64,000 nucleotides of DNA, taken from positions 147,923 to 211,922 of the forward strand of contig JACOYB010000004.1 of the NCBI GenBank assembly GCA_016182085.1. Direction: 5' to 3'. The position numbers and the translations under genes were made by a program. Numbering within the stretch: position 1 is the first letter of the stretch; every line of letters starts with the position of its first letter. Of the stretch, positions 1-64,000 are shown piece after piece. The notes under the pieces were generated by a model. That model did no database searches. It was not told the DNA's origin and was given only the letters and a program-made list of their open reading frames with translations. Source of the stretch: Candidatus Magasanikiibacteriota bacterium (GTDB taxonomy: Bacteria; Patescibacteriota; Patescibacteriia; Magasanikbacterales; GWA2-37-8).

Positions 1-59
1 AAAGCGGCCATGATAATCTTGCAAGATTATTTTGATAGAAAATCATAAGGCCCTGCTGT

Positions 60-665
60 ATGCTCGCAATAGTGTTGGCTAGAAAAGATATTAAAGAATT
101 TGATCAGATAGTTTCACTCTATACCCGCGAACAAGGGAAGAAAGATGTGTTGGCCAAAGGCATTAAAAAAATTACCAGTAAAAATTCTTCTAATCTAGAA
201 ATTATTTCAGTGGTAGAAGTGGAAATCGCGCAAGGAAAAGAGACAGATCATCTAACCAAGGTGCAGCCAATAAAAATATTTCATCGGATTTATTCTGATG
301 TTGATAAGATCCTGCTTGCCGGCTATATCATACAAGTATTTGATGATGCAGTTCTAGCAGGAGAAAAAGACGCAGCGTTATTTGATTTTTTACTTGGATT
401 TTTTGAATTTCTAAATACAGCTTCAACAATTAATTCGCTGCCGCTAGCCACAGGTTTTATCTTCAAATTCTGGCATCATTTAGGTTTTGGTGAGTTAGAA
501 GGCAAATATGCTCTATGGCTGGAAAGCAGCTGGGATGAAATAAATAACCTACATGTATCAAAAATCGAAGCGCAGTTGGCTTACCAAGCCGCGTTGCAGT
601 TTGCTCAGTATCATACGGGTAAAAAGCTTGCCAAATTTATAGAAAGTGATAGGATTATTGGGTAA
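60..665 (+). CDS. recO: DNA repair protein RecO
   Basis: 201-aa ORF. N-terminal OB-fold-like region typical of RecO (ILARKD..SLYTREQGK..LAKG), followed by a helical C-terminal part. Family call is by resemblance only. Confidence 0.55.
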   Translation: MLAIVLARKDIKEFDQIVSLYTREQGKKDVLAKGIKKITSKNSSNLEIISVVEVEIAQGKETDHLTKVQPIKIFHRIYSDVDKILLAGYIIQVFDDAVLAGEKDAALFDFLLGFFEFLNTASTINSLPLATGFIFKFWHHLGFGELEGKYALWLESSWDEINNLHVSKIEAQLAYQAALQFAQYHTGKKLAKFIESDRIIG

Positions 666-689
666 TTCTGCTAATCCTTTAATGCATTT

Positions 690-1982
690 ATGCAAACATT
701 TGTTAAAAATTTAGCATCAATGGTTGGTCAAGAAGTAGAAGTTAAGGGCTGGTTATACAACAAGCGTTCTTCGGGACCGATTGCTTTTTTGGAATTGCGA
801 GATGGAAGTGGTTGGGTGCAGGCCGTGGCCGCTAAATCCGAGCTGGACCCGGTTGTTTGGGAAGAAATTGAAAAATCAACCCAGGAATCATCGGTAGTAG
901 TCACCGGTAAGGTTGCCAAACATCCAAAAAAAGCAACTGTTTTTGAACTTCAAGTTATAAATTTTAAATTATTACAGTTAGCTCATGAGTACCCTATTGC
1001 GCACAAAGAGCACGGGCCGGATTTTTTAATGGAAAATCGTCATTTGTGGCTGCGCAGCAAAAGGCAATGGGCAATTTTGCGCGTGCGTGATGCAGTTATT
1101 ACTGCCATCGGCGAATATTTGCATAAAGAAAATTTTATAAAAGTTGATTCGCCGGTATTTACACCAAATGCGTGCGAAGGTACGACGACTCTTTTTCCTG
1201 TGCCATATTTTGATTTGGGTACTGCTTATTTGTCTCAATCCGGACAGCTCTATATAGAAGCAGCGATTGCTTCGGTTGGCCGTTGTTATGATTTTGGCCC
1301 GGTATTTCGCGCGGAAAAAAGCAAAACTAAACGGCACTTAACTGAATTTTGGATGATGGATGCCGAAGCCGCATTTGTGGAACATGAAGATAATTTAAAA
1401 ATTCAAGAAGGATTAGTGCGATATATTATTCGTTATTGTTTAACTAACTGTCAGGAAGAATTAAAAATTTTGGAACGCAATACTGAACCGCTAGAAAAAG
1501 CAGACAAACCATTTACCCGTTACACATACGATGAAGCGATAAAGAAATTAAATGAATTGGGATCGGATATAAAATATGGAGAAGATTTGGGAAATGATGA
1601 TGAGGGGCTGCTCACCAAAGATAGTCAAGTGCCGGTGTTTATAGAAAAATGGCCAAAAAGCATCAAGCCATTTTATATGAAACGGGATTCAGTTAATTCC
1701 GATTTGGTATTAAACGATGATTTAATTGCGATTGAAGGGGCGGGAGAAATAATCGGAGGCAGTCAGCGCGAAGAGGATTATGAATTGCTGTTATCCAGAA
1801 TAAAAGCCGAGGAGTTAAACGAAGAAGATTATCAGTGGTATTTAGATTTGAGAAAATATGGCAGCGTGCCGCATTCGGGTTTTGGTATCGGGCTGGAACG
1901 AATGGTGCGCTGGATTACCGGCGTAGAGCATATTCGTGAGTGTATTCCTTTCCCTAGAACTATTGGCCGATTAAGACCGTAA
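690..1982 (+). CDS. asnS: Class IIb aminoacyl-tRNA synthetase, asparaginyl-tRNA synthetase or archaeal-type aspartyl-tRNA synthetase
   Basis: 430 aa. N-terminal OB anticodon-binding domain. Class II motifs: motif 2 FRAEKSKTKRHLTEFWMMDAE and motif 3 GFGIGLERMVRWITG. C-terminal PFPR..RL.P ending. Confidence 0.8.
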   Translation: MQTFVKNLASMVGQEVEVKGWLYNKRSSGPIAFLELRDGSGWVQAVAAKSELDPVVWEEIEKSTQESSVVVTGKVAKHPKKATVFELQVINFKLLQLAHEYPIAHKEHGPDFLMENRHLWLRSKRQWAILRVRDAVITAIGEYLHKENFIKVDSPVFTPNACEGTTTLFPVPYFDLGTAYLSQSGQLYIEAAIASVGRCYDFGPVFRAEKSKTKRHLTEFWMMDAEAAFVEHEDNLKIQEGLVRYIIRYCLTNCQEELKILERNTEPLEKADKPFTRYTYDEAIKKLNELGSDIKYGEDLGNDDEGLLTKDSQVPVFIEKWPKSIKPFYMKRDSVNSDLVLNDDLIAIEGAGEIIGGSQREEDYELLLSRIKAEELNEEDYQWYLDLRKYGSVPHSGFGIGLERMVRWITGVEHIRECIPFPRTIGRLRP

Positions 1983-2010
1983 TCGGGAAGTGTTAAAAAT
2001 AAACTACAAC

Positions 2011-2035
2011 AAAACCGCTAAAACAGCGGTTTTTG
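2011..2035 (+). terminator. Rho-independent terminator after asnS
   Basis: Hairpin AAAACCGCT-aaaac-AGCGGTTTTT followed by a T-run. Confidence 0.6.
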
Positions 2036-2067
2036 TCTATTTTTAGATAAATTTTTGTCTTGCCATA

Positions 2068-2096
2068 TTGACAAAATGATAAATTTATGGTAAGAA
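2068..2096 (+). promoter_or_regulatory. Host-type sigma70-like promoter upstream of high-GC cassette 1
   Basis: TTGACAAAA -35, 17-bp spacer, TAAGAAT -10-like. Followed by a roughly 110-nt mid-GC leader with hairpin GGCTCTCCggttGGAGAGCC and a GGGGAGG RBS 7 nt before the ATG at 2209. Confidence 0.4.
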
Positions 2097-2208
2097 TGTT
2101 CTCAGAAGGCTCTCCGGTTGGAGAGCTGCTTTGACATAAAACTGCGTCCAGGGGGTACTAACTTCCGGACGTTTGTTCACAAATTCACCCTTCACGGGGA
2201 GGTCTGTC

Positions 2209-4563
2209 ATGGGATTTAACGACTTTTTCGCTGATAGTGCGACTCGTAGTCACCAGGGCGGTTCCACCTCGGATACCGCCAAATCCGGATTCAGTCCGGC
2301 GCCGGGCAGGACAAGCCTTACGTCCGATCTTCCGGCGGCAACGCAGTGGGATCGGGAAGCGGAGCGAGCGATCGGCCGTGCAAATCGGCACTTGGATGAG
2401 TTGCCCGAATTGATTCGGGCGGCCAAGGACACCTTTGGAAATGTCCAGTTCCAAGAAGCCAAAGCGGCCATTGGCCAACTGGAGAACAAGCTCTCGCTCG
2501 CTCAAGATAACGCGGGCAGAGCCAAAGGGATTCTGGGTCATGGCAGTGTTGAGAATAAGGCGCTGCTGGAACAGCTGGATATGCTGGAGCAGCGGATTCA
2601 ATCCGCCAAAGAAGATGTGGCGCCGATTCTGGCACGGAAGCCGCCAGAGACCAAGAGTGTTCCATTCTCCCTTCCTGGGGTAGATGAGGAACCTGACGCG
2701 GTTGGTAAATGGGAGAAAGAGCAGACTGCTACCCAGGATTCCTGGGAGACCACGCAGACTGCGATCAATTCATTGCCACCCGATGAGCGAGAGCCCGTTG
2801 GGTACGAGCAGGAAAGCTGTCGGGTTCGAGGCCCGGTGGCCGACAATGCCTTTGAGGGGATCAAGCTATTCATCAAGGCTCGAGCCGAGGATGATATTGA
2901 TCACGCCTACGACATTACGTATCCTTCCTTCTTGGTCGGACCAGGCAAGGTTGGTCCGTACAAGCTGGATCCGGCGCTCAAAGGCGGAAAGGTAGTGTTC
3001 TTCCTGGCTCACCATTCGGAGCGAGGTTACCCCGAGTGGGTCATCGGCCCCGATAACGTGGAAGAGTTCAGGCAGAACATTGACGCGTACGTTGGTGCGG
3101 CTCGCACGGCGCTGCCAGGAAGCAAAAAAATTCCTGGCTCACAGGCCGATGGGGCCGACAAGTTTCCCCACGACCCCTCAATGCTTGAGCTTGAGGCGTT
3201 TGGCAAAGCGCCTTACCAGCAACAGCTGGGTGCAGGACAGAGCGAAGCCCCCTTCAACCAGCCGAAGGAACACTCCGGAATGTTCGGGGTGATGTGGGAT
3301 GGACTCACCGAAGGGATGGATGAAGCCAATGGCGGCAGTTCTGCTGTTGGCGCGCGTAATGCGCATATTCGTCTGACTGACTACGTGGAGAAGGCTCGGG
3401 AAATCGCCCGTCAACTAATGGCGGACGTAAACTCGGGAAAGATGCAGCATCTGGATGCTCGCGGCGCAGCCGTGGCCGGTCGCAACGATTTGATGCGAGG
3501 TGTGAGAGAGCGGATGTCACCATCCGCGCGCTATACCTCACAGAAGATCAAGGCAGACGATGGCATCTCCGAAGGCGCCATGGTCAAGAAGAAGGTGCCG
3601 GATCTCCTGAATGCGGCGCGAAAGGGCGGGGATGGTATGCGAGTTCTTGGTCAGGCAGGTAGTCCGGAAGATCTCCGCAAGTTCTTGGGAGAAGAATCCG
3701 AAGCCTGGTCCAAGTATCTCAAGGCTCTTGAGGCTGGCGAACCTAGCAAGTCCGTAACCTCAAAAGCTGTTCAGGAGATGAGTCAGCAGCCGTCGGTCAG
3801 CCGTGCCATCATCAATTCTGCTGGCAAGAACAACCAAACGGTAACCAGGCTTGTAAAGCTGGGTCGTGTGGCTGGTGCGGCAGGGGCCGCAGCCGGTGTT
3901 GTTGATATGGCTCAAACCATTTACAACGCCGAAGATGGAGAGCGACTCCACGTGGCTGCGGGTGAGCTCGGTGGATTTGTAGGTGGAATTATTGGCGCTG
4001 AACTTGGCGCCATGGCCGCAGTCTGGGTTGCGTCACTGATCATTTCTGGTCCGGCTGCGCCTGTCGTGCTGGTCGTGTCGCTTATCGGCGGCATGGTCGG
4101 CGGAGCGATTGGCGCGCAAGCTGGGCACGAAATGCCGAACATGGCAACTGCGGCGCTTGGCGAAGGCCTTAACGCGGTGGTTACTCCCGGATCCGGGCAA
4201 GCCGGTGGCTATGCTGGTATGCACCAGCGCAGCTCCCAGGCTGGCAAGGACAAGATGAACACCGCGGAACGGTTGCGTCAGATCCAGGACCAGCTCGATT
4301 CGGATATCAGGCAGGCTGAAACCGAAATCAAGAAGGCCAAGGATCGGGACGATCTTGACCGTTGGCAGTTGCAGCGGCTTAACCTGCTGAACTATCGCGA
4401 CCAGGTCGGCGGTATCTACCAGCTCCTGCGGGCTGGCAAGATCAACGAGACCCAGGTCTACGAACTGATGGGTGAAGAGGTCGTCAAACCCGAACCTCAG
4501 GAGTGCGCTCCTGAAGAAGAATCGGAAGGCGGGGCCAATGAAGTTTCTGAAGTTGAGCGGTAA
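2209..4563 (+). CDS. Hypothetical large protein on a high-GC island: coiled-coil N- and C-terminal regions plus a glycine-zipper transmembrane segment
   Basis: 784-aa ORF (ATG at 2209 after GGGGAGG; the ORF track extends upstream to a TTG at 2173). The locus is about 60% GC in a roughly 40% GC genome, with GC-rich third codon positions. Gly-zipper region AGAAGAAAGVV..GGFVGGIIGAELGAMAAVWVASLIISGPAAPVVLVVSLIGGMVGGAIGAQAG. Flanking coiled coils. No recognisable catalytic motif. Confidence 0.6.
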   Translation: MGFNDFFADSATRSHQGGSTSDTAKSGFSPAPGRTSLTSDLPAATQWDREAERAIGRANRHLDELPELIRAAKDTFGNVQFQEAKAAIGQLENKLSLAQDNAGRAKGILGHGSVENKALLEQLDMLEQRIQSAKEDVAPILARKPPETKSVPFSLPGVDEEPDAVGKWEKEQTATQDSWETTQTAINSLPPDEREPVGYEQESCRVRGPVADNAFEGIKLFIKARAEDDIDHAYDITYPSFLVGPGKVGPYKLDPALKGGKVVFFLAHHSERGYPEWVIGPDNVEEFRQNIDAYVGAARTALPGSKKIPGSQADGADKFPHDPSMLELEAFGKAPYQQQLGAGQSEAPFNQPKEHSGMFGVMWDGLTEGMDEANGGSSAVGARNAHIRLTDYVEKAREIARQLMADVNSGKMQHLDARGAAVAGRNDLMRGVRERMSPSARYTSQKIKADDGISEGAMVKKKVPDLLNAARKGGDGMRVLGQAGSPEDLRKFLGEESEAWSKYLKALEAGEPSKSVTSKAVQEMSQQPSVSRAIINSAGKNNQTVTRLVKLGRVAGAAGAAAGVVDMAQTIYNAEDGERLHVAAGELGGFVGGIIGAELGAMAAVWVASLIISGPAAPVVLVVSLIGGMVGGAIGAQAGHEMPNMATAALGEGLNAVVTPGSGQAGGYAGMHQRSSQAGKDKMNTAERLRQIQDQLDSDIRQAETEIKKAKDRDDLDRWQLQRLNLLNYRDQVGGIYQLLRAGKINETQVYELMGEEVVKPEPQECAPEEESEGGANEVSEVER

Positions 4564-4975
4564 TCGTACCCAGAATCGGGCGACCTTGTGGATGGTTGAC
4601 GTGGGATTGTTCCTGTTCGGAATGTTTGCCGCGTTTACCACGTATGTGTTAGTTCCCCAACTGAACCGCTCGTTGCCTGTGTGGACACTGGTATTCTTGC
4701 TGCCAGTGCTAACATTTACGGTACGAGTCCAGTTCGTCAAATCTGAGAACGGCGTAATTGCAAAATTCATCTACTTCTGGCTGTTTGTTCCGTATAGGTT
4801 CAGTAGTCAGGAAGTGGTGGATGTAGCGACAAGCTGTAGTTCAGATGATCTGGACAAAGAAGATGAGCTGGGGTTGATGAGGAGGGACGGAAACCACAAC
4901 TGGATTGAGTGCTACGGCGCAAATGCCGTGGCTCAGTGGATACGAAAATCCACCGGTTTGAACCTCGAACCGTAG
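4538..4975 (+). CDS. Hypothetical small membrane protein (2 predicted TM helices) on high-GC island 1
   Basis: ORF overlapping or abutting the 3' end of the large island gene. Possible starts are ATG 4538, GTG/ATG about 4592, or ATG 4472 in the track. Hydrophobic segments LFLFGMFAAFTTYVLV and LVFLLPVLTFTV. Same high GC as its neighbour. Confidence 0.4.
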   Translation: MKFLKLSGNRTQNRATLWMVDVGLFLFGMFAAFTTYVLVPQLNRSLPVWTLVFLLPVLTFTVRVQFVKSENGVIAKFIYFWLFVPYRFSSQEVVDVATSCSSDDLDKEDELGLMRRDGNHNWIECYGANAVAQWIRKSTGLNLEP

Positions 4976-5030
4976 TTGCAAGAGGAGGTCAGTCGTCTGG
5001 TCGGAGCAATCCGAACAGACGCGAAGTTTC

Positions 5031-5069
5031 AAAGCCGGCGGCTAGTATAGCGCCGGCTTTTGTATTTTT
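5031..5069 (+). terminator. Rho-independent terminator closing high-GC island 1
   Basis: AAAGCCGGCGgctagtatagCGCCGGCTTTTGTATTTTT. The sequence composition returns to AT-rich host DNA immediately after. Confidence 0.6.
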
Positions 5070-5079
5070 ATAGTTTGGA

Positions 5080-5108
5080 TTGACAAAGAGGTAGGTGTAG
5101 ATTATAAT
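5080..5108 (+). promoter_or_regulatory. Promoter for tRNA-Leu
   Basis: TTGACA (5080-5085), 17-bp spacer, TATAAT (5103-5108), about 20 nt upstream of the tRNA 5' end. Confidence 0.55.
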
Positions 5109-5127
5109 TTGTCATACATATAAATTA

Positions 5128-5209
5128 GCCGAAGTGGCGGAATTGGTAGACGCACACGACTCAAAATCGTGCGGAGAAATCCATGAGAGTTCGATTCTCT
5201 CCTTCGGCA
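5128..5209 (+). tRNA. tRNA-Leu (anticodon CAA), class II tRNA with long variable arm, CCA not encoded
   Basis: GCCGAAGTGGCGGAATTGGTAGACGC D-arm. Anticodon stem CACGA/TCGTG with loop CTCAAAA. Long variable arm. T-arm GAGAGTTCGATTCTCTC. Acceptor 3' strand CTTCGGC plus discriminator A. Followed by terminator hairpin AAAGACCCGCGAGTGCGGGTCTTTATT (5218-5244). Confidence 0.85.
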
Positions 5210-5338
5210 CAAATAATAAAGACCCGCGAGTGCGGGTCTTTATTATTTTGGTTGCTCTAGAGAATTGAACGCCGGAGTGGTGCTGAGTTTTTTTATTAAA
5301 TTGTTTGTGGTATAATATTTTTGTCTTATACATTATTT

Positions 5339-6112
5339 ATGGCTGAAGTAATCGCAGTAGTTAACCAAAAAGGCGGGGTAGGCAAAACCACTACGGCCGT
5401 CAATTTAGCCGCAGCTCTGGCTGAAAGCGGCAAATTTGTATTGCTTGTTGATTTGGATCCGCAGGGAAATGCCACCTCCGGATTAGGCATAAAATATCAA
5501 GAATTGGAACAAGGATTGTATCACAGTCTTGCCGGCCAAACTCGTTTGCACGACGTGGTACACAATACTGCTCATGCGGGGTTGCGGGTAGCTCCGGCTA
5601 CCCCAGATTTAGCAGGTGCAAATGTGGAGCTGGTAAATGTAGAAGGCCGTGAAAAAAAATTAGATGAAATTTTATCTGAAGTGTCTCATGCCTACGATTA
5701 TATTATCATTGATTGCCCGCCATCTCTGGGAATTTTAACCCTCAATGGCCTTATCGCTGCCGATCATATTTTGATTCCGGTGCAGGCTGAATACTATGCC
5801 TTGGAAGGATTGGGACAATTGCTTAAAACTATAGAACTTATACGAAGCAACTTAAAACCGGAGTTAAAAATTTTGGGCGCTGTGCTTACCATGTATGATT
5901 CTCGCAACAGCTTATCCGAAGAAGTAATGAATGATCTTTATAAATTTTTCCCAGATAATATTTTTCGTTCGGTTATTCCGCGCACCGTGCGGCTGGCTGA
6001 AGCGCCAAGTTTTGGCCAAAGTATTTTCCATTATGACCCAAGCGGTAAGGCTGCCAAAGCATACGAAAGGTTGGGCAAAGAATTTTTAGAAAGGTTTGAA
6101 AAAGAAGAATAA
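5339..6112 (+). CDS. parA: Chromosome partitioning ATPase ParA/Soj
   Basis: Deviant Walker A NQKGGVGKTTTAVNLAAALA. ParA-family length. TATAAT at 5311-5316 upstream. The ORF track extends to a TTG at 5321. Confidence 0.9.
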   Translation: MAEVIAVVNQKGGVGKTTTAVNLAAALAESGKFVLLVDLDPQGNATSGLGIKYQELEQGLYHSLAGQTRLHDVVHNTAHAGLRVAPATPDLAGANVELVNVEGREKKLDEILSEVSHAYDYIIIDCPPSLGILTLNGLIAADHILIPVQAEYYALEGLGQLLKTIELIRSNLKPELKILGAVLTMYDSRNSLSEEVMNDLYKFFPDNIFRSVIPRTVRLAEAPSFGQSIFHYDPSGKAAKAYERLGKEFLERFEKEE

Positions 6113-6206
6113 TTTTTAATAGTGTCATCCTGAACTTGTTTCAGGATCTGTATATTTAATAACTAAAGAGATGCTGAAAACTTGTTCAGCATGACAGATA
6201 AAATAT

Positions 6207-7049
6207 ATGGCCTTAGGCAAAGGACTGGGCGCCCTAATCTCCGGCGCTCCAAAACAAAAATCAGAATCACATTCCGGCGCGGATGGCCAGGAACGAGTTT
6301 GGCATATTCCGGTTGGCTCCATTACCCCAGGCACCAATCAGCCTCGGCAAAATTTTACAACTCCGGAACTTGATGATCTGGCAGCGTCTATAAAAGAACA
6401 TGGAATTTTGCAGCCACTACTTGTTACCGAACGCCTAGATGGCGGGTATGAACTAATTGCCGGAGAAAGACGTTGGCGAGCCGCGCAAATGATTGGACTT
6501 GCTACTGTGCCAGCGCTCATTAAGCAATTACCAGACAGGCAAAAATTAGAAGTAGCACTCATTGAAAATATTCAGAGAGAAAATTTAACGCCGATTGAAG
6601 AAGCGTTTGCTTATCAAAGACTCATGGATGAGTTTGCCTTAACTCAACAAGAAGTGGCGGAAAAAGTAGGTAAAAGCAGACCGGCGGTGGCCAACACTGT
6701 TAGGCTGCTCAGTTTACCGGAAGAAGTAAAAACCGCGTTAACCGACAAACGCATCAATATGAGTCAGGCTCGCGCCCTCTTGTCTCTGGAAGACAAAGCC
6801 AAGCAACTGGATATGCTTTCATCCATGCTTGGTCAGCGCATTACGGTACGAGAATTGGAGCGGTCAGTTAGCAAGCAAAATACCAAAAAAAGTCATCGCG
6901 ACCCCAATGTAACATATTTAGAAGACCAGTTGCGCGCTGCTCTTGGTACCAAAGTAACCATAACTAAAAAAGGCGAGCGAGGAACGATTGTTATAGATTT
7001 CTACTCGCAAGAAGAATTAACTCGTTTACTTAAAAAACTTACCGGTTAG
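6207..7049 (+). CDS. parB: Chromosome partitioning protein ParB/Spo0J
   Basis: ParB N-terminal box GERRWRAAQMIGLATVPALI. HTH region. Located directly downstream of parA. Confidence 0.9.
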   Translation: MALGKGLGALISGAPKQKSESHSGADGQERVWHIPVGSITPGTNQPRQNFTTPELDDLAASIKEHGILQPLLVTERLDGGYELIAGERRWRAAQMIGLATVPALIKQLPDRQKLEVALIENIQRENLTPIEEAFAYQRLMDEFALTQQEVAEKVGKSRPAVANTVRLLSLPEEVKTALTDKRINMSQARALLSLEDKAKQLDMLSSMLGQRITVRELERSVSKQNTKKSHRDPNVTYLEDQLRAALGTKVTITKKGERGTIVIDFYSQEELTRLLKKLTG

Positions 7050-7065
7050 AATTGAGGGTGTTATG

Positions 7066-8568
7066 TTATTTTTTTGTTCGGGGCATGATAATTTTTAGCC
7101 ATTTGCCTTTTTCAGTTTTCAGTTTTTCTTTTATTTTTGATTTTGCTTGGTGTGTTTTTACATGTTTAAGCCAATCTTGGCTTGGACCCTTGCGATTTTT
7201 GTCGGTAAAAACTTCTATCACATCGCCGCTTTTAAGCGGTGTGTCTAGACTTACCAGCTGATCATTTATTTTTGCGCCATTGCATTGATTGCCAATATCC
7301 GTATGAATATGATAGGCAAAATCAATCGGGGTGGCATCTTCGGGCAGATCTATGACGTCGCCTTTAGGCGTGAACACAAAAATACGATTTTTAAAGAAAT
7401 CAACTTTTAGCTCATCTATATCGGATAGTTTTTCCAAAATATTTTTTTGGATATCGGCCAGTTCTTTGGCCCAAAAAATATCTTTGGCCGGCAAGCGGGC
7501 GCCTCGTTCGTCATAATGCCAGTGGGCCGCAATACCATATTCCGCCTCATCATGCATGGATTTATCTCGGATTTGAAATTCAACGATTTTTCCATCTACG
7601 CAAAATACGGTGGTGTGCAAGGATTGATAGCCGTTTGGTTTAGGTTGAGAAATATAATCTTTGATGCGTCCTTTGAGCGGCCGCCAGAGTTTGTGAATGA
7701 TGCCCAGCGCCGCGTAGCAATCGGATACGCTGTTTACAATAATGCGAATTGCAACCACATCATAAATTTGTTCGGCATTTTCCCAGCCGCCTTTGGCCAT
7801 GATTTTGCGGTACAAACTATATAATGTTTTTTCCCGACCATGGACATTTAAAACATCGATACCGGCATTTTTCAGTTCAGACTTAGCTATTTCCATTACA
7901 TTCTGCAAATAAACCTCGCGCTCTGAAACCAAAGTCTTTCGTAATTCTTCGGTTTTTTCATATTCCTTTGGCAGGATATGAGGGAAAGATAAGTCCTCCA
8001 AAAGACCTTTGAATTCTCCGATACCTAGGCGGTTAGCAATAGGAGCGTAAATTTCTAAGCTTTCCAAAGCAATGCGATGTTTTTTCTTAGGCGGCAACGC
8101 GTCCAGCGTAGATAGGTTGTGTACGCGGTCGGCGAATTTAATGATCATTACGCGGATATCTTCGGCCATGGCCACAAACATTTTGCGCAGATTTTCTATA
8201 TATCGTTCCACGCCGCGATACTTTAGTTTTCCCAATTTGGTAATGCCGCGAATCATGCCGGCTATATCAGGGCCAAAATTCTTCTCTATTTCTTCCAGGG
8301 TCACCGAGGTATCTTCGGGTACATCATGAAGCAGAGCCGCGACAATGATATTTGGGTCAATTCTCATGCGAGCCAAAATCATGGCCGTAGCCACCGGATG
8401 AATGATATATGGTTCGCCGGATTTTCTAAATTGCCCGCGATGCGCTTTCTCGGCGAAATCATAAGCAAGCCGCACCATATCCGTATCTTGCTTGCGGTAA
8501 TAAGTCTTGATTTGTTCCATCAAGTCGGTGATATTTGGATTTGTTGGGATTATATCTTTATAGGGCAT
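7066..8568 (-). CDS. RelA/SpoT-family (p)ppGpp synthetase/hydrolase, short form of about 500 aa lacking the C-terminal ACT domain
   Basis: HD domain HDVPEDT and IIHPVATAMILA, a nucleotidyltransferase (synthetase) domain, and a TGS-like segment (FVFTPKGDVIDLPEDATPIDFAY). No ACT/RRM C-terminus. Confidence 0.85.
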   Translation of the reverse strand: MPYKDIIPTNPNITDLMEQIKTYYRKQDTDMVRLAYDFAEKAHRGQFRKSGEPYIIHPVATAMILARMRIDPNIIVAALLHDVPEDTSVTLEEIEKNFGPDIAGMIRGITKLGKLKYRGVERYIENLRKMFVAMAEDIRVMIIKFADRVHNLSTLDALPPKKKHRIALESLEIYAPIANRLGIGEFKGLLEDLSFPHILPKEYEKTEELRKTLVSEREVYLQNVMEIAKSELKNAGIDVLNVHGREKTLYSLYRKIMAKGGWENAEQIYDVVAIRIIVNSVSDCYAALGIIHKLWRPLKGRIKDYISQPKPNGYQSLHTTVFCVDGKIVEFQIRDKSMHDEAEYGIAAHWHYDERGARLPAKDIFWAKELADIQKNILEKLSDIDELKVDFFKNRIFVFTPKGDVIDLPEDATPIDFAYHIHTDIGNQCNGAKINDQLVSLDTPLKSGDVIEVFTDKNRKGPSQDWLKHVKTHQAKSKIKEKLKTEKGKWLKIIMPRTKK

Positions 8569-8612
8569 ATTAAGTGAATTTTATCTTATTTAGGTGATTA
8601 AATCAATCTGAC

Positions 8613-8690
8613 TGTCATTCCCGCCACAGCGGGAATCCAGGTGATTCGTTCGATCGGATACTAGATTCCCGCTGTGGCGGGAATGACAAC
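8613..8690. repeat. Cargo-less MITE-like palindromic element: two inverted copies of the GTCATTCCCGCCACAGCGGGAATCCAG hairpin repeat separated by a 20-bp spacer
   Basis: Copy 1 at 8613-8640 and inverted copy at 8661-8690. Each copy is itself a hairpin (ATTCCCGC-N4-GCGGGAAT). Same family as the terminal inverted repeats of the GIY-YIG element at 56693-57062. Sits in the relA promoter region. Confidence 0.8.
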
Positions 8691-8700
8691 GATTTAAAAT

Positions 8701-8730
8701 AAAACAAACGTGAATATTCACGTTTGTTTT
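8701..8730 (-). terminator. Perfect 30-bp palindrome, likely terminator of gyrA
   Basis: AAAACAAACGTGAATATTCACGTTTGTTTT, immediately downstream of the gyrA stop on the minus strand. Confidence 0.5.
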
Positions 8731-8765
8731 ATAAATATTATTTTTATAATTACTAGGGACGAGGC

Positions 8766-11231
8766 TTACATTAGTGTCACACTCGCCACTCTGTCGCCAT
8801 CCTCTTTAAATCGCATCAGGCGGACGCCTTGGGTGGCGCGGCCGGAAGAATTGATTGATCCAAATGGCAGGCGAATTACCTGGCCTTTGGCCGACATGAT
8901 AAGCAAGTCTTTTTCTTTAAATTCCACAGCATCCACCACTTTGGCAAATGTTAAGTTGCCGGTCTTGGCTGTGATTTCGGCGGTTTTGATACCGCTGCCG
9001 CCGCGTCCTTGTACTTTATATTCATCCAGTTCCGTGCGTTTGCCCACGCCATTTTCACCGACGGTTAAAAATGCCAGACTTTTATTTTTCGGATCAACGA
9101 TATCCATGCCAATCACTTCATCGTTGCTTTTTAGCCGCATGCCGCGCACACCGCTGGCCGTGCGTCCCATCTCACGAACATCTTTTTCTTTGAAGCGAAT
9201 GGCCTGGCCTTGTTTGGTGGCAATCATAATTTCGTCGCTGCCGGTGCTTGGTTTTACCCATTCCAAATTATCGTCTAGCTTTAATTTTATGGCGATGAGG
9301 CCGCTGCGGCGAACATTGGCAAAATCCTCCAGAGCGGTTTTTTTGATATTGCCTTTGGTGGTGGTCATGACCAAATATTTAATATTTGTCATATCTTTCA
9401 TTCCGAGCAGAGCCGTAACTTTTTCGTTCGGCGCGAGCTGTAAAAAGTTTATCAGCGCTTGGCCTTTGGCAGTGCGGCTGGCTTGGGGGATATCATAGGC
9501 CATAAGCTGGAAGACACGGCCACGGTTGGTGAAAAATAGTATATTGTCGTGGGTATTGGTGCTTACCAGATTTTCCACGCTTTCTTCTTCTTTGGTGGTT
9601 ACACCAATGACACCCTTGCCGCCGCGGGATTGTTGGTGGAAAGTGTCCGGAGGCAACCGTTTGATATAACCATCCGAAGTTACCATAATAATAGTAGCTT
9701 CGTTTGGAATTAAATCTTCGGTCGTAAATTCTTTAATGCCATGGGCAATAATTTGGGTGCGTCTTGGCTGGCCGTATTTTTCTTTTATAGCTAAAGTTTC
9801 ATCCTTAATTATTTTTAGTATTTTGGCTTTTGAAGCAAGGATAGATTCTAGTTCTTTTATAAGGGCTTTCTTTTCTTTTAATTCATCTTCAATTTTTTGT
9901 CGTTCCAAGTTGGCTAGCTGTTGGAGTTTCATTTCCAAAATAGCCACGGCTTGGCGGTCGCTGAATTTGAATTTGGACATTAAATTGCTTTTGGCTTCTT
10001 CTTTGTCTTTGGAAGAACGGATAGTTTTAATGATCAAATCAATTTTATCCAGAGCCATGCTTAAACCCTCCAAAATATGGGCGCGGTCTTTGGCTTTGGC
10101 CAAATCATATTCGGTGCGGCGGCGGATAATTACTTGTCGGTGTTTAAGGAATTCTTCCAAAACATTTTTAATATTTAAAACTCTAGGTTGAATGCCGTCA
10201 ATTAAGGCCAGCATGTTGTAGTGGAACGTAGTTTGCAATTCTGTCATTTGGAACAACTTGTTCAACACTTTTTTCGGGTATGCGTCTTTTTTTAAATCAA
10301 TAACTACGCGTACGCCATCTTTGTTGGATTCATCGCGTAAATCTTTAATGCCTTCAATTTTTTTCTCCTGCACCAGATCGGCAATTTTTTCCAAGAGAGT
10401 TGCTTTGTTAATGTTATAGGGAACTTCGGTAATAACAATTTTAAATTGATCGGCTTTGCCTTCTTGGATTTCAGCTTTGGCACGTATCACAACGCCGCCT
10501 TTACCGGTAGAGTAAGCGGTTAAAATATCTTTTTTATTATAAATAATACCGCCGGTAGGGAAGTCCGGGCCTTTTATAAGCTCAGCCAATTCTTCTACGG
10601 AAGTATCCGGATCATCCATAAGTTTAGCCAGGCCGTCGCAGAGTTCGCTTAGGTTATGTGGAGGAATAGAGGTGGCCATACCAACTGCAATACCCATAGT
10701 GCCATTGAGCAGAAGATGTGGCAGTTTGGCTGGAAGAACAGTTGGTTCGGTATGGGAGCCGTCGTAGTTAGGAATAAAATCAACCGTTTCTTTTTCTATA
10801 TCAAACAGCATCTCTTCGGCCACGGCCATTAGTTTGGCTTCGGTATAACGCATGGCAGCGGCATTATCGCCATCCATGGAACCAAAGTTACCCTGGCCGT
10901 GTACGAGCGGGTAGCGCATGGAAAAATCTTGAGCCATACGTACCATGGCGTCGTATATGGAAGCATCGCCGTGCGGATGGTATTTGGCCATCACTTCACC
11001 GACCACGTGGGCGGATTTGCGGAAACGAGCGGTGTGGCGCAATCCAATATCCCACATTGCGTACAGTACGCGGCGATGTACGGGTTTTAATCCGTCTCGC
11101 ACATCCGGAAGCGCACGGGCCACGATCACGCTCATCGCGTATTCCAAATACGAAGTTTGCATTTCTTCTACCAGAGATGCTGGGGTAATAAGTCCAAATT
11201 CTTGAGGGTTAAGTTCTAGTTTTTCTTGCAT
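8766..11231 (-). CDS. gyrA: DNA gyrase subunit A
   Basis: [28 protein letters not shown] active-site region. GyrA-box-like QSRGGKG. 821 aa. Confidence 0.95.
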
Positions 11232-11240
11232 AAGGTATTA

Positions 11241-11669
11241 TTAATTTGTTTCTATGGTAGTGGTGGTTGCAGTCGTGCTGCTCGTTGTTTGGGTGGTGCT
11301 GGAAACAGTGGTGCTGTTTGTTTCGGCCATAAGTTTACCGAGCGTATCTTTAATTTGCATTTTCATCCGTTCATTTTTTATACGGCTCGCTTCATCATTA
11401 AACAGCGTGTTCCATTCTGTTTTGCTTGTATCAATTAATTTTTTTTCCGGTGTTTTATTCCAGCTAAATGATGCCAAGCTTATTTTTGTTGCCCATCCCC
11501 AGAGAATTAAGATGATTAATGTAAAAATTCCTACCCACAGCCACAACCATCTCTTTGCTCTGGCTCTGGCCTCATATTCTTTGGCCAGCTGTTCGGGGGT
11601 AGGCATTTGGGGGATAATTTGTTTTTTTCTCCTTGGCATACTATATTTGTTACTCTTTTTCCAGAACAA
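11241..11669 (-). CDS. Hypothetical small membrane protein with Ser/Thr-rich C-terminal tail
   Basis: One TM helix (WLWLWVGIFTLIILILWGW), Thr/Ser-rich end. Immediately upstream of gyrA in the same orientation. The overlapping plus-strand ORF 11254-11868 looks like its antisense artefact. Confidence 0.45.
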   Translation of the reverse strand: MFWKKSNKYSMPRRKKQIIPQMPTPEQLAKEYEARARAKRWLWLWVGIFTLIILILWGWATKISLASFSWNKTPEKKLIDTSKTEWNTLFNDEASRIKNERMKMQIKDTLGKLMAETNSTTVSSTTQTTSSTTATTTTIETN

Positions 11670-12288
11670 TCATTTTGGTTTCTTCTTGGGGCAGGTCTTT
11701 TTTCTTGATAATTACTTTTCTTTCGCCGGATTCAGGTTTAAGTCCCATTTCTTTCACAAAAGCGGTAATCGGAGCTGCGTCCGGATCCGTATCGCAATTA
11801 TACGCGATCGGAATTATCATTCGCGGTTCAAGCGTAGTGGCCAGCGCCGCGGCAGCTTTAGCATCTAAATAATTTTGTCCGCCGCCCACCGGAATAAACA
11901 AAATATCCGGACTCATAATTTTTTCCATATGTTCGGTTGGGGGAGCGGATTTTAGTCTGCCTAAATGTACAATATTCAAACCCTCAGCGTTTAGTTTATA
12001 GATAACATCGGTATCAGATCCGGGTACGGCGTAGATCATCAGATTTTTTACTTCCATCTCACCTAATGAATTAACTACAAACGCGCCTTGAGAAATGGTG
12101 GCCGCATTATCAAGCCCCTGGGAAAATAGGGCAACATCCGGGCTAAAGCTGCGAGGGAAGTCTCCCTTTTTTGGCTTATAGGCATCTAGTAAGACCGTAA
12201 TATCCTTATCCAAATTTTTTGTTTGCAATTTAACGCATGTTTGTCCGAGCCAGCTTATATGCATAGGTATTTTTAATGAAATCACCAC
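11650..12288 (-). CDS. Metallo-beta-lactamase-fold hydrolase (UlaG/COG2220-like)
   Basis: ISWLGQTCVKLQT...ITVLLDAY N-terminal strand pattern and overall length typical of small MBL-fold hydrolases. Family-level call only. Confidence 0.5.
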   Translation of the reverse strand: MVISLKIPMHISWLGQTCVKLQTKNLDKDITVLLDAYKPKKGDFPRSFSPDVALFSQGLDNAATISQGAFVVNSLGEMEVKNLMIYAVPGSDTDVIYKLNAEGLNIVHLGRLKSAPPTEHMEKIMSPDILFIPVGGGQNYLDAKAAAALATTLEPRMIIPIAYNCDTDPDAAPITAFVKEMGLKPESGERKVIIKKKDLPQEETKMIVLEKE

Positions 12289-12503
12289 CTAAAGTAGGGG
12301 GTGAAAGGCTATATAAAAGTTAGGTATATTTTATCATTCCGTAGGCCGCTTTGCAAGTGGGTCGCGGCCCTGAAATCATTGACAATTAGTGGTAATTATG
12401 TTCCTTCTGTGATAGAATCTGAAAACTGTTAAATTTATTACAAAAGGTTGAGAAGTCTGTAACTTTATAAGTTTTAGTGGGTATCTATATAGATATAGGG
12501 GGG

Positions 12504-12532
12504 TTGACAAAAGGCGGGTTTTGTGGTATCAT
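12504..12532 (+). promoter_or_regulatory. Consensus sigma70-like promoter for the surface-protein cluster
   Basis: TTGACAAAA -35 (12504-12509), 17-bp spacer, TATCAT -10 (12527-12532). Confidence 0.5.
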
Positions 12533-12568
12533 TCCCAGTTAATTTTTTAAAAATAATTCAAGCAATAT

Positions 12569-15268
12569 ATGCAAAAAATGAAGAAAAGAGCACAGCAATT
12601 TGTCAGCGTCTTAGCGCTGGCTTCTTTGGTTTTTGGTTTAAGCGCAACGGCTTTGCCTCAGGCGGCTAAAGCCGCAGGTGAAGATTTTGCGGTCGGTTTT
12701 AATTATGAAAATAGTTATGGCACCGAAGGTCTTACCACCGACATAGAGTTAGTGGTGGCAGACAATAATCAGGCCGGCACACACGGAGAAATCACAGTTA
12801 CTTATCAAATAGATTTTTCAGGCAATTTATATTCAAATCCTATCACCCCGGCTTCTTCTGGAGATTTTACGGTTAATGGGTTTTATACTTCTAGTGGCAC
12901 CATAACTATTCCTGCAGATCAAAATTCTGTTTTCGTTCAAATTCAAAATGTTAATGATACGTTTGCGGAGCAAGAGGAGTCTTTTGTTATAACGATTCTG
13001 GATGCTCAAATCTCGGGAGGAGATACTGTTAGAGTTGCGAGAGCCGGCGGCGCTGCTGATATGCCATACCCTAGCCACATGCATTTTATTGTAGACAATG
13101 ATAATCCCGAATTAAGCGTTGCCGATTCTTCTCAGGGTGGCAACACCTTTGCGCTTGAGGACCAAGGACAGGGTACATTCAAAGTATTACTTTCTACCAT
13201 TTCCACAAGCGATATAACTTTTGATTGGTCAGTTCAAGATAACACGGCCACATATTTGGAAGACTATTCTATTGCCGGAGGCAGCGCGACTATTCCAGCC
13301 GGTGAAACTTCTACCACTCTTAGTATTGGCGTGCTTGATGATGATTTAAATGAAAATAATGAAGAAATAGTATCTATTATTCTTTCCAACCCAACTAATG
13401 CTGTTTTAGGATCTAACTACGCAAGAATATATTACATTATTGACAATGAAGATATTAAGGTTGGTTTTTCCACTAACTCTGGCTCTGGATTAGAAAATGT
13501 AGGCACAGTTCCGCTGACTATCAATCTTAATTTTGTAAGCAATAACGAAGTTACAGCCGATATATCTATTGAAGAACCCGGTAGCAGTCCTGCCAGCACT
13601 CCGAGTGATTTCGTTTTGGAAAATTCCAGCGTTGTATTTCCAGCCGGCACTACTTCTACGGTTGTTAATCTTATCATCGTAGATGATAATTTACAGGAAT
13701 CAGATGAATTTATCTGGCTTGTCATTAGAAACCAAACAAATGGCGGCGATATTATCGGAGTTGGTCCAAATTCTTCTTTTGGCTATACTATCCAAGACAA
13801 TGGTGATGTAAATAATACGCCAACCCTAAATCTTTCGGCTGCTACTGCTTCCGGAATGGAAAATGAGCCAGGAACGTTCACTGTATCTATGGACGCAGTT
13901 TCAACTGAAAATGTAACTTTCCAATGGAAAACAGATGGCGGCACCGCTTCTATAGTACCTACCACAGTTGGCACAACCGTATTCCCAGCTGACTATACTG
14001 GCTCGGCTACGTTTGCCACGGCCACAATTCCAGCCGGATCATTATCAACAACTATAAGTTTAAATGTTTCTGATGACAGCCTAGCTGAACAAGATGAAAC
14101 TTTTGAAATTACTATTGCCAGTGCCAGTGGCGCAACTATTGGCCCGGTAAATACTCAGACATACACAATCAATGAAAATGATTTTGTAAACGCGCAGTTT
14201 GAATCAGCCGCTTCTTCGGGATCTGAATCCACCGGTTCGGCAAATCTTAATATCGTTTTGTCTAATGTGAGCGATAGGGAAGTGAAAGTATATGTTGAAA
14301 ATACAGCTTCCAGCACGGCTACCTTTGGTACCGAATGGCAAATGGCCAGCGGTACTGTTGTCTTTGCCCCGGGTGAAACTTCCAAACCAATCGGTTTAAC
14401 TATTGTTGATGATGGCGATCAAGAATCTTCTGAAACTGCCGTGGTTGCTTTAACTGGCTCGAGTATCGGCGGCGTGTCGGGCATCTTAACTCATACTTAT
14501 ACTATTACTGATAACGATACTCCTTCTGGATCAGGCGGCGGCAGCGGAGGATCAGGCGGCGGAGGAGGCGGTGGATCTGGTATAGCTTTACCTACCACTC
14601 CAACCGGATCCGGTTTTGCTGGAGAGGCTCAGAGTGTGCGTGTGGAAAGCGTAACCACAGTTGGTGATACAAATTTTGCTAACTTGGTCTTAGCTGGCGG
14701 TACCGCGGTTCGTATGGCAATTTCTAACAGCCTTGGTTTTGAAAATGCTGTTTCGGAATCATATAAGACGAGCGCAATCTGGAAACTTTCTTCCGGCGCT
14801 GGTACAAAAACTGTGTATGTTAAATTCTTCAACAATGCCGGCTTTGCCTCTGCGATCGTAAGTACGACCGTAACAGTTGGCGGAAGTATTGGCGGTGGAG
14901 AAGTGCTCGGTGTACAAATCAGCTTACTTGATGAGTTGATTGCTAAGTTGAAAGCCGGCACAACTAGTGATGAAGTTAGACAATTACAAGTAGAATTGCA
15001 AAAGAAAGGTTACTTTACCAAGAATTTTAGACCTACCAGATTTTATGGCGCAATGACCAGAGCGGCTGTAGCCAGATATTTGGCTGATAAAATGACTGTA
15101 GATGAATTAGTTGCCGCCTTAAAATTGGGCAATCGCGGCGCTTTGGTAAGTAAATTGCAAACTGAACTTAAAAAATTAGGTTTCTTCCCGGCCAATATGG
15201 CGGCCACCGGTTACTTTGGTTTGGTAACCAAGGCTTCCGTAACCAAGTACCTAGCTTCCAAAAATTAA
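12569..15268 (+). CDS. Secreted Calx-beta-repeat surface protein with Gly/Ser linker and two C-terminal peptidoglycan-binding (PG_binding_1-like) domains
   Basis: Signal peptide. Repeated modules ending ...PAGETSTTLSIGVLDDDLNENNEEIVSIILSNPTNAVLG (Calx-beta signature). (GGS)n linker at about 14527-14580. C-terminal repeats LQVELQKKGYF...FYGAMTRAAVARYL. Confidence 0.75.
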   Translation: MQKMKKRAQQFVSVLALASLVFGLSATALPQAAKAAGEDFAVGFNYENSYGTEGLTTDIELVVADNNQAGTHGEITVTYQIDFSGNLYSNPITPASSGDFTVNGFYTSSGTITIPADQNSVFVQIQNVNDTFAEQEESFVITILDAQISGGDTVRVARAGGAADMPYPSHMHFIVDNDNPELSVADSSQGGNTFALEDQGQGTFKVLLSTISTSDITFDWSVQDNTATYLEDYSIAGGSATIPAGETSTTLSIGVLDDDLNENNEEIVSIILSNPTNAVLGSNYARIYYIIDNEDIKVGFSTNSGSGLENVGTVPLTINLNFVSNNEVTADISIEEPGSSPASTPSDFVLENSSVVFPAGTTSTVVNLIIVDDNLQESDEFIWLVIRNQTNGGDIIGVGPNSSFGYTIQDNGDVNNTPTLNLSAATASGMENEPGTFTVSMDAVSTENVTFQWKTDGGTASIVPTTVGTTVFPADYTGSATFATATIPAGSLSTTISLNVSDDSLAEQDETFEITIASASGATIGPVNTQTYTINENDFVNAQFESAASSGSESTGSANLNIVLSNVSDREVKVYVENTASSTATFGTEWQMASGTVVFAPGETSKPIGLTIVDDGDQESSETAVVALTGSSIGGVSGILTHTYTITDNDTPSGSGGGSGGSGGGGGGGSGIALPTTPTGSGFAGEAQSVRVESVTTVGDTNFANLVLAGGTAVRMAISNSLGFENAVSESYKTSAIWKLSSGAGTKTVYVKFFNNAGFASAIVSTTVTVGGSIGGGEVLGVQISLLDELIAKLKAGTTSDEVRQLQVELQKKGYFTKNFRPTRFYGAMTRAAVARYLADKMTVDELVAALKLGNRGALVSKLQTELKKLGFFPANMAATGYFGLVTKASVTKYLASKN

Positions 15269-15292
15269 ATTAAGTCTTAATATATTAATTAT

Positions 15293-16999
15293 ATGCAAGA
15301 CAACAAACTATCCGTAGGAAAAAAAGTCTTGGCGGCTGCTTTTTTGATGCTTGGTTTGGTAATTATGCCAAAACCCGCATCTGCCGCGGCAAACCAAGTT
15401 GATGTCTCTGTAAGTACAAATTCCGTTGCGGAAGGAAATGTGGTAACTTTTACATTTACCACGGCACGCGCCGCGGTAGGGAATATTGACATTAGTTATA
15501 ATTTAACCGGCGAGGCAAATGCTGCCAGTGATTATACGTTTAATAATTCTGCCAGCTTCAGCGGTGTTGTTAGAATTGATAATGGTAATTCAACTGCCGC
15601 AGTTACGCTTACGACCACTCAAGATGTGGCTGTAGAAAATGATGAGGGCATAGCTTTTACAGTTGCCGGTGTTGCTAATCTTGATGATCCGGAAGGCGCC
15701 AATTTTAACTCCGCTCACGCTACGACCAATCTTATAATTGTAGATGACGACAGCCAGTACAAACTATTTTTTACAGCTTCATCTTCTATCATGAACGAAA
15801 GTGAAGGCCCGATGTTTTTTACGGTTTCACTTTCTAACGCCGCGCCAACCGAGGTTACATTTTTATGGAACACATTTCTTAACTCCACGGTGAACTCTAC
15901 TACCGCTTCCGGCTATGCCGCTATGGACGGAGACTTTACCGGCGGTTCGGCAGATTATGTTTTAGTAACTATCCCTATTGGCCAAACTTCTGCTCCGATT
16001 ACGCTTAATGTTACCGAAGATACTCTAGACGAATTTAATGAGGTGGTACTTATGACTATCTCATCTCCAACTGGCGCAACACTCGGCTCTGTTACTCAAC
16101 GCACAGTTACGATTGAAGACAATGATACGACTTTGGTATCTTTCTCCCAAGCGACCTCTTCTGATAACGAAGGTGTAACTGCTCGCAAAGCACAACTTTC
16201 TTTATCTACGCTGAGCGACCATGATGTAACCGCTAGCATTGAGGCAGTTGCGGCACAAAGCACTGCTGAACTCGGAACTGATTGGCAAGTGCCTGTAACT
16301 GCCTGGGTTATTCCAGCTGGTCAATTGACTAAAGATGCGGAAGTAACGGTTATAGATGATTCAGCCGAAGAAGCAGACGAGACGGCTATGATTCGTATCG
16401 CTACAGTTGGTGACGGTGGTTTAGGGGTAAGTACAACCCATGCTTTTATTATTACTGCTAACGATACTCCAACTCCGGCAAGTGGCGGCGCGTATGGCAC
16501 AGCTATTCCTCAAAGCACTGCTTCCGTGGGTGGCGTACCGGCTGGTTCGGTAGTGGTTGCTCCTCCAGATACAGTTCCTCCGGCAATTGAGATTCCGACT
16601 GTTCCAGCTCCGACCACTCCTTCCGGAGAAGTCTTGGGTGTACAGGTATCTTTGGTAGATGAATTAATTGTTAAGTTAAACCCGGGCCAGGTTAGTGATG
16701 AAGTAAGAATATTGCAAACTGAACTTCAAAAACTCGGATTTTTCCGCGCGACATTTAAGCCAACCAGATATTATGGCCCTATGACCAGAGCCGCCGTAAA
16801 TGGGTATTTGGACGGCCGCGCCGATGCTATGACCTTGGATGAACTAGTGGCCATATTAAAATTTGGTCACAGAAATAATGCCGTGAAAAAATTACAAAAC
16901 CAACTTAAGATATTATTTTTCTTTCCGGCCACGGTAAGATCTACCGGTTACTTTGGCGTAATTACCAAAGCATCCGTAGCTAAATACAAGAATAGATAA
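15293..16999 (+). CDS. Secreted Calx-beta-repeat protein with two C-terminal peptidoglycan-binding domains (paralog of 12569-15268)
   Basis: Signal peptide. Calx-beta-like modules (IPIGQTSAPITLNVTEDTLDEFNEVVLMTISSPTGATLG). C-terminal ILQTELQKLGFF...YYGPMTRAAVNGYL repeats. Confidence 0.75.
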   Translation: MQDNKLSVGKKVLAAAFLMLGLVIMPKPASAAANQVDVSVSTNSVAEGNVVTFTFTTARAAVGNIDISYNLTGEANAASDYTFNNSASFSGVVRIDNGNSTAAVTLTTTQDVAVENDEGIAFTVAGVANLDDPEGANFNSAHATTNLIIVDDDSQYKLFFTASSSIMNESEGPMFFTVSLSNAAPTEVTFLWNTFLNSTVNSTTASGYAAMDGDFTGGSADYVLVTIPIGQTSAPITLNVTEDTLDEFNEVVLMTISSPTGATLGSVTQRTVTIEDNDTTLVSFSQATSSDNEGVTARKAQLSLSTLSDHDVTASIEAVAAQSTAELGTDWQVPVTAWVIPAGQLTKDAEVTVIDDSAEEADETAMIRIATVGDGGLGVSTTHAFIITANDTPTPASGGAYGTAIPQSTASVGGVPAGSVVVAPPDTVPPAIEIPTVPAPTTPSGEVLGVQVSLVDELIVKLNPGQVSDEVRILQTELQKLGFFRATFKPTRYYGPMTRAAVNGYLDGRADAMTLDELVAILKFGHRNNAVKKLQNQLKILFFFPATVRSTGYFGVITKASVAKYKNR

Positions 17000-17029
17000 A
17001 AGGGGTGGATAGACAAATCATAACAAGAA

Positions 17030-17063
17030 TAAGCAAAAATCCACCCGGTAATTAAGGTGGATT
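17030..17063 (+). terminator. Terminator hairpin after the second Calx-beta gene
   Basis: AAAAATCCACCcggtaattaaGGTGGATTTTT. Confidence 0.55.
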
Positions 17064-17106
17064 TTTGTCTAATCCGGGGTATGGTATAATAAATGTATAG
17101 CTTCAT

Positions 17107-18081
17107 ATGGACTTTGGAAACATGAAAAAAGTATTCAAAAAATATTTTATTCCGCACCACGAGAATAATTTTCACCCGCATATTCTGCATACCAAGCGCG
17201 CGGTTTTTTATGGCCTGGTATTTTTACTAACCAAAGGCATCATGGTAGCTTTTGTACTACTGCTTCCAATTGGAGCGTTTGTGCTTCCCGATGTTTTGGC
17301 CGAGGAACAAAGGCAGATTGTGGCCCTAACAAACAAAGTCCGCCAGGAAAAAAATTTACCTGCTTTAGTTGTTTCCGAAAAGCTGGGTGTATCGGCGCAA
17401 AATAAAGCGGACGATATGGCGCAAAAGAGCTATTTTGCTCATGTAAACGACCAAAAAAGCCTCTCTACCTGGCTTAAAGGCGCGGGGTATTCATACGAAG
17501 TAGCCGGAGAAAATTTGGCCGTAGGGTTTAGCACGGCTGAACAAATTATTACAGCCTGGAAAAATAGCCCAACTCATTATGATAATTTAGTGGATTCTGA
17601 TTTTAAGGATTTAGGCATAGGACTCGCTGGCGGAGAGTACAAAGGCAGAGCTGTAATCTTTATCGCTCAGCACTTAGCTTTGCCAATAGCGGTTGCAAAA
17701 ATAGAGAAACCCGTTGTTAAAAAAGAAGCAGTTAAAAAGTCTCCGGTGACTGGAACAAAGGCGGCAGTTTCTTCTCAAAAGAATAACCCGGCCAGCTCAT
17801 CGGTTTTGTCCGGCAGAATTAAAAATTCAGATGAAACAGAGCTTGCCGTAATAAATACAGATCAGCCAACGCCGGTGGAAAAATATATACAAGCCAAGCA
17901 GGTATTATCTCCGCTCACCAATATATTTAGCGTTTCTCAAACTATTTATTTCTGGGCCATGATATTTTTTGGTTCAGCTCTGCTGCTGAGCGTACTTATC
18001 AATATGCGCAGACAGCGCGGCCATATAGTTGCTCAAACTGCCGGCCTGCTAACTTTACTATTTGTTTTTTGGAAATTTTAA
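17107..18081 (+). CDS. CAP/SCP/PR1-like (YkwD-like) domain protein with N- and C-terminal TM helices
   Basis: CAP-domain motifs (NKVRQEKNLPAL, SYFAHVN, ITAWKNSPTHYDNLV). Hydrophobic N-terminal and C-terminal segments. Confidence 0.7.
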   Translation: MDFGNMKKVFKKYFIPHHENNFHPHILHTKRAVFYGLVFLLTKGIMVAFVLLLPIGAFVLPDVLAEEQRQIVALTNKVRQEKNLPALVVSEKLGVSAQNKADDMAQKSYFAHVNDQKSLSTWLKGAGYSYEVAGENLAVGFSTAEQIITAWKNSPTHYDNLVDSDFKDLGIGLAGGEYKGRAVIFIAQHLALPIAVAKIEKPVVKKEAVKKSPVTGTKAAVSSQKNNPASSSVLSGRIKNSDETELAVINTDQPTPVEKYIQAKQVLSPLTNIFSVSQTIYFWAMIFFGSALLLSVLINMRRQRGHIVAQTAGLLTLLFVFWKF

Positions 18082-18100
18082 TTCTTAATTTAATTGTCCT

Positions 18101-19978
18101 ATGCAAAAAGCAATTAAAAACAATTTTATCATCGGAGCCTTTTTTGTTTTAAGTTTGTTGTTTTTGCCAAAACCAACCGCAGCCGCTCCTCTGGCAAATC
18201 TCGGATTTCAAACATCGGCGGCTTCAACGGCAGAAGGCAATGTCAACATGGTTAATTTTGTGTTGGATAATAATTCCTTTAGTTTAGGCGATCTTACTGT
18301 AAATTATACGATTAGCGGCACCGCCTCTGCCGATGACTATGCCTTTGCCGGAGTTTCTGGGAGTGGTTCAGTGCAAATTAGCCAAGGCGGTATTATGCTC
18401 GCGCCGTTAGAGTTGTTTGATGATGGCGGTTTGGAAGGAAATGAAACCGTGATTATTACCATTACTTCCATTGTTTCTTCCAACGGGTCAGAAGTGGGAG
18501 TTGATCAAAATAAAAAGGTGTTTACTCAAACTATTGTTGATAATAATAATCCGCCAGCGGTAAGCTTTGAATTTTTTGCCTTCGCGGCTCAAGAAAATAT
18601 TCCAGCCACAGTAAAAGTTAATTTGTCCCATACTTCTAATTTTAACGTTACGTTCCAGTGGAGATTAAACCCTGCTTCAACTACGGCTTCGGCTATGCCT
18701 GTAACCATAGGCGGTAATACTTTTCCGGCGGATTTTACTAACGGCCCTTCGGGTTGGGTAACTACCACCATACCTTCCGGTCAAACTTTTGTAATAATAG
18801 ACCTTGGAGTTCAAGAGGATAATTTGTTTGAAGATGTTGAATATATAAGAATAGATTTAGGAGGCAATTTAAAGAACGCTGTCTACGGATCATGGACTTC
18901 TCATCTGTATCAAATAAGCGACAATGATTTGCCTACGGTTTCGTTTCAAGCCGGATCTTCTTCCGGGCAAGAAAGTCTGGCTTCCCCAAGCTTTTCTGTG
19001 GTTTTATCCAATCCGTCAAAATTTGATACCGGAGTAGAAATTGTGAGCGCCGCGGGCGGTACTGCTCAGAAAGGCGATTTGTCTGCAGCGGGTAATGATT
19101 GGAATTTGCCATCAGGCATGTTTACAGTTCCGGCCGGACAAACATCTGCTAATTTTAGCATTTCCGTAAAAGACGATAGCGAGCAAGAAACAAACGAGAC
19201 CGCGGTGCTTTATATGGAAAGCACTCAAGGCGCAACTTTTGGCCAATACCGCACGCTTACTTATACTATTATGGATAATGATGTTCCTGGCTCTGGGTCA
19301 GGTAGTGGTGGGGGTGGTGGATCAGGCAGCGGCAGTGGAACTGGGGGGAGTATGCCCGGCCCGTCGTGTCCGGTTTTAAATGTGGGCGATATGGTAAAAG
19401 TCATAAACAAGCCGGCTATTTATGTGGTTAATAGATTGTCAAAAATAATGTATTTCCCATCCGGAGACGAATTTAAGAGTTGGAACCAGAACGAAAGCTA
19501 TGGTGGATATAAAACCATAGATCAGGCATGCTTTGATTCTTTGCCAGCTCCAACCGCATATCCGGGCGGAATTAATTTTAGGCCAGGTTCGTATGTTATA
19601 AAAAAAGATACCTCCAGCCAGCTGTATGCGGTTTTGCCAAATAATACTATTGCCAAAATTAGTTCGGCAGAAGCGACTGCTTTGTATGGCGCAAATTATA
19701 AAGTAATGATTGTAAAATCGGTTTTCTGGCCAAATTATGTAACTATGGTGGCGGATATTTCTACCAAAGCGCACGCGGGTATGTTGGTTAAGAAAGACAA
19801 CAAAACTTGGTATGTTGATGGTGCAAACTTGCGAGAAGTTACTTCGGCCGGCATGACTGCGAATAGGTTTAAGAATGCTTTTGTGCGAACCGTGCCAAGT
19901 TCGTATCTGAGCCCGTTTGGAACGGGTGCGCTCATTGATGGAGAAGTGGCGGATATTGCCAATAGAACACAATTATAA
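18101..19978 (+). CDS. Secreted Calx-beta-repeat surface protein with Gly/Ser linker and distinct C-terminal domain (paralog)
   Basis: Signal peptide. Calx-beta-like modules (VPAGQTSANFSISVKDDSEQETNETAVLYMESTQGATFG). GSGSGSGGGGGSGSGSG linker. About 200-aa C-terminal domain of unknown family. Confidence 0.7.
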   Translation: MQKAIKNNFIIGAFFVLSLLFLPKPTAAAPLANLGFQTSAASTAEGNVNMVNFVLDNNSFSLGDLTVNYTISGTASADDYAFAGVSGSGSVQISQGGIMLAPLELFDDGGLEGNETVIITITSIVSSNGSEVGVDQNKKVFTQTIVDNNNPPAVSFEFFAFAAQENIPATVKVNLSHTSNFNVTFQWRLNPASTTASAMPVTIGGNTFPADFTNGPSGWVTTTIPSGQTFVIIDLGVQEDNLFEDVEYIRIDLGGNLKNAVYGSWTSHLYQISDNDLPTVSFQAGSSSGQESLASPSFSVVLSNPSKFDTGVEIVSAAGGTAQKGDLSAAGNDWNLPSGMFTVPAGQTSANFSISVKDDSEQETNETAVLYMESTQGATFGQYRTLTYTIMDNDVPGSGSGSGGGGGSGSGSGTGGSMPGPSCPVLNVGDMVKVINKPAIYVVNRLSKIMYFPSGDEFKSWNQNESYGGYKTIDQACFDSLPAPTAYPGGINFRPGSYVIKKDTSSQLYAVLPNNTIAKISSAEATALYGANYKVMIVKSVFWPNYVTMVADISTKAHAGMLVKKDNKTWYVDGANLREVTSAGMTANRFKNAFVRTVPSSYLSPFGTGALIDGEVADIANRTQL

Positions 19979-20002
19979 GAATTAACAACCAAAAAACACC
20001 CA

Positions 20003-20031
20003 TTGACAAAATGGGTGTTTTTTGGTATATT
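20003..20031 (+). promoter_or_regulatory. Host-type promoter embedded in the terminator hairpin, upstream of high-GC cassette 2
   Basis: AAAAAACACCCATTGACAAAATGGGTGTTTTTTGGTATATT: TTGACA -35 (20003-20008) inside a hairpin, 17-bp spacer, TATATT -10 (20026-20031). Followed by a GC-rich leader and an AAGGAGAAGG RBS. Confidence 0.45.
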
Positions 20032-20118
20032 ATTGCGTTATTCCCAGAGAGGGGAAGACCCTTGGTCCCGGGCAGGGACAAAATGCTTTTCGGGCTTTTA
20101 GTCCGAAGGAGAAGGCAA

Positions 20119-20598
20119 ATGGCCAAGTACAATGATTTGACGATGGGCCAGGTAGAGGCGCTCGTCAACAAGATCGGCGGTATGAGGAAGGTGCAGGCGA
20201 TCCTGCGCGGTGATCTTGAGCTGAACGTGGAAGTTGCTGCGCAAGAGCACCGGCAAGACCTCCCATCCGACTTTCTAGCGCACAAGCATGGCGCCTATAG
20301 GGTGTTGCGAGATGTAGAGCCGACCAAGTTCGAGCCGGGCAAGCCGCTTTACTACCACCCGGATATGGGTTTGGTGGATGCGGTTTTCTTGCTGGAAAAT
20401 CAGCACAGGATGGCAGCCCAGTATAGTGGGTTGTCAGAGCTAGAGTTCCACGGAACCCTTCTCCAGAGTGCCTGGGCATATTGGGAAATATCCCATGCAT
20501 ATCTGAGGCGTGTTACCATACCGGATGTGGCACAACGAGGTTTGACAGAATGGGGTTTGATATTCAAAGCCCTTCCTAACAAACACCTCGCCAAGTAG
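20119..20598 (+). CDS. Hypothetical protein on compositionally foreign high-GC cassette 2
   Basis: 159-aa ORF with strong RBS AAGGAGAAGG. About 60% GC with GC-rich third positions, in an AT-rich intergenic context. Followed by GCGCCTCG...CGAGGCG hairpin plus T-run (20606-20655). No recognisable domain. Confidence 0.55.
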   Translation: MAKYNDLTMGQVEALVNKIGGMRKVQAILRGDLELNVEVAAQEHRQDLPSDFLAHKHGAYRVLRDVEPTKFEPGKPLYYHPDMGLVDAVFLLENQHRMAAQYSGLSELEFHGTLLQSAWAYWEISHAYLRRVTIPDVAQRGLTEWGLIFKALPNKHLAK

Positions 20599-20724
20599 TT
20601 CTTTTGCGCCTCGTTCGGTATTGACCTAACAAGTTAATCTGGGCGAGGCGTTTTGTTTAAATTGACAGTTCGTATTTATGGTCGTATTATATACGATATT
20701 ATCTTTTATAATTTAAACATATAT

Positions 20725-23445
20725 ATGTCGCACAAAAATTTTAGTAGAAATTTCAAAATAAAAAAGATAGTTATTTTTGTAGTTATCGCAATGGTAGGAA
20801 TATTAGTATGTCAGAGTGCTAAAGCAGCGGATATTAAAGCTTCAGAAGTTTTGGGTCAGATTAACCCAGCCACTAATCAACCCGATTTTACTCAGCGTAA
20901 TATAAATAGTCACGTGGTAAATAATTATGGTTTTAACCACGAGGAAGTAGTGATGGTAGATACAGGGCTCCATCGTTTATTTGTAGCCGATGCTAATAAT
21001 AACCGAGTTTTGGTTTTTAATCTTAATAATAATGATGAGCTTGTTGATTATTATGCGGATAATGTTTTAGGGCAATCAAATTTTATAAATTTTCTTTCAA
21101 ATCAGGGTGGTGCGCCAGGAGCCGCAACCATGCGTTTTCCCTCAGGTCTTGCTTATAACAATCTCAACAATACTTTGTATGTGTCTGATACTTATAACAA
21201 TCGTGTTTTGGTTTTTGATGTCAGTACTATTACCAACGGCGAACCGGCCGTTGCAGTTTTGGGACAATCTACATTTGCAAATGTAAGTGCCAATCAGAGT
21301 GGCGCTGTTTCTGCCCAAACTCTTTTTAATCCTACAAGCCTTGTGCATAACAGCATAGATAATATTTTATATGTTTCTGATTTAGCTAATTCTCGTGTTC
21401 TAGCCTATGATGTAAATACTATCGTAAATGGCGAAGCGGCCGTTGCAGTCTTAGGCCAGCCTAATTTTATAAGTAATACGTTCACGGGAGTATCACCTAC
21501 GTCTGTATTTCAGCCTAGAGGCCTGGCCTTTAACAATACCAATAAATGGTTATATTTGGCTGACAGTTACAATAATCGCGTCCTAGCCTATGATGTAAAT
21601 ACTATCGTAAATGGCGAAGCGGCCGTTGCGGTCTTAGGCCAGCCTAACTTGATGAGTGCTGTTGCTAACTATCCCAATAATATTCCCGCTGCTAACAATC
21701 TTTCTTTGCCGAGGGGGGTCGCTTTTGATAAGGGGAGTATGAAATTATATGTTTCTGATTCAGCTAATTCTCGTGTTCTAGCCTATGATGTAAATACTAT
21801 CGTAAATGGCGAAGCGGCTGTGGCGGTCTTAGGCCAGCCTAATTTTATCAGTAATAGTGCCAATCAAGGTGGTATGTTAGCGGGAGCTACAACTGTTAAT
21901 TATCCAATGGGGCTTGCTCTTAACAGTTACAAAAAATTATTTGTAGCTGATACCAATAACAACAGGGTTTTGGTTTTTGATGTCAGTGTTATTGTTAATG
22001 GCGAAGCCGCGGCTTCAGTTTTAGGCCAGCTTGATAATAGCAGTCAGCCGAATTTCAACCAGAACAGAATTAATAGTCATTTAATCAACGATTATGGTTT
22101 TGACAAGCCAAAAGAAATGGCCATAGATATAAAATTACACCGTTTATTTGTAGCCGATACTAATAACAACCGTGTTTTGGTTTTTAACCTTAATAATAAT
22201 GATGAGCTTATTGATTATAATGCGGATAGTGTTTTAGGCCAGCCCGATTTTACAAGCAACTTACCAAATCAAGGAGGTAACACAGGGCCTGGAACTCTTA
22301 ATCATCCGTCCGGTCTTGCCTTTAACATAAGTAGAAATTTACTATATGTGGCAGACACGAATAATCATCGCGTTTTAGTTTACGATGTTACTACCATTGT
22401 TAATGGACAATCAGCGGTCAGTGTTTTGGGTCAACCTGATTTTATAAGCTCTCTTAAGAATAATTGTAACTGTACTATTCCGACTGCGAACTCTCTTAAT
22501 GCACCCGGCAACATTGTATACAGTAAAAATAATAACATTTTATATGTAGGAGACGGTGGTAATGCGCGCGTGCTTGCTTATAATGTTACGACTATCGTCA
22601 ATGGAGAATCAGCTCTTTCAGTGTTGGGTAAGCCGGATTTTGTTACTCCTTTCGTTAATAACCCCCCGACAGCAGAAAATCTTAATCAGTTTTTAGACAT
22701 GGGCGGTTTAGCCTATGACGATGATAACAAAATTCTATATGTTTCTGACTCGCGCAAGCATCGTGTCTTAGCTTACGATGTAAACACTATCGTAAATGGC
22801 GAAGCAGCCGTTGCGGTCTTAGGACAATTTAACTTTTTAAGCGGTAACTCAAACCAAGGAGGTTTTTGGCCAGGGCCAGGAACTCTTCATTCCCCCGTAG
22901 GTCTTGTATATGATAAGGATAATAAAAGTTTGTTCGTAACGGATCAAGGTAATAATCGCGTTCTGTTGTTCGACGTAGCTACCATTGTTAATGGCGAAGC
23001 GGCAGCTGCGGTTTTAGGTCAGCTTAATTTTGTCAGTAATTATCCAAATCAAGGCAGTTTTTTACCAGGACAAAAGACCCTTTGGGTCCCATCTGCTGTC
23101 ACGTACAACGGTGTCAATAACACTGTATATATATCAGATTTAGAAAATAATCGTGTTATGCTGTTTAAGCTTATTGATATTATTACCGTAGAGATGCCTA
23201 ATGGCACAGTGGGCAATTCATATAACCAGACGGTAGTGGCTCAAAATGGCCAAAGTAACAACGTAAGATATTCTGTTAGCGCCGGATCTTTGGCTAACGG
23301 CCTTACATTGAACAGTGTAACAGGGTTGATCTCTGGTACGCCCACTGTAGCCGGTACTTTCTTATTTACTATTAAAGCTTCGGATAATTTTGCGGATACC
23401 AGTGTGATCTCTGATCGCCGTCAGTTTAAGCATACGATTTTCTAG
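20725..23445 (+). CDS. Large secreted NHL-repeat (beta-propeller) protein with a C-terminal putative Ig-like domain
   Basis: Signal/TM at the N-terminus (ATG 20725; the track start 20653 is probably an upstream extension). At least 12 NHL-type repeats (LYVSD..NNRVLVFDV...NGEAAVAVLGQPNF). C-terminal LTLNSVTGLISGTPTVAGTFLFTIKASDN (dystroglycan/He_PIG-like Ig). TTGACA/TATTAT promoter at about 20664-20698. Confidence 0.75.
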   Translation: MSHKNFSRNFKIKKIVIFVVIAMVGILVCQSAKAADIKASEVLGQINPATNQPDFTQRNINSHVVNNYGFNHEEVVMVDTGLHRLFVADANNNRVLVFNLNNNDELVDYYADNVLGQSNFINFLSNQGGAPGAATMRFPSGLAYNNLNNTLYVSDTYNNRVLVFDVSTITNGEPAVAVLGQSTFANVSANQSGAVSAQTLFNPTSLVHNSIDNILYVSDLANSRVLAYDVNTIVNGEAAVAVLGQPNFISNTFTGVSPTSVFQPRGLAFNNTNKWLYLADSYNNRVLAYDVNTIVNGEAAVAVLGQPNLMSAVANYPNNIPAANNLSLPRGVAFDKGSMKLYVSDSANSRVLAYDVNTIVNGEAAVAVLGQPNFISNSANQGGMLAGATTVNYPMGLALNSYKKLFVADTNNNRVLVFDVSVIVNGEAAASVLGQLDNSSQPNFNQNRINSHLINDYGFDKPKEMAIDIKLHRLFVADTNNNRVLVFNLNNNDELIDYNADSVLGQPDFTSNLPNQGGNTGPGTLNHPSGLAFNISRNLLYVADTNNHRVLVYDVTTIVNGQSAVSVLGQPDFISSLKNNCNCTIPTANSLNAPGNIVYSKNNNILYVGDGGNARVLAYNVTTIVNGESALSVLGKPDFVTPFVNNPPTAENLNQFLDMGGLAYDDDNKILYVSDSRKHRVLAYDVNTIVNGEAAVAVLGQFNFLSGNSNQGGFWPGPGTLHSPVGLVYDKDNKSLFVTDQGNNRVLLFDVATIVNGEAAAAVLGQLNFVSNYPNQGSFLPGQKTLWVPSAVTYNGVNNTVYISDLENNRVMLFKLIDIITVEMPNGTVGNSYNQTVVAQNGQSNNVRYSVSAGSLANGLTLNSVTGLISGTPTVAGTFLFTIKASDNFADTSVISDRRQFKHTIF

Positions 23446-23494
23446 TTAATAATTCTTACTACATACTTTGCAGTTTGTTAAGAGCAAAATAATA

Positions 23495-23528
23495 AAAAGA
23501 CCATTAACTCAACAAGTATGGTCTTTTT
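23495..23528 (+). terminator. Terminator of the NHL-repeat gene
   Basis: AAAAAGACCATtaactcaacaagtATGGTCTTTTT, followed by a TTGACAAAA promoter-like box at 23532. Confidence 0.6.
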
Positions 23529-23608
23529 ATATTGACAAAATGTAATTAATCAGTCATTATACCCCTATATGAACCGAGAAATCGGCGATTTTGCGTATTT
23601 ACGTTAAT

Positions 23609-23783
23609 TGTCATTCTGAGTGGAACGAAGAATCCCTGTATATCATTCCCGCCAAAGCGGGAATCCAGACAATCGGATACTGGATTCCCAATTCGTTGGG
23701 AATGACAGGCGAAGATCCCTCCCGCCCGAACGTACACGTTCGGTACGGGCGGGCGTCGGCTAAAGCCTCGCTTGGGATGACAA
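23609..23783. repeat. Cluster of hairpin repeats of the GTCATTCCC...GGGAATCCAG family plus a GC-rich palindrome
   Basis: Copies at 23609-23636 (diverged), 23641-23668 and inverted 23681-23708 (spacer ACAATCGGATAC). Palindrome CCCGCCCGAACGTAC/ACGTTCGG..GGGCGGG at 23721-23753. Partial copy TTGGGATGACAA at 23772-23783. Confidence 0.8.
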
Positions 23784-23844
23784 TGTAAAAGCATATGCCA
23801 CTATTTCCCCTAAGAGGGGTCTGCCCTCGGGGCTGAAAATAAGT

Positions 23845-25872
23845 ATGCCACTATTCCAACTCCACTCAAAATTTAAACCAGCTGGAGATCAGCCCGAAGC
23901 TATTAAACAATTAATGGCTAGTTTGGATAAAGGAAATCGTTATCAAACTTTGCTCGGGGTAACCGGTTCGGGTAAGACTTTTACTGTCGCCAATCTTATT
24001 ACGCAATTTGATCAGCCGGTCTTGGTAATGGCGCCCAACAAAGCCTTGGCCGCGCAGCTGTACCGTGAATACAAAAATTTCTTTCCCGAAAATTCGGTGA
24101 ATTATTTTGTTTCTTATTACGATTATTATCAGCCAGAGGCATATATGCCAACCAGCGATACCTATATAGAAAAAGAATCAATGATAAATGAAGAGATAGA
24201 CAGGTTGCGCCACCAGGCCACCAGCGCGCTCGTGTCTCGCAAAGATGTAATTGTGGTTGCCTCTGTATCCTGTATATATAACTTGGGTGTGCCAAATAAT
24301 TATTTTGAATCAGCCGTGCATTTGGAAATAGGGCAGCCGATGGTGCGAGCCGATCTTATGCGACAGCTGATAAAAATTCAATTTGCGCGCACGCCCGGAG
24401 CTTTAGAGAGAGGTAAGTTTCGTGTGCGGGGTGATGTGTTTGAAATAGCGCCAGCGGCCGATAAATTTTTGTATAGAATAGAAATTAAAGACCAAAGAGT
24501 GGCCGAGATTTCTGTAATAGATGCTCTAACAAAAGTTGTAAAAGAAAATCTAAAAGAAGCGGTAATATTTCCGGTAAAACATTTTGTGTCTTCAGAGCCG
24601 CAAATGAAGGAAGCGCTCAAAGAAATAAAAGCCGAACTAAAAGACCGCTTGGCATATTTTAAGAAAAAAGAATTGTATTTGGAAGCAGAACGGCTAGAGC
24701 GTCGTACTCGATATGATTTGGAAATGTTAAAAACTTTGGGTTTTTGTCATGGAATAGAAAATTATTCTCGGCATTTGGCCGGCAAGCTGGCCGGAGAAGC
24801 GCCGGACACTCTATTGGCATATTTTCCGTGGAAAGACGGCAAACCGGATTTTTTAACCATTATGGACGAATCACATATTGGCTTGCCCCAAGTGCGAGGT
24901 ATGTATGCCGGAGACAGAAGCCGTAAAGAAGTGCTGGCTCAGTATGGCTGGAGATTGCCTTCGGCTTTGGATAACCGCCCGCTTAAATTTGATGAATTTG
25001 AAAAAAGAGTCGGGCAAGTGGTATTTACTTCGGCTACTCCGGGGGATTTTGAAATGACCAAATCCAGCACTATTGCCGAACAAGTTATTCGCCCAACAGG
25101 ACTAATTGATCCGCCAATAGAAGTCCGCCGCGCCTCGCCGACAATAAACCCCACCCCTTTCCCCTCCCCTTATAGGGGAGGGAACGACACCAATAGTGTT
25201 GTTTCCCCCGCTCCGGTTCTCTCCCCTACAAGGGGAGAGATAAAGAGAGGGGTTTACAATGGCCAAGTAAATGATGTAATGCAAGAAATTGAAGGAATAG
25301 TTAAAAGAGGCGAACGAGCGATTATAAACGTGCTCACCAAAAAAATGGCCGAGGAATTATCGGAGTTTTTGCTTCAAAGAAAATTCGCGGTAAATTACCT
25401 GCATTCTGATGTAAAAACTTTGCAGCGCACGGAAATTTTGAATGATTTTCGTCTCGGAAAGTTTAGTGTGCTAATTGGCGTAAACTTATTGCGTGAAGGT
25501 TTGGATTTACCGGAAGTAACTTTGGTAGCGATTATGGATGCGGACCGAGAAGGGTTTTTGCGCAGCGAAGAGTCGCTTATGCAGACTATGGGCCGCGCCG
25601 CTAGAAATGTGAGTGGTAAAGTTATTTTGTATGCGGATACGCTTACTAAATCAATAAAAAATGCGATGAAGGAAGTGGAAAGACGCCGTAAGTTGCAATT
25701 GGAATATAATGAGAAACACGGTATTACGCCACAAACAACTCATAAAGCGATAGAACAGTTTTTGGATATTCCGGATGCGCCTGATCCCGCTAATTCTAGA
25801 TCAGGTAAAATTAGTACGGAGCCAGATCGTAGAGGTAAAAGATCAATTAAAAAGCAAACGGAGAAAAAGTAG
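23845..25872 (+). CDS. uvrB: Excinuclease ABC subunit B (UvrB) carrying an in-frame insertion of about 40 aa derived from palindromic repeat DNA
   Basis: MPLFQLHSKFKPAGDQPEAI start. Helicase motifs GVTGSGKT and DESH. UvrB C-terminal region. The segment ...VRRASPTINPTPFPSPYRGGNDTNSVVSPAPVLSPTRGEIKRGVYNG-QVNDVMQEI has no counterpart in canonical UvrB and is encoded by two CCCCT/AGGGG hairpins at about 25135-25262. Confidence 0.9.
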   Translation: MPLFQLHSKFKPAGDQPEAIKQLMASLDKGNRYQTLLGVTGSGKTFTVANLITQFDQPVLVMAPNKALAAQLYREYKNFFPENSVNYFVSYYDYYQPEAYMPTSDTYIEKESMINEEIDRLRHQATSALVSRKDVIVVASVSCIYNLGVPNNYFESAVHLEIGQPMVRADLMRQLIKIQFARTPGALERGKFRVRGDVFEIAPAADKFLYRIEIKDQRVAEISVIDALTKVVKENLKEAVIFPVKHFVSSEPQMKEALKEIKAELKDRLAYFKKKELYLEAERLERRTRYDLEMLKTLGFCHGIENYSRHLAGKLAGEAPDTLLAYFPWKDGKPDFLTIMDESHIGLPQVRGMYAGDRSRKEVLAQYGWRLPSALDNRPLKFDEFEKRVGQVVFTSATPGDFEMTKSSTIAEQVIRPTGLIDPPIEVRRASPTINPTPFPSPYRGGNDTNSVVSPAPVLSPTRGEIKRGVYNGQVNDVMQEIEGIVKRGERAIINVLTKKMAEELSEFLLQRKFAVNYLHSDVKTLQRTEILNDFRLGKFSVLIGVNLLREGLDLPEVTLVAIMDADREGFLRSEESLMQTMGRAARNVSGKVILYADTLTKSIKNAMKEVERRRKLQLEYNEKHGITPQTTHKAIEQFLDIPDAPDPANSRSGKISTEPDRRGKRSIKKQTEKK

Positions 25873-25937
25873 TTGTGCCCTTTAAAAAACAGTACGCCGG
25901 TCTCTTGAGGAGGCCGGCTGACGAGAATGAGCGGGTT

Positions 25938-26321
25938 TCAGTTTTTACCGAAGGCTTTACGAATGTAGTCGGTGTAATCGAACTTGACTACAGCGGCATT
26001 GCATCCGGCTTTCATGAGTTCGCTATTGCTCTCATCACTGCTTGAAGCTGCAACGATCAGGCCGCGGAATCCCATGTCCCTGAAGTGATGTACAAGTGGC
26101 GTGGTGGTAAGCTCTCCATCCTTAATCACATCGTTATCGTTGCGAGGCACGCTGCCATCTACGGTGATGGCCACGATATCGGGATGCTGGGCGTAGAGAT
26201 TCTCAGCTTCGGCAATAGTACGCGCAAAGACCATTTCTATGTAATCTATCAGCATGTCTGGCCAGAGTTGCTGGCATGAAGGATTATCTTCCACGACCAG
26301 AATTTTCGGCAGATTGCCCAT
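25938..26321 (-). CDS. Stand-alone receiver (REC/CheY-like) domain protein, atypical
   Basis: 127 aa. KILVVEDN acidic pocket, putative phospho-acceptor in AITVDGSV, LIVAASS and a later Lys. No output domain. Locus GC about 50%, above the host background. Confidence 0.55.
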   Translation of the reverse strand: MGNLPKILVVEDNPSCQQLWPDMLIDYIEMVFARTIAEAENLYAQHPDIVAITVDGSVPRNDNDVIKDGELTTTPLVHHFRDMGFRGLIVAASSSDESNSELMKAGCNAAVVKFDYTDYIRKAFGKN

Positions 26322-26523
26322 AGGTCCCCCCTTTGAGACTTGGTTATATATAAGCTAACACCAGCAACTAAATAAATCAATAGATCTAATAATATGAAAA
26401 GAAATAACAAATATTCTTTAATATAAAAATAAGACGCTGTCTGGGTAGACAGCGAGGCCCGTGAGGTGGAGCCAATTACCTGTTGAAGGATCATTTTTCT
26501 TGATTTGTGAGGTTCGGACTCAA

Positions 26524-26886
26524 TCAGATACCGAGAATCTCTCGAATTTTATCGACCACTTGGTCCTTGCGAGCTTCGTGTTCGCATCCACTAATCACTC
26601 GCAGATCGAAGTTGGAATCAATACTGTTCGAACCAGCAATCATGCGAGCCCCATATCCGGCCTCTCCGAGCCGCTTGGCCAGCAAAACGGTATCTCCACT
26701 TTCGTGAAGAGATCCGTCCACGACGATCACATCGAAATCAGGGACAGTGTGGGCGAGAATCTGGTTGACGACCGTGGTCGCCCCAGCTAGCGTGGTAACT
26801 GGCACAATCTCGACCGTAGCGGGTAGATCCTGACGATACTTGGTTTGCCACTCAGTGAGATCCTCGATCACCAGTACTCTGGGCAT
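26524..26886 (-). CDS. Stand-alone receiver (REC-like) domain protein, paralog of 25938-26321
   Basis: 120 aa. RVLVIEDL, DVIVVDGSL, MIAGSNS. Aligns with the neighbouring REC ORF. Own terminator hairpin CGCTGTCTgggtAGACAGCG at 26437-26458. GC about 52%. Confidence 0.55.
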   Translation of the reverse strand: MPRVLVIEDLTEWQTKYRQDLPATVEIVPVTTLAGATTVVNQILAHTVPDFDVIVVDGSLHESGDTVLLAKRLGEAGYGARMIAGSNSIDSNFDLRVISGCEHEARKDQVVDKIREILGI

Positions 26887-26992
26887 GGATTTCCGCCTTA
26901 GGTTGAAGTTGAGTTGACACTACCATTTTTGACTAAAAAAGTCAATGCTCAACACAGGTTTATTAAAAAATTTAATAGGCATAATTTCAAAT

Positions 26993-29491
26993 ATGGAAGA
27001 TAAAATTATCATAAAAAAAGCCAGGGTACATAATCTTAAAAATGTATCTCTAGAAATTCCTAAAAATAAAATGACGGTTTTTACCGGCGTATCCGGCAGC
27101 GGCAAATCGTCGCTCGCTTTTGATACCATTTTTGCCGAAGGTCAACGCAGATATATAGAATCTTTGTCGCCATACGCTCGCCAGTTCTTGGGTCAAATGG
27201 AACGGGCGGACGTAGATGAAATCACCGGTTTGTCTCCGGCTATTGCTATTGGCCAAAAAGCCTTGAGCCATAATCCAAGATCTATTGTAGGCACTCTTAC
27301 AGAAATTTATGACTATTTGCGTGTGCTCTATGCCAGACTTGGAGAAGTTTTTTGTCCAAAATGCGGTCTTAAGATTGAAAAACTTTCTCCGGAAGAAATG
27401 ATTGATATTATAATTGGCATGGCCGGAGAATTGAAAGAAAAATCTGTAACGATTTTATCGCCAGTAGTGCGCGGCCGCAAAGGGGAGTATTATCAAATGC
27501 TTTATGATTTTTTAAACGAAGGTTTTGATCGGGCGCGCGTAGATGGCAAGGTCCATTCTTTGCACGACCGTATAGAGCTCTCTCGTACCAAAGTTCACAA
27601 TATAGATATTGTGATTGACAGAGTAATGATAAGCGATGAAAGCCGTTTGTTTGAAGCGGTGGAGAGTGCGCTGCAGCACAGCAAAGGATTAGTAACAGTT
27701 TTGTTTGGCGAAAATACCAAAAATCCAACTGAAAGATTATTGTCTAGTCATTGGTCTTGCCCGGCCGATGGGTTTTCTTTTCCGGAAATTGAACCAAGAC
27801 TATTTTCTTTCAACAGCCCAGCCGGTGCTTGTGTGACCTGTGGGGGTTTAGGAAAATCCGATGTGTTTACCAAAGAAATTTGTCCGGATTGCGAAGGCAA
27901 AAGATTGAAACCGGAAGCCTTGTCTGTACGGATTAAAAATAAAAATATTTATGAAGTTTCTTCTCTAACTATAGAAGATTGTCATGGATTTTTTAAAGAT
28001 TACGGCAAAAAATTAAATGAACGTCAGCATCTGATCGCGCATAATGTGATAAAAGAAATAAATGACCGATTAACATTTTTGTTAGAAGTAGGATTGGATT
28101 ATATTACTCTAACCCGAGAGGCGCATACTTTGTCTGGCGGTGAAGCGCAGCGTATTCGGCTGGCTTCACAGATCGGTTCACATTTATCTAATACGTTGTA
28201 TGTTTTGGATGAGCCTACAATTGGCTTGCATGAACGAGATACAGAAAAATTGGTGAAGACATTAAAGGCTTTGCGCGATGAAAATAATACAGTAATTATT
28301 GTAGAGCATGATGAACGTACTATAAAAGACTCTGATTATTTAGTAGATATCGGCCCAATGGCGGGCGAGCTGGGTGGGGAGGTAGTTTATAGCGGGCCAA
28401 CAGCAGGCATTAAAAAAGAAAAAAATAAATCTTTGACCTTAAAATATCTTACAGAAGAAGTAAAAATAGCAGTACCCAAAAAACGCCGTTGGAAAGAAAC
28501 AGAAGAAATTTCTATCGTGGGAGCGCGTGCCAACAATTTAAAAAATGTTAGTGTAAAAATTCCTTTGCGTAAATTTGTTTGTATTTCCGGAGTATCTGGT
28601 GGCGGCAAATCTTCGCTTTTGTACGATGTGCTCTACGAAAATGTAGCTCGTATAAAAAGCCGGTTCAAAAAATTAGAAAATGTAACTAGTATTACCGGTA
28701 CAGAATACATAGACAAAGCGGTGATTGTAGATCAAGCCCCAATTGGGCGCACTCCGCGCTCTAACCCAGCCACATATACTGGTATTTTTACACCTATTCG
28801 TGATTTTTATACCAGTTTGGAAGAAGCTCGGGTAAGAGGTTATACTCATTCCAGATTTTCTTTTAATGTGCCTGGTGGAAGATGTGAATCTTGCCAAGGA
28901 GCAGGGTTTAACACTATTGAAATGCACTTTATGCCAGAGGTAGAAGTTCCTTGTGAAGTTTGCCATGGAAAAAGATTTAGCCGCGAAACCTTGCAAGTAA
29001 AACATAAGAATAAAAATATTAGCGATGTGCTAGAGATGACCGTAAATGAGGCAGTGAAATTTTTTGAACATATTTATCAAATTACTGACAAATTAAAAGT
29101 GCTGCAAGAAGTAGGTTTGGGTTATTTGCGTTTGGGACAAAGCGCTACCACACTCTCTGGCGGAGAAGCGCAGCGTATAAAATTGGCTCGAGAACTAGCA
29201 GCGCCCTTGGGCAAGAAAAATTTATATTTGTTGGATGAACCAACGGTTGGTTTGCATTATCATGATATTGAAATGTTGCTCGCAGTTCTAAATAAATTGG
29301 TAGATAAAGGGAATTCAATAGTGGTAATTGAGCATAACTTGCATATTATAAAATGCGCCGATTATATTATAGATATGGGGCCAGAAGGCGGCGCTAAAGG
29401 CGGTATGGTTGTAGCCAAAGGCACGCCGGAGGAAGTTGGAGATAACCCACATTCGTATACGGGCATGTACCTGAGACCGTATTTGGATTGA
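26993..29491 (+). CDS. uvrA: Excinuclease ABC subunit A (UvrA), compact form
   Basis: MEDKIIIKKARVHNLKNVSLEIPKNKMTVFTGVSGSGKSSLAFDTIFAEGQRRYIESLS. Two ABC ATPase modules with LSGGEAQR signatures. Zinc-finger Cys clusters. The ORF track start 26945 is probably an upstream extension. Confidence 0.93.
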   Translation: MEDKIIIKKARVHNLKNVSLEIPKNKMTVFTGVSGSGKSSLAFDTIFAEGQRRYIESLSPYARQFLGQMERADVDEITGLSPAIAIGQKALSHNPRSIVGTLTEIYDYLRVLYARLGEVFCPKCGLKIEKLSPEEMIDIIIGMAGELKEKSVTILSPVVRGRKGEYYQMLYDFLNEGFDRARVDGKVHSLHDRIELSRTKVHNIDIVIDRVMISDESRLFEAVESALQHSKGLVTVLFGENTKNPTERLLSSHWSCPADGFSFPEIEPRLFSFNSPAGACVTCGGLGKSDVFTKEICPDCEGKRLKPEALSVRIKNKNIYEVSSLTIEDCHGFFKDYGKKLNERQHLIAHNVIKEINDRLTFLLEVGLDYITLTREAHTLSGGEAQRIRLASQIGSHLSNTLYVLDEPTIGLHERDTEKLVKTLKALRDENNTVIIVEHDERTIKDSDYLVDIGPMAGELGGEVVYSGPTAGIKKEKNKSLTLKYLTEEVKIAVPKKRRWKETEEISIVGARANNLKNVSVKIPLRKFVCISGVSGGGKSSLLYDVLYENVARIKSRFKKLENVTSITGTEYIDKAVIVDQAPIGRTPRSNPATYTGIFTPIRDFYTSLEEARVRGYTHSRFSFNVPGGRCESCQGAGFNTIEMHFMPEVEVPCEVCHGKRFSRETLQVKHKNKNISDVLEMTVNEAVKFFEHIYQITDKLKVLQEVGLGYLRLGQSATTLSGGEAQRIKLARELAAPLGKKNLYLLDEPTVGLHYHDIEMLLAVLNKLVDKGNSIVVIEHNLHIIKCADYIIDMGPEGGAKGGMVVAKGTPEEVGDNPHSYTGMYLRPYLD

Positions 29492-29638
29492 TTTAATTTT
29501 TTATATTTAAGACAGGAATTCAAGGGGTTTTTAGGTTGACAAAAACCCTGTTTTTTGTTATTAGTAAAGTTAACAAAAAGGCAAAGTATCATAGGCATTT
29601 TGCCAAAGGTATTAGCCCAAAATTTGAGGAGGGGAATC

Positions 29639-30214
29639 ATGCTTCCTGCCGTAGATCGTATTGTGGATCGTTTGCTTGGATCAGACAACCAGGTACCGCC
29701 ATTGCGTCAAGTGAGTTCGACCGTACCGCGCAAGGTAATGGTTGTTCTGGATGTTAATTTGGAACAGTGGATTGAAGTGGCGAAAGAGCGGGGCGCTTAC
29801 CAGAAAGTACATATTGGCACATCGGGCATTCCTCGTCCGCCATGGCATCCCGATAACATTCCTGTGGCCAGGTTTTCAATGCCAGATCCGTCCAGCGCGT
29901 GGTCGGTGGTGCGCGCCGTGTCCTTCAATCAGCGGGTTAGTATGGATGAAGTGAAGGGGTTTATTCGCTTTACCCATCTTGAGCTATTTACTACTCCCGA
30001 ATATTATTCCGATACGGCCAGCGCTTTTGAGCATATTGCGTTGGACATACAGTATCCGGAAGTGACAGACGGGCTCAGCATTATTTCGTTTGATAAAGAG
30101 AGTTGCTCGCCCCGTCTGGTGTCTTGCGGTCCGACCGGAAATCGTGAGCTCTTCGTGGGGCCGTTCATTCCCAACATGCTGCGGTCAGAAAATACGCATT
30201 GGCTGTTGCGATAG
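29639..30214 (+). CDS. Hypothetical protein on compositionally foreign high-GC cassette 3
   Basis: 191-aa ORF with GAGGAGGGG RBS. About 58% GC. Upstream TTGACAAAA box inside hairpin AAGGGGTTTTT..AAAAACCCT (29526-29557). Downstream hairpin GGGACCC...GGGGTCC plus T-run (30234-30300). No recognisable domain. Confidence 0.55.
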   Translation: MLPAVDRIVDRLLGSDNQVPPLRQVSSTVPRKVMVVLDVNLEQWIEVAKERGAYQKVHIGTSGIPRPPWHPDNIPVARFSMPDPSSAWSVVRAVSFNQRVSMDEVKGFIRFTHLELFTTPEYYSDTASAFEHIALDIQYPEVTDGLSIISFDKESCSPRLVSCGPTGNRELFVGPFIPNMLRSENTHWLLR

Positions 30215-30362
30215 CTGGAGCGTTCTTTAAGTAGGGACCCTCGCTTATCCTACCTGTAATAGGGGTAGTGACCGCGGGGTCCTGTTTGTTTTTATAAACA
30301 TTTGTTATACTAAAAATCAGAATAATTTAAATATTTATTATTTAATTCACTCACTTCATATT

Positions 30363-31223
30363 ATGAAAATTTTTTTTACAGTTTTTCTCGTACTGCTCAT
30401 AATAGGTTTGACCTCTCTGTTTAGTTGGTATTATTTCGGCAGGCCATCCAATTTACCAATTACTACGGACAATATTCTAACTTCTACTCCAATGGTAGAA
30501 AATAAAAAGGGATTAGTTCTAGATAATCTAAAAGAAAACGACACGATTGCCTCGCCATTTAAAATTACCGGCTATACAAATGGAGAAGGGTGGGGAGGAT
30601 TTGAAGGACAAGTGGGCAACGTTAGTTTATATGATATAAATAATAACCTGTTGGATTTTAAGCCGCTTACGGCGGTCACTGACTGGATGACATCTACGGT
30701 ATATTTTGAAGCCAATTTGGAATATACAACGAGCGACGAGCGAGGATGGGTGGTATTTAAAAATGAAAATCCAAGCGGTGATCCGGCCAGAGATAAAGAA
30801 ATTGATATTCCGGTAAAATTAGTGCCTACCGATGAAATTATGAAAGTGCAGGCATATTTTGGTAATAGCAATTTGGATCCGGAAGTAACTTGTGAAAAGG
30901 TTTTTCCGTTAGCCCGCGTCGTGCCCAAAACCATAGCTGTGGCCAGAGTTGCTCTGGAGGAGCTTTTAAAGGGGGTGTCTTTTGAAGAAGCTAATTCCGG
31001 TTATCAAACTAGTATCAATTCCGGCGTGCAAATTAATAGTTTAAGCATTGAAAACGGTGTGGCCAAAGTTGATTTTAGCGCGGAGCTCCAGAATGGAGTG
31101 GCCGGAGCTTGTAAAGTAAACATGATTCGTTTGCAGATAGAGCAAACACTTAAACAATTTTCTACCGTAAACAGCGTGGTAATTTCCATAAATGGTAATA
31201 CCGAAGATATTCTGCAACCATGA
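30363..31223 (+). CDS. GerMN-domain (LpqB/GerM-like) secreted/membrane protein
   Basis: N-terminal TM/signal. VQAYFGNSNLDPEVTCEKVFPLARVVPKTIAVARVALEELLKG matches the GerMN motif. Stop overlaps the uvrC start (ATGA). Confidence 0.6.
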   Translation: MKIFFTVFLVLLIIGLTSLFSWYYFGRPSNLPITTDNILTSTPMVENKKGLVLDNLKENDTIASPFKITGYTNGEGWGGFEGQVGNVSLYDINNNLLDFKPLTAVTDWMTSTVYFEANLEYTTSDERGWVVFKNENPSGDPARDKEIDIPVKLVPTDEIMKVQAYFGNSNLDPEVTCEKVFPLARVVPKTIAVARVALEELLKGVSFEEANSGYQTSINSGVQINSLSIENGVAKVDFSAELQNGVAGACKVNMIRLQIEQTLKQFSTVNSVVISINGNTEDILQP

Positions 31224-32377
31224 GCTTAAAAGATACAGTTAAACAATTTCCTTTAACCCCCGGGGTTTATATTTGGCGGGATAAAAATAACAAACCCCTG
31301 TATGTTGGCCGAGCCACATCTCTTCGTCGGCGTGTTTTGCAATACTTTAGAAACGATATAGATCCGCGCATCGGTGAAATGGTGTCGCTGGCGCGTACGG
31401 TGGAATATCGCTGCACCGATACGGTTTTGGAATCAGTTATACTTGAGGCCAACATGATTAAAGAATACTGGCCAAAGTATAATATAGAAGAAAAAGATGA
31501 CAAATCTTTTATTTTTTTGGTTATTCCCAAAACCGATTTTCCCAAACCAATTATGGTGCGGGGCAGGGAATTGCAGAATTTTCCAGTTCCAGCAGACAGG
31601 GTATTTGGCCCATACCAAAGCTACACAGCTTTAAAAACAGTTCTAAAAATCGTACGTCGAATTTTTCCGTATAGTACTTGCAAGCCCACCGGCAAGCCTT
31701 GTTTTGATTATCAGATCGGGTTATGTCCGGGTGTGTGCGTGGGTGCGATAAGTAAAAAAGATTACCAAAAAAATATCAGTAATTTATTATTGCTGTTTAG
31801 GGGGGAGAGTAAAAAATTGTTAAAGAAGCTCTCCAAAGAAAATCCCGAGGCCGCGATACATTTAAAACATATTCAGGATGTTACGCTTATTTCCCGCGAA
31901 GATTTGGATGTGAGCGGGCATTTTAACAGGATTGAAGGATACGACATATCCCATTTTGCCGGCAAAGAAGTATATGGTTCAATGGTCGTGTTTACCAGTG
32001 GTCAGCCGGACAAAAGCCAGTATAGATTGTTTAAGATAAAGACCGTTACCAATAATGATTTGGACGCGCTAAAAGAAATGTTGGAACGAAGGCTCAAGCA
32101 TACGGAATGGCCAAAACCGGATTTGATTTTAATTGACGGGGGTAAGCCGCAGATAGATTATTTAAACAAGACAATGCAAGAGTTTCAGGTAAAATGTTTG
32201 TGGCTTGGACTATCCAAATTAAACGGTGATCATTTGGTATTTCCGGCAGGAACAAAAAATGTATTCAAGGATTTGGCAGAGAGTATAAAGAGAACATTGC
32301 AGCAGGTGCGGGACGAAGCGCATCGGTTTGCCAATCGCGGCCGCAGCCGCAGATATTTTAAAGATAATTTAAAGTAG
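31220..32377 (+). CDS. uvrC: Excinuclease ABC subunit C (UvrC), minimal 385-aa form: GIY-YIG plus Cys-rich region plus RNase H-like endonuclease domain; lacks the UvrB-interacting and HhH domains
   Basis: N-terminal GIY-YIG (PGVYIWRDKNNKPLYVGRATSLRRRVLQYF). CKPTGKPCFDYQIGLCPGVC. C-terminal RIEGYDISHFAGKEVYGSMVVF...LILIDGGKPQ endonuclease domain. Confidence 0.75.
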   Translation: MSLKDTVKQFPLTPGVYIWRDKNNKPLYVGRATSLRRRVLQYFRNDIDPRIGEMVSLARTVEYRCTDTVLESVILEANMIKEYWPKYNIEEKDDKSFIFLVIPKTDFPKPIMVRGRELQNFPVPADRVFGPYQSYTALKTVLKIVRRIFPYSTCKPTGKPCFDYQIGLCPGVCVGAISKKDYQKNISNLLLLFRGESKKLLKKLSKENPEAAIHLKHIQDVTLISREDLDVSGHFNRIEGYDISHFAGKEVYGSMVVFTSGQPDKSQYRLFKIKTVTNNDLDALKEMLERRLKHTEWPKPDLILIDGGKPQIDYLNKTMQEFQVKCLWLGLSKLNGDHLVFPAGTKNVFKDLAESIKRTLQQVRDEAHRFANRGRSRRYFKDNLK

Positions 32378-32619
32378 CAGGCTGACAGGTTGGCGGTCTG
32401 GAGAAAATTCTAGTATTATAAGTAGATAATATTTTGTTCTTTCTAACGCTTGACTGAAACACTATATTTTGCTACTAATTACTTTGAGTATTTTGGACTT
32501 GGAATTTAAGAGTATCTGAATTAGATATTTTAAAATTCCAAGCCCATGTCAACGAGTCCGCCGGTTGACACCTCAGGCTGAGGTTTCTGCGGATTGTTCC
32601 AAAATTGCGGGGGTTTGCA

Positions 32620-32949
32620 ATGAAGAACGGATCCAGGACTCGCGGTCAGGCTGGTAAGTTGCGCGCGGGTATGGGAGCTTTGCTCCGAGATACCAAGAAG
32701 TACCTTCCCGGATACGAGGATCTTCACCAGGCGCTTGCCTGCAACAACATCAAACGGGCGCGAGAACTTCTTGATGCGCTCAGGGCAGTAGGGAGTGGAG
32801 CTGCGCTCTATTTGCCAAAAGAACGAAACGGCGTACCAGCGCCGCAACTTGTAACCACAAGGAGTAGGCTGCTGGCCCGACTGACTCAGGCTCGCGTAGC
32901 TAATGGTCTATACCTACGGCTACAGAGCCAGGGTCAGGATAAATGGTGA
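32620..32949 (+). CDS. Hypothetical small helical protein on compositionally foreign high-GC cassette 4
   Basis: 109-aa ORF (alternative TTG start at 32605). About 62% GC. Followed by hairpin GGGAACGGtagggggtacgCCGTTCCC (32967-32993), then a perfect TTGACA-17-TATAAT host promoter at 33004-33032. Confidence 0.5.
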   Translation: MKNGSRTRGQAGKLRAGMGALLRDTKKYLPGYEDLHQALACNNIKRARELLDALRAVGSGAALYLPKERNGVPAPQLVTTRSRLLARLTQARVANGLYLRLQSQGQDKW

Positions 32950-33003
32950 TTTTTGGCAGTATTTGAGGGAACGGTAGGGGGTACGCCGTTCCCGCCTCAT
33001 GAC

Positions 33004-33032
33004 TTGACAAAATAATGCCTGTTTAGTATAAT
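33004..33032 (+). promoter_or_regulatory. Consensus sigma70-like promoter upstream of rpsA, with structured leader
   Basis: TTGACAAAA (33004-33009), 17-bp spacer, TATAAT (33027-33032). The leader contains palindromes ATATGGGCTAAAGCCCATAT (33125-33144) and AAGTTAAATACATTTAACTT. Confidence 0.55.
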
Positions 33033-33203
33033 TTAGTTAATAAAATTTAACGTAAGCCCTCCCAATTTAGAGGCGGGCACCTATGCCGATTTAATTGGCA
33101 GGGATAAAAAGGTTTTTTTGTTTATATGGGCTAAAGCCCATATATACTCATTCGTTCGCAATAAGTTAAATACATTTAACTTATTGACTCACTCATTTCG
33201 AAT

Positions 33204-34349
33204 ATGGAAGATTTTAAAACGCTTCTGCAATCTCACCCGCTTACCATCCCTAAAGAAGGGGATGTAGTTAAGTGTAAAATTATCTCTATTGATAAAGGCG
33301 AGGTGCATGTAGATATTGAAGGTTTAACCGTTGGCGTGGTGCGCGGACGTGAATTGTTTGCTGAATCCAAAGAATATACCAATTTAAAAGTGGGCGACGA
33401 AGTGGAGGCCACTGTGTTGGATTTAGAAAATGAAAATGGTGAAATGGAATTATCATTCCGCATTGCCGGTTACCAACGCGCTTGGAACAATGTTAAAAAA
33501 TGGATGCAAGACAATATTACCATCAAAGCCAAAGTTTTGGCTGCCAACAAAGGCGGCCTCATAATGCAAGTTGAAGGCTTGGGTGGTTTTATGCCGGTAT
33601 CACAACTTAATCCGGATCATTACCCAAGAGTAATGGGCGGCGACAAAAACCGCATCTTGGAAAAATTGCGTGAACTGATGAACAAAGAATTGGAAGTTAA
33701 AGTAATTGATGTTAATGAAAAAGAAGAAAAGTTGATTGTTTCCGAAAAAGCTGTTTGGGAAGATTCTCAAAAAGCCGTACTGGAATCATATAAAGTGGGC
33801 GATACCATAGAAGGAGAAATCAGCGCCCTCACTTCTTTTGGCGCGTTTGTAAAGTTTGGTCAGGATTTAGAAGGGCTAGTGCATATTTCCGAAATCGCTT
33901 GGCAGCGCATTGATCACCCGAAAGATATTTTAAAAGTTGGAGATCAAGTAAAAGCCCAAATCATCCAACTAGACAGATCCAAAATTTATTTATCCATTAA
34001 ACGTTTGGTAGATGATCCGTGGAAATCTGTAAAAGATAAATATAAAGTGGGCGATAAGGTAAGCGGTAAGATTTTAAAGATTGAACCGTTTGGTCTTATG
34101 GTTGCTTTGGATAAAGATATTCACGGTTTGGCTCATATTTCCGAATTGGCCGACGAAGGCATTAGCAACTTGGCCGACAAGTTTAAAGTTGGCCAGAACA
34201 CTGACTTTGAAATTGTTTCCCTAGAACCGCCGGAACACCGCTTGGGCTTAAGACTTTACGGAGTAAAGGGTAAAGCAAAGAAGGCTGAAGAGAAAAAGGA
34301 AGAGAAGAAAGAAAAAAAGTCAGAAACTGAAGCTGATAAAAAAGAATAA
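33204..34349 (+). CDS. rpsA: 30S ribosomal protein S1 (4 S1 domains, Lys/Glu-rich tail)
   Basis: Four S1 repeats (e.g. GDVVKCKIISIDKGEVHVDI, GDTIEGEISALTSFGAFVKF, GDKVSGKILKIEPFGLMVAL). Acidic/basic C-terminal tail. Confidence 0.85.
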   Translation: MEDFKTLLQSHPLTIPKEGDVVKCKIISIDKGEVHVDIEGLTVGVVRGRELFAESKEYTNLKVGDEVEATVLDLENENGEMELSFRIAGYQRAWNNVKKWMQDNITIKAKVLAANKGGLIMQVEGLGGFMPVSQLNPDHYPRVMGGDKNRILEKLRELMNKELEVKVIDVNEKEEKLIVSEKAVWEDSQKAVLESYKVGDTIEGEISALTSFGAFVKFGQDLEGLVHISEIAWQRIDHPKDILKVGDQVKAQIIQLDRSKIYLSIKRLVDDPWKSVKDKYKVGDKVSGKILKIEPFGLMVALDKDIHGLAHISELADEGISNLADKFKVGQNTDFEIVSLEPPEHRLGLRLYGVKGKAKKAEEKKEEKKEKKSETEADKKE

Positions 34350-34440
34350 TCTAAGAGGGCAGACTTGAAAAAGTCTGCTTTTTTGGCTAATTTTAGAGCT
34401 TGATTTTTTTATTAAAACAGAGTAAAATTCCTTAATAATT

Positions 34441-36288
34441 TTGATCTATAAATATATGCGAAACTTCTTAAAAAATTTCATTTTTGTATTCGTCTTTTTG
34501 TTTTTGGTAGCCGCGGTTTTGGGTTATGTGAGAAGTGAAAAAAATAAAGGCCCAGAGGTGGTAAGTATTACTAAAATGGTAGAGGAAATTAACGCCGGTC
34601 AGGTAAAAACGGTAATTATAAAAGGCGATACCTTGAGTTTGCAGCTGAAAGATGAAAAAGCCAAGTTGCAGGAAGTGCAAAAAGAGCAAAATGGCACTTT
34701 TGGCGAGATTGTAAAAAATTACGGAGTCTCCAGTTCGTCTTTGGCGCAATTATCCGTAGAAGTAAAAACCGATAGTTCCTGGAAATTCTGGGTGGGTAAT
34801 TTGTTGCCGGTATTATTGCCACTTATTATTTTTGTTCTGTTCTTCTATTTCATGACTCGCGGCGTGCAGGGTATGAACAATAAGGCTATGGGTTTTGGCC
34901 AAAGCAATCCTCGCCAAACTAATCCGGACGATAAAAATAAAAAGACCTTTACGGATGTAGCTGGAGCCAAAGAAGCAAAACAAGAACTTGTAGAAGTTGT
35001 AGATTTTTTGAAGGATCCGAAAAAATTCGCGGATATGGGCGCGAAAATTCCTAAAGGCGTACTTTTGGTCGGCAGCCCGGGTACGGGTAAAACCTTGCTT
35101 GCCAAAGCGGTGGCTGGAGAAGCCAATGTGCCATTTTTCAATATGTCCGGCTCGGAATTTGTGGAAATGTTTGTGGGTGTGGGCGCTTCACGTGTGCGCG
35201 ACTTATTTAGCAAAGCAAAAAAAGAAGCTCCTGCAATTGTATTTATAGATGAAATAGACGCAGTCGGACGCCGCCGCGGCGCGGGGCTTGGCGGAGGCCA
35301 TGATGAAAGAGAGCAAACCCTTAATCAAATTCTGGTAGAAATGGATGGGTTTGAGCCGAATTTGGGGGTAATTGTAGTTGCGGCCACCAACCGTCCGGAT
35401 GTGCTTGATCCGGCGCTTCTACGACCCGGACGTTTTGACAGACGCGTAACTCTGGATTTACCGGATATCAAAGACCGTGAAGAAATTTTAGGCATTCATG
35501 CCAAAAATAAACCGCTTGAAGCCGAAGTGTCGCTGCGAAAAATAGCTGAACGAACACCAGGATTTTCAGGAGCGGATTTGGCCAACCTGCTTAACGAAGC
35601 TGCGATTTTAGCTGTACGTCGAGGTAAGAAAAAAGTCAGCGAGATTGATATTTTAGAAAGTATTGAAAAAGTTTTACTCGGCCCGGAAAGAAAAAACAGA
35701 ATTATTAGCGACCAGGAGAAAAAAATGACTGCTTATCATGAGGCTGGGCATGCCATCGTAGGGCATTATATGGCACATGGCGATCCCGTACGAAAGGTGT
35801 CTGTAATTTCTCGCGGACAAGCTGGCGGGTATACCTTAAAGATGCCGACCGAAGACAAACATTATCATACCTTGGCGCAGTTTAAAGATGAGCTCGCTAT
35901 GATGTTGGGTGGTTATGTTGTAGAAAAAGCAATTTTTGGCGATAACATGCTTTCTACCGGCCCATCTTCTGATTTAGTAAATGCCACAAAAGTTGCTCAT
36001 GATATGGTGGTGCGATATGGGATGAGTACAATGGGTCCTCGAACCTTTGGTGATCATCAGGAAATGGTATTTTTAGGCAGGGAAATCACCGAACAGCGGG
36101 ATTATAGCGAAAAAACTGCCGAAGCCATAGATAGAGAAGTAAGCGGATTTTTGGCTGAAGCCGAAAAAAGAGCCAAGGAAGTCATAGATAATCGTAGTCC
36201 CCAATTAGAAGCCATGGTTAAGGAATTAATGGAAAAAGAAACTTTAGAGCAAGAAGATGTAGAGAGAATTTTGGGGCCAAGACAATAA
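34441..36288 (+). CDS. ftsH: ATP-dependent zinc metalloprotease FtsH
   Basis: N-terminal TM. AAA+ Walker A GPPGTGKT-type ([21 protein letters not shown]). [12 protein letters not shown] zinc site. Alternative start at 34456. Confidence 0.95.
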
Positions 36289-36373
36289 AATTATAAAATT
36301 TAAAACAAAAACCCGATCGCTCAGTGCGGTCGGGTTTTTGTTTGTGCTTTCAGTTATGGTATAATGTAAATAG

Positions 36374-37363
36374 TTGTTTTTATATTTTTCAATTTGTATG
36401 AAAGAGCCATCATATCGCCAAACATTAGGCCACGCCTGGCAGGTAGTTTGGGAAAATAAAATTTTATGGATACTGGGACTTCTATCTGTTTTTTTGGGGC
36501 AGATCGGCTTCAGTGATACGTTTGGCAGGATTTGGTCAATGTTTGATACGACTCTTACGGGCCAAGGATTTTCACTAAGACCGCTGCTTATTTTTGAGCT
36601 CACGGGCAGCTTCTGGAATATTTTTGGCCTGGCCTGGCTTATGGTAATTTGCATATCAGTATTTGCGCTATTGATTTTTTTGGCAGTTGCTTCGCAGGGT
36701 TCGCTTATTACATATGTGGCTGAGTGGTTTAAAACCGGTAAGCACCAAATTTTGGCCAAGTCTTGGCGCAACAGCGTAAAACATTTTTGGAGCGTGCTGC
36801 TGGTAAATATAGTTAGGCAAGCCTTAATGTTCTTACTGCTTGTTGCTTTTGCTTATACCGCTAACTATTTTTTTAATTCAGGTAATTTGGCGCAAGGGTT
36901 TCTGTTTGCTCTGGGCGCGGTTTTACTTTTGTTTTTTTCTTTGGTTTTTTCGGCTTTGTGCGTATATACTTTATGTTATGTGTTGCTAGATGGAAAGGGA
37001 GTGGTAAAATCTGTTAAAAAAGCCTGGATGTTATTTTCAGAACATTTACTTGTATCTTTGGAAATAGGAGTTCTCTTAATGTTATTAAATTTTTTGTTGA
37101 TCCTGGCAATTGTAATCGGATCATTCTTTGCTTTCTTACCGGCCGCGCTTATCTGGATAGTGGGTGGTATTACCAATTTGGCGGTTTTAGGCGCGGTAGG
37201 TTTGGTGATCGGTATATTTTTACTGCTATTATTTATCGTTTTTTCAGCTGGTTTTTTCAATGCCTTCACTATCAGTGCCTGGGTATTTTTATTTATGAGA
37301 ATGCACAAAGAAGGGCTTTCCAGCCGGTCTATTCATTTTTTTAAATACTTATTTTCCAGGTAG
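36374..37363 (+). CDS. Hypothetical polytopic membrane protein
   Basis: At least 6 hydrophobic helices. No recognisable motif. Probable true start at MKEPSY (about 36398). Confidence 0.45.
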   Translation: MFLYFSICMKEPSYRQTLGHAWQVVWENKILWILGLLSVFLGQIGFSDTFGRIWSMFDTTLTGQGFSLRPLLIFELTGSFWNIFGLAWLMVICISVFALLIFLAVASQGSLITYVAEWFKTGKHQILAKSWRNSVKHFWSVLLVNIVRQALMFLLLVAFAYTANYFFNSGNLAQGFLFALGAVLLLFFSLVFSALCVYTLCYVLLDGKGVVKSVKKAWMLFSEHLLVSLEIGVLLMLLNFLLILAIVIGSFFAFLPAALIWIVGGITNLAVLGAVGLVIGIFLLLLFIVFSAGFFNAFTISAWVFLFMRMHKEGLSSRSIHFFKYLFSR

Positions 37364-37456
37364 TTTAATTTCTTACCAGTTATAAGCGAAGCTTTAAATT
37401 ACGTCGGGCTTCGAAAAAAGAAAATACATTTTCTTTTTTACTCACCCCTAGAAATT

Positions 37457-39187
37457 ATGAGTGATTTTCCTTCTATAAATAGTTTGCTTGGCCAGTCAAA
37501 GTCAAAACCTTCCGGAGCGGCTGCAAGTCCTGCGGGCGCCAGTCAAGATGCGGGCAAAAAGTTTGAGAAAAAAATTCATGAAATAGACCTTAAAGCCAAA
37601 GAAGAGTTGGTGGCAAAAAATGCCGCCAGTCTTGGTTTGGGGTATATAGATTTATCGGCTTTTCCCATTACCGCCGAAGCGCTTAAAACAATTTCCGAGA
37701 AAGATGCTACGGAACAAAAAGTAATTTGTTTTTTTAATGTTCCCGGAGAAATACGGCTGGGCTGCGTGGAGTATAATGACGCGATTAGCGAGCTTGCGTA
37801 CCAATTAGGAGAAAGCCACCATGCCAACACGCAAGCATATTTAATATCTGAAAATAGTTTGGCCAAAGCCATGAAGCTATATGCCAATTTGCCAGTCATT
37901 AAACCGGTAACCAAAGATATTAATATTACCGACGAGGAATTAGAAAAATTTAAATCCGGCGTTATAGATTTTAGAAGTTTAGAAGCTCAGTTTTTAAATG
38001 TTTCTATCAGTGATATTTTAACTTTAATAATTGCTTCGGCACTGAAGGTAGAATCATCCGATATTCATGTGGAAGCCGAGGAAAATGGCATCATGGTACG
38101 GTATCGTATCGATGGTATTTTGCATGACGTGGCCACCTTGCCCAAAGAACAGTGGAAAAAATTTGTTTCCCGCATAAAACTCTTGGCGGCGTTAAAAATA
38201 AATATTACGGATCGGCCGCAGGACGGCAGGGTAACATTAAAACTATCTTCAGGAAGTTTGGATGTGCGTGTTTCCACCATGCCGACTATTTACGGGGAAA
38301 GCGTGGTAATGAGAATCTTGCATAGCGGCAGCAAGGGCGTTACGTTTGATGAACTCGGGTTGCGCGGTGATGCGTATGCAAAATTGAAGAAAGAAGTAGA
38401 ACGACCAAATGGCATGATAATTACCACCGGTCCGACCGGTTCGGGCAAGACCACAACTATGTACGCCATTATGCGCACTCTCAATAAACCGGGGGTAAAA
38501 ATTATAACTTTGGAAGATCCGGTAGAAATTAAAATTGAAGGCATCAATCAAAGCCAGGTGGATGCCAGCCGCGATTATACTTTTGCCAAAGGTCTGCGCA
38601 GTTTGTTGCGCCAAGACCCGGATATTTGTTTAGTAGGTGAAATCAGAGATTTGGAAACAGCTGAAATCGCTATTCAAGCGGCCTTAACCGGACATTTAAT
38701 ATTATCTACCATTCATACCAACAGTGCTTCCGGTACTATTCCACGCTTCTTGTCTATGGGGGTAAAGCCATTTTTGTTGGCGCCGGCCTTGAATTCCGTA
38801 ATTGGTCAAAGACTGGTGCGAAAAATTTGCTCACATTGCCAGGAAGAAGATAGGCTAACGTCAGAACAAACAGAGCGCGTCATGAAAAATTTGGAAACAT
38901 TACCCGAAGCGGAAAAAAAGAACGTTGATTTTAAAAAGCTAAAATTTTTTAAAGGCAAAGGCTGTGAAGAGTGTAGTGGTTTGGGCTATAAGGGCAGAAT
39001 CGGAATCTATGAAATTTTCACCATGAACAAGGAAATTGAACAGGCAATTTTAGGCAGTCAGATTTCTGAGTATGCTATCCAGGAATTAGCCGTAAAAGGT
39101 GGTATGGTCACTATGGTGCAAGACGGCTTGCTAAAAGCCCTGGATAAAATTACAACCGTAGAAGAAGTCTTCAGGGTAATTGAATAA
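37457..39187 (+). CDS. Type II/IV secretion (type IV pilus) ATPase, GspE/PilB family
   Basis: N-terminal GSPII_E_N-like domain. Walker A GPTGSGKTTT. Asp and His boxes. C-terminal tetra-Cys motif CSHC...CEEC. Confidence 0.85.
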   Translation: MSDFPSINSLLGQSKSKPSGAAASPAGASQDAGKKFEKKIHEIDLKAKEELVAKNAASLGLGYIDLSAFPITAEALKTISEKDATEQKVICFFNVPGEIRLGCVEYNDAISELAYQLGESHHANTQAYLISENSLAKAMKLYANLPVIKPVTKDINITDEELEKFKSGVIDFRSLEAQFLNVSISDILTLIIASALKVESSDIHVEAEENGIMVRYRIDGILHDVATLPKEQWKKFVSRIKLLAALKINITDRPQDGRVTLKLSSGSLDVRVSTMPTIYGESVVMRILHSGSKGVTFDELGLRGDAYAKLKKEVERPNGMIITTGPTGSGKTTTMYAIMRTLNKPGVKIITLEDPVEIKIEGINQSQVDASRDYTFAKGLRSLLRQDPDICLVGEIRDLETAEIAIQAALTGHLILSTIHTNSASGTIPRFLSMGVKPFLLAPALNSVIGQRLVRKICSHCQEEDRLTSEQTERVMKNLETLPEAEKKNVDFKKLKFFKGKGCEECSGLGYKGRIGIYEIFTMNKEIEQAILGSQISEYAIQELAVKGGMVTMVQDGLLKALDKITTVEEVFRVIE

Positions 39188-39219
39188 AATTCAAGCCAGA
39201 TTGATTATTTTTGCAAACA

Positions 39220-39279
39220 CCCTCTCGCCTCGCTGTGGCGGGCGAGGGGTTCAGATCTCGTCCCGACGCGAGTCGGGAC
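39220..39279. repeat. Two GC-rich hairpins, the first sharing the CCCGCCACAGCG core of the GTCATTCCC repeat family
   Basis: CCCTCTCGCCTCGCTGTGGCGGGCGAGGGG (39220-39249) and GTCCCGACgcgaGTCGGGAC (39260-39279), between the pilB-like gene and recG. Confidence 0.6.
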
Positions 39280-39330
39280 TCCGATGTGTTGCCAAAATAA
39301 TCAATCCGGCTTTTTATTTTTCTTTACAGT

Positions 39331-41460
39331 TTGTTATACTTGTTTCATATGGATTTAACAACCCCTGTTTCAGAGCTCACTCGCGTAGGTAAAACCGCCA
39401 GTAAAATACTGGAATCTTTAGGTATAAAAAATATTAAGGATTTGCTGCATTATTTTCCGTTTCGGTATGAAGATTATCGCGCGATTGTAGATATATCGCA
39501 GTTGCGTGATGGGGAACTAGTTACGATTTGCGGACAGGTAGAGCTTATAGCCAACAAGCGAAGTTTTAAAACAAAAAGAGTCATTACTGAAGCTTTGGTA
39601 TCGGACAAAACGGGCAGCGTACGAGTCGTCTGGTTTAATCAGCCATTCATACTTAAAAGTATAAAAAGCGGCGACAGGGTTTATTTATCAGGAAAAGTGA
39701 AAGTCGATATGCTGGGCGCGCAACTGGTGAGTCCGGTCTATGAAAAATACAAAAAAGATACCACCCATACGGCAAGACTCGTGCCGATCTATCCGCTCAT
39801 ATACGGCTTAACTCAAAAACAAATTCGATTTTTAATCAGCCAGATTATTCCCCTGGCCGACACAATTGCTGATTGGTTGCCCAAAGATATTATAGAAGCC
39901 ATGGATTTGGTGCCGCTTGCAAATGCGCTGCGCGGCATACATTTTCCGGTAGATGAACACGATCTACAATTAAGCACAGACAGGTTAAAGTTTAACGAAT
40001 TATTTTTAGTGCAGATAAAATCGGAGCTTTCCAGGCAGGAAAAGGCTGCTTTGAAAGCGCCGGTTATAATGTTCCAAGAAGAAGAAATAAAAAAGTTTGT
40101 GGCATCTCTGCCGTTTATTTTAACCAAAACACAAAAAATTTCGGCTTGGGAAATTTTGCAGGATATTAGCAAGGTTAGTCCAATGAACCGCCTTATTTCC
40201 GGCGATGTTGGTTCCGGTAAAACGGTTGTGGCTGCCATGAGCATGTACAATGTTTTTTTAAATGGGTATCAGTCGGTGATGATGGCCCCAACTGAAATTT
40301 TGGCCTATCAGCATTATCAATCGCTTATTAGACTATTTAGCAATATTCCGATACGCATCGGGCTGCTTACCCGAAGCCAGAGTCAAAAAGTACACATAAC
40401 ACAATCCGGTAATGGAGAAGATGCTGCCGCAACCAAGAAAAAAATTATTAGTGATATAAAAAGCGGAGATGTTGATATTATGGTCGGTACTCACGCCCTG
40501 CTTTCTGAAAGTGTTAATTTTAAAAATTTGGGCCTGGTGATTGTTGATGAGCAGCATCGGTTTGGCGTGGAACAGAGAAAAGAAATAAAAAATAAAGCCA
40601 TTCGTTCAAAAGGCAAAGGCAAGTCGGCTCATTTTTTGAGCATGACAGCCACGCCTATTCCAAGATCGCTCGCCTTAATGGTGTATGGTGATTTGGATGT
40701 TTCCATAATTAGCGAGTTGCCGCCCGGACGAAAAAAAATAATTACTAAATTGGTTGAACCGCTTAGTCGTGATAAGGCCTATGGGTTTATTCGTGACCAG
40801 GTGAAGCAGGGAAGACAGGTATTTGTAGTCTGTCCTTTAATAGAGTCAGATTCTATGGCACAGTTCCCAAATAATAATTTGGAAAAGAAGAGTGTTTTAA
40901 GCGAATACGAAAAATTATCCAAACAGGTTTTTCCTGATCTGCGGGTGCAGTATTTGCACGGCAAACTGAAGGCAAAAGAAAAAGAAGAAATTATGGTTCG
41001 GTTTAAAGCGGGTGAGTTTGATATTTTGGCCACAACTTCGGTGATTGAAGTTGGTGTGGATGTTCCTAATGCCAGCGTAATGATGATAGAAGGCGCGGAA
41101 AGTTTTGGCCTGGCTCAGCTACATCAATTCCGCGGGCGGGTTGGCCGGTCAATTTATCAATCCTATTGTTTATTATTTACGTCCTCTGGTTCGGAAAAAT
41201 CACTGCAAAGGTTAAAATTTTTTGAAGGAGAGAATAATGGATTTAAGTTGGCGGAGAAAGATTTGGAAATTCGAGGGCCAGGCGAGGTATACGGTACGGA
41301 ACAAAGCGGAGAAATGAATTTGCGGCTCGCAAAACTCACCGATAGAGAATTGATTAAAAAGGCGCGTGACGCGGCCAAGGTTATAGTTTCGGATTTACAA
41401 AAATTTTCTTCAGTCCTGCAACAGGTAAGAGATTGGGAAGTTAAAACCCATTTGGAGTAA
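39331..41460 (+). CDS. recG: ATP-dependent DNA helicase RecG
   Basis: N-terminal wedge region (LLHYFPFRYEDY). SF2 helicase motifs GDVGSGKT, DEQHRFG and QLHQFRGRVGR. Alternative start MDLTTP at 39349. Confidence 0.9.
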   Translation: MLYLFHMDLTTPVSELTRVGKTASKILESLGIKNIKDLLHYFPFRYEDYRAIVDISQLRDGELVTICGQVELIANKRSFKTKRVITEALVSDKTGSVRVVWFNQPFILKSIKSGDRVYLSGKVKVDMLGAQLVSPVYEKYKKDTTHTARLVPIYPLIYGLTQKQIRFLISQIIPLADTIADWLPKDIIEAMDLVPLANALRGIHFPVDEHDLQLSTDRLKFNELFLVQIKSELSRQEKAALKAPVIMFQEEEIKKFVASLPFILTKTQKISAWEILQDISKVSPMNRLISGDVGSGKTVVAAMSMYNVFLNGYQSVMMAPTEILAYQHYQSLIRLFSNIPIRIGLLTRSQSQKVHITQSGNGEDAAATKKKIISDIKSGDVDIMVGTHALLSESVNFKNLGLVIVDEQHRFGVEQRKEIKNKAIRSKGKGKSAHFLSMTATPIPRSLALMVYGDLDVSIISELPPGRKKIITKLVEPLSRDKAYGFIRDQVKQGRQVFVVCPLIESDSMAQFPNNNLEKKSVLSEYEKLSKQVFPDLRVQYLHGKLKAKEKEEIMVRFKAGEFDILATTSVIEVGVDVPNASVMMIEGAESFGLAQLHQFRGRVGRSIYQSYCLLFTSSGSEKSLQRLKFFEGENNGFKLAEKDLEIRGPGEVYGTEQSGEMNLRLAKLTDRELIKKARDAAKVIVSDLQKFSSVLQQVRDWEVKTHLE

Positions 41461-41557
41461 AATGTAATAGGTAAGGCTGGAAGTGTTGACTCCTATTTTG
41501 TTTTTGTGTATCCTATTGTTGGCAAGGAAATTTTTTTGCCAAAGGAGCTCTTTCACA

Positions 41558-42175
41558 ATGACAAGTTCGAATATCCTTATGCCGACCGAAGCAGAAATCA
41601 GATGGTGGGTTTTGCATGTAACACAACATGCATATAACATCGAGTATTTTCTGCAAGAGTTAGGCCTTGGTAGCCAAGATCCGCAGCGACCGCATGATAT
41701 TGTTGGTTTGGGAAATAAGTTTGAGTGGGAAGTGATGTGCGGCTATGCCATACAGCGACGCGATAGAAGCCGGCAGTTTTTTGAGACACATGTACTGCCA
41801 TCTCTTAAACGGCATCGATGCCAGCATCATCATGTGATGTGGAATGAACCAAATGAGAGGGCTACGGTCGATGATATGAAGCTTGGTGCGGTCGATGCAG
41901 TCTGCTCACTACTTGAGCCTCGGGAGTATCAGGGAGGGGCGCATTCATTTGATCAAGTCTTGGCAATTGTGCCGCGCAATTCTATGCATAAGCAACCGTG
42001 GATAATCGAGCTCGTGTCAGAGATGCGTAAGTTGCCGATGCCTCCCATCGAGCGAATCGAATCTCTTAATGAGATACCGAATGTCGGAGTTTCAAGAAAC
42101 ACGCACGATATCGTGCGACAGCGTGTGGAAGAAACACGACGATACCTTAGGGATACATACGGAGCATGCGTTTGA
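41558..42175 (+). CDS. Hypothetical protein on GC-elevated cassette 5
   Basis: 205-aa ORF with AAAGGAG RBS. About 48-50% GC against about 40% flanks. Followed by bidirectional hairpin AAGGACTCcaatGAGTCCTT (42178-42205). Unusual His/Cys-rich segment KRHRCQHHHVMW. No recognisable domain. Confidence 0.5.
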   Translation: MTSSNILMPTEAEIRWWVLHVTQHAYNIEYFLQELGLGSQDPQRPHDIVGLGNKFEWEVMCGYAIQRRDRSRQFFETHVLPSLKRHRCQHHHVMWNEPNERATVDDMKLGAVDAVCSLLEPREYQGGAHSFDQVLAIVPRNSMHKQPWIIELVSEMRKLPMPPIERIESLNEIPNVGVSRNTHDIVRQRVEETRRYLRDTYGACV

Positions 42176-42212
42176 TTCTAAGGACTCCAATGAGTCCTTC
42201 TGCTTTTCCGGG

Positions 42213-43559
42213 CTATTTTAATATCTGCTCAACTACTTCTTTTACATTCTTTACCTGTGCAATTTTTAAATCAGAAGTTTTGACTATGTTTTGGGAAGAG
42301 GGAATAACGGCAAATTTAAATCCCATTTTTTTTATTTCATTTAATCTTTTTTCAGTTTGGGGCACAGGTCTGATTTCTCCTCCCAGTCCTACTTCTCCAA
42401 AAGAAGCGATTGTCTTAGAAATAGTTTTATTTTTTATAGCCGAGGCAAGAGCCAAAATTACTGCTAGATCTGCGGCCGGTTCTTCGGCTTGCAATCCGCC
42501 CACTACATTTAAGAATATATCGTAAGTTTCTAATGGTAAGCCTGCGCGTTTGGATAGTACGCCCACCAACACTTGTAAGCGGTTTAAATCAAATCCCGAG
42601 GCTCGGCGTTGCGGATAGCCAAAGTTGGTTTTGGTGACTAATGCTTGGATTTCTACCAGTACCGGCCGGCTGCCTTCCATAAGGCAAGTAACGGTAGAAC
42701 CCGGCACGGCATCTCCGCGTCCGGCCAAAAATATTTCCGAAGGGTTTTTGACTTCTTCTAGGCCATGGCTTTCCATAGAGAATACGCCGATTTCGTCGGT
42801 GGCGCCAAAACGATTTTTGGTGGTGCGTAAGATTCTAAATATATGATATTTATCTCCTTCCAAGTATAAAACCGCATCTACCAAATGTTCCAAAGTTTTG
42901 GGGCCGGCCACGCCGCCGTCTTTAGTTACTTGGCCGATAAGCACAATAACCTTGCCGCTTGTTTTGGCTAGATCTAGTAATTTGGTCGTGCAAGCTCGCA
43001 CCTGATTTATATTTCCAGCTTCACCTTCAACTTCAGATGCCTGTATAGTTTGAATTGAGTCTATGATTACTAATTTGCATTCCTTGTTCTGTTTTATAGT
43101 TTCAATAATATTTTCAACGGCTGTGGCATTGCCAAGCTTTAGTGTCGGCGCGGAGATGTTAAGGCGCTCGGCGCGCAACTTTATTTGTTCTACCGATTCT
43201 TCGCCAGATATATATAAAGAATGGGGGAGAATCGCGGCCAGCTGCAAGGCCAGTGTGGATTTACCGATACCCGGTTCGCCGCCGAGTAAAATAAGAGAAC
43301 CTGGTACCAGGCCCCCTCCCAGCACCCTATCTAGTTCGCCAATGTCCGTGGTTATTCGTTTAAATGCTTCTTTATTAATATTTTTTAAATCCGTAGTTTC
43401 AATTGGCGCGTAATTATTACTTGTATCTGTGTTTGATTTGGCAGGTTTTTGGCTTTGAATAATCGTACCCCATTTTCCACACTCCAAACATCGGCCAGTC
43501 CATTTTGCATACTGAGCATCGCAGTTGGAGCATGTGTACATGATAGAAGTTTTCGACAT
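42213..43559 (-). CDS. radA: DNA repair protein RadA/Sms
   Basis: Zinc ribbon CSNCDAQYAKWTGRCLECGKWG. RecA-like Walker A GEPGIGKST. KNRFG motif. C-terminal Lon-protease-like domain. The track ORF extends to 43616; likely start at MSKTS (about 43559). Confidence 0.9.
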   Translation of the reverse strand: MSKTSIMYTCSNCDAQYAKWTGRCLECGKWGTIIQSQKPAKSNTDTSNNYAPIETTDLKNINKEAFKRITTDIGELDRVLGGGLVPGSLILLGGEPGIGKSTLALQLAAILPHSLYISGEESVEQIKLRAERLNISAPTLKLGNATAVENIIETIKQNKECKLVIIDSIQTIQASEVEGEAGNINQVRACTTKLLDLAKTSGKVIVLIGQVTKDGGVAGPKTLEHLVDAVLYLEGDKYHIFRILRTTKNRFGATDEIGVFSMESHGLEEVKNPSEIFLAGRGDAVPGSTVTCLMEGSRPVLVEIQALVTKTNFGYPQRRASGFDLNRLQVLVGVLSKRAGLPLETYDIFLNVVGGLQAEEPAADLAVILALASAIKNKTISKTIASFGEVGLGGEIRPVPQTEKRLNEIKKMGFKFAVIPSSQNIVKTSDLKIAQVKNVKEVVEQILK

Positions 43560-43575
43560 AAGCGCAGGGCAGGGT

Positions 43576-44775
43576 TTATTTATGAATATAAATAAATGAT
43601 GGTTTTTTGATTTCAATTTTTCTTACGCAAGTGAGTGTTTTTGTGGCGTCGGAATAAAAACTACATCCTTGCACAGCCTGGTCATTTTGAGGGTTAAGAA
43701 TTTGATCTTTAGTCATTTTTACAATCGCGCTATTTATTTTTGGATTACCACCCGGATCGTTTATGTTAAATGTCTGGCCGCCATCACTGCTTCCGGTAAT
43801 AACCATATAATGACCCGAATAGGTCTTAAGTTTATTGTCTCCCGTATAACCAACGCAAGGGTGGCAATTAAAAATTATAGGGATATTTTGTGTCGCCAAA
43901 GTTAAAGCCCGATCTCTGTTTATGTATGGCTCAAATTTTAGATCGGACCATTGGCCTTGGCCCCAAGCTTTTTGTATCTTATCTGCACTTATCATGGCCC
44001 CCGTACATCCCAGTGAAAATTGAGCCGTATCAATAGGCGTAACGTCCTTTCCTAAATATTTTAGGATCATCGCCATTGAGGTCGGGCCGCAGCCTCTTTC
44101 TTTTATAGTAGCAAAACCTTTTGTGCACTTACTAGTATCAAAAGGCCATTGGGGCTCGTCGCCCGGTTTTAGTTTGGCCCACCTAGGATCATATTGTCCA
44201 AAATAAGGAACCTGTCCTGTTCCGGGAGCGTCGCTAACGTCGACCTCATCTTCATAAGAAGGAGAAACTTCCAGCTCCTGTCTTTCTACGATTTTAACCT
44301 TTAACGCGTTAAATTCAGTTGTAGCCGGATTTATATTATATAGAATTGCAAACGAGCCCCAGGCAATCAGCAGGCCTATTACCGCTTGGCCTATTTTTTT
44401 GTAGGCCGCATTTTTTTGTTCGCCGCCGCCTGATGTAGTAATTCGTACACCCTGTAAAATAATTGTAATTACGGCCACAATACTGACAATGGCAATGCCA
44501 AATTTGTATAAGGTGCCAATTAATTCCGGGATCCAGGGGATATAATAAAATGTGCCTGTTTCATCGCTGTTTGACACTACTCTGCTTAAGTTTAAGCCGG
44601 GAATATTAATTTCCAGTGTCGGCCTTTTTCCTTTTAAGTCAACTTCCCACCAAAGCAGGCTCGGTTGAGAATAGGTAGTAGCTTCGTTAGTCTGGGCATT
44701 TGCCGGGGGTACGCCCAACCAGAAGCTGAGAGCGAAGACAAATAAAAGAATTGTTTTGACGGATAACTTGGACAT
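43576..44775 (-). CDS. Secreted/membrane-anchored putative cysteine peptidase (C39-like/papain-fold) with N-terminal signal and two TM helices
   Basis: Signal peptide. Hydrophobic helices (GIAIVSIVAVITIIL, IGLLIAWGSFAILY). C-terminal domain with Q...GCGPTSMAMILKYLG Cys motif and ...YSGHYMVITG His motif typical of Peptidase_C39_2-like folds. Confidence 0.5.
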   Translation of the reverse strand: MSKLSVKTILLFVFALSFWLGVPPANAQTNEATTYSQPSLLWWEVDLKGKRPTLEINIPGLNLSRVVSNSDETGTFYYIPWIPELIGTLYKFGIAIVSIVAVITIILQGVRITTSGGGEQKNAAYKKIGQAVIGLLIAWGSFAILYNINPATTEFNALKVKIVERQELEVSPSYEDEVDVSDAPGTGQVPYFGQYDPRWAKLKPGDEPQWPFDTSKCTKGFATIKERGCGPTSMAMILKYLGKDVTPIDTAQFSLGCTGAMISADKIQKAWGQGQWSDLKFEPYINRDRALTLATQNIPIIFNCHPCVGYTGDNKLKTYSGHYMVITGSSDGGQTFNINDPGGNPKINSAIVKMTKDQILNPQNDQAVQGCSFYSDATKTLTCVRKIEIKKPSFIYIHK

Positions 44776-44792
44776 AATATTAAAACCACCTC

Positions 44793-45467
44793 TTATTTTT
44801 TGATAAAACTTTCTAGCATCTCACGCAGGTTAATATCAGCTTCGATATTGATAGCTTTGTTGTTTATAAAAATTGCCGGCAGGGATGGAATGCCCAAGTT
44901 TTTTGCCAGTTCTGTTCCTGCGGCCACAGCTTGTTTGGTTTGATCGCTTTGCAAGCATGTTTCCCAGGCCGCCATATTTAAATTCATTCCTTGGATGATT
45001 TTTTTGAGTGTAGATTCGGATATATTGCCGGTTCCCACCGTATCAACAAATTGCCAAAACTTTTTTTGATCTTGTTTAGCCACGCACCATCCGGCTTGAT
45101 GAGTTAAAGATGCGTCTTTAAATAACAGTCTTGGCTGTGGAGCGTCTTTCCAGATAAGGCGCATCTGTTGCGGATATTTAACAACCGCTTCTTTTATGGT
45201 CATATGGAATGATAGGCAGTCTTTACAGTTAAAGTCCATAAATTCAACTATGGTAATAGGCGCTCCCGGGTTGCCCAAAATTAAATCAGAATCAGAGGGG
45301 GGAATGAAAGTCGCATTTTCTGAAATCAGAGCCGTAGGGGTTTGATTAATGGTAATTTGTTTGCTGCGATTAATTTGTAAAAAAAATAAAAATCCGGCAA
45401 GAACTGTCATTGCTAAGAGTAAAATGTAAAATTTTTTATGATGCATATTTTTAGAGCTGCGATTCAA
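44793..45467 (-). CDS. DsbA/thioredoxin-like oxidoreductase
   Basis: N-terminal TM. CxxC active site in EFMDFNCKDC. Thioredoxin-fold length. Confidence 0.7.
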   Translation of the reverse strand: MNRSSKNMHHKKFYILLLAMTVLAGFLFFLQINRSKQITINQTPTALISENATFIPPSDSDLILGNPGAPITIVEFMDFNCKDCLSFHMTIKEAVVKYPQQMRLIWKDAPQPRLLFKDASLTHQAGWCVAKQDQKKFWQFVDTVGTGNISESTLKKIIQGMNLNMAAWETCLQSDQTKQAVAAGTELAKNLGIPSLPAIFINNKAINIEADINLREMLESFIKK

Positions 45468-46680
45468 ATACGCCCGTTTTATTTAAATCGGTAAAGACCA
45501 CTTTGTTATCACCGGCATCGTAGAAGATGTTGCTAATATTATAATTACCATCGAGAGCAATCGGTGTTTTAAGACCGGTTTTTAAATCTATCTTGAACAG
45601 ATCGTCGGAATTAAAGCTGGCTACCGATCTTGATAATCCGGCGCCAGTGGGCAGATCTCGCGGAACGGCGCAGAAAATAGTGTCATCATTGCTAAAGGAA
45701 CATTTATCCGCCCAAGTATTTAATTGCAACAGTCTGCGATTATTGCCAATGCCGTCTCCTTGGCTATCTACAAGCCATAATTCCGGTTTAAAGTCGCTGC
45801 GAGAACTGTATACGCTATATAATAATTTATTACCGGTTGTAGACCATTTCGGCAAAAATCCAGCTCCGTCTACGACAGTGGATTTGAAATTTTCTCCATT
45901 TAAACCAACAAACAACACTTCCCGTCTCTCTCCGCCCTGAGGAGCGCCGGTCTGAGAAAATGCCGCAACCTGCTGGTTGGGGGACCAGTCTACAATTACT
46001 TTATCAGAATTTTCTCCCATCGGTTCAATAAGTTTGGCGCCGGTGCCATCGCTATTTACGGTAATGAGCCAGCGATTTGTCGGGTCTAGGCCCAGGCTTT
46101 TGGCAGCAATTTGATTGCCGTCACCGGAAAAAGAAAATTCTTCCCAATGTTTGGGGAGCGTTACTTGTTTACTAGTATCAAAATTATAAACGATTTTGGA
46201 TTTATCAGGGTATTCTATGACGGCTTGGTTTTTATTTTTTGCCCAGGTAATTTTTTGAGCACTGTAAAATACCTGATTAGACAAAGTTTTAATTTCACCG
46301 GTCGGGGTGATTCTATAAAATTTTCCATCATTATTGTTGTAATAGCGAAAATCTCCGCCATTGCTCAGTGAAGGGTATGTCGCAGTTTCGGATAAAACCT
46401 GGTTGGTGGTTATTGGTTTGTAATAAGCCGGAGTGGTAGATTGAATAATGCCGGAAATTGGCAAAATTTCTCCGCCCGGGCCGGTTATGACACCCGTAGT
46501 GGTGGCTGGCCTGGTGCCGGATCCGGGGAGTTGTCCAGTGCTGGTTTCCGTAGTCGGGGGAGGGGTGATACCCGGACCTAGTTGGCCGGTACCTACAAAA
46601 AAGTAATAAAGACCATAAGCCATAAGACCGGCTATAGCCAGCAAACCCACAATTAAGGCGATTCTCTTGAGAAGAGACAT
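45451..46680 (-). CDS. Secreted beta-propeller protein (PD40/TolB-like repeats)
   Basis: N-terminal TM/signal, Pro/Thr-rich linker. Repeated ..SPDG/..DWSPN..VAF.. strands typical of PD40 propellers. Confidence 0.5.
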   Translation of the reverse strand: MSLLKRIALIVGLLAIAGLMAYGLYYFFVGTGQLGPGITPPPTTETSTGQLPGSGTRPATTTGVITGPGGEILPISGIIQSTTPAYYKPITTNQVLSETATYPSLSNGGDFRYYNNNDGKFYRITPTGEIKTLSNQVFYSAQKITWAKNKNQAVIEYPDKSKIVYNFDTSKQVTLPKHWEEFSFSGDGNQIAAKSLGLDPTNRWLITVNSDGTGAKLIEPMGENSDKVIVDWSPNQQVAAFSQTGAPQGGERREVLFVGLNGENFKSTVVDGAGFLPKWSTTGNKLLYSVYSSRSDFKPELWLVDSQGDGIGNNRRLLQLNTWADKCSFSNDDTIFCAVPRDLPTGAGLSRSVASFNSDDLFKIDLKTGLKTPIALDGNYNISNIFYDAGDNKVVFTDLNKTGVFESQL

Positions 46681-46745
46681 AGAATTCAGTTAAATCCTAA
46701 TGATAGGGAGACTATTAATAGTATATCATAAAATCAGCGGCGAAG

Positions 46746-47735
46746 TTAGCGTCTGTTCATCATCTGTTGTTCTTGTTTTCTCAGATCTTTTCTTTGGTTT
46801 TGTCTGGCTACGATTTGTTGCAATTTCATTAGTTGCGCCCGCCAGAATTGTTGTTGTTTCTCCAGTTTTTCTATCATGTTAATAATTTGATTAGTCATTT
46901 TCCCTTTAAATAGGGGAAACTTGCCGATAAAGAACAGTATGCCCAGAAAAGTTATCCAAATGGGGGATATTAAAATTATAATGATTGGAAGAATAATTGT
47001 TTCTAAAGTTTTAATTGTCATTTGCAGACAAGACCATCTGTCTACAAACGCTGCGTCCATAAAGGCCGTAAAAAGTTTGAAGGCTTTAAGAGTTCCAATA
47101 AGGCTGGTAATTGCCGTAAGCGCGACAGTTAGACCAGCAATTCTGGCCTTGAAGGATCCGTGGGTGGCTTGTTTTTTTAAGGTTTCAACCAAATTATCCA
47201 CCAGGAATGTTATATTTGGCTTGAAAAAAGATAAAAATCTTTTAGTTCTGGTTTGTTTAAATCCATTAAGTTCGTTTATCAGCTGGTCTGCTTCCTGATC
47301 CAGCTTTTGTTCTTGCATTTTTAACTGCATAAGCATGCTTTGTCTTTGCGAGGCCATGGCCGCAGCGGTCTGTGTTTGCTGGTCTGGAGCCAGCTGTGTT
47401 TGCTGGGGTTCTGGTTTTGGAGGCTGCTGGTAATTTTGTTCAGGAAAGCCTAAGTCTTCATCTGTTAAAGCGGCATCTTCCGGTTCGTCATTTTCTTCAT
47501 TATTTCCCAGATTTTCTTCAGGTTGATCTTCTTCAGTCGGAGCGGCTATTTTTTCTTGGGCTGCTTTACGAGCGCGATTGGCAGCTAAAAAATTTGCCAC
47601 CCCAGCTTCTGTTTGTGATTTTGGAATGATAATTTTTTTGGGACTAGAAGAGCGGCGTCGGTTTGTTGAACCGCCAAGCCAAGGGTTAAATGTGTTTGAT
47701 CCAGCCTCCCCGGGGTTTAGCTGCTGTCCCTCCAT
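46746..47735 (-). CDS. Hypothetical membrane protein with a low-complexity Gln/Glu-rich N-terminal region
   Basis: Charged/low-complexity N-terminal half. C-terminal TM helices (IILPIIIILISPIWITFLGILFF). Confidence 0.4.
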   Translation of the reverse strand: MEGQQLNPGEAGSNTFNPWLGGSTNRRRSSSPKKIIIPKSQTEAGVANFLAANRARKAAQEKIAAPTEEDQPEENLGNNEENDEPEDAALTDEDLGFPEQNYQQPPKPEPQQTQLAPDQQTQTAAAMASQRQSMLMQLKMQEQKLDQEADQLINELNGFKQTRTKRFLSFFKPNITFLVDNLVETLKKQATHGSFKARIAGLTVALTAITSLIGTLKAFKLFTAFMDAAFVDRWSCLQMTIKTLETIILPIIIILISPIWITFLGILFFIGKFPLFKGKMTNQIINMIEKLEKQQQFWRAQLMKLQQIVARQNQRKDLRKQEQQMMNRR

Positions 47736-47741
47736 ATAATT

Positions 47742-50234
47742 TTAATTTATGGCCAATTTATTTTCTTGTAAAACAAGTTTATGTGAAGATTTAGTTTTGT
47801 TTTGCAGGATCCGCCGGCCGATAATTTTTTCAACATCTTTTCGGATTCGTCTTCTGATTTCCCGGGCCGTATGCTGTTCCGGCATTTGACCGACAAACCA
47901 TTCAAATATTTTTTTGTCTGAGTTTATTTTGGTGCGATAGGCTTCCAGCTGTTTGTTGAGCTCGTTTATTTCCAGGGCGGCAATTTTGGCCAGATCATCT
48001 TTGTTTAAGGTATTAAATACAAAAACTTGGTCAAGCCTGTTTATAAGTTCGGGAGAGAAAAACTCTTTCAGTTTGGCGGTAATTTGTTTTTTATTTTCCG
48101 CGTAATTTATGGCTTTATCAAAACCGATTTGTGATTTTTTTATCTCTTCGGCGCCCAGCGACGTAGTTAAAATAATTGTCGCGTGCTTGAGCGACACCAT
48201 TCGGCCGGTGGAATCGGTAATGGATCCGTTTTCCAAAATCTGCAGTAATAATTTGGTAACATCTTTATGCGCTTTGTCTACTTCATCAAAAATAATTACG
48301 CAGTGCGGATTCATCTTCACCCGATCGGTGAATTGGTTTGTTTCTTTATAACCAACATAGCCGGCAGGGGAGCCAAGCAGTTTTGAAACACCGAAACTCT
48401 CGTTAAATTCACTCATGTTTAAGTGAATAAGGGAATTTTGGTGCGGATAAAGCGCCCGGGCCAGAGATTTGGCCAATTCGGTTTTACCCACGCCGCTCTC
48501 GCCGGCAAACAAAAATGAAGCCAGCGGGCGGTTGGGGCTGGAAAGTTCCAGCTGTGATTGCAATATTACCTCCGATACTTCCCGCACCACGTCATCCTGG
48601 CCAATAATATATTTTTTCAGTTCGGCTTCCAGATCGGACAGTTCTTTTTTTTCAGAAAACAATGTATTTTTTATCGGCGCGTCAATCATGTTCGCTAGTT
48701 GGACGGCGATATCCCGCTCAGTTATAAGAATTGATTTTTGGTTCGTTTTTTTAGCGCCGGTTTTTTCTTCCAATGATTTTATTTCTTTAGCCAGTATTTT
48801 TTCTTTCTCTTTTAATTTTACGGCCTCATCAAAATGATCGTGGCTGGCCGCCGCTTCTTTGTCGGTAATGGTTTGCTGCAAGTCTTGTTTAAGCTTCCAC
48901 AGCTTGGACTTAGCGGCGCTGGTTTTTATGGTGAGTCGTTTGGCCGCCGCAGTTTCGTCTAGCAAGTCTATGGCTTTGTCGGGCAGTAATTTATTGGAAA
49001 TATAGCGGTCGGCAAGCATCGCGGCTTTGGTGATAGCTTTATCGGAAATTTGCACAGTATGATAATCCTCGTAGTTCTTTTTTATGCCCATCATGATTTT
49101 AATCGTATCGGCAACGCTTGATTCCTTCACGTGAATAGGCTGGAAACGTCTTTCCAGAGCCGGATCATTTTCTATATGTTTTTTAAATTCTGTGGGGGTA
49201 GTGGCGCCAATACAGCGGATCTGTCCGCGCGCCAAAGCCGGTTTTAAGATATTGCCCGCGTCCATGCTGCCCTGATTGGAACCCGCGCCAACGATATTAT
49301 GCAGCTCATCAATAAACAAAATTATATCCGGATTATTAGCAGCTTCTTCTATAACTTGTTTCAGCCTGCCTTCAAATTCACCGCGGTAGGCAGTGCCGGC
49401 AATAAGCAGGCCCATATCCAGAGCATAGATTTTTTTGTGCAGCAAGGCATCAGGCACATCACCAGCCGCGATTTTTTTGGCGAGTCCTTCTACGATAGCG
49501 GTTTTGCCTACGCCCGGATCGCCCAGTAGTATGGGGTTGTTTTTGGTGCGGCGGCACAAAATTTGCATCATGCGTTCAATTTCGCGAGTGCGTCCGATTA
49601 CCGGATCAATGCCCGATTGCATTTCGGCGCTCGTAAGATCAACGGCAAAAAAATCCAAAACACTATCCTTTTTATTTTTTTTGTTTGCGGCGGCGTAAGA
49701 ATGGGTATGCGGCATAGTTAAATCTTCGGACAGGCTTTCTTGGATTTGGTCCATAATTTCCGGAACTTTATTTATTTGCGGAAATTGAGAAGCGTTGGTT
49801 AAGACAATTTCCAGCTGTTCTTCCAGTTCCTTTTTTTGAACTTTTTTATTTTTTAATAACTGTTCCAAGCGCTCATCTTTGCTGCCGAGCAGCGCGAGCA
49901 AGAGATGTTCTGTGCCTAGGTAGTTATGGTTATGTTGCTGAGCGATCACCAAAGATTTTTCTAACACGGCTTTTGAACTTGCCGAAAAGGGGAATAAACT
50001 AATTTTAAGTTTTGCTTCCGGCAATGTTTTAGAGCCGGTAAGGCCGGCTTCAATGGTTTTCGTGTCTAAATGATAACGATTTAAGACTTCACTTGCCATT
50101 GATCCTTTTTGCATAGATAGGGCAAGCAAAAGATGGGTCGGTTCTACCGAATTATTTTTAAGGTCCGTGGCAATGTTTATGCTGTTGATCAGGACCTCTC
50201 GTAAATTAGTTGAAAAGCGGTCAATTATGCTCAT
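47742..50234 (-). CDS. clpC: ATP-dependent Clp protease ATP-binding subunit ClpC (class III Clp/Hsp100)
   Basis: Two Clp_N repeats. Two AAA+ modules (GDPGVGKTAIVEGLA and GESGVGKTELAKSLA). Middle region with UVR-like coiled coil. 830 aa. Confidence 0.9.
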   Translation of the reverse strand: MSIIDRFSTNLREVLINSINIATDLKNNSVEPTHLLLALSMQKGSMASEVLNRYHLDTKTIEAGLTGSKTLPEAKLKISLFPFSASSKAVLEKSLVIAQQHNHNYLGTEHLLLALLGSKDERLEQLLKNKKVQKKELEEQLEIVLTNASQFPQINKVPEIMDQIQESLSEDLTMPHTHSYAAANKKNKKDSVLDFFAVDLTSAEMQSGIDPVIGRTREIERMMQILCRRTKNNPILLGDPGVGKTAIVEGLAKKIAAGDVPDALLHKKIYALDMGLLIAGTAYRGEFEGRLKQVIEEAANNPDIILFIDELHNIVGAGSNQGSMDAGNILKPALARGQIRCIGATTPTEFKKHIENDPALERRFQPIHVKESSVADTIKIMMGIKKNYEDYHTVQISDKAITKAAMLADRYISNKLLPDKAIDLLDETAAAKRLTIKTSAAKSKLWKLKQDLQQTITDKEAAASHDHFDEAVKLKEKEKILAKEIKSLEEKTGAKKTNQKSILITERDIAVQLANMIDAPIKNTLFSEKKELSDLEAELKKYIIGQDDVVREVSEVILQSQLELSSPNRPLASFLFAGESGVGKTELAKSLARALYPHQNSLIHLNMSEFNESFGVSKLLGSPAGYVGYKETNQFTDRVKMNPHCVIIFDEVDKAHKDVTKLLLQILENGSITDSTGRMVSLKHATIILTTSLGAEEIKKSQIGFDKAINYAENKKQITAKLKEFFSPELINRLDQVFVFNTLNKDDLAKIAALEINELNKQLEAYRTKINSDKKIFEWFVGQMPEQHTAREIRRRIRKDVEKIIGRRILQNKTKSSHKLVLQENKLAIN

Positions 50235-50321
50235 AAAAAATGAGTTATTATTGCTGTTTTTTTTATTGTAATATATACTAAATTGACCGTTAAGTCAAAG
50301 AGTTTTTACTATATATTTGCT

Positions 50322-51686
50322 ATGAAAATTGCTGAGCATATATTTAAAACATACGATATTCGAGGCCTGTATCCAGAAGAGTTAAACGAAGACGTGGCCT
50401 ACCGAACCGGCCGGGCGTTTGCGGAATTGATTAAGAAGGAAATACCTCGTTCCGATATTACGGTGGCCGTGGGCCAGGATATGAGAATCTCCTCGCCAAG
50501 TCTGTTTGAAGCGGTGGTAAAAGGCATTACCGATCAAGGGCTAAGCGTGGTGGATATTGGGCTTGTTTCTACCCCTACATTTTATTTTGGCGTCAGTTTT
50601 TATGGGTATGATGCCGGGCTGCAGGTTTCGGCGTCCCATAATCCGGGGAAATATAACGGGTTTAAAATGACGCGAGCAAACGCTGTGCCGATTAGCGGTG
50701 ATACCGGTATTTTGGAAATACGGGATATGGTGGTTAAAAATGAGTTTCCGGAAGTGGAGAAAAAAGGGTCGGTATCCAAACGCGAGGGAGTGCTGCCAGA
50801 GCAAATACAATTTGCTTTAACGTATGTCAATAAAGAACAAATTAAACCGTTTAAAATCGTAGTTGATACGGCCAACGGCATGGGCGGGCCGCTGGTGGAA
50901 GAGCTGTTTAAATTTTTGCCGTGCGAACTTATAAAAATGTATTTTGAGTTGGATGGAAATTTTCCTAATCATGAAGCCGATCCGTTAAAGGACGAGAATA
51001 ATGAAGCCTTGCAGAAAAAAGTCGTGGAAGTGGGCGCGGATTTTGGCGTGGCGCTTGATGGCGACGCGGATAGAATATTTTTTATAGATAACACCGGTAA
51101 GACAGTTGAGCCAGCCATAGTGCGCGGCATACTCGCCCAGATTTTTTTGCGCGATAATCCCGGGGCGAAAATTTGTTATGATATTCGCCCTGGAAAAATT
51201 ACTATAGACATGATAACCGAAGCCGGCGGCGTGCCGGTAGTAACCAGAGTCGGCCACTCGCTCATTAAAGAAAAGATGCGTGAAATTGATTCCGTGTTTG
51301 CGGGTGAGTCATCCGGACATTTTTTTGTGAAGATGCCGCACGGGACTTTTGAAGTGCCGGAAATTATCACGCTTAAAATACTTGAAGAACTTTCACGAAG
51401 CGGTCAAACAATGCGTGAATATGTGCAGCCGCTAGAGCGATATATTCATTCTGGAGAAATCAATTTTGCGGTTACAGACAAGGCAGCCGTGTTTGCGAAA
51501 TTGAAAGAAAAATATGGGCAGAATTTGCAATATGATTTTGACGGCCTTAGTTTTACCTGGCCCGATTGGTGGTTTAACGTCCGCGCGTCAAATACGGAAA
51601 ATAAAATGCGTTTGAATTTGGAATCAACCAGTGAAGAAGTGATGAAAGAAAAAACAAAAGAGGTAAGCGAAATAATTAAATCTTAA
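50322..51686 (+). CDS. Phosphohexomutase (phosphomannomutase/phosphoglucomutase/GlmM family)
   Basis: Active-site loop VSASHNPGKYNGFK. Metal-binding DGDADR. FKTYDIRG N-terminus. The track start 50283 is probably an extension. Confidence 0.85.
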   Translation: MKIAEHIFKTYDIRGLYPEELNEDVAYRTGRAFAELIKKEIPRSDITVAVGQDMRISSPSLFEAVVKGITDQGLSVVDIGLVSTPTFYFGVSFYGYDAGLQVSASHNPGKYNGFKMTRANAVPISGDTGILEIRDMVVKNEFPEVEKKGSVSKREGVLPEQIQFALTYVNKEQIKPFKIVVDTANGMGGPLVEELFKFLPCELIKMYFELDGNFPNHEADPLKDENNEALQKKVVEVGADFGVALDGDADRIFFIDNTGKTVEPAIVRGILAQIFLRDNPGAKICYDIRPGKITIDMITEAGGVPVVTRVGHSLIKEKMREIDSVFAGESSGHFFVKMPHGTFEVPEIITLKILEELSRSGQTMREYVQPLERYIHSGEINFAVTDKAAVFAKLKEKYGQNLQYDFDGLSFTWPDWWFNVRASNTENKMRLNLESTSEEVMKEKTKEVSEIIKS

Positions 51687-51696
51687 TTTTAATTAT

Positions 51697-52026
51697 ATGC
51701 CTAAAAAATCCAACATGCCGACCAGCCCTGCTGTTCACTGGTTGGGCAAAAAAGTGAGCTCGACCAGGCAAAATCAAGAAAATGAGAAAGATGAGTTGTA
51801 TAACAGGCGTTTGCAAATCGCGACCAGAATAAAACAGGCAAGTTTAAAACCAAAAATGTTTTTCAAAGCTAATTTGGAAGATGATTTGCGCGTTTTTGAA
51901 TATGTCGTGCAGAAAATTGACCGGCTTTCGGGAGAAGTATTTTTAAAAAATGAACGTGGCACGGTACGAAAACTTTCGGTATTTGATAAGCTTTTTGGGC
52001 CTAAAGCAGAGACGCGGACTCGTTAA
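51697..52026 (+). CDS. Hypothetical small protein
   Basis: 109-aa basic protein, no recognisable motif. Convergent with htpX. Confidence 0.3.
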   Translation: MPKKSNMPTSPAVHWLGKKVSSTRQNQENEKDELYNRRLQIATRIKQASLKPKMFFKANLEDDLRVFEYVVQKIDRLSGEVFLKNERGTVRKLSVFDKLFGPKAETRTR

Positions 52027-52901
52027 GCCATCTCCCTTAACTTTTTTATACGGTCTTCTATCGGCGGGTGAGTAGAGAAGAAACTGGCAAATTTTTTTCC
52101 AGAAAAGGGGTTGGCAAAAAATAAATGCGCCGTGGCTGTGTCTGCTTTAATCATTGGTTGATTTTGCGCGGCGATTTTTTCTAAGGCCTTAGCCAAACCT
52201 TCGGGGTAGCGGGTAAGCAGCGACCCGGAAGCATCGGCCAAGTATTCGCGGCGTCTGGAAATTGCCAATTTTATAATTTCAGCTACCACCGGAGCTAAAA
52301 TGCCAAAAAATAATCCGACAATCATAAGTATTACTCCGGCATTGCCATTGTCGCGGTTGCGCCGGCTGGACCTGATAGTATGAAAAAATATATTGGAAAG
52401 CATGGAAATCGCGCCTACCAGCACTACCACCAAAGTCATAAATCTGATGTCGTAATTTTGCACATGCGACAGTTCGTGAGCCAATACGCCTTCTAATTCT
52501 TCGTTGGTTAATTGCTCCAAAGCGCCGCGAGTGACGGCAATAGTGGCTGTTTCCGGATTACGGCCTGTGGCCAAAGCGTTTATGGCTGAATCTTCAATAA
52601 TATAAATTTTGGGCGCGGGCAGGCCGGAAGTAATACAAAGATTTTCTACCATTCTATAAAGATAAGCATTTTCTTCTTTGGTAATCGGTTTGGCGCCGGT
52701 AGACCACAAAGCGATTTTGTCTCCTTTAAAATATGAAATAAGGGTCATGCCAAAAGAAAATCCAACGGCAAAAAGTACGCCGCCGTAATTGCCAAGGCCG
52801 CTGGATATATCAAAAAGATAACCTAAGCCGATGATGATAAGAATAAACACCATCATTAGCGCCACCGATTGTCTTTTATTGGAGGTTATTTGAGAGTACA
52901 T
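52023..52901 (-). CDS. htpX: Zinc metalloprotease HtpX (M48 family)
   Basis: HELSHVQNYD (HExxH). TM helices. HtpX-like length and C-terminal region. Confidence 0.85.
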   Translation of the reverse strand: MYSQITSNKRQSVALMMVFILIIIGLGYLFDISSGLGNYGGVLFAVGFSFGMTLISYFKGDKIALWSTGAKPITKEENAYLYRMVENLCITSGLPAPKIYIIEDSAINALATGRNPETATIAVTRGALEQLTNEELEGVLAHELSHVQNYDIRFMTLVVVLVGAISMLSNIFFHTIRSSRRNRDNGNAGVILMIVGLFFGILAPVVAEIIKLAISRRREYLADASGSLLTRYPEGLAKALEKIAAQNQPMIKADTATAHLFFANPFSGKKFASFFSTHPPIEDRIKKLREMA

Positions 52902-52903
52902 AT

Positions 52904-53341
52904 TTATTTTGTAGCTGCTATTTCCATTTCAGCTTTATTTTTTTTCGTGTCTATTTCTATAAAAATTAAAGGCCAGACAGGTCCAGTAAAATTTTTGTTT
53001 TGGTACCAATGACCGACTAAATTTTTGGAGCCTAGTAAAGGTTGGTTGTGGGGTTCGTCCTGTAAAGAGAGGTCAACATATTTCGCCACGCCTGTTCTTA
53101 GGGAGTACAATATTATATCGGATGGTTTAACGCCTGATTTAAGAGCTTGGTTATAAGGTTCAAATAAAATTTTTTTGTGTGGTGGTAAATCTTCAGGGAG
53201 ATATATACCGTATTTGCCCTCGGCTTCAATTTTTTTGCGCATATTTTCAAGTGCCTGGGCATTTGGATTAGCCGCTTCTCTATATAAATTATCAGCTCCT
53301 TCGTGTTTGTTCATATTATTATAACTCTGTTTTAACACCAT
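52904..53341 (-). CDS. Hypothetical protein, paralog A of a tandem pair in the lemA-htpX operon
   Basis: 145 aa. The segment GIYLPEDLPPHKKILFEPYNQALKSGVKPSDIILYSLRTGVAKY aligns with LQIPKDLRPGDEFTVLNDFLDAMKIKKAEQFKPEDIIFYSKELGILKF of the next ORF. Confidence 0.5.
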   Translation of the reverse strand: MVLKQSYNNMNKHEGADNLYREAANPNAQALENMRKKIEAEGKYGIYLPEDLPPHKKILFEPYNQALKSGVKPSDIILYSLRTGVAKYVDLSLQDEPHNQPLLGSKNLVGHWYQNKNFTGPVWPLIFIEIDTKKNKAEMEIAATK

Positions 53342-53726
53342 TTTTTGTAATTGATACTACATCAAATACATTATCGCTATGATAATAAGATACTTGTAGC
53401 GCGTTTTCCTTACCTGCGTCTGCCCAGGAATATATCGTTGTTGGTATGTTTTCTATAATAAAAGTATCATCGTGTAAATCCGACTTGTAGTTAAATTTTA
53501 ATATTCCAAGTTCTTTAGAATAAAAAATTATATCTTCAGGCTTAAACTGTTCTGCTTTCTTTATTTTCATTGCATCCAAAAAGTCATTAAGAACAGTAAA
53601 TTCATCGCCTGGTCTTAGATCTTTGGGAATTTGTAAGCCAATCTTATCCTCCTTTGCAATTTCTCGCTGCATCTCTTCCAAGGATTTTTTTATGACGAGA
53701 TTTTCGTGCCGCTCTTTTTTATCCAT
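53319..53726 (-). CDS. Hypothetical protein, paralog B of the tandem pair
   Basis: 135 aa. Aligns with its downstream neighbour. Overlaps it by 23 nt. Sits between lemA and htpX. Confidence 0.5.
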   Translation of the reverse strand: MDKKERHENLVIKKSLEEMQREIAKEDKIGLQIPKDLRPGDEFTVLNDFLDAMKIKKAEQFKPEDIIFYSKELGILKFNYKSDLHDDTFIIENIPTTIYSWADAGKENALQVSYYHSDNVFDVVSITKNGVKTEL

Positions 53727-53729
53727 AAA

Positions 53730-54296
53730 CTAGAATTTCACCTGTACATTTTGTTTTTCACCTTCGGCGGCTTGGAAGAATTCGTATTTTGTAAATCCTA
53801 AAGAGTTGGCGATAAGGTTGGTAGGGAAGGTTTCAATTTTAATATTGAAGTCGCGCGTATTGCCGTTGTAGAAGCGGCGGGAAGCCTGTATTTTATTTTC
53901 GGTGTCGCTAATTTCATCTTGAAGTTGCAAGAAGTTTTGGCTAGCTTTTAGGTCTGGGTAATTTTCGGTTACGGCAAACAAAGTTTTTAAGGTGCCGGAA
54001 AGCATGTTTTCGGCATTTTCACGTTCTTTTAGAGTGGCATTTTTGTTGTCGTGTACAGCCATGGCCGCAGTGCGGGCTTCGGTAAGTTTAACCAAAGTTT
54101 GCTGTTCGTGAGTCATGTAGCCTTTTACTGTTTCTACTAAGTTTGGGATAAGGTCGTAGCGGCGTTTGAGCTGGACATCTATATCACTAAGAGCTTCGTT
54201 TACTCTGTTTTTGCCGCGGATTAATCCGTTGTATACGGCAATTAGCCACACAGCTACCAAGGCTAAACCGGCGAGAATTATATATAGGGCGGACAT
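53730..54296 (-). CDS. lemA: LemA family membrane protein
   Basis: N-terminal TM then LIRGKNRVNEALSDIDVQLKRRYDLIPNLVETVKGY, a typical LemA signature. Confidence 0.85.
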   Translation of the reverse strand: MSALYIILAGLALVAVWLIAVYNGLIRGKNRVNEALSDIDVQLKRRYDLIPNLVETVKGYMTHEQQTLVKLTEARTAAMAVHDNKNATLKERENAENMLSGTLKTLFAVTENYPDLKASQNFLQLQDEISDTENKIQASRRFYNGNTRDFNIKIETFPTNLIANSLGFTKYEFFQAAEGEKQNVQVKF

Positions 54297-54351
54297 ATAT
54301 GTTTGTTATTTATGAATTAAGCAGTGCCTATTGGCTTTTTTATGCAGATAT

Positions 54352-54419
54352 TATATGATATGCGAAGTGAGTGATAAGTAAAAATTAATTTTTACTTATC
54401 CGAACGAGAATATCATATA
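54352..54419. promoter_or_regulatory. Nested palindrome (perfect 28-bp core) in the divergent lemA-htpX / rseP promoter region; candidate operator
   Basis: Core GATAAGTAAAAATTAATTTTTACTTATC (54373-54400) flanked by outer arms TATATGATA ... TATCATATA (54352-54419). Confidence 0.45.
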
Positions 54420-54486
54420 CCTTAGTATATGATATAGCTATAGAAAATACAAGGTTTTGAACTGGTTTATTTAATTTACAAATTTT

Positions 54487-55659
54487 ATGGTAACTCTGCT
54501 TATTTTTATCGCCGTTCTGGCCGTACTCGTCATCTCCCATGAATGGGGTCATTTTGTGGTTGCGCGCAAAAGCGGCATGAAAGTCTATGAATTTGGCTTT
54601 GGCTTTCCGCCGCGACTTTTTGGCATACAAAAAATAAAAGATGAGCAAGGTAACAGTAAATGGCGTTTTATCTGGGGCCGAAAAGCAGATGAAGAAGCGG
54701 GGGAAACCGTATATTCTTTTAATATTATTCCGCTGGGCGGCTTTGTGCGTATTAAAGGCGAAGACGGCCAGGAAGTTGGGCCAGACAGTTTTGCGGCGCA
54801 AAAAGCCTGGAAAAGAGCAGTTACGTTAATGGCCGGCGTTGGCATGAATATTGTTACGGCTTTTATTTTACTTTCGGTTGGTTTTATGATCGGCGCGCCG
54901 CAGGCCGTAGATAGTTTGCCCCCAGGCACTACCGCGGAAAATAGACACATAGAAATTATAGAATTAATTGCGGATAAGCCAGCAGCCGCAGCCGGTCTGC
55001 AATCCGGCGATATTATCGTAAGTTTAGATAATCTGCAAAATCCGAGCGTGAAAGCTATGCAGGAATATGTAGATGCTAATAAAAATAAAGATATAAAAGT
55101 TACAGTGAAACGAGGAGATAACACTATAGAAAAAAATATTCGCCCGTTTGTATATGAAGATACCGGAAAAGGCGGTTTGGGCGTAAGTCTTATAGAGGTC
55201 GGGCTGGTACGCTATCCGTGGTATAGGGCTATTTATTACGGCTTGATCATGACCGGATTGTATTTAAAAGAAATTTTGTTTTCATTTTATTATCTAATTT
55301 CCGGATTATTTGCCGGCGCGCCGGTGGGTGAATCTTTGTCTGGCCCGATAGGCATAGCGGTCATGACCGGTAAAGTCGCCAAATTAGGATTTAGTTACTT
55401 GTTAAATTTTATGGCTTTGTTATCGCTTAATCTGGCTGTGTTAAATGCCTTGCCCATCCCGGCGCTTGATGGCGGAAGGCTGCTATTTTTGATCATCAGC
55501 AAACTTAAAGGCAAGCCGGTTGAACAGCGGTATGAACAGATAGCGCATGGAGTTGGATTTGTACTATTAATTTCTTTGGTTGTGTTAATCACCGTAAAAG
55601 ACCTGGGGAATTTTAAAGGATTGTTTGTTAGTTTATTTCAAAAAGTGATCGGATCATAA
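54487..55659 (+). CDS. rseP: Site-2 protease RseP (M50 zinc metalloprotease) with PDZ domain
   Basis: HEWGHFVVAR HExxH in the first TM. Central PDZ. C-terminal LDGG motif (ALDGGRLLF). Confidence 0.9.
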   Translation: MVTLLIFIAVLAVLVISHEWGHFVVARKSGMKVYEFGFGFPPRLFGIQKIKDEQGNSKWRFIWGRKADEEAGETVYSFNIIPLGGFVRIKGEDGQEVGPDSFAAQKAWKRAVTLMAGVGMNIVTAFILLSVGFMIGAPQAVDSLPPGTTAENRHIEIIELIADKPAAAAGLQSGDIIVSLDNLQNPSVKAMQEYVDANKNKDIKVTVKRGDNTIEKNIRPFVYEDTGKGGLGVSLIEVGLVRYPWYRAIYYGLIMTGLYLKEILFSFYYLISGLFAGAPVGESLSGPIGIAVMTGKVAKLGFSYLLNFMALLSLNLAVLNALPIPALDGGRLLFLIISKLKGKPVEQRYEQIAHGVGFVLLISLVVLITVKDLGNFKGLFVSLFQKVIGS

Positions 55660-55660
55660 T

Positions 55661-56692
55661 ATGCAGGATAAGTTACAACAAATAAAAACCGAAGCCTTGC
55701 TGGCGCTTAAATCCGTTAAGGATAAGATTCAGCTGGAGGAATTGGAAATTAAGTTGTTGGGCCGCAAAGGCGGGCAGCTTACCGAACTTCTTAAAGGATT
55801 AAAAGATTTAAGCGAAGATGCAAAGCGAGAGGTGGGGCAGCTGGCCAATGAAATAAAAAAAGATATTGAAAGCGCGCTTGCAAAAAAGAAAACTGAGTTT
55901 GTGCAGCAAGAAATGGCGGGGTTATTGGAAAAAGAAAATTTAGATATCACGCAGCCGTCCTTACCGCCGAAAGTGTTGGGACATTTACACCCCAATACTA
56001 TTATCCAAAATGATTTGGAAGATTTATTTACTTCCATGGGTTTTATGGTTTTGGATGGGCCGGAACTAGAAAGCGAATATTACAATTTTAGCGCCTTAAA
56101 TATTCCGGCCGACCATCCGGCGCGCGATATGCAGGATACTTTTTATATAAAAGGCCATAGCGATTGGGTGATGAGAACGCACACCTCGCCGATGCAGGTG
56201 CGGGCCATGCAAAAATATGGCACGCCACTGCGAATGATTGTGCCGGGGAAGTGTTTCCGCAACGAAGCAACTGACGTGCGCCATGAACACACATTTTATC
56301 AGTTAGAAGGAGTGGTCGTGGATAAAGATATAAGTTTTGCCCACATGAAAGGCGTGTTGGAGTCGGTTTTTAAACATATTTTTGGCCCGGAAACTAAAAT
56401 TCGTCTGCGTCCGAAATTTTATCCGTTTGTAGAGCCGGGAGTAAATGGTGAAGTGACTTGTTACTTGTGCAAAGGAAAAGGTTGTCGTTTATGCAAGCAA
56501 ACCGGCTGGCTGGAAGTTTTTGGCGCCGGTATGATCCATCCTAATGTGCTAAAGGAAGGCGATATTGATCCAAATATATACCAGGGTTTTGCCTTTGGTT
56601 TTGGGCTTACTCGTTTGGCTATGCTTAAATATGGCATAGAAGATATCCGTCTTTTGGAAAGCGGGAATATGAAATTCCTTGAGCAATTTTAG
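55661..56692 (+). CDS. pheS: Phenylalanine--tRNA ligase alpha subunit
   Basis: Class II core motifs (FRNEATDVRHEHTFYQLEG, GFAFGFGLTRLAM). N-terminal coiled coil. Confidence 0.95.
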   Translation: MQDKLQQIKTEALLALKSVKDKIQLEELEIKLLGRKGGQLTELLKGLKDLSEDAKREVGQLANEIKKDIESALAKKKTEFVQQEMAGLLEKENLDITQPSLPPKVLGHLHPNTIIQNDLEDLFTSMGFMVLDGPELESEYYNFSALNIPADHPARDMQDTFYIKGHSDWVMRTHTSPMQVRAMQKYGTPLRMIVPGKCFRNEATDVRHEHTFYQLEGVVVDKDISFAHMKGVLESVFKHIFGPETKIRLRPKFYPFVEPGVNGEVTCYLCKGKGCRLCKQTGWLEVFGAGMIHPNVLKEGDIDPNIYQGFAFGFGLTRLAMLKYGIEDIRLLESGNMKFLEQF

Positions 56693-57062
56693 GTTGTCAT
56701 TCCCGTCGCAGCGGGAATCCAGTCGATATGAATCAACGCAAAAATTATTATGTATATATTTTGGCAAGTAAAAGAAATGGCACTTTATATATTGGAGTAA
56801 CAAATAGTTTGATCAGACGAATTTATGAACACAAGCAAAATTTAATTGCTGGGTTCACAAAAAAATACGGAGTTCATAATCTAGTTTATTATGAAACTTA
56901 CGATAGTATAGACACTGCGATTGCCAGAGAAAAAGAAATTAAAAAATGGAGAAGAAAACCTAAAATTGACCTAATAGAAAAAGATAATTTAAATTGGCGT
57001 GATTTGTATAAGGAATTAAATCCAGCTTAGCGACTGGATTCCCGCTGCGGCGGGAATGACAA
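56693..57062 (+). mobile_element. Compact GIY-YIG nuclease element bounded by about 30-bp terminal inverted repeats of the GTCATTCCC...GGGAATCCAG hairpin family, inserted between pheS and pheT
   Basis: Left IR GTTGTCATTCCCGTCGCAGCGGGAATCCAGTCG (56693-56725) and right IR CGACTGGATTCCCGCTGCGGCGGGAATGACAA (57031-57062) are reverse complements with 1-2 mismatches. The ORF occupies the whole interior. Confidence 0.8.
56728..57030 (+). CDS. GIY-YIG domain nuclease (small YhbQ/COG2827-like)
   Basis: YYVYILASKRNGTLYIGVTNSLIRRIYEH (GIY...YIG), conserved R, E in EKEIKKW. 100 aa. Confidence 0.85.
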   Translation: MNQRKNYYVYILASKRNGTLYIGVTNSLIRRIYEHKQNLIAGFTKKYGVHNLVYYETYDSIDTAIAREKEIKKWRRKPKIDLIEKDNLNWRDLYKELNPA

Positions 57063-57070
57063 AACATTAT

Positions 57071-59506
57071 ATGTTAATAAGTTATCAGTGGTTAAAAAAA
57101 TACGTTAACCTTCCGGATTCTATTACGGCCGAAGAAGTGGCGGCAAGGCTAAAGGCTAGTACCGTGGAGGTAGAGAATGTTGAATTTCAAGGAAAAAACT
57201 TGGAAAATGTTGTGGTCGGGAAAGTTTTGTCTGCCGAAAAACATCCTAATGCCGATAAATTAAAATTATGTAAAGTTGATGTTGGAAATGAAAAGTTACA
57301 AATTGTCTGCGGCGGCAGCAATGTAGTGGCGGGCATGTTGGTGGCGCTGGCCAAAGTGGGCGCAAAAGTAAAATGGCATGGCGAAGGCGAATTAATAGAA
57401 TTAAAACCAGCCAAGATTCGCGATGTAGAGTCCGCCGGTATGATCTGCGCTTCTACCGAAATTGGTTTGGCCGAACTTTTTCCACTCAAAGATGAAAAAG
57501 AAATAATGGACATCACTCATCTAAAAGCCAGGCCAGGAACACCTTTAGCACAAGTGTTAGGGTTAAATGATTCTGTTTTGGAAATAGATAATAAATCACT
57601 GAGCAACCGGCCGGATTTATGGGGGCATTATGGCATAGCCAGAGAAGTGGCGGTGCTTTTTAATAAAAATTTAAAGGAATATAAAACAGATAAAATTAAG
57701 CCAGGTAAGGGGGGCGCAGTTAAAGTAGAAGTTGAAAATACCAAACTCTGTCCGAGGTATGTGGCCGTGGCCGTATCGGGAGTAAAAGTAGGTCCATCGC
57801 CGGAGTGGCTGAAAAAAAGTTTGTCAGCTATTGGATTACGTTCCATAAACAATATCGTAGATATTACCAACTTCGTTATGATGGATCTGGGGCAGCCGCT
57901 CCATGCTTTTGACGCGGCAAAAGTTGTCGACACTACGATTGTGGTTCGCGCCGCCAAAGATGGTGAGGAATTTATTACCCTTGATGGCGAGAAAAGAAAA
58001 CTAGATTCTTCCATGCTTATGATTGCCGACCAGTCAAAGGCCTTGGCCATTGCCGGAGTAATGGGAGGCTTGGACAGTGGTATAACCGACCAAACTAACA
58101 CGATTATTTTTGAATCAGCTAATTTTGATGCTGCTTCCATACGCCACACTTCAACCAAACTTGGGCTGCGCAGCGACGCTTCGGCTCGATTTGAAAAAAG
58201 TTTAGATCCAAGTCTTGCCATGCCGGCTTTACAAAAAGCCGTAGAATTAGTGCTGCAAATTTGTCCCGGAGCAAAAGTAGCCGGCAAAGTTGTGGAAGCG
58301 TCAAAGTTTAGCGTAAAACAAGGTCCGATCATGCTAAGTATGGGTCTCTTGGAGAAAAAAATCGGGACAAAAATATCTAAAAAAGAAGTAGAAAGAATTT
58401 TGACTCAGCTTGGTTTTGAGGTAAAGAGCAAAGGTGAAGGATTTGCAGTTAAAATTCCCACTTGGCGCGCCACTAAAGATATTTCCATTGCCGAAGATTT
58501 GGTGGAAGAAATCCTGCGTATGTATGGTTATGACAAGATAGAATCGTCGCTGCCAATGTTTGCCATAAACCCTCCCGAAGAAAATAAATTGAGAAAACTG
58601 GAACGGGAAGTAAAAAATATTTTGGCAAATTCTTTATCTTATACCGAAGTCTATAATTATTCTTTTGTTAGCGGCGAGCAGATAGCAAAAATTGGGGACG
58701 ATCCCGCAAAGTATATTGCTTTAGATAATCCGCTTTCAAAAGAAAAACCATATTTGCGCCGATGCCTGCTTCTTAATTTGCTGGAAAATTTAGAACAGAA
58801 TCAAGCAGGAAATAATACGTTAAAGTTATTTGAAATTGGCAGCGTGTTTCGCGAAGAAGACTCTGGTTTGCGTACAGAATCTAATAAAGACAGCTTGTTG
58901 CCTGGACAAGATACCTGGTTTACGGCTGTGTATATGGAGAAGAAAAATAATACGCCTTTTTGGGCGGCCAGAGGCGTGGTAGAAACACTGTCAAAAACTA
59001 TATTGCCCGGTATTGTAGTTTCTAAATCCGGCGCAGACGGCTTTGCCAGACACCCATCCCGTTCGGCTGGACTTATGATGGGAGAAAAAAATGTGGGATC
59101 TTTATATGAGTTACATCCTAAAGTAGGGAGCAATTTTGGATTGGAAGGACGGGTAGGAGTAGTAAAAATAAATTTAAGCTTCGTGGCCGATCTGCAACAA
59201 TTTGAAACAACATATGCGCCAGTACCGGCATTTCCGGCTGTGGAAAGAGATTTAGCGATTATCGTTAAAAAGAACATAGCCCACCAAGATATTTTGTCAG
59301 CGTTATTAGGAGCCGATCCGCTGCTTCAGTCCGTTAGTTTGTTTGATGTATACGAGGGCGCAAATGTTAGCGCGGAATACAAAAGTATGGCCTACCATTT
59401 TATTTATAGAAATAATGAGCGAACTTTGGTAACTGAAGAAGTGGAAAAAGCCCATCAAAAAATAATTGATATCTTAAAAAAGAGTTTTAACGCCGAAGTA
59501 CGGTAA
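57071..59506 (+). CDS. pheT: Phenylalanine--tRNA ligase beta subunit
   Basis: MLISYQWLKKYV start. tRNA-binding OB domain, B3/B4 and B5 domains, C-terminal FDX-ACB. The track start at 57056 lies inside the right IR of the GIY-YIG element; ATG 57071 fits the family N-terminus. Confidence 0.93.
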   Translation: MLISYQWLKKYVNLPDSITAEEVAARLKASTVEVENVEFQGKNLENVVVGKVLSAEKHPNADKLKLCKVDVGNEKLQIVCGGSNVVAGMLVALAKVGAKVKWHGEGELIELKPAKIRDVESAGMICASTEIGLAELFPLKDEKEIMDITHLKARPGTPLAQVLGLNDSVLEIDNKSLSNRPDLWGHYGIAREVAVLFNKNLKEYKTDKIKPGKGGAVKVEVENTKLCPRYVAVAVSGVKVGPSPEWLKKSLSAIGLRSINNIVDITNFVMMDLGQPLHAFDAAKVVDTTIVVRAAKDGEEFITLDGEKRKLDSSMLMIADQSKALAIAGVMGGLDSGITDQTNTIIFESANFDAASIRHTSTKLGLRSDASARFEKSLDPSLAMPALQKAVELVLQICPGAKVAGKVVEASKFSVKQGPIMLSMGLLEKKIGTKISKKEVERILTQLGFEVKSKGEGFAVKIPTWRATKDISIAEDLVEEILRMYGYDKIESSLPMFAINPPEENKLRKLEREVKNILANSLSYTEVYNYSFVSGEQIAKIGDDPAKYIALDNPLSKEKPYLRRCLLLNLLENLEQNQAGNNTLKLFEIGSVFREEDSGLRTESNKDSLLPGQDTWFTAVYMEKKNNTPFWAARGVVETLSKTILPGIVVSKSGADGFARHPSRSAGLMMGEKNVGSLYELHPKVGSNFGLEGRVGVVKINLSFVADLQQFETTYAPVPAFPAVERDLAIIVKKNIAHQDILSALLGADPLLQSVSLFDVYEGANVSAEYKSMAYHFIYRNNERTLVTEEVEKAHQKIIDILKKSFNAEVR

Positions 59507-59574
59507 ATTTTCTTGACACAAATTTCTGCCAGTGAGATAATAGCTATATAATTATTAATTTTAATGGAGGGAAT

Positions 59575-59955
59575 ATGTTTGAGAATTCAAAAGATATTTT
59601 ATATCTGGTAATCGCGTTTTGCGTTTTATGGATAACCGTTTTCTTGTGCTGGATGTTTTATTATGTAACCAGAATTTTGAAAAATGCCAATCAAATTGCC
59701 GAAGAATTTCGCGCGCGGTTGCAAATCTTAACTGAAACCATAAATTATTTAAGAGGCAAGGTAGAGAGTATCCACAGTTTAGTGAGCATGGCCAGCGGCG
59801 GTGTGGCCGGAGTGGTAAAAAGCATGGTAAGCAAAAAGGCCAATGAGTGGATAAGCAAAGGTTCGAATAAGTTCAACTCCGCAGCCAAAGATGCCGTAGA
59901 CAAAGCCGTAGAAGCTACAGCCAAGAAGATGAAGAAAACTGCTAAAAAAATTTAA
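59575..59955 (+). CDS. Hypothetical small membrane protein with Lys-rich C-terminus
   Basis: One TM helix (LYLVIAFCVLWITVFLCWMFYYV) then a coiled-coil/Lys-rich tail. Confidence 0.4.
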   Translation: MFENSKDILYLVIAFCVLWITVFLCWMFYYVTRILKNANQIAEEFRARLQILTETINYLRGKVESIHSLVSMASGGVAGVVKSMVSKKANEWISKGSNKFNSAAKDAVDKAVEATAKKMKKTAKKI

Positions 59956-60064
59956 TGAAATTTAATTAAAAAATACCCTGCAAAAGGGTATTTTTTAACG
60001 TTGATTTTGTTTATCCTTTGGGGTAAGATAGGGCCTATAAGAGGGGTAGTTTTAGATATATTTT

Positions 60065-63000
60065 ATGTCAGATTTCGTTCACCTCCATGTCCACTCCCAC
60101 TATTCTTTGCTTGACGGGTTGCCAAAAATAGATGAGTTGGTTGGCCATGCCAAAAAGCTCGGCTACAAAGCCCTGGCTCTTACCGATCATGGCAATATGT
60201 ATGGCGCCATTGAGTTTTATGAGGCTTGCCAAAAAGAGGGTATAAAACCCATTATTGGCGTGGAAGCATACTTAACCGCCGGCGATCATTTGGAAAAAAA
60301 TAACCGAGATGAAAAAGTATACCATCTCGTTCTTTTGGCATTAAATTATACCGGGTATAAAAATCTCATGAAATTGTGTTCGGTGGCAAATCTGGAAGGG
60401 CTTACCGATAAGCCGCGTCTGGATAAAGCGCTTCTAAAACAATATCACGAAGGCGTGATTGCTTTGTCATCTTGTGCGGAGGGTGAGATTCCTTGGATCT
60501 TACAAAAAGAAGATAATTATGAAAAAGCTAAACGAGTGGCGCTGGAATACAAAGAAATTTTTGGTGAAGAAAATTTTTATTTGGAACTAATGGATTTACC
60601 GGCGCTGGAAGGCCAAATGGATTTGAATACCAAACTTATTCAATTATCTAAAGATGCCGGCATACCGCTCGTAGTTACCCGCGACGCGCATTATTTGAAT
60701 TCCGAAGATGCCGAAGCGCAGGATATTTTAACCTGTATTCGTGACGGCCGAACTTTGGAAGAAGATAATCGTATGAATATGAGCAGCGTGGATTATTCGC
60801 TGGCGCCCGCCAAAGAAATTGTTGGCCGCTTCAAACATATTCCCGAAGCAGTTATAAATACGGCCAAGATTGCTGAGCGGGTGGATTTAAAAATAGAATT
60901 AAACAAATGGCATTTTCCCGATATTGATATTCCATCGGGCAAAACCGCGGACCAGTATTTGCGAGAGCAGGTTTATGAAAAATTGCCGCAGCGTATTCCC
61001 ATGACCGAAGAAGTTAAAAAACGCGCCGATTATGAATTAGACATTATTGCCAAAAAAGGCTATTCCCCATATTTTTTAACCGTAGCCGATTATATTGGCT
61101 ACGCGCGTGAACATAAAATCATGGTGACTACTCGCGGTTCGGCCGCCGGTTCTATTGTTTCTTTTGCTATGGGCATCGTCATGGATAATCCGTTATTTTT
61201 TAAACTTCCGTTTGAACGATTTTTGAATCCGTTTCGTCCCAGCCCTCCGGATATTGACGGCGATTTTGCCGATGACAAGCGCGATGAAATGATTGCCTAT
61301 GTGACCAAAAAATATGGCGCCGATAAAGTGGCGCAGATTATTACTTTTGGTACGATGATGGCGCGAGGCGCGGTAAGAGATGTAGGGCGAGCGCTCGGTT
61401 ATTCCTATTCTTTTTGCGACCAGGTCGCCAAGATGATCCCGTTTGGCGCGCAAGGATTTCAGATGACGCTTACGAAAGCTTTGGATTTGGAGCCGGAATT
61501 AAAAAAATTATACGATAAGAATTCCGAAGCGAGGCGCTTACTTGATCTGGCTAGAAAAGTTGAGGGCTGTGCTCGCCATACGTCTATCCATGCCGCCGGC
61601 GTGGTGATTTCGCCTACGCCGCTTACGGATTTTACCCCGGTACAGCTGGAAACCGGCGGCGATAAAGTAGTTACCCAATACGAAATGCATTCGGTAGAAG
61701 CAGCCGGAGTTTTGAAGATGGATTTTTTGGGTATCCGCAACCTTTCTATTTTGGGAAACGCCATTGAAATTATTGAAAAAACCACCAATCAAAAAATTGA
61801 TGTATATAATTTGTATCCATGGAATGATAAGAAGACGTACGAAATGCTTGCCCGCGGCGAAACGGTGGGCGTGTTTCAATTATCCAGTTCCGGCATGACC
61901 AGATATTTAAAAGAACTTAAACCAAGCTCAATCTTCGATATCATGGCGATGGTGGCTTTGTTTCGTCCCGGGCCGATGGAGTCCATTCCCAGTTATATCC
62001 AAAGAAAGAACCATCCGGAAATGATTGAATATGAAGATCCGCGCATGAAAGAATATTTGGACCAATCACTTGGTCTGATTGTCTATCAAGACGATGTGCT
62101 TTTAACAGCCATAAATTTAGCTAATTATAATTGGGAAGAAGCCGATAAATTCCGCAAAGCGATGGGTAAGAAGATTCCCGAAGAAATGGCCAAGCAGAAA
62201 GAGAAATTTTATAAAGGCGCCAAGGAGTTTGGCAAATTATCACAGGAAAAAATAGACAGATTATGGGAGCGTATTGAGCCGTTTGCGGCCTATGGTTTCA
62301 ACAAAGCCCACGCGGCCAGTTATGCGGTGGTGGCGTATCAAACCGCGTACCTTAAGGCAAATTTTCCGGTTCAATATATGACCGCCATCTTGATCGCGGA
62401 AAGCGGCGATATTGATAAAGTTCCGGAAGTCATTTATGAATGCGAGAGAATGGGCGTAAAAGTATTGCCGCCTGGCATTAATGAAAGTTTTAAGAATTTT
62501 GCCATGATTGCCGGCAAAGACGGTGAGTCGGCGCATATTAGGTTTGGATTAAACGGTATAAAAAACCTGGGAGAAAATATTGCCGAGGCAATTTATCGTG
62601 AACGTAAAAATAATGGCGCGTATAAAAATTTACAGGATTTTTTGACCAGGGTGAAAGATAAGGATTTGAATAAAAAATCTTTGGAAAGTTTGATAAAGTG
62701 CGGGGCTTTGGATAGTTTTGGCCATGACCGCGGATTTCTGTTCGGCAATATAGAAAACCTTCTGTCTTTTGTGAAACAAATTCGCGAACATAATATGAGT
62801 ACGCAAAACTCTTTGTTTAGCGGTACGAATATAGACATGTCTTCCAAGCTTAAGTTGGCGGATAAGCCAAATGCCACGGAAGCGGAAAAATTATCCTGGG
62901 AGAAAGAATTGCTTGGTTTGTATGTTACTTCGCATCCGTTTAGCAAGTATCAGGAACTAATGAAAGAATCTCTTACGCCGCTTAAAGATTTGTCCGGTAA

Positions 63001-63523
63001 GCCGCGTAACCAATGGGTGATAGTGGGCGGCATGATAGATGCGGCCAAGAAAAAAATAACTCGCAGCGGCAAGGCCATGATGTTTGCCAAAATTTTGGAT
63101 ACAACCAGCAATTTGGAACTCTTAGTTTTTCCAAAAACATACGAAACCACCAAAGATGTCTGGGTGGAAGGCCAGCCGGTATGCGTGATCGGCAAAACCT
63201 CGGAAGACGAAGGCGATGATAAGTTGTTTGTAGAAAAAGCGTATGTGCTTACCCCCGAAAACGCGCCGCTCCTAGCCCGACAGCTGGCTTTAGGAAAAAG
63301 CCATGATCCTAAACCGCCGGCTTCCGCTCCAGTGCAGCCTTTTGAAATTATAATTAATCAGGAACAGATAAAATCAAAAGGTGATGCCATTAAAAATATC
63401 TTGAGTAAATATCCGGGAGATAAGCCGGTGGTATTAAAAGTTGGCTCCAAAATAATAAAAACTTCGTATCAAGTCGATGATTGTGAAGAGTTGAAAAAGG
63501 AGCTGGCGGTTTTGGTTGGTTAG
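60065..63523 (+). CDS. dnaE: DNA polymerase III alpha subunit
   Basis: PHP domain HLHVHSHYSLLDG. Pol IIIalpha palm/fingers motifs. OB fold at the C-terminus. 1152 aa. Confidence 0.95.
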   Translation: MSDFVHLHVHSHYSLLDGLPKIDELVGHAKKLGYKALALTDHGNMYGAIEFYEACQKEGIKPIIGVEAYLTAGDHLEKNNRDEKVYHLVLLALNYTGYKNLMKLCSVANLEGLTDKPRLDKALLKQYHEGVIALSSCAEGEIPWILQKEDNYEKAKRVALEYKEIFGEENFYLELMDLPALEGQMDLNTKLIQLSKDAGIPLVVTRDAHYLNSEDAEAQDILTCIRDGRTLEEDNRMNMSSVDYSLAPAKEIVGRFKHIPEAVINTAKIAERVDLKIELNKWHFPDIDIPSGKTADQYLREQVYEKLPQRIPMTEEVKKRADYELDIIAKKGYSPYFLTVADYIGYAREHKIMVTTRGSAAGSIVSFAMGIVMDNPLFFKLPFERFLNPFRPSPPDIDGDFADDKRDEMIAYVTKKYGADKVAQIITFGTMMARGAVRDVGRALGYSYSFCDQVAKMIPFGAQGFQMTLTKALDLEPELKKLYDKNSEARRLLDLARKVEGCARHTSIHAAGVVISPTPLTDFTPVQLETGGDKVVTQYEMHSVEAAGVLKMDFLGIRNLSILGNAIEIIEKTTNQKIDVYNLYPWNDKKTYEMLARGETVGVFQLSSSGMTRYLKELKPSSIFDIMAMVALFRPGPMESIPSYIQRKNHPEMIEYEDPRMKEYLDQSLGLIVYQDDVLLTAINLANYNWEEADKFRKAMGKKIPEEMAKQKEKFYKGAKEFGKLSQEKIDRLWERIEPFAAYGFNKAHAASYAVVAYQTAYLKANFPVQYMTAILIAESGDIDKVPEVIYECERMGVKVLPPGINESFKNFAMIAGKDGESAHIRFGLNGIKNLGENIAEAIYRERKNNGAYKNLQDFLTRVKDKDLNKKSLESLIKCGALDSFGHDRGFLFGNIENLLSFVKQIREHNMSTQNSLFSGTNIDMSSKLKLADKPNATEAEKLSWEKELLGLYVTSHPFSKYQELMKESLTPLKDLSGKPRNQWVIVGGMIDAAKKKITRSGKAMMFAKILDTTSNLELLVFPKTYETTKDVWVEGQPVCVIGKTSEDEGDDKLFVEKAYVLTPENAPLLARQLALGKSHDPKPPASAPVQPFEIIINQEQIKSKGDAIKNILSKYPGDKPVVLKVGSKIIKTSYQVDDCEELKKELAVLVG

Positions 63524-63525
63524 TT

Positions 63526-64000
63526 TTATTTGGCCAATCTCCAATTTGGGTCAGCCTTTATTTTTTTCCAAGAAGTGTAATCTTTTTGTTTGGCATGATG
63601 ATATCCGGCCACCGCGATCATAGCGCCGTTATCCATGGCATATTTCATTTGAGGGATTTGAAAATCAGTATCAGGTAAATTTTTATTAATTTCTTCCTGC
63701 AGCGTTTGTCGCAGTTTTGGATTCGCACTCACGCCGCCGCCCAAGATGATAGTTTTTGGTTTATATTCTTTGGCGGCTTTCATAGTTTTGCTTACGAGCA
63801 CATCTATAATCGCTTGTTCAAAACTGGCGCAGAAATCATTTATATTTAAGGAATTTTTATTATCTCGCAGCCAGTAAAGCGCCGAAGTTTTTAGTCCGGA
63901 AAAACTAAAATTATAATCTTTGCTATCTATCATTGGTCGGGGGAAATGAATTGCCCGCGTATTACCGCTCACTGCCAATTTAGAAATTTGCGGCCCGCCC
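63526..64000 (-). CDS. tsaD: tRNA N6-adenosine threonylcarbamoyltransferase TsaD (Kae1/YgjD family), C-terminal part; gene continues past the window end
   Basis: C-terminal ASKH-fold segment ...TIILGGGVSANPKLRQTL... and NGAMIAVAG. The ORF is open at position 64000. Confidence 0.8.
   Translation of the reverse strand, partial: GGPQISKLAVSGNTRAIHFPRPMIDSKDYNFSFSGLKTSALYWLRDNKNSLNINDFCASFEQAIIDVLVSKTMKAAKEYKPKTIILGGGVSANPKLRQTLQEEINKNLPDTDFQIPQMKYAMDNGAMIAVAGYHHAKQKDYTSWKKIKADPNWRLAK

Follow-up and report, generated by a model that had tools for sequence, protein, structure and literature searches.

GC-rich single-gene units at core-gene boundaries of a Candidatus Magasanikbacteria genome and their turnover among sibling species

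Gaps at transcription-unit boundaries between core genes behave as hotspots of gene gain and gene swap in a Magasanikbacteria clade. In the 64,000-nt stretch analyzed here (the window), about seven small GC-rich accessory genes lie between core genes as separate transcription units. We favor, as moderately probable, the explanation that these units occupy hotspots of horizontal gene transfer that are free of mobile elements and receive genes through DNA uptake and recombination in the flanks, with GC-richer Patescibacteria as the probable donors. The pattern is that of an ordinary flexible genome, unusual solely in its GC-richness and in mostly lacking known function; the cassette functions are heterogeneous and do not form a single system.

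Inventory and expression signals of the units

The window (42.6% GC) is part of a 410,459-bp contig of a Candidatus Magasanikbacteria MAG with locus tags HYT15_010xx. The host is a CPR bacterium from groundwater with a tiny genome (~1 Mb or less). Five cassette ORFs, a small membrane ORF and a REC pair were all found where the first-pass annotation had placed them. C1a (2209-4563, plus strand; 784 aa, GC3 0.61) and C1b (4538-4975, plus strand; 145 aa with two membrane helices, own-frame GC3 0.64) share the asnS|tRNA-Leu gap, upstream of tRNA-Leu(CAA) at 5128-5210. The calx|NHL gap holds C2 (20119-20598, plus strand), a 159-aa orphan with a GC3 of 0.62-0.64, and uvrB|uvrA holds REC1 (25938-26321; 127 aa, GC3 0.555) and REC2 (26524-26886; 120 aa, GC3 0.554), both on the minus strand. 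On the plus strand follow the 191-aa orphan C3 (29639-30214, GC3 0.54) in uvrA|gerMN, the 109-aa basic orphan C4 (32620-32949, GC3 0.53) in uvrC|rpsA, and C5 (41558-42175; 205 aa, GC3 0.46) in recG|radA. Pfam bore out the core genes named earlier as flanks, returning a class II aminoacyl-tRNA synthetase, NHL, UvrB, UvrA, Germane, UvrC, S1, RecG and RadA.

The first-pass annotation described each cassette as equipped with a host-type promoter, a strong GGAGG-type ribosome-binding site and a stem-loop after the stop codon. This description held in part. Promoters of the host type were found for C1 (2068..2097, plus strand; a sigma-70-type, AT-rich TTGACA-18-AAGAAT, with the GC-rich block beginning 11 nt downstream), for C2 (TTGACA-17-TATATT with TG, 11/12 matches) and for C5 (TTGACT-17-TATCCT). 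The -10 elements were weak for C3, whose TTGACA lies in a terminator-like hairpin of uvrA (29524..29549, plus strand), and for the putative C4 promoter (32442..32470, plus strand; TTGACT-17-TACTAA). Strong ribosome-binding sites preceded C1, C2, C3 and C5, while C4, REC1 and REC2 had only G-runs.

Hairpins of -10.6 to -26.6 kcal/mol followed the stop codons. An intrinsic terminator with a U-tract closes C1 (5030..5069, plus strand; -19.3 kcal/mol), immediately before the tRNA-Leu(CAA) promoter, and hairpins of -26.6 kcal/mol follow both C2 (20602..20658, plus strand) and C3 (30230..30293, plus strand; then a U-tract). The REC2 terminator lies at 26435..26454 on the minus strand, and that of C5 (42180..42199, plus strand) sits between the convergent C5 and radA genes. 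The hairpin after C4 (32965..33001, plus strand; -16.4 kcal/mol) has no U-tract; a consensus rpsA promoter stands right behind it, at 33004.

Embedding of a promoter in a hairpin, proposed as a hallmark of the cassettes, does exist. The 17-bp bidirectional terminator of the Calx-like gene upstream of C2 (19988..20031, plus strand; 19988-20026 in a narrower delimitation) carries TTGACA, the C2 -35 box, in its loop. The arrangement is not specific to cassettes, however, since this very 28-nt module stands before the core Calx-beta gene at 12502 as well, and we therefore regard it as the normal terminator-promoter design of the host.

Base composition and the implied gene pool

The GC-rich blocks were delimited at 2108-5057 (C1, 56.4% GC, below the ~60% first claimed), 20043-20540 (C2, 55%), 25895-26331 (REC1, 52%), 26553-26897 (REC2, 55%), 29626-30284 (C3, 52%), 32538-32998 (C4, 56%) and 41663-42054 (C5, 51%). 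Measured against 34 core genes (GC3 0.395 +/- 0.040), GC3 z-scores were 5.4 for C1a, 6.0 for C2, 4.0 for each of REC1 and REC2, 3.5 for C3 and 3.3 for C4. The unusual composition noted at first pass was thus borne out for six of the seven units, 3.3-6.0 sd above the core genes; its extension to every cassette failed at C5, which was marginal (1.6 sd).

The sharp steps in composition at the unit borders, together with one 3,004-bp Logan contig that consists of cassette 1 alone, are what contaminant DNA mis-assembled into the contig would produce. Against this, per-run Logan contigs of SRR12113420, SRR12113422 and SRR12113430 joined calx-C2-NHL, uvrA-C3-gerMN-uvrC-C4 and asnS-C1a at 100% identity, and MAGs or contigs of unrelated studies (L004, L083, L084, L085, L087) kept the same adjacencies in diverged sequence. 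Because independent assemblies cross the junctions, they are not chimeric. Mis-assembly, to which we assign a vanishingly small probability, is thereby practically refuted.

Pooled over the window cassettes, GC at codon positions 1, 2 and 3 was 0.632, 0.426 and 0.559. Muto-Osawa and Lawrence-Ochman regressions converted these values to implied genome GC contents of 59, 59 and 52%, as against 38, 37 and 42% for the core genes; 23 sibling cassettes, pooled, gave 56.6, 56.7 and 55.8%. Composition at every codon position is thus as expected of genes drawn from a pool of ~55-60% GC. Since GC1 and GC2 shift alongside GC3, the shift belongs to the gene pool and not to silent sites alone.

These values bear on a different reading, which we consider rather unlikely: that the units are fast-evolving genes native and specific to the clade, passed on vertically and none of them foreign, and that their high GC is actively maintained, be it through selection on the mRNA or the protein or through GC-biased gene conversion at loci prone to recombination. 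Either biased conversion or selection on silent sites ought to move GC3 above all, whereas GC1 and GC2 climb with it here. Moreover, the intergenic DNA directly beside the cassettes is only 21-39% GC, which indicates that no GC-raising process acts regionally. Native origin does draw support from the age of C1. Across three syntenic species, with flank dS >1, C1a GC3 was still 0.57-0.68, with the top value in L085. Among the hosts that carry C1, L085 is the most AT-rich. Retention of high GC in so old a gene fits poorly with a single old acquisition followed by passive amelioration; to explain it, the gene must have been replaced repeatedly or its GC kept high by an active process.

Searches for a donor were negative within their reach. 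In a set of 5.8 billion proteins C1a had no more than three relatives, every one in a sibling genome, and C2 had no homologue past a 35-aa module; the lack of homologues of these two proteins outside the clade also favors native origin. No cassette homologue was found in the GC-rich Patescibacteria loci sampled (~2 Mb only); GC-rich Patescibacteria (49-61% GC) do occur among the fetched loci. A high-GC host of an episymbiont, suggested at first pass, is a possible donor too. The earlier proposal that the units were acquired from other genomes nevertheless stands as the best reading, in the form of a GC-richer pool, given that all three codon positions look foreign and that gap content varies among relatives. 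C5 does not support the foreign-GC pattern in the window: elsewhere, GC of its family follows that of the host (a mean difference of 0.01 across 44 loci), and the relatives placed closest to it in the family tree are low-GC.

Variation of the gaps among sibling species

We compared up to 11 sibling loci from ~11 sibling genomes. The nearest sibling, L004, carries REC1 (83% identical), C3 (65%) and C4 (91%) at identical gaps. It is without C2, and where REC2 would lie it carries an unrelated gene, a Cys-rich, GC-rich ORF of ~112-115 aa. An AT-rich REC1 promoter region and the REC2 terminator are common to both genomes, and at this terminator (26435..26454) the swapped segment reaches its 3' limit. 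C2 was absent from L007 as well as L004. Only C2 and REC2 look species-specific.

Four gaps differed in content among siblings, empty sites included: uvrB|uvrA, uvrA|gerMN, uvrC|rpsA and calx|NHL. At uvrB|uvrA, the window has two REC genes. L004 has REC1 plus the Cys-rich ORF, L008 and L002 one REC gene each, and L024 and L026 carry other ORFs; in L003, L005, L006, L007 and L009 the site is empty. C3 fills the uvrA|gerMN gap both in the window and in L004, an unrelated GC-rich family does so in L005 and L006, and L007, L009 and L010 have nothing there. At uvrC|rpsA, the genomes between them carry no fewer than five different ORFs. L004 and L006 have two or three units stacked in tandem there (in L004, C4 is preceded by two more promoter-ORF-terminator units); in L009 and L010 the gaps, of just 152 and 248 bp, contain no cassette. 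One GC-rich family (GC3 0.80 in L010, 0.77 in L065, weakly matched in L005) does not keep to one gap from genome to genome. The asnS|tRNA-Leu gap was occupied in 3/3 siblings, and recG|radA in the sole sibling on hand.

Gap content varies, yet most units are shared, which counts in part against the first-pass proposal; in particular, C1, REC1, C3, C4 and C5 are common to siblings at the same loci, which does not support six independent recent insertions. Such synteny is also what native, vertically inherited genes would show. Vertical inheritance does not readily account for unrelated GC-rich ORFs filling one gap across siblings, for several gaps being empty, or for the lack of C2 and REC2 in the nearest sibling.

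Silent-site divergence of the cassettes was equal to or below that of their flanks. Between the window and L004, third-position identity was 93.6% for C4, 83.7% for rpsA and 78.9% for ftsH. Values of dS were 0.09 for C4 against 0.35-0.66 for its flanks, 0.44 against 0.58-1.46 for C3 and 1.06 against 1.3-2.6 for C1a. These differences suggest later exchange; under native origin they could mean silent-site constraint. Identity between the window and L004 forms a mosaic of blocks of 80-86% and of 92%, and a 92% block begins exactly at the putative C4 promoter. With dN/dS of 0.13-0.43, the cassettes are coding genes, under relaxed purifying selection.

Predicted proteins, routes of acquisition and related systems

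The cassette proteins are unrelated to each other, and the first impression that none belongs to a nameable family holds for the orphans C2, C3 and C4. C2 shares its N-terminal 35 aa with one unrelated protein, P0013. C5, in contrast, appears to be a member of a widespread, large HD-like family of metal-dependent hydrolases: H24, H46, D47, H86, H91, H92 and D113 are invariant in 61 homologues, although comparison of C5 with Pfam and PDB sequences gave nothing significant (HD_3 reached E = 0.09 in one family member) and its single-sequence structure model was unusable (pLDDT 33). REC1 and REC2, read as receivers at first pass, are predicted to be divergent stand-alone, single-domain receivers in which the Asp/Asp/Ser/Lys set is retained. 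By Pfam alone the match was below threshold (E = 0.05); a five-sequence REC profile matched the solved receivers 3luf_A (1.4e-7), 6ont_A (5.8e-4) and Sln1 (6.6e-4). In the alignment E11, D12, S93 and K113 are invariant, and 4/5 sequences have the acceptor Asp; by sequence criteria, both proteins carry the CheY-like receiver signature of acidic pocket, acceptor Asp, Thr/Ser and Lys.

C1a consists of coiled-coil N- and C-terminal regions around a central glycine-zipper membrane hairpin (residues ~587-638), which is the best conserved region of the protein; its structure model was unusable (pLDDT 41). In three sibling species the pair at asnS|tRNA-Leu shows 74% and 41% amino-acid identity, compared with 92-93% for GyrA, and C1b is 44% identical in L083. 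The C1a and C1b reading frames share 26 nt, which makes translational coupling of the pair probable. Our guess, from sequence, is that C1a could be an envelope or pore-forming factor and C1b its immunity or chaperone partner.

This layout of a membrane-active protein and a small membrane partner, the weak PHROGs matches of C1a over its membrane region (best E = 2.5e-5, a tail-associated lysin), the organization into single-gene units that each bring a promoter and a terminator, their tandem arrangement in L004 and L006, and a Logan contig (L001) that stops exactly at the C1 borders would all suit effector or defence cassettes moved by a site-specific mechanism, whether integron-like, phage-moron-like or other, possibly out of the high-GC host of an episymbiont. 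We consider this reading quite improbable. A contig from another run crosses the left C1 border. ORF lists, and Pfam searches with the main genes, showed no integrase or recombinase within the gaps or next to them, and no att or attC-like flanking repeats or common boundary sequence were found at the cassette borders; at C1, the test for a tRNA-associated island revealed neither a duplicated tRNA-Leu(CAA) segment nor an integrase. A promoter on every unit is not integron-like, and the "uniform unit" taken as the sign of a specific acquisition mechanism is host design that serves a core gene too. As for an effector or defence gene family, besides the lack of mutual relationship, PADLOC gave no match for any of the eight proteins (E <= 0.05), nor did IMG/VR (C1a, C3), GenBank phages (C1a, C2, C3), or NCBIfam and plasmid searches; among the eight proteins, PHROGs added to the C1a matches only a marginal one for REC1, to a family without known function.

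In groundwater Patescibacteria, 83% of detected transfers into Patescibacteria come from other Patescibacteria, and earlier work cited in the same study holds these bacteria to be naturally competent (PMC12455944). Under the hotspot explanation that we favor, GC-richer donor DNA, most plausibly from other Patescibacteria, would enter through competence pili and settle harmlessly behind a terminator; AT-rich sigma-70-type promoters, readily available in the host genome, would transcribe the incoming gene; and homologous recombination in the conserved flanks would spread, replace or remove units among relatives. A gene for a PilB-type T2SSE ATPase lies in the window at 37457-39187.

Oliveira, Touchon and Rocha (Nat Commun 2017) reportedly described chromosomal hotspots of horizontal transfer that are flanked by core genes and lack mobile elements, and ascribed their turnover to homologous recombination between flanking regions, above all where the bacteria are naturally transformable. 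The gaps studied here are alike in that accessory genes sit in a few core-gene intervals, their content varies among relatives, and no integrase or transposase accompanies them. Acquired genes are usually AT-richer than their host. Here they are GC-richer, and the setting further differs from those hotspots in its single genes of 0.4-3 kb, a genome of ~1 Mb or smaller, the near-universal orphan status of the genes, and a comparison of ~11 sibling genomes.

Like integron cassettes, the units are compact, single-ORF, tandem-stackable and exchangeable among genomes; unlike them, they have no IntI, attI, attC or border repeat, come with a promoter and a terminator each, and are scattered among six loci. 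They resemble phage morons as autonomous promoter-ORF-terminator units of a composition unlike their surroundings, but lie outside any prophage context, and the phage searches given above yielded no match beyond the weak PHROGs ones. C1 recalls toxin or bacteriocin and immunity pairs in having a large, fast-evolving protein with a glycine-zipper membrane hairpin, whose gene runs into that of a small two-helix membrane protein evolving even faster (44% identity); the pair differs in having no recognizable toxin, secretion or immunity domain.

A related published setting is that of PMC12455944. Its approach depended on donor-recipient pairs that could be identified, and it lists no unique (orphan) genes among those transferred; GC-rich single-gene units scattered over conserved gaps are absent from its account, and no donor was found here. 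It does describe individually transferred genes alongside genomic islands, with single-gene transfers averaging ~0.9 kb, and it shares with our case the phylum, the habitat type and the proposal of competence as the route of transfer.

Composition and borders of the units

The first-pass annotation had described compositionally foreign single-gene cassettes set between core genes, and the ORFs of all units were recovered where it had placed them: C1a (2209-4563), C1b (4538-4975), C2 (20119-20598), C3 (29639-30214), C4 (32620-32949) and C5 (41558-42175) on the forward strand, and REC1 (25938-26321) and REC2 (26524-26886) on the reverse strand. The flanking genes were also correctly named, as Pfam finds a class II aminoacyl-tRNA synthetase, NHL, UvrB, UvrA, Germane, UvrC, S1, RecG and RadA; the sole RNA gene detected in the window is tRNA-Leu(CAA) at 5128-5210. 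The units occupy the gaps asnS|tRNA-Leu (C1), calx|NHL (C2), uvrB|uvrA (REC1 and REC2), uvrA|gerMN (C3), uvrC|rpsA (C4) and recG|radA (C5).

GC content is 42.6% for the window, and GC3 of its core genes is 0.395 +/- 0.040 (n=34). Relative to these 34 genes, the GC3 z-scores were 5.4 for C1a, 6.0 for C2, 4.0 for both REC1 and REC2, 3.5 for C3, 3.3 for C4 and 1.6 for C5; the claim of atypical composition stands for the first six (3.3-6.0) and is marginal for C5. Delimited as maximum-scoring segments, the GC-rich blocks span 2108-5057 (C1, 56.4% GC), 20043-20540 (C2), 25895-26331 (REC1), 26553-26897 (REC2), 29626-30284 (C3), 32538-32998 (C4) and 41663-42054 (C5), and the adjoining 150-nt flanks are 21-45% GC. 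For C1 and C2 the block starts ~11 nt past the predicted -10 box, the promoters themselves being AT-rich; thus, the GC-rich block coincides with the transcribed unit.

Codon-position GC can be converted into genome GC by the Muto-Osawa and Lawrence-Ochman regressions. The pooled window cassettes (GC1/GC2/GC3 of 0.632/0.426/0.559) imply genome GC of 59/59/52%, pooled sibling cassettes (n=23) imply 56.6/56.7/55.8%, and core genes imply 38/37/42%. Because the three positions shift in whole-genome proportions, the cassettes resemble ordinary genes of a 55-60% GC pool, which supports the foreign origin proposed for them. Neither a local silent-site process nor amino-acid bias alone would produce this pattern. 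Amino-acid usage accords with it: Arg, Pro, Ala and Gly rise, and Lys, Ile, Asn and Phe fall. De novo birth from intergenic DNA was rejected as a source, since the local intergenic DNA is only 21-39% GC.

The cassette junctions are genuine and not the product of chimeric assembly. In Logan assemblies made separately for the runs SRR12113420, SRR12113422 and SRR12113430, contigs identical to the window (100%) connect calx-C2-NHL, uvrA-C3-gerMN-uvrC-C4 and asnS-C1a, and MAGs and contigs from unrelated studies have the same gene adjacencies in diverged sequence. One Logan contig (L001, SRR12113420) is exactly cassette 1, from promoter -35 to terminator (2066-5069, 100% identity); its ends may stem from a branch between strains in the assembly graph, or simply from coverage. 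Reading them as a presence/absence polymorphism was dropped, since a contig from another sequencing run crosses the left C1 border.

Occupancy of the gaps in sibling genomes

A scan of the window UvrA against 185,579 species genomes returned only Patescibacteria/CPR assemblies, of which 11 siblings at 82-93% UvrA identity (L002-L010, L024 and L026) were compared. The cassettes had been taken for insertions; they proved not to be unique to this genome, yet neither are they fixed across the lineage. The nearest sibling, L004, holds matches to REC1 (83%), C3 (65%) and C4 (91%) in the same gaps as the window. C2 is absent there, its calx|NHL gap being a 172-bp terminator region, and is absent from L007 too. 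The REC2 slot of L004 contains an unrelated Cys-rich, GC-rich ORF of ~112-115 aa. Two features common to both genomes delimit the swap, a ATTGACTTTT -35 region at one end and a terminator at the opposite end. The Cys-rich ORF (L004 9572-9916, reverse strand; GC3 0.62) carries CxxC, CxxxCxxC and CxxxxxC motifs, from which its product probably binds zinc. L004 also has two extra complete promoter-ORF-terminator units upstream of C4, and homology with the window restarts 8 nt ahead of the C4 -35 box.

The same gaps vary among the other siblings. Between uvrB and uvrA lie REC-like genes (L002, L008), other ORFs (L024, L026) or nothing (L003, L005, L006, L007, L009); between uvrA and gerMN, an unrelated GC-rich family (L005, L006), a host-like paralogue (L003) or nothing (L007, L009, L010). 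In the uvrC|rpsA gap five or more distinct GC-rich ORFs (GC3 0.56-0.73) are found, some in tandem; the gap is cassette-free in L009 and L010, where it measures just 152 and 248 bp. A C5 orthologue lies between recG and radA in L087 (59% identity; GC3 0.53 vs 0.34). The C1a and C1b pair is also found between asnS and tRNA-Leu(CAA) in L083, L084 and L085; C1a identity to these copies is 74% and 41%, and GyrA and ParA are at 92-93% and 93-95%. GC3 of C1a is 0.57-0.68 in each genome against host backgrounds of 0.33-0.42, and is highest in the most AT-rich host. A further GC-rich family, in L010 (GC3 0.80), L065 (0.77) and, weakly, an L005 ORF, occupies different gaps in different Patescibacteria genomes, with GC3 of 0.77-0.80 vs 0.42-0.45 in its genomes. 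Its members (L010 17262-17921, L065 17016-17729, L005 12598-13197) are 200-240 aa long and conserve a C-terminal NGYANIF(Y/H)V...W motif.

The cassettes are coding (dN/dS 0.13-0.43; neighbouring core genes 0.02-0.24), and their silent-site divergence equals or falls below that of their flanks: dS is 0.09 for C4 (flanking genes 0.35-0.66), 0.44 for C3 (0.58-1.46), 0.70 for REC1 (0.90-1.46) and 1.06 for C1a (1.3-2.6). Between the window and L004, third-position identity is 93.6% for C4, 83.7% for rpsA and 78.9% for ftsH, and the C4 promoter and leader are 97% identical. Constraint on silent sites is an alternative account of the low divergence; the simplest reading of these alignments is that cassette units would have been exchanged between the window and L004 lineages after their split.

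Expression signals and encoded proteins

Predicted promoters range from near-consensus at C2 (TTGACA-17-TATATT with TG) to weak at C3 and C4, and the hairpins after the stop codons have folding energies of -10.6 to -26.6 kcal/mol, that of C4 being without a U-tract. A promoter embedded in a hairpin had been described ahead of several cassettes. The structure exists: at 19988-20026, a 17-bp bidirectional terminator of the upstream gene has a -35 box as its loop. A 28-nt fused terminator-promoter module, in the order TTGACAAAA, right stem arm, TTTTTTGGTAT, occurs in three copies (12502-12529, 20001-20028 and 29534-29561), with the -35 box within the terminator loop of the preceding gene, and is used by one core gene and two cassettes. 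As the copy at 12502 stands before the core Calx-beta gene, the module belongs to the organism's normal space-saving design and does not mark cassettes; in this genome it seems to serve compaction. A 12-mer shared by the C3 and C5 5' leaders, TTTTGCCAAAGG, was considered as a signal and rejected, being present also within a core gene at 38581 and with its observed count reached in 4/100 shuffles.

Other repeats and inserts were seen in the window. The uvrB gene (23845-25872) has an in-frame insert of ~105 nt at 25135-25260, missing from L004, which adds ~35 residues between UvrB domains; the insert is made up of a pair of G/C-rich palindromes, TTCCCCTCCCCttatAGGGGAGGGAA and CTCTCCCCTacaAGGGGAGAG, present nowhere else in the window, and is reminiscent of the in-frame palindromic elements within Rickettsia genes. 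A 29-nt hairpin element in the rpsA leader (33125-33153), TATGGGCTAAAGCCCATATATACTCATTC, recurs in L004 at 13330-13355 in another gap (C3|gerMN), within an extra stretch of ~90 bp; it may represent a small element that moves between intergenic regions. The relA|gyrA (8608-8640) and NHL|uvrB (23636-23668) gaps, which are unrelated, each carry one copy of a repeat of 33 nt (88% identity between copies) containing the palindrome ATTCCCGC-nnnn-GCGGGAAT.

The cassette proteins are mostly orphans: a membrane-hairpin pair, stand-alone receivers, a putative HD-like enzyme, and small basic or Cys-rich proteins. None of the eight window proteins has a significant match in NCBIfam, PADLOC or Pfam, the same holds in Pfam for eight sibling cassettes, and C3 and C4 are matchless in all HMM libraries tried (Pfam, NCBIfam, PHROGs, PADLOC). 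With PADLOC matchless, the suggestion that they form an effector or defence family found no support. PDB profile searches with C1a and C5 returned nothing meaningful.

The C1a protein is NCBI HYT15_01040, from a Candidatus Magasanikbacteria bacterium MAG. Its coiled-coil arms are the sole confidently modelled parts of an otherwise unusable AlphaFold2 model (three-sequence alignment, overall pLDDT 41), and its best-conserved stretch is a glycine-zipper membrane hairpin at residues ~587-638. Its only matches are weak: the membrane region hits a PHROG family, "tail associated lysin" (E = 2.5e-5), and an RTX N-terminal domain scores E = 0.09. The C1a and C1b genes overlap over 26 nt; C1b contains two membrane helices and is evolving faster still than C1a (44% identity). 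With low confidence, we guess that C1a is membrane-active and that C1b serves it as immunity protein or chaperone. REC1 and REC2 are divergent stand-alone receivers that keep the acidic pocket, acceptor Asp, Ser and Lys, and their five-sequence profile matches solved receiver domains (3luf_A, 1.4e-7).

The C5 family comprises 172 representative clusters with H24, H46, D47, H86, H91, H92 and D113 invariant. Judged from sequence, these residues are a predicted HD-like metal site, with Pfam and PDB sequence matches all non-significant; the single-sequence AlphaFold2 model (pLDDT 33) is unusable. Because GC3 of the family follows host GC3 (44 metagenome loci; mean difference 0.01) and the window C5 has its closest relatives in low-GC genomes, C5 is the weakest case for foreign origin. 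C2 is an orphan; only its first 35 residues have a counterpart, in a single unrelated protein of 253 aa (71% identity). This N-terminal module (residues 1-35, 20119-20223) reads MAKYNDLTMGQVEALVNKIGGMRKVQAILRG; its partner, P0013 (L086 255-1016, from SRR22387861), has by eye a second, more diverged copy (...KQLCDFVDKMGGIKNFHTLLSGG...), and the P0013 gene is not GC-rich.

Origin, persistence and comparison with known systems

The specific acquisition mechanism that the first-pass annotation had suggested is unsupported: neither the gaps nor the genes beside them showed an integrase, and no att/attC-like repeats, duplicated tRNA segment or sequence common to the cassette borders was found. Searches for phage or plasmid origin gave no matches in IMG/VR (C1a, C3), in GenBank phages by tblastn (C1a, C2, C3) or in PLSDB (C1a, C3), and no donor homologue of C1a or C2 was found among 5.8 billion proteins.

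We propose that DNA would enter by natural transformation. A PilB-type T2SSE ATPase (37457-39187) with an adjoining 329-aa ORF (region 36374-39187) points to type IV pilus or competence machinery close to the hotspots, and Patescibacteria are competent via ComEC and pili according to earlier work cited in PMC12455944. In so compact a genome, insertions would survive only at transcription-unit boundaries, with AT-rich promoters either pre-existing at the insertion points or arising easily. Homologous recombination in conserved flanks could then spread, swap or remove units among relatives, consistent with the window-L004 alignment, a mosaic of blocks at 80-86% and at 92% identity. The fetched loci include GC-rich Patescibacteria (49-61% GC), which would be the donors that require the fewest assumptions and would also account for the compatible ribosome-binding sites and terminators. 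Among transfers detected into Patescibacteria, 83% come from other Patescibacteria (PMC12455944).

C1 is syntenic in three species with flanks saturated at silent sites, yet its GC3 is still 0.57-0.68, which is hard to reconcile with one ancient acquisition that has since ameliorated passively. The alternatives are that xenologous alleles have re-seeded the locus or that its high GC is kept up by an active process. Polarised substitutions in the C1a trio number 108 strong-to-weak vs 54 weak-to-strong, a 2:1 ratio that a saturated GC-rich outgroup gives by chance; in the C1-flanking genes, with an AT-rich outgroup, the bias is opposite to that of C1a. The REC genes have GC3 of 0.52-0.58 in five genomes, with a background of 0.36-0.39 where measured. 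The persisting high GC3 of C1a, a residue that passive amelioration explains poorly, raises the rather improbable idea that the orphan genes tapped by the clade form a separate pool, with a high GC at its own equilibrium irrespective of host composition. If so, an unseen GC-rich reservoir (an extrachromosomal element, a phage or the GC-rich host of an episymbiont) would be reseeding the same gaps, or GC-rich transcripts would be selected in connection with a symbiotic lifestyle.

CPR/Patescibacteria genomes are tiny and streamlined, and to our knowledge little is known of how they innovate. The window and its siblings provide a clean, base-resolved case of single transcription units entering and turning over at a few permissive core-gene gaps, a turnover without mobile elements and probably from a GC-richer pool. 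The cassettes change faster than any other part of these genomes, so that it is reasonable to seek factors of host interaction or competition among them.

The units showed none of the defining features of integron cassettes or of tRNA-linked integrase islands, and no phage context. Oliveira, Touchon and Rocha reportedly described, in 2017, chromosomal hotspots of horizontal transfer flanked by core genes and without mobile elements, a pattern that the units match. They also match the single-gene transfers described in groundwater Patescibacteria (PMC12455944). Hotspots, atypical composition and flank recombination are textbook knowledge; the value here lies in a well-documented case and a candidate list and not in a new principle. 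What is unusual is that the shift is GC-richer and not AT-richer, that packaging is strictly one gene to one transcription unit, and that the content is orphan.

What the first reader, a model, noticed from the sequence alone, without database searches (positions are those of the whole stretch)
2209..5069. High-GC island next to tRNA-Leu encoding a glycine-zipper, coiled-coil 784-aa protein plus a small 2-TM protein: candidate membrane-inserting toxin or effector with immunity partner
- **Large protein.** It has long coiled-coil stretches and a central region with no known motif. A striking GxxxG/AxxxG glycine-zipper hydrophobic block (AGAAGAAAGVV...GGFVGGIIGAELGAMAAVWVASLIISGPAAPVVLVVSLIGGMVGGAIGAQAG) is followed by another coiled coil.
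- **Small partner.** The 3' end overlaps or abuts a small ORF with two TM helices.
- **Flanks.** The island ends with a terminator 60 bp before the promoter of tRNA-Leu(CAA). tRNA genes are classic landmarks for integrated foreign DNA.
- **Interpretation.** Glycine-zipper segments occur in pore-forming toxins and channel-forming membrane proteins. This is inference, with no homology established.
Basis: inference. Interest (0 to 1): 0.65.

Follow-up and report, generated by a model that had tools for sequence, protein, structure and literature searches.

The report
Foreign membrane-toxin and immunity gene pair
A small-genome (CPR, Magasanikbacteria) bacterium carries a horizontally acquired two-gene cassette: a large protein built around a membrane-inserting toxin module that other bacteria mount on RHS and contractile-injection cargo proteins, and a small membrane partner that probably protects the producer.

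Summary
A 57.6% GC, about 3 kb island (about 2098-5069) sits in a 42% GC Candidatus Magasanikbacteria genome. It lies between asnS and tRNA-Leu(CAA) and encodes a 784-aa protein (2209-4563) and an overlapping 145-aa two-TM protein (4538-4975).

Residues about 375-650 form a roughly 270-aa module of a helical bundle plus a Gly-zipper hairpin. In other bacteria this module is the C-terminal payload after RHS cores and a PT-HINT domain. 25 of 84 distant homologs also carry the eCIS_core (DUF4157) domain. One homolog lies in an eCIS effector region.

The small partner family follows the large gene in 12 of 13 distinct loci, across CPR and high-GC (Myxococcota-like) genomes. Both genes are under purifying selection.

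There are no Pfam, NCBIfam, PADLOC or PDB relatives. The island shows no integrase and no att repeats, and the window holds no delivery apparatus, so the tRNA-integration idea is not supported.

Pore formation, immunity and the export route are inferred. Verdict: an uncurated new member of the polymorphic toxin-immunity kind, acquired by a CPR lineage from high-GC bacteria.

The parts
2068..2097 (+). AT-rich sigma-70-type promoter of the cassette (TTGACA-18-AAGAAT)
   Evidence: The consensus scan matches 10 of 12 positions. The block is conserved upstream of the large gene in L001, L002 and L015.
2098..2208 (+). Structured 5' leader. It contains a conserved hairpin at 2108-2127 (GGCTCTCC-GGTT-GGAGAGCT) and a second hairpin at 2139-2177. 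The GGGGAGG Shine-Dalgarno sequence lies at about 2196-2202.
   Evidence: RNA folding gives -43 kcal/mol, z = -2.85. The stem is kept in L001 (one G-U change) and in L015 (T-A to C-G double change).
2209..4563 (+). 784-aa effector-like protein (GenBank HYT15_01040, annotated 'hypothetical protein')
   Evidence: The ORF is, and P0001 is 100% identical. The family has 127 hits at E <= 1e-3 and 36 at E <= 1e-30. dN/dS is 0.08-0.16. The AF2 model has mean pLDDT 76.7.
2209..2337 (+). Disordered hydrophilic N-terminal leader (aa 1-43) with a conserved P-A-P-G-[KR]-x-S-L-T-x-x-L-P motif (aa 30-43). It is a candidate export or loading signal.
   Evidence: pLDDT is below 50 for aa 1-42. The motif occurs in 16 of 125 family N-termini against 0.86 expected from shuffles. 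Kyte-Doolittle sum is -38.9 over the first 50 aa, with 3 aromatic residues in the first 8. There is no Sec-type hydrophobic segment.
2335..2790 (+). Variable helical / coiled-coil spacer (aa 43-194)
   Evidence: AF2 helices span 43-141 and 164-194 at pLDDT above 90. This is the least conserved region of the family alignment.
2821..3231 (+). Conserved alpha/beta central domain (aa about 205-341; motifs GPGxxGPYxL, ERxQxEWVIGPD, LPGS..DGAD). It is specific to the subfamily.
   Evidence: Alignments A5 and A6 show invariant E276-D282 in 12 sequences. AF2 places strands at 251-279. No Pfam or PDB match was found.
3331..4158 (+). About 270-aa toxin module (aa 375-650): a helical bundle followed by a Gly-zipper transmembrane hairpin
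   Evidence: An HMM of this stretch covers its full length in about 80 of 128 homologs, usually at their extreme C-terminus. The module follows the RHS core end in P0085, P0093, P0110, P0122 and P0128. 25 of 84 distant homologs that carry the module also have an eCIS_core domain.
3865..4128 (+). Gly/Ala-zipper hydrophobic block (aa 553-640). It is the most conserved part of the protein.
   Evidence: G592 and G635 are invariant; H581, F590, G593, G596, S609 and G631 are nearly invariant in 37 sequences. Hydrophobic segments cover 587-639. AF2 confidence is low here, as expected for a monomer model of a membrane oligomer.
4210..4560 (+). C-terminal helical hairpin / coiled coil (aa 668-753) and an acidic Cys-containing tail (aa 754-784)
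   Evidence: AF2 helices span 668-741 at pLDDT above 90. The region is conserved in the subfamily, and relatives carry a 'C..DDDCD' tail.
4538..4975 (+). 145-aa partner: a split PH-like beta-sandwich with an inserted two-TM hairpin. It is the candidate immunity protein and is probably translationally coupled (26-nt overlap).
   Evidence: Alignments A2, A7 and A8. A CPR-only HMM finds partners in high-GC loci: L009 4e-18, L011 7e-8, L010 5e-7. dN/dS is 0.18-0.23. The AF2 model has pLDDT 71.8. The best PDB match is EROS/CYBC1 8kei_D at E = 1.2e-3, followed by PH domains.
4984..5069 (+). Two 3' hairpins. The second (5031-5060) is followed by a U-run and is read as the intrinsic terminator of the cassette.
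   Evidence: RNA folding gives -40 kcal/mol, z = -4.73.

Best explanation
This is a horizontally acquired, two-gene effector-immunity cassette of the polymorphic-toxin type.

**Large protein.** It is made in the cytoplasm without a Sec signal. It consists of:
- a disordered N-terminal leader with a PG[KR]xxLT motif
- a coiled-coil spacer
- a conserved central domain
- a roughly 270-aa membrane-active toxin module (helical bundle plus Gly-zipper hairpin)
- a C-terminal coiled coil

**Proposed action (inferred).** After export or release, the Gly-zipper helices insert into a target cell's cytoplasmic membrane. They oligomerise through the GxxxG/AxxxG faces into an ion-conducting pore and dissipate the membrane potential.

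**Small partner (inferred).** It is co-translated and membrane-anchored, with a split PH-like fold. It binds or blocks the toxin's hydrophobic hairpin in the producer's membrane and so prevents self-intoxication.

**Origin.** The Magasanikbacteria lineage obtained the cassette from high-GC bacteria (Myxococcota-like). It expresses it from a native AT-rich promoter.

**What is shown**
- Gene reality and family membership of the module.
- Fusion of the module to known toxin-delivery scaffolds.
- Partner co-occurrence and cross-phylum homology.
- Foreign composition and purifying selection.

**What is inferred**
- Pore formation.
- The immunity role of the partner.
- The target and the export route.
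For: **The module is a toxin payload**
- An HMM of aa 375-650 matches end to end in about 80 of 128 homologs, mostly at their extreme C-terminus.
- In at least five RHS proteins it is the only sequence after the '...YYHGARYY...DPxGL' core end.
- Among 84 distant homologs that carry the module, Pfam finds eCIS_core/DUF4157 in 25, and also RHS_repeat and PT-HINT.
- Homolog P0033 lies among three other eCIS_core genes and a baseplate/tail-fibre-network gene.
- The literature describes eCIS toxins as a disordered NTD, an optional DUF4157 and a C-terminal effector (PMC8213781; bioRxiv 10.64898/2026.05.27.728243).

**The partner is cognate**
- A small gene overlapping or abutting the stop codon is present in 12 of 13 distinct loci.
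- A CPR-only HMM recovers partners from 63-71% GC genomes.
- Locus L018 carries an array of three partner-like genes.

**Membrane activity is plausible**
- The Gly-zipper hairpin is the best-conserved part of the protein.
- Gly-zipper toxins with membrane-protein immunity are established for T6SS, T7SS and CDI systems (PMC9637101, PMC12744356, PMC10434224, PMC11630599).

**Functional genes**
- dN/dS is 0.08-0.16 for the large gene and 0.18-0.23 for the small gene.

**HGT**
- GC3 is 0.61-0.68 in the pair against 0.28-0.46 in the flanks, in four CPR genomes.
- Relatives sit in 63-71% GC genomes at host GC.
- Two cassette types (43% identity) occur at one locus in genomes whose flanks are equally similar.
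- A high-GC organism's P0004/P0005 nests among the CPR sequences in the tree.
Against: - There is no experimental or structural evidence of toxicity or pore formation for any member of this family.
- No similarity to Tse5, colicins or any solved structure was detected.
- No recognised delivery domain is present in the window protein. No CIS, T6SS or T7SS genes occur in the 64-kb window. I found no literature on contractile injection systems encoded by Patescibacteria.
- In this subfamily the module is not at the extreme C-terminus. About 130 aa of coiled coil follow it.
- The one homolog inside an eCIS effector region lacks the small partner.
- Most loci are orphan pairs in housekeeping or regulatory neighbourhoods. 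That also fits a self-directed function.
- The AF2 model is unreliable exactly in the zipper (pLDDT below 50).
Confidence: 0.6

Rival explanations
1. The pair is a self-directed membrane-permeabilising module, acting in abortive infection, programmed lysis or holin-like release. The large protein stays in the producer. On a trigger such as phage infection or stress it inserts its Gly-zipper hairpin into the producer's own membrane. The small partner is an inhibitor or antiholin-like regulator, not immunity against incoming toxin.
For: - Most loci are orphan pairs with no delivery system within 10 kb.
- Some neighbours are defence- or TA-like: BrxL and Uma2 in L009, and DUF4411 with an HTH-Peptidase_M78 gene in L011 and L023.
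- There is no Sec signal.
- Related depolarising toxins (Tse5-CT, CDI ionophores, EsxX) are toxic from the cytoplasm (PMC11630599).
Against: - PADLOC finds nothing.
- The same module is the payload of RHS, PT-HINT and eCIS_core proteins, which are exported weapons.
- The conserved disordered N-terminal leader and motif look like an export or loading signal.
- The CPR cassette sits among core genes, not in a defence island.
Confidence: 0.15
2. The protein is a true eCIS (contractile injection) cargo. The Magasanikbacteria genome, or a partner organism, encodes a phage-tail-like particle elsewhere. The N-terminal leader directs loading into the tube, and the small partner only guards the producer before loading.
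For: - 25 of 84 distant homologs carry eCIS_core.
- Full-length relatives P0010, P0013, P0016, P0020 and P0033-35 have DUF4157 between the same leader and the same central domain.
- P0033 lies in an eCIS effector region.
- The leader fits the published eCIS signal traits: hydrophilic first 50 aa, aromatic residues in the first 8, and disorder.
Against: - No CIS gene lies in the 64-kb window or within 10 kb in 12 other loci.
- The window protein has no DUF4157.
- No published contractile injection system encoded by Patescibacteria was found.
- The module also rides on RHS proteins, so it is not eCIS-specific.
Confidence: 0.12
3. The pair is a housekeeping or structural envelope protein of the CPR cell, for example a membrane scaffold linked to chromosome partition or division because it neighbours parAB. 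The high GC would then only reflect its Gly/Ala/Pro/Arg-rich composition.
For: - The position between asnS and tRNA-Leu/parAB is conserved in all four related genome types.
- Both genes are under purifying selection.
- The promoter is native and AT-rich.
Against: - GC3, which is independent of amino-acid composition, is also 0.61-0.68.
- In the 5.8-billion-protein word-index search only three clusters matched, all from this narrow CPR clade.
- All other relatives found sit in entirely different contexts in high-GC bacteria.
- The large protein evolves several times faster than its flanks: dN 0.17-0.58 against 0.04-0.10.
- The module is fused to RHS and eCIS_core scaffolds.
Confidence: 0.05

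Closest known systems
Rhs-encapsulated pore-forming toxin Tse5-CT with its immunity protein Tsi5 (Pseudomonas aeruginosa H1-T6SS)
   Same: - Distant relatives of the window protein carry the module directly after an RHS core, as Tse5-CT does.
- Both have hydrophobic Gly-rich helices and a predicted membrane-depolarising action.
- In both, a small protective gene is encoded next to the toxin gene.
   Different: - No sequence or fold similarity was detected. PDB profile searches at E <= 10 returned only unrelated proteins, none named Tse5 or colicin, although I did not confirm that a Tse5 chain including its C-terminal toxin region is in the library.
- The window protein has no RHS cage or PAAR domain.
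- The module is about 270 aa and includes a helical-bundle part.
- The host has no known T6SS.
eCIS-associated toxins (EATs / Cgo-type cargo: disordered NTD, optional DUF4157, C-terminal effector)
   Same: - The domain order matches: disordered hydrophilic leader, optional DUF4157 in relatives, then the effector.
- 25 of 84 distant homologs carry eCIS_core.
- One homolog lies in an eCIS effector region.
   Different: - The window protein lacks DUF4157 and lies far from any CIS gene.
- It has a cognate membrane partner, whereas many EATs have no immunity gene (PMC8213781).
- No membrane-inserting EAT of this family appears in the papers read.
T7SS LXG Gly-zipper membrane-depolarising toxins (TelE, EsxX, TspA, LXG-T2), which are encoded with immunity proteins
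   Same: - Both have a long helical N-terminal part followed by a Gly-zipper membrane toxin.
- Both are encoded with a dedicated immunity gene.
- Their producers, like CPR bacteria, have a single membrane.
   Different: - No LXG or WXG domain and no T7SS genes were found.
- There is no sequence similarity.
- In this family a coiled coil follows the zipper.
CDI ionophore toxins (CdiA-CT) with polymorphic CdiI immunity proteins
   Same: - Both are helical toxins with a putative Gly zipper.
- In both, toxin-immunity pairs diverge quickly. Partners share only 20-45% identity within the CPR clade, comparable to about 30% for CdiI.
   Different: - There is no CdiA, FHA or pretoxin (VENN) region.
- There is no homology.
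- The partner here is a split PH-like fold with a TM hairpin.
EROS/CYBC1 and bacterial PH (bPH) domain membrane proteins (comparison for the small partner only)
   Same: - The model shows a PH-like beta-sandwich interrupted by a two-TM hairpin, with a C-terminal helix.
- The best PDB match is 8kei_D at E = 1.2e-3, probability 1.00, followed by PH domains.
   Different: - The match is borderline (TM-score about 0.49) and rests on a pLDDT 72 model.
- There is no sequence similarity and no Pfam bPH hit.
- EROS is a eukaryotic chaperone, so this is a resemblance in fold only.

Membership tests
Polymorphic toxin system (toxin module shared among different delivery scaffolds, plus adjacent immunity gene) | The same toxin module occurs as the terminal domain on several unrelated trafficking or delivery N-terminal architectures | tested here: met
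   The module (aa 375-650) is found after RHS cores and PT-HINT, behind PG_binding_1, in proteins that also carry eCIS_core/DUF4157, and as a stand-alone small protein.
Polymorphic toxin system (toxin module shared among different delivery scaffolds, plus adjacent immunity gene) | A small cognate gene lies immediately downstream, is co-oriented and is usually overlapping | tested here: met
   It is present in 12 of 13 distinct loci. Partner homology across phyla reaches E = 4e-18 to 6.5e-4 with a CPR-only HMM.
Polymorphic toxin system (toxin module shared among different delivery scaffolds, plus adjacent immunity gene) | A recognised secretion or delivery domain is present in the protein itself (RHS, LXG, PAAR, CdiA/FHA, MafB, DUF4157 and similar) | tested here: not met
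   Pfam, NCBIfam and PADLOC give no significant hit for the window protein. Only an uncurated N-terminal motif is present.
Polymorphic toxin system (toxin module shared among different delivery scaffolds, plus adjacent immunity gene) | Toxicity of the module, neutralised specifically by the partner | not testable with these tools
   This needs expression and rescue assays.
eCIS cargo / eCIS-associated toxin | The gene is encoded in or next to a contractile-injection operon (sheath, tube, baseplate, AAA+ loader) | tested here: not met
   No such genes occur in the 64-kb window. The feature is met only for homolog P0033 in L005. The rest of the 410-kb contig could not be read.
eCIS cargo / eCIS-associated toxin | A DUF4157/eCIS_core domain is present in the protein or in a neighbouring gene | tested here: not met
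   It is absent from the window protein and its neighbours. It is present in 25 of 84 distant homologs and in full-length relatives P0010, P0013, P0016, P0020 and P0033-35.
eCIS cargo / eCIS-associated toxin | A disordered, hydrophilic N-terminal leader of about 50 aa | tested here: met
   pLDDT is below 50 for aa 1-42. Kyte-Doolittle sum is -38.9, with 3 aromatic residues in the first 8. The criteria come from PMC11297309.
Gly-zipper pore-forming / depolarising toxins (Tse5-CT, EsxX, TelE, colicin-type) | Sequence or fold homology to a characterised member | tested here: not met
   Foldseek against PDB gives no hit at E < 1e-3. PDB profile searches find none. The Pfam RTX N-terminal hit is at E = 0.09, and the NCBIfam T6SS effector BTH_I2691 hit is at E = 0.21; both are below threshold.
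Gly-zipper pore-forming / depolarising toxins (Tse5-CT, EsxX, TelE, colicin-type) | Conserved GxxxG/AxxxG repeats within predicted transmembrane helices | tested here: met
   aa 587-639 are hydrophobic. G592 and G635 are invariant and G593, G596 and G631 are nearly invariant.
tRNA-integrated genomic island | An integrase or recombinase, and direct repeats derived from the tRNA 3' end | tested here: not met
   No integrase ORF was found. No tRNA-derived repeats were found. The island lies 5' of the tRNA promoter.
tRNA-integrated genomic island | Composition deviates from the host genome | tested here: met
   GC is 0.576 against 0.42, and GC3 is 0.61 against 0.32-0.46.
tRNA-integrated genomic island | Presence or absence varies among close relatives | tested here: inconclusive
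   All four related genome types seen carry a cassette at this site, but in two very different versions, and type B has an extra gene. No empty site was found.

The most novel reading that the evidence does not exclude
A CPR (Patescibacteria) episymbiont has captured a Myxococcota-type membrane toxin cassette. It deploys it, without any known injection machinery, against the membrane of its bacterial host or of competitors. The conserved N-terminal PG[KR]xxLT leader and central 'EWVIGPD' domain would then mark a so far unrecognised, self-contained export or translocation route. The cassette would be repeatedly replaced at one fixed chromosomal site by recombination with high-GC donors.
Probability: 0.15. 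Interest if true: 0.8.

Novelty: new member of a known kind. Interest (0 to 1): 0.55.

Why it matters
If the inference holds, four things follow.
- It defines an uncurated membrane-toxin domain family of about 270 aa. The family has no Pfam, NCBIfam or PDB entry and is shared by RHS proteins, eCIS_core/DUF4157 proteins and stand-alone effectors.
- It defines a new type of candidate immunity protein: a PH-like fold split by a TM hairpin.
- It shows that a reduced-genome CPR lineage keeps such a weapon under purifying selection, although no delivery apparatus is known in that group.
- It gives an entry point to how CPR bacteria antagonise or exploit other cells, and to how DUF4157-less cargo with a conserved leader motif is exported.

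Practically, the module and its partner are a compact toxin-antidote pair that can be tested directly in E. coli.

Tried and rejected
**Searches that found nothing significant**
- Pfam, NCBIfam, PADLOC and PHROGs on both proteins gave nothing significant.
- The weak hits were RTX N-terminal at E = 0.09 and T6SS effector BTH_I2691 at E = 0.21, both below threshold, and PHROG 'tail associated lysin' at E = 2.5e-5 over the Gly/Ala-rich stretch. I judged that last hit compositional rather than evidence of homology.
- tblastn against phage and plasmid collections found no match. A prophage or tape-measure origin and a plasmid origin are therefore not supported.
- Foldseek against PDB for the large model returned only generic helical bundles.
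- Rfam on the whole window found only the tRNA.

**Searches that failed technically**
- The word-index protein search with the family alignment was swamped by low-complexity words and returned only the three CPR proteins.
- The first attempt at search for related loci with 37 sequences failed because no conserved stretch was available. A 12-sequence subset worked but gave few loci.

**Hypotheses tested and rejected**
- 'DUF4157 replaces the small partner' is rejected. L020, L018 and L021 carry a DUF4157 domain (in L021 only a partial HExxH motif read from the alignment, with no Pfam hit on record) together with a partner.
- Integration at the tRNA is rejected: no repeats and no integrase.
- Direct profile comparison of the CPR partners with the Kofleriaceae-type partner gave no similarity. 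These form a second partner type (L004, L006, L018_95, L018_240).

Full report
**1. What is there**

The window comes from a Candidatus Magasanikbacteria (CPR/Patescibacteria) MAG. The 784-aa product is 100% identical to GenBank 'MAG: hypothetical protein HYT15_01040' on a 410-kb contig.

The gene order is recO, asnS, then the island, then tRNA-Leu(CAA), parA, parB, relA/spoT and gyrA.

- The large ORF runs 2209-4563 (ATG) with a GGGGAGG Shine-Dalgarno sequence.
- The small ORF's real start is ATG 4538, giving 145 aa and a 26-nt overlap.
- GenBank annotates only a 98-aa version of the small ORF (P0134). That version would remove a conserved N-terminal motif and the first TM helix.
- GC is 0.576 and 0.491 for the two genes, with GC3 0.61 and 0.62. 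Neighbouring genes have GC 0.37-0.46 and GC3 0.32-0.46.
- An AT-rich promoter (2068-2097) and a structured leader precede the large gene.
- Two hairpins follow the small gene. The second carries a U-run (5031-5069, z = -4.7).
- The tRNA's own perfect promoter follows at 5080-5108.

**2. The pair in related CPR genomes**

The same two genes sit at the same syntenic site in three further genome types:
- L001/L002: 74% identity.
- L003: 41% identity.
- L015-L017: 91% identical to L003.

All keep high GC3 (GC profile of L015).

Both genes are under purifying selection. dN/dS is 0.08-0.16 for the large gene and 0.18-0.23 for the small gene. They nevertheless evolve much faster than their neighbours.

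Flanking proteins of the window are about as similar to those of L003/L015 as to those of L001:

| Protein | to L001 | to L003/L015 |
|---|---|---|
| AsnRS | 85% | 88% |
| GyrA | 93% | 92% |
| RelA | 84% | 88% |
| Large protein | 75% | 43% |
| Small protein | 45% | 25% |

Two cassette types therefore occupy one locus. Type B (L015) also has an extra high-GC 287-aa gene with a C-terminal TM anchor upstream.

The AT-rich promoter block and a leader hairpin are conserved in front of the large gene in both types. The hairpin shows one compensatory double change.

There is no integrase and no repeat of the tRNA 3' end.

**3. The wider family**

An exhaustive phmmer scan of 1.84 billion representatives gave 127 hits at E <= 1e-3 and 36 at E <= 1e-30.

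The alignment of the 37 best hits defines the subfamily architecture:
- a disordered N-terminus with a PG[KR]xxLT motif, present in 16 of 125 N-termini against 0.86 expected
- an optional DUF4157 domain
- a variable coiled coil
- a conserved central domain (GPGxxGPYxL ... ERxQxEWVIGPD ... LPGS..DGAD)
- a helical region
- the Gly-zipper block, which is the best-conserved part
- a 'GGYAG..ER' stretch and a C-terminal coiled coil
- often a 'C..DDDCD' tail

An HMM of residues 375-650 matches end to end in about 80 of the 128 proteins, usually at their extreme C-terminus.

- In P0085, P0093, P0110, P0122 and P0128 this module follows directly after the RHS core end (...YYHGARYY...DPxGL).
- Among 84 distant homologs that carry the module, Pfam finds eCIS_core (ex-DUF4157) in 25. 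It also finds RHS_repeat, PT-HINT/Hint and PG_binding_1.
- Short stand-alone versions of 141-173 aa also exist.

This is the signature of a polymorphic-toxin payload domain. None of Pfam, NCBIfam, PADLOC or PDB knows it.

**4. Genomic contexts elsewhere**

- **L005/L007 (Thioalkalispiraceae MAG).** The homolog carries its own DUF4157. It lies among three further eCIS_core genes and a baseplate-wedge/tail-fibre-network gene, which is an eCIS effector region. This fits the published description of eCIS cargo: disordered NTD loading sequence, optional DUF4157 and a variable C-terminal effector.
- **All other loci.** These are orphan pairs in 63-71% GC genomes, with the pair at host GC:
  - Kofleriaceae L004, between infB/rbfA and cytochrome/beta-propeller genes.
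  - Soil contigs L006/L008.
  - L009, near BrxL, a deaminase and Uma2.
  - L010, after nucleotide-metabolism genes.
  - L011, L020 and L023, after an FHA/AAA_lid_14 regulator and a 90-aa gene; in L011 and L023 a TPR gene and a Ser/Thr kinase-PEGA gene also lie in between.
  - L013, L018 and L021.
- No tRNA is nearby in any non-CPR locus.

An NJ tree of the conserved region gives (P0003, ((P0001, P0002), (P0004, P0005))). Here P0004 comes from a 68.5% GC contig and the source of P0005 was not determined. The CPR sequences are therefore not monophyletic.

Together with the composition, this points to acquisition from high-GC bacteria. It may also indicate repeated cassette replacement at the CPR site.

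**5. The small partner**

A small gene overlaps or abuts the stop codon of the large gene in 12 of 13 distinct loci.

An HMM built from the four CPR partners alone finds the partners of several high-GC loci, with Z set to 1e6:

| Locus | E-value |
|---|---|
| L009 | 4e-18 |
| L011 | 7e-8 |
| L010 | 5e-7 |
| L013 | 3e-4 |
| L018 (131-aa gene) | 6.5e-4 |

- Shared features are an 'RATLWxVD' N-terminal strand, two TM helices, a basic 'TRVR' stretch, and an acidic 'SSDDLDxxDEL' loop.
- A second partner type occurs in L004 and L006 and in two genes of L018. It also has TM helices followed by a PH-like part.
- L018 carries three partner-like genes in a row.
- The AF2 model of the window partner (pLDDT 71.8) is a beta-sandwich with a C-terminal helix, interrupted by the TM hairpin.
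- Its best PDB match is EROS/CYBC1, a PH domain split by two TM helices (8kei_D, E = 1.2e-3). Ordinary PH domains follow.

**6. Structure of the large protein**

The AF2 model (pLDDT 76.7) shows:
- disorder at 1-42
- confident helices at 43-194
- a small alpha/beta domain at 205-341
- a helical bundle at 358-572
- a low-confidence zipper at 579-666
- a confident helical hairpin at 668-753

Foldseek against PDB returned nothing better than E = 0.28.

**7. Mechanism**

The best-supported reading (confidence about 0.6) is an effector-immunity pair.

- The module inserts into a target membrane through its Gly-zipper helices and forms an ion-conducting oligomer. This is the mechanism established or proposed for Tse5-CT, EsxX, TelE and CDI ionophores.
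- The membrane-anchored partner blocks it in the producer.
- Because the module is the sole post-core payload of RHS proteins, it is the toxic entity itself and not merely a translocation aid.
- Pore formation, immunity, the target and the export route are all inferred.

Rivals:
- A self-directed lysis or abortive-infection module (0.15).
- A genuine eCIS cargo whose machine lies elsewhere in the genome (0.12).
- A housekeeping envelope protein (0.05).

The window itself contains no injection machinery. It is otherwise housekeeping: UvrABC, FtsH, a PilB-type ATPase, RecG, ClpB, PheST and DnaE. I found no literature on contractile injection systems encoded by Patescibacteria.

**8. Comparison and novelty**

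- The cassette works like known Gly-zipper toxin-immunity pairs.
- It meets the two structural criteria of polymorphic toxin systems: a shared payload on different scaffolds, and an adjacent cognate gene.
- It fails membership tests for every named family: no RHS, LXG, CdiA or DUF4157 in the window protein, no homology to Tse5 or colicins, and no eCIS nearby.
- It also fails the test for a tRNA-integrated island.

I classify it as a new, uncurated member of a known kind.

Unexplained points:
- GC3 stays high although synonymous divergence is near saturation.
- Two cassette types share one locus.
- The single eCIS-embedded homolog lacks a partner.
- The role of the conserved leader motif and central domain is unknown.

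Noticed in passing
window 4538-4975 (GenBank HYT15_01045): The public annotation calls the small gene as 98 aa, starting at GTG/V48. The conserved N-terminal 'RATLWxVD' motif and first TM helix in homologs indicate that the 145-aa form from ATG 4538 is correct.
   Followed up: yes
window 2098-2208; L001 about 9870-10000; L015 about 4480-4584: A leader hairpin (GGCTCTCC-GGTT-GGAGAGCT at 2108-2127) is conserved downstream of a conserved AT-rich promoter. In L015 it shows a compensatory T-A to C-G change. The whole leader folds better than shuffles (z = -2.85). It is a possible regulatory RNA element and has no Rfam match.
   Followed up: partly
L015 3460-4323 (also L016 3406-4269): The type-B CPR cassette has a third high-GC gene upstream of the large gene. 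Its 287-aa product has a C-terminal TM anchor, no Pfam or PHROG hit, and its own similar promoter. The gene is absent from the window.
   Followed up: partly
window 2209-4975 versus L001, L003, L015: GC3 of the pair stays at 0.57-0.68 in four CPR genomes, although synonymous divergence between them is near saturation. Two cassette types (43% identity) occupy the same site in genomes with equally similar flanks. This suggests repeated cassette replacement.
   Followed up: partly
family members P0011, P0013, P0015-P0018, P0022, P0023, P0029; L006 about 1600-1637: A C-terminal tail 'C-x-[DN]-D-D-C-D-x-x-[VFW]' is conserved in about ten subfamily members. The window protein keeps only 'QEC' plus an acidic tail (aa 764-784). 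Its function is unknown; a metal site or a C-terminal signal are possibilities.
   Followed up: no
L011 5630-9800; L023 2503-6779; L020 1253-2836: In Myxococcota-like loci the pair is preceded by a conserved set: an FHA/AAA_lid_14 regulator and a 90-aa gene, with a TPR gene and a Ser/Thr kinase with a PEGA domain also present in L011 and L023. This hints at phosphorylation-dependent control.
   Followed up: no
L018 3852-5250: Three consecutive partner-like genes (240, 95 and 131 aa) follow one DUF4157-bearing homolog. They include both partner types. This resembles the immunity-gene arrays of polymorphic toxin loci.
   Followed up: partly
window 12569-16999 and 20653-23445: Large secreted or surface-type proteins lie downstream of gyrA. 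Two have Calx-beta plus PG_binding_1 domains (899 and 568 aa). One 930-aa protein has NHL repeats and a He_PIG Ig domain, and there is also a CAP-family protein (17107-18081). They are probable cell-surface proteins of the CPR cell.
   Followed up: no
window 37457-39187: A PilB-type T2SSE/type IV pilus ATPase is the only secretion-related gene recognised in the window.
   Followed up: no
window 2209-4563, aa 452-714: There is a weak PHROG match to a 1251-position 'tail associated lysin' profile (E = 2.5e-5) and to two long profiles of unknown function, over the Gly/Ala-rich hydrophobic stretch. It is probably compositional, but it recalls the hydrophobic segments of phage tape-measure proteins.
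   Followed up: no

Follow-up and report, generated by a model that had tools for sequence, protein, structure and literature searches.

Phages and islands that integrate in tRNA genes carry an attachment site that duplicates the end of the target gene; such elements are kilobases long and encode an integrase. Optional GC clusters of the yeast var1 gene enter the same site by gene conversion, and leader uORFs with termination-reinitiation coupling are known in bacteria. Rickettsia palindromic elements (RPEs), as described by Ogata et al., are reportedly about 100-150 bp long, form multi-copy families and are tolerated through in-frame insertion.

The locus described here is the translation start of uvrB in a 64,000-nt stretch of DNA (the window) from a Candidatus Magasanikiibacteriota bacterium, where two copies of the start region, X1 upstream and X2 downstream, enclose Y, a GC-rich double hairpin of 38 nt. 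Like the small palindromic insertions Correia/NEMIS, ERIC, RUP and BOX (PMC10969869), Y is non-coding, short and structured, has a direct duplication on its flanks and adjoins a gene start, where such insertions can alter the 5' UTR and translation. Unlike bacterial MITEs and small palindromes, however, Y has no terminal inverted repeats, occupies a single locus in all collections searched, has a 12-13-bp duplication that takes in the start codon and recurs at the same site in separate lineages. Membership among the MITEs was rejected, with terminal inverted repeats and dispersed copies both lacking and copies found at the uvrB start only. RPEs (PMC10969869) are likewise palindromic inserts that the receiving gene survives, in the A+T-rich reduced genome of a host-dependent bacterium, and RPE-style in-frame palindromic inserts are also present in the same uvrB. 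Unlike RPEs, Y is 38 nt long, is confined to one locus and forms part of a frame-shifting 50-nt unit that is tolerated only via the duplicated start. It was not classed as an RPE-like in-frame insert: the 50-nt unit is not a multiple of three, lies outside UvrB and is single-locus. REP/REPIN sequences, which are RAYT-mobilized, high-copy and extragenic palindromes with a conserved 5' tetranucleotide, were also rejected as a class, as single-locus Y lies within the original uvrB ORF and not in extragenic DNA. Palindrome-associated elements of the IS200/IS605 type have subterminal hairpins and insert 3' of a fixed target of 4-5 nt without duplicating it. Y has two hairpins and follows TTT(A) in all three carriers, but it is bordered by the 12-13-nt repeat, other copies were absent and TnpA was not found nearby.

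As far as the account in PMC4478555 goes (with Paquin 2000 and Lang 2014 as cited there), fungal mitochondrial GC clusters, double-hairpin and 'byp' elements occur in many copies per genome and have 2-3-nt flanking repeats. They resemble Y as GC-rich (double-)hairpins of about 30-50 nt with flanking direct repeats in an A+T-rich genome, and also in their sporadic phylogenetic distribution and suspected horizontal spread. Unlike Y, the mitochondrial clusters are organellar, and they have no sequence relationship to it. The analogy with tRNA-gene integrating elements is functional, in that the gene is completed by element-borne sequence (here X2) and the native fragment (X1) stands on the other side; unlike in those elements, 38 nt lie between the repeats and a recombinase is absent. 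As in coupled leader uORFs, a short uORF ends a few nucleotides before the main start after passing through structure that would otherwise occupy the ribosome-binding region. Unlike in those systems, the uORF here appears to be an accidental by-product of the duplication, its peptide is not conserved and no terminator/antiterminator alternative is present.

Anatomy of the insert and of the uvrB 5' region

The uvrB gene (23845..25872, + strand) encodes excinuclease ABC subunit B, a protein of 675 aa whose N-terminus aligns with homologues from residue 1, and NCBI record MBI2037520.1, from metagenome SRR12113430, likewise has 675 aa. This confirms that the downstream copy is the real uvrB start, as the first-pass annotation had proposed. 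All features of the 5' region lie on the + strand. A candidate promoter at 23532-23560 has TTGACA (23532-23537), a 17-nt spacer and CATTAT (23555-23560), with 10/12 consensus matches, and is followed at 23574-23602 by a conserved 5' leader comprising a small hairpin, CCGAgaaaTCGG, then CGATTTT and GCGTATTTAC. TTGACA and the downstream leader are kept in 15 related loci, and the leader hairpin of L003 reads CCGGgaaaCCGG, with one pair altered on both sides. In relatives whose site is empty, 3-14 nt separate this leader from the uvrB ATG. In the window the leader has been moved about 190 nt from the start region by a separate, earlier insertion at 23603-23793, a palindrome cluster of the TGTCATTC..GGGATGACA type. 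Palindromes of this family are also found at 8613-8690 and on both sides of a GIY-YIG gene (56695-57061, with the protein encoded at 56728-57030), and the predicted 5' UTR containing 23603-23793 folds far better than shuffles (z = -5.6). An in-frame palindromic insertion further inside uvrB, at about 25129-25257, is common to the distant L098 (46/50 nt).

The exact 12-nt direct repeat TATGCCACTATT occurs at 23794-23805 and 23844-23855, with a spacing of 50 nt. The upstream copy, X1, is the displaced start region and contains a relic ATG (23795-23797), and X2 supplies the working uvrB ATG (23845-23847) and codons 2-4. A 14-bp duplication had been described: an exact repeat stands, at 12 nt, but the 14-mer TATGCCACTATTCC does not occur twice, its first copy being TATGCCACTATTTCC, with one extra T. 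The inserted core Y, TCCCCTAAGAGGGGTCTGCCCTCGGGGCTGAAAATAAG, spans 23806-23843 and comprises the two hairpins already noted at first pass, CCCCTAAGAGGGG (23807-23819) and GCCCTCGGGGC (23823-23833), plus an A-rich tail, now the sequence context just before the uvrB start codon. Its left end is TCCCCTAAG and its right end GAAAATAAG; an inverted-repeat search of 23400-24000 gave internal hairpins only, and no terminal inverted repeats of Y. The 50-nt unit of the X1-Y-X2 arrangement shifts the frame and contributes no part of UvrB, and the empty allele reads ...GCATATGCCACTATTCCAAC....

A promoter scan of Y found no promoter inside it. Searches of 23440-23960 for known RNA families (Rfam 15) gave no gathering-score match, the weak matches all lying outside Y. 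Over the whole window, Rfam detected one tRNA only. Several other identities were considered for the repeat and its core and rejected: a CRISPR-like repeat-spacer-repeat (dropped for the shortness of the repeat and for a 'spacer' that is identical across lineages), an integron attC site (the GTTRRRY core is absent) and a tandem duplicate of the neighbouring 38 nt (with which there is no similarity).

Empty sites, carriers and the search for further copies

Exactly these 50 nt are missing from thirteen related CPR uvrB loci that share the promoter and leader, and the 50-bp unit is thus an insertion. This comparison with relatives upholds the earlier proposal of a small insertion at the uvrB translation start with duplication of the start region. 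Two other lineages, L081 and L087, have the same module at an identical nucleotide position, giving three carrier lineages in total. The first is represented by L081, L082, L083 and L088 (Ca. Magasanikbacteria RIFOXYD2_FULL_39_9), four records from ENA, JGI and NCBI. The second, L087 (sample OBEQ01), is a single 2.2-kb contig with a chimeric 3' end, which is proteobacterial-like in protein searches; around its module, sequence that differs from the window sets in within 15 nt on either side, a pattern that speaks against a k-mer join. Neither the L087 N-terminus nor an MPLF-type N-terminus led to further carriers in protein searches, and the MPLF-start relatives L094 and L095 are without Y.

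Sequence identity among the carriers is incongruent with their relationships. Between the window and L087, Y is identical except for one A in an A-run, and Y plus X2 is identical at 50/50 positions apart from that base; for the same pair, identity is 59/71 (83%) over promoter and leader, 81% over uvrB nt 12-300, with 16/40 (40%) at fourfold-degenerate sites, and 73.5% in the neighbouring gene. L081 is nearer to the window (92.6% aa) than L087, which falls outside the window/L081 group, yet its Y is more diverged, at about 83% identity to the window. L001 and L085 are nearer to the window (92% aa) yet lack the module, and L085 groups with L081. The two start copies also differ in their affinities. 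X2 reads ATGCCAYTATT in all three carriers. The empty relatives L001 and L085 both begin ATGTCACTTTTT, and the X1 of L081 (ATGCTTTTTA) is this native start minus TCA; the X1 of L087 (ATGTCATTATTT) is the L002 start. In L081 and L087, therefore, X1 looks like a native-type start and Y plus X2 like the shared part, a combination that a plain local target-site duplication does not predict.

Further copies were sought in several collections. An exact-core scan of 241 million metagenome records returned 5 matches, 2 of them real, at uvrB starts, and 3 by chance, and viral contigs gave 0 matches. With blastn-short, about 1.07-1.09 Mb of related CPR DNA yielded only the known copies, and a covariance model of Y recovered from 1.07 Mb of related DNA its three training copies and pattern-selected chance matches only. 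Nothing comparable was found among repeats of at least 11 nt flanking a strong short hairpin in 1.09 Mb, nor any CCCCT..AGGGG hairpin with flanking repeats besides that at the uvrB start. The suggestion of a dispersed element that generates target duplications consequently fell: the metagenome, viral and related-CPR searches contained no second copy outside the uvrB start, and terminal inverted repeats are missing. The hairpins had also been assigned to the same family as the in-ORF palindromes, which did not hold up, as the best local alignment covers 12/14 nt with a score of 18 versus a shuffle mean of 16.6 (p = 0.28). Local alignments of Y with all neighbouring palindromes were no better than those of shuffles. 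Alignments with both strands of the uvrB 5' region and the leaders were not significant (best p 0.05-0.19), leaving a template-switch origin from nearby sequence unsupported.

Proposed origin and spread of the insertion

Our preferred reading, to which we tentatively assign a probability of roughly 0.45, is that the insert is a locus-specific, self-rescuing insertion allele that has been spreading between lineages, and not a member of a dispersed repeat family. Its observed basis is the structure of the locus, the relatives without the insert, the three carriers and an identity pattern at odds with the gene tree. The allele comprises 50 bp inserted at codon 4/5 of the original uvrB frame, namely Y (37-38 nt) followed by X2, a copy of 12-13 nt containing the start codon. 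UvrB is unchanged because X2 supplies an intact ATG and codons 2-4, and the displaced original start is left upstream as X1, opening a uORF of 12-13 codons through the hairpins. We infer that the structure originated once, through an insertion that duplicated 12-13 bp, in a lineage with a uvrB start of ATGCCACTATT. The window would retain the pristine form, in which X1 equals X2, and the Y plus X2 unit would later have passed to other Magasanikbacteria-type lineages at the same site. Uptake of DNA with short-patch recombination at the 5' end of uvrB is taken as the most likely route of this spread, favoured because uvrB is mosaic and other same-site optional insertions occur in these bacteria. 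A general signal of recombination comes from site patterns for the window, L081 and L085 (121:165:97), which are close to a trichotomy, and from the in-ORF insertion shared with the distant L098. The site patterns contain no distinct 5' recombination tract and no donor-like flank. We note that recombination would need a left crossover inside or adjoining the 12-13-nt X1 in L081 and L087, and homology this short counts against it. The small number of carrier lineages, three, with L087 represented by one partly chimeric contig, also weighs against the preferred reading.

Of the alternatives, the one that survives best, although we consider it unlikely, treats X1-Y-X2 as an ancestral cis-regulatory leader that was maintained by selection in a few lineages and lost many times by precise deletion between the direct repeats, such that the empty sites are deletion products. 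Direct repeats around hairpins are classic deletion substrates, and this deletion-prone architecture favours an ancestral leader. So do the starts of empty relatives, which are X1-type (ATGTCA.. in L001, L085 and L002, like the X1 of L081 and L087), the conservation of Y far above neutral sites, and a uORF that runs uninterrupted to one TGA in each of the three carriers, with the L081 frame restored by two deletions. However, on the UvrB tree such a history calls for a minimum of five or six separate losses, each of them precise, and Y is more diverged in the closer pair (window and L081) than in the distant pair (window and L087). Nor is it easily reconciled with 50/50 identity of Y plus X2 between the window and L087 when the universally conserved promoter and leader reach 83%. 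The carriers have no covariation or compensatory change in the Y hairpins, the L081 changes weaken both hairpins and the uORF peptide is not conserved in L081.

A site-specific mini-element that is itself active is a poorer prospect. On this account the 50-nt unit inserts 3' of a uvrB start-like sequence and rescues the gene with its own start, through a single-strand, hairpin-dependent or nuclease-triggered homing mechanism; its target, the empty site, would read TATG(Y)CA(Y)T(W)TTT. In L081 and L087 the sequence common to the carriers starts precisely where X1 meets Y and stops at, or close to, the last base of X2, a native X1 with no co-converted flank visible is present in both, the nucleotide position is identical in three lineages, and the genome has a homing-type GIY-YIG nuclease gene inside another palindromic element. 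Against these points, Y lacks a linked enzyme and does not resemble the arms of the GIY-YIG element, nothing similar exists elsewhere in 1.09 Mb, and the informative junctions number only two, too few. We know of no element class that inserts a unit ending in a copy of its own target. The boldest form of this account, which we hold with the same reserve, would make of Y plus X2 a 50-nt self-rescuing 'start-codon cassette', mobile DNA of a novel type that homes to the first uvrB codons across CPR lineages, brings its own ATG and codons 2-4 and so never inactivates its host gene. Insertion right after codon 4, with horizontal spread at a single locus and without dispersed copies, would be its mode of propagation and is equally doubtful.

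Still less convincing is the idea, along the lines proposed at first pass, that a MITE-like element transposed into the lineage of the window or into an ancestor of it and duplicated 12 bp of target, the other carriers having the insert by descent. The window has a perfect 12-bp direct repeat around a structured 38-nt insert, and L081 is a fairly near relative, at 92.6% aa. But terminal inverted repeats and a second copy are both absent, the latter in metagenome, viral and related-CPR searches. Descent is contradicted by L001 and L085, which lack the insert even though L085 groups with L081, and by L087, which lies outside the group with a virtually identical insert, and the differences between X1 and X2 in L081 and L087 are lineage-specific.

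Programmed translational bypass, known from phage T4 gene 60 and mitochondrial 'byp' elements, is highly improbable here. Take-off would occur at CUA-UUU of X1, with landing on the X2 codons 50 nt downstream, and the matched codons are indeed exactly 50 nt apart with a hairpin directly after the would-be take-off codon. Bypass is not needed, however, as X2 brings an ATG whose A/U-rich surroundings resemble those of most genes in the window, and ATG 23845 opens a complete ORF; a stop codon is absent after the would-be take-off site, and in L081 the X1-X2 spacing is 47 nt and X1 is degraded. A chance repeat or assembly artefact can be dismissed with similar assurance: order-2 Markov simulations do yield a mean of 0.9 12-mer repeats no more than 100 nt apart per 64-kb window, but the repeat is counted as real because 13 relatives lack exactly 50 nt and the insert ends in a copy of the preceding 12 nt, and the whole 50-nt unit is present in three lineages, with the L081 module in four records from three sources.

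Translation of uvrB and wider meaning

The relic ATG in X1 opens a uORF of 13 codons, MPLFPLRGVCPRG, plus TGA (23795..23836, + strand), which crosses both hairpins and ends at TGA 23834-23836, 8 nt (8-9 nt over the carriers) ahead of the working uvrB ATG. As the first-pass annotation had stated, ATG 23795 is out of frame with ATG 23845 and its frame stops after 13 codons. As read from the sequences, L087 (MSLFPLRGVCPRG) and L081 (MLFTPKRDLPVG) likewise have an uninterrupted frame between the X1 ATG and this TGA; in L081, deletions of 2 nt and 1 nt jointly restore the frame and the peptide is wholly different. Shine-Dalgarno matches, even loose ones, were found for 7/39 long ORFs in the window, and because the window genes are mostly without such sequences, both ATGs stand in similar A/U-rich contexts. 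Some ribosomes would be expected to initiate at the relic ATG, unfold the hairpins, release at the TGA and re-initiate at the real ATG, in which case uvrB translation would be modulated and not abolished. An effect of the insert on uvrB translation initiation is plausible. A leader-peptide attenuator was rejected as a description of the uORF, since the peptide is not conserved in L081, no terminator-like site occurs on the + strand at 23794-23845 and covariation is lacking.

For annotators, the locus is a caution, as the earliest ATG with the expected four initial codons is not where this uvrB starts. This uvrB and its relatives are full of optional palindromic inserts, located in the leader, at the start and in frame, a situation that recalls Rickettsia. 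A literature search found no paper linking palindromic elements with Patescibacteria or CPR, and as far as the searched literature shows, optional palindromic inserts of the Rickettsia style are undescribed for CPR. Here a conserved repair gene survives a frame-breaking insert at its fourth codon through an accompanying spare start codon. The presence of this insert at an identical position in two other lineages, and its absence from closer relatives, suggest that it passes between lineages as a unit, and it connects lineages otherwise saturated at silent sites. This points to frequent very-short-patch DNA exchange, or to site-specific re-insertion, among uncultivated CPR bacteria. Should this be confirmed, gene flow in Patescibacteria could be followed conveniently with the module as a natural marker.

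Structure of the uvrB start

The uvrB start carries an exact 12-nt direct repeat, TATGCCACTATT, on the + strand, with its upstream copy X1 (23794-23805) and downstream copy X2 (23844-23855) spaced 50 nt apart. Between them lies a 38-nt core, Y (23806-23843), made of two small GC hairpins, CCCCTAAGAGGGG (23807-23819) and GCCCTCGGGGC (23823-23833), followed by an A-rich tail, TGAAAATAAG. The first-pass annotation had located both hairpins correctly but had described a 14-mer occurring twice; the first copy contains an extra T, and the exact repeat is 12 nt. Its choice of the second copy as the real start agrees with the alignment, as the 675-aa UvrB read from ATG 23845, inside X2, aligns with homologues from residue 1, and the NCBI entry for the same genome (MBI2037520.1; Candidatus Magasanikbacteria, 410-kb contig) is likewise 675 aa. 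The ATG of X1 (23795) is, as first noted, out of frame with an early stop: its translation is MPLFPLRGVCPRG, and its TGA (23834-23836) lies 8 nt upstream of the real ATG. Y has no terminal inverted repeats, no internal promoter, no terminator on the + strand and no Rfam match. Simulations give about 0.9 12-mer repeats within 100 nt per 64 kb by chance, so the case hangs on comparison with relatives.

Carriers of the 50-nt unit

Relatives of this UvrB place the window in Patescibacteria/CPR. Comparison with lineages lacking the insert, proposed at first pass, found 13 from which the 50-nt Y+X2 unit is wholly absent; the unit is therefore an insertion plus a duplication of the start region. Besides the window, it occurs in Candidatus Magasanikbacteria RIFOXYD2_FULL_39_9 (TATGCTTTTTA-CCCCTAAGAGGGATCTGCCTGTGGGCTGAAAATATG-TATGCCATTATTTA; records L081, L082, L083 and L088 from ENA, JGI and NCBI) and in contig L087 (OBEQ011516178.1; TATGTCATTATTT-CCCCTAAGAGGGGTCTGCCCTCGGGGCTGAAAAATAAG-TATGCCACTATTT). 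Reverse-complemented, L087 continues at ~2100-2252 as proteobacterial-like uvrB after the universally conserved YYDYYQPEAY motif, and these last 150 nt mark the contig as chimeric at its end. Despite this, we accept its module as genuine on sequence grounds, because within 15 nt on both sides it is bordered by sequence unlike the window and the gene upstream is syntenic with the window's clade.

X2 reads ATGCCAYTATT (Met-Pro-Leu-Phe) in all carriers, and X1 equals X2 in the window only. The X1 of L081, ATGCTTTTTA, is the native start shared by the empty relatives L001 and L085 (ATGTCACTTTTT) minus TCA, and that of L087, ATGTCATTATTT, is the same as the L002 start. As judged from these sequences, X1 is the resident start in two of three carriers (L081 and L087) and Y+X2 is the common unit, which is not what plain local target duplication predicts. 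Of the initial reading, a small element inserted with target duplication, the insertion and the duplicated start region stand; target duplication would suit the exact repeat of the window but does not predict the other two carriers.

An 18-base Y core searched against a metagenome collection returned those uvrB sites and three chance matches, nothing else. A viral collection gave 0 matches, and neither BLAST nor a covariance model found further copies in 1.07 Mb of related CPR DNA. Neither the palindromes nearby, nor the in-ORF insertion, nor the flanking uvrB and leader sequence resembled Y significantly. Only 11 other hairpins of the CCCCT..AGGGG type occur in 1.09 Mb, which makes them rare, and the suggested search for direct duplications around them found none. 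Consequently, the proposals that the hairpins share a family with the in-ORF palindromes, and that Y belongs to a dispersed element with target duplications, are unsupported; in the collections searched, its copies occur at uvrB starts only.

Leader, insertion hotspot and translation

Across 16 lineages, uvrB has a conserved promoter, TTGACA-17-CATYAT (23532-23560 in the window), and all 16 keep a leader hairpin, CCGAgaaaTCGG, followed by the T-run CGATTTT (23574-23592). In L003 the hairpin is CCGGgaaaCCGG, with one pair altered on both its sides; it could be a candidate protein-binding site or attenuator-like element. The distance from leader to ATG is only 3-14 nt in five lineages (L001, L002, L003, L062 and L098) and 69-252 nt in the remaining 11, owing to various palindromic elements inserted there. 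In the window this interval holds two distinct items, a 190-nt palindrome cluster (23603-23793) and Y+X2. The gap is a hotspot, with palindromic inserts of at least four unrelated types in 11/16 lineages: the window-cluster family in L085, L092, L093, L094 and L097, an ACGAAA..TTTCGT type in L004 and L096, a CATGATACACGC type in L081, and an insert in L091.

Even a loose Shine-Dalgarno-like motif precedes only 7 of the 39 window ORFs of at least 200 codons, and upstream regions are A/T-rich. With both ATGs in such a context and their first 12 nt identical, the relic ATG at 23795 should be used by ribosomes. In all three carriers the uORF passes through both hairpins and stops 8-9 nt upstream of the real ATG, and in L081 a 2-nt and a 1-nt deletion jointly preserve its end at the same TGA. 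This geometry would suit termination-reinitiation, although chance could account for it in a set of only three sequences. The predicted fold includes a weak 6-bp helix joining the two ATG regions and is locally not unusually stable (z = -1.9); the entire 5' UTR is very stable (z = -5.6) because of the palindrome cluster.

Palindromic inserts also occur within uvrB. The window has an in-frame insert at an EVR|PVF site (~25129-25257), the 3' part of which is 46/50 nt identical to a same-site insert in the distant L098 (P0008), whose start site is empty; in that alignment the coding flanks look distinctly more diverged. Its left edge (Arg-Ala-Ser-Pro) is common to the window and L081, and the insert, like Y, recurs patchily at one site. 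At one further common site (alignment columns ~250-325), L085 (P0004) and L097 (P0020) have differing 33-37-aa in-frame inserts that look like translated palindromes (for example, VIARSRSDAAI).

Elsewhere in the window, arms of the same palindrome family as the uvrB-leader cluster, TGTCATTCCCG..GCGGGAATCCAG and CTGGATTCCCGC..GCGGGAATGACA, flank a 100-aa ORF (56728-57030, +) encoding a GIY-YIG nuclease domain (Pfam E = 3e-17). The whole element (56695-57061), which the literature searched does not describe, resembles a very small mobile element that carries a nuclease gene and has derivatives without the ORF. One ORF-less family member is a 78-nt, MITE-like copy at 8613-8690, with two inverted arms, a 20-nt spacer and no obvious flanking duplication. 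At 57050-57075, the right-hand arm of this element terminates in GAATGACA; its ATG (57056) shares its frame with the long ORF that follows (to 59506; second ATG at 57072). Here too, a palindromic element has altered the start of a gene. Separately, a GC-rich stretch at 2001-5000 (0.53-0.57 versus 0.43 overall) holds a 785-codon ORF (2209-4563) preceded by GGAGG, unlike most window genes; it is not rRNA, having no Rfam hit, and could be of foreign origin.

Proposed spread of the unit between lineages

Full-length UvrB sequences, 92-96% identical, group as (L001,(window,(L085,L081))); two members of this group, L001 and L085, are without the module. L087 falls outside it: over uvrB nt 12-300 it shares 81% identity with the window and 86-87% with L096 and L003, which are also without the module. 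Between L087 and the window, 16/40 fourfold-degenerate sites, 73.5% of a neighbouring gene and 59/71 positions of the conserved promoter and leader are identical, whereas Y+X2 is identical at 50/50 save one base in an A-run (L087 has a second A-run error, a 1-nt deletion breaking the uvrB frame). Y of L081, a closer relative of the window than L087, is only ~83% identical; its hairpins are weakened, and no change compensates for this. Spread of Y+X2 between lineages, via recombination or site-specific insertion, is ranked first because identity runs opposite to relatedness and surpasses that of the functional leader. An ancient X1-Y-X2 structure with many losses through X1-X2 deletion fits the distribution but ranks below spread on that same identity pattern.

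Among routes of spread, recombination following DNA uptake would rank first, given the mosaic structure of uvrB in a comparison of the window, L081 and L085 (121:165:97 site patterns) and the in-ORF insert common to the window and L098. Against this route, no donor-type flank can be seen, and it would require a left crossover no more than a few bases from X1. Less probably, Y+X2 would be a site-specific, self-rescuing start-codon cassette.

Y+X2 failed membership tests for a MITE, a REP element, an RPE-type in-frame insert, an attenuator and a bypass element. In how it works it resembles the small palindromic inserts of bacteria, and also integrating elements that restore the end of the gene they target. 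Fungal mitochondria offer the closest likeness in their GC clusters and double-hairpin elements, which are sporadically distributed GC hairpins flanked by repeats in an A+T-rich genome (PMC4478555); the literature searched contains no account of such elements in CPR. The uvrB start of this bacterium is a real, unusual small insertion allele, and the sequence comparisons, with few carriers, provide evidence that it may have moved between lineages.
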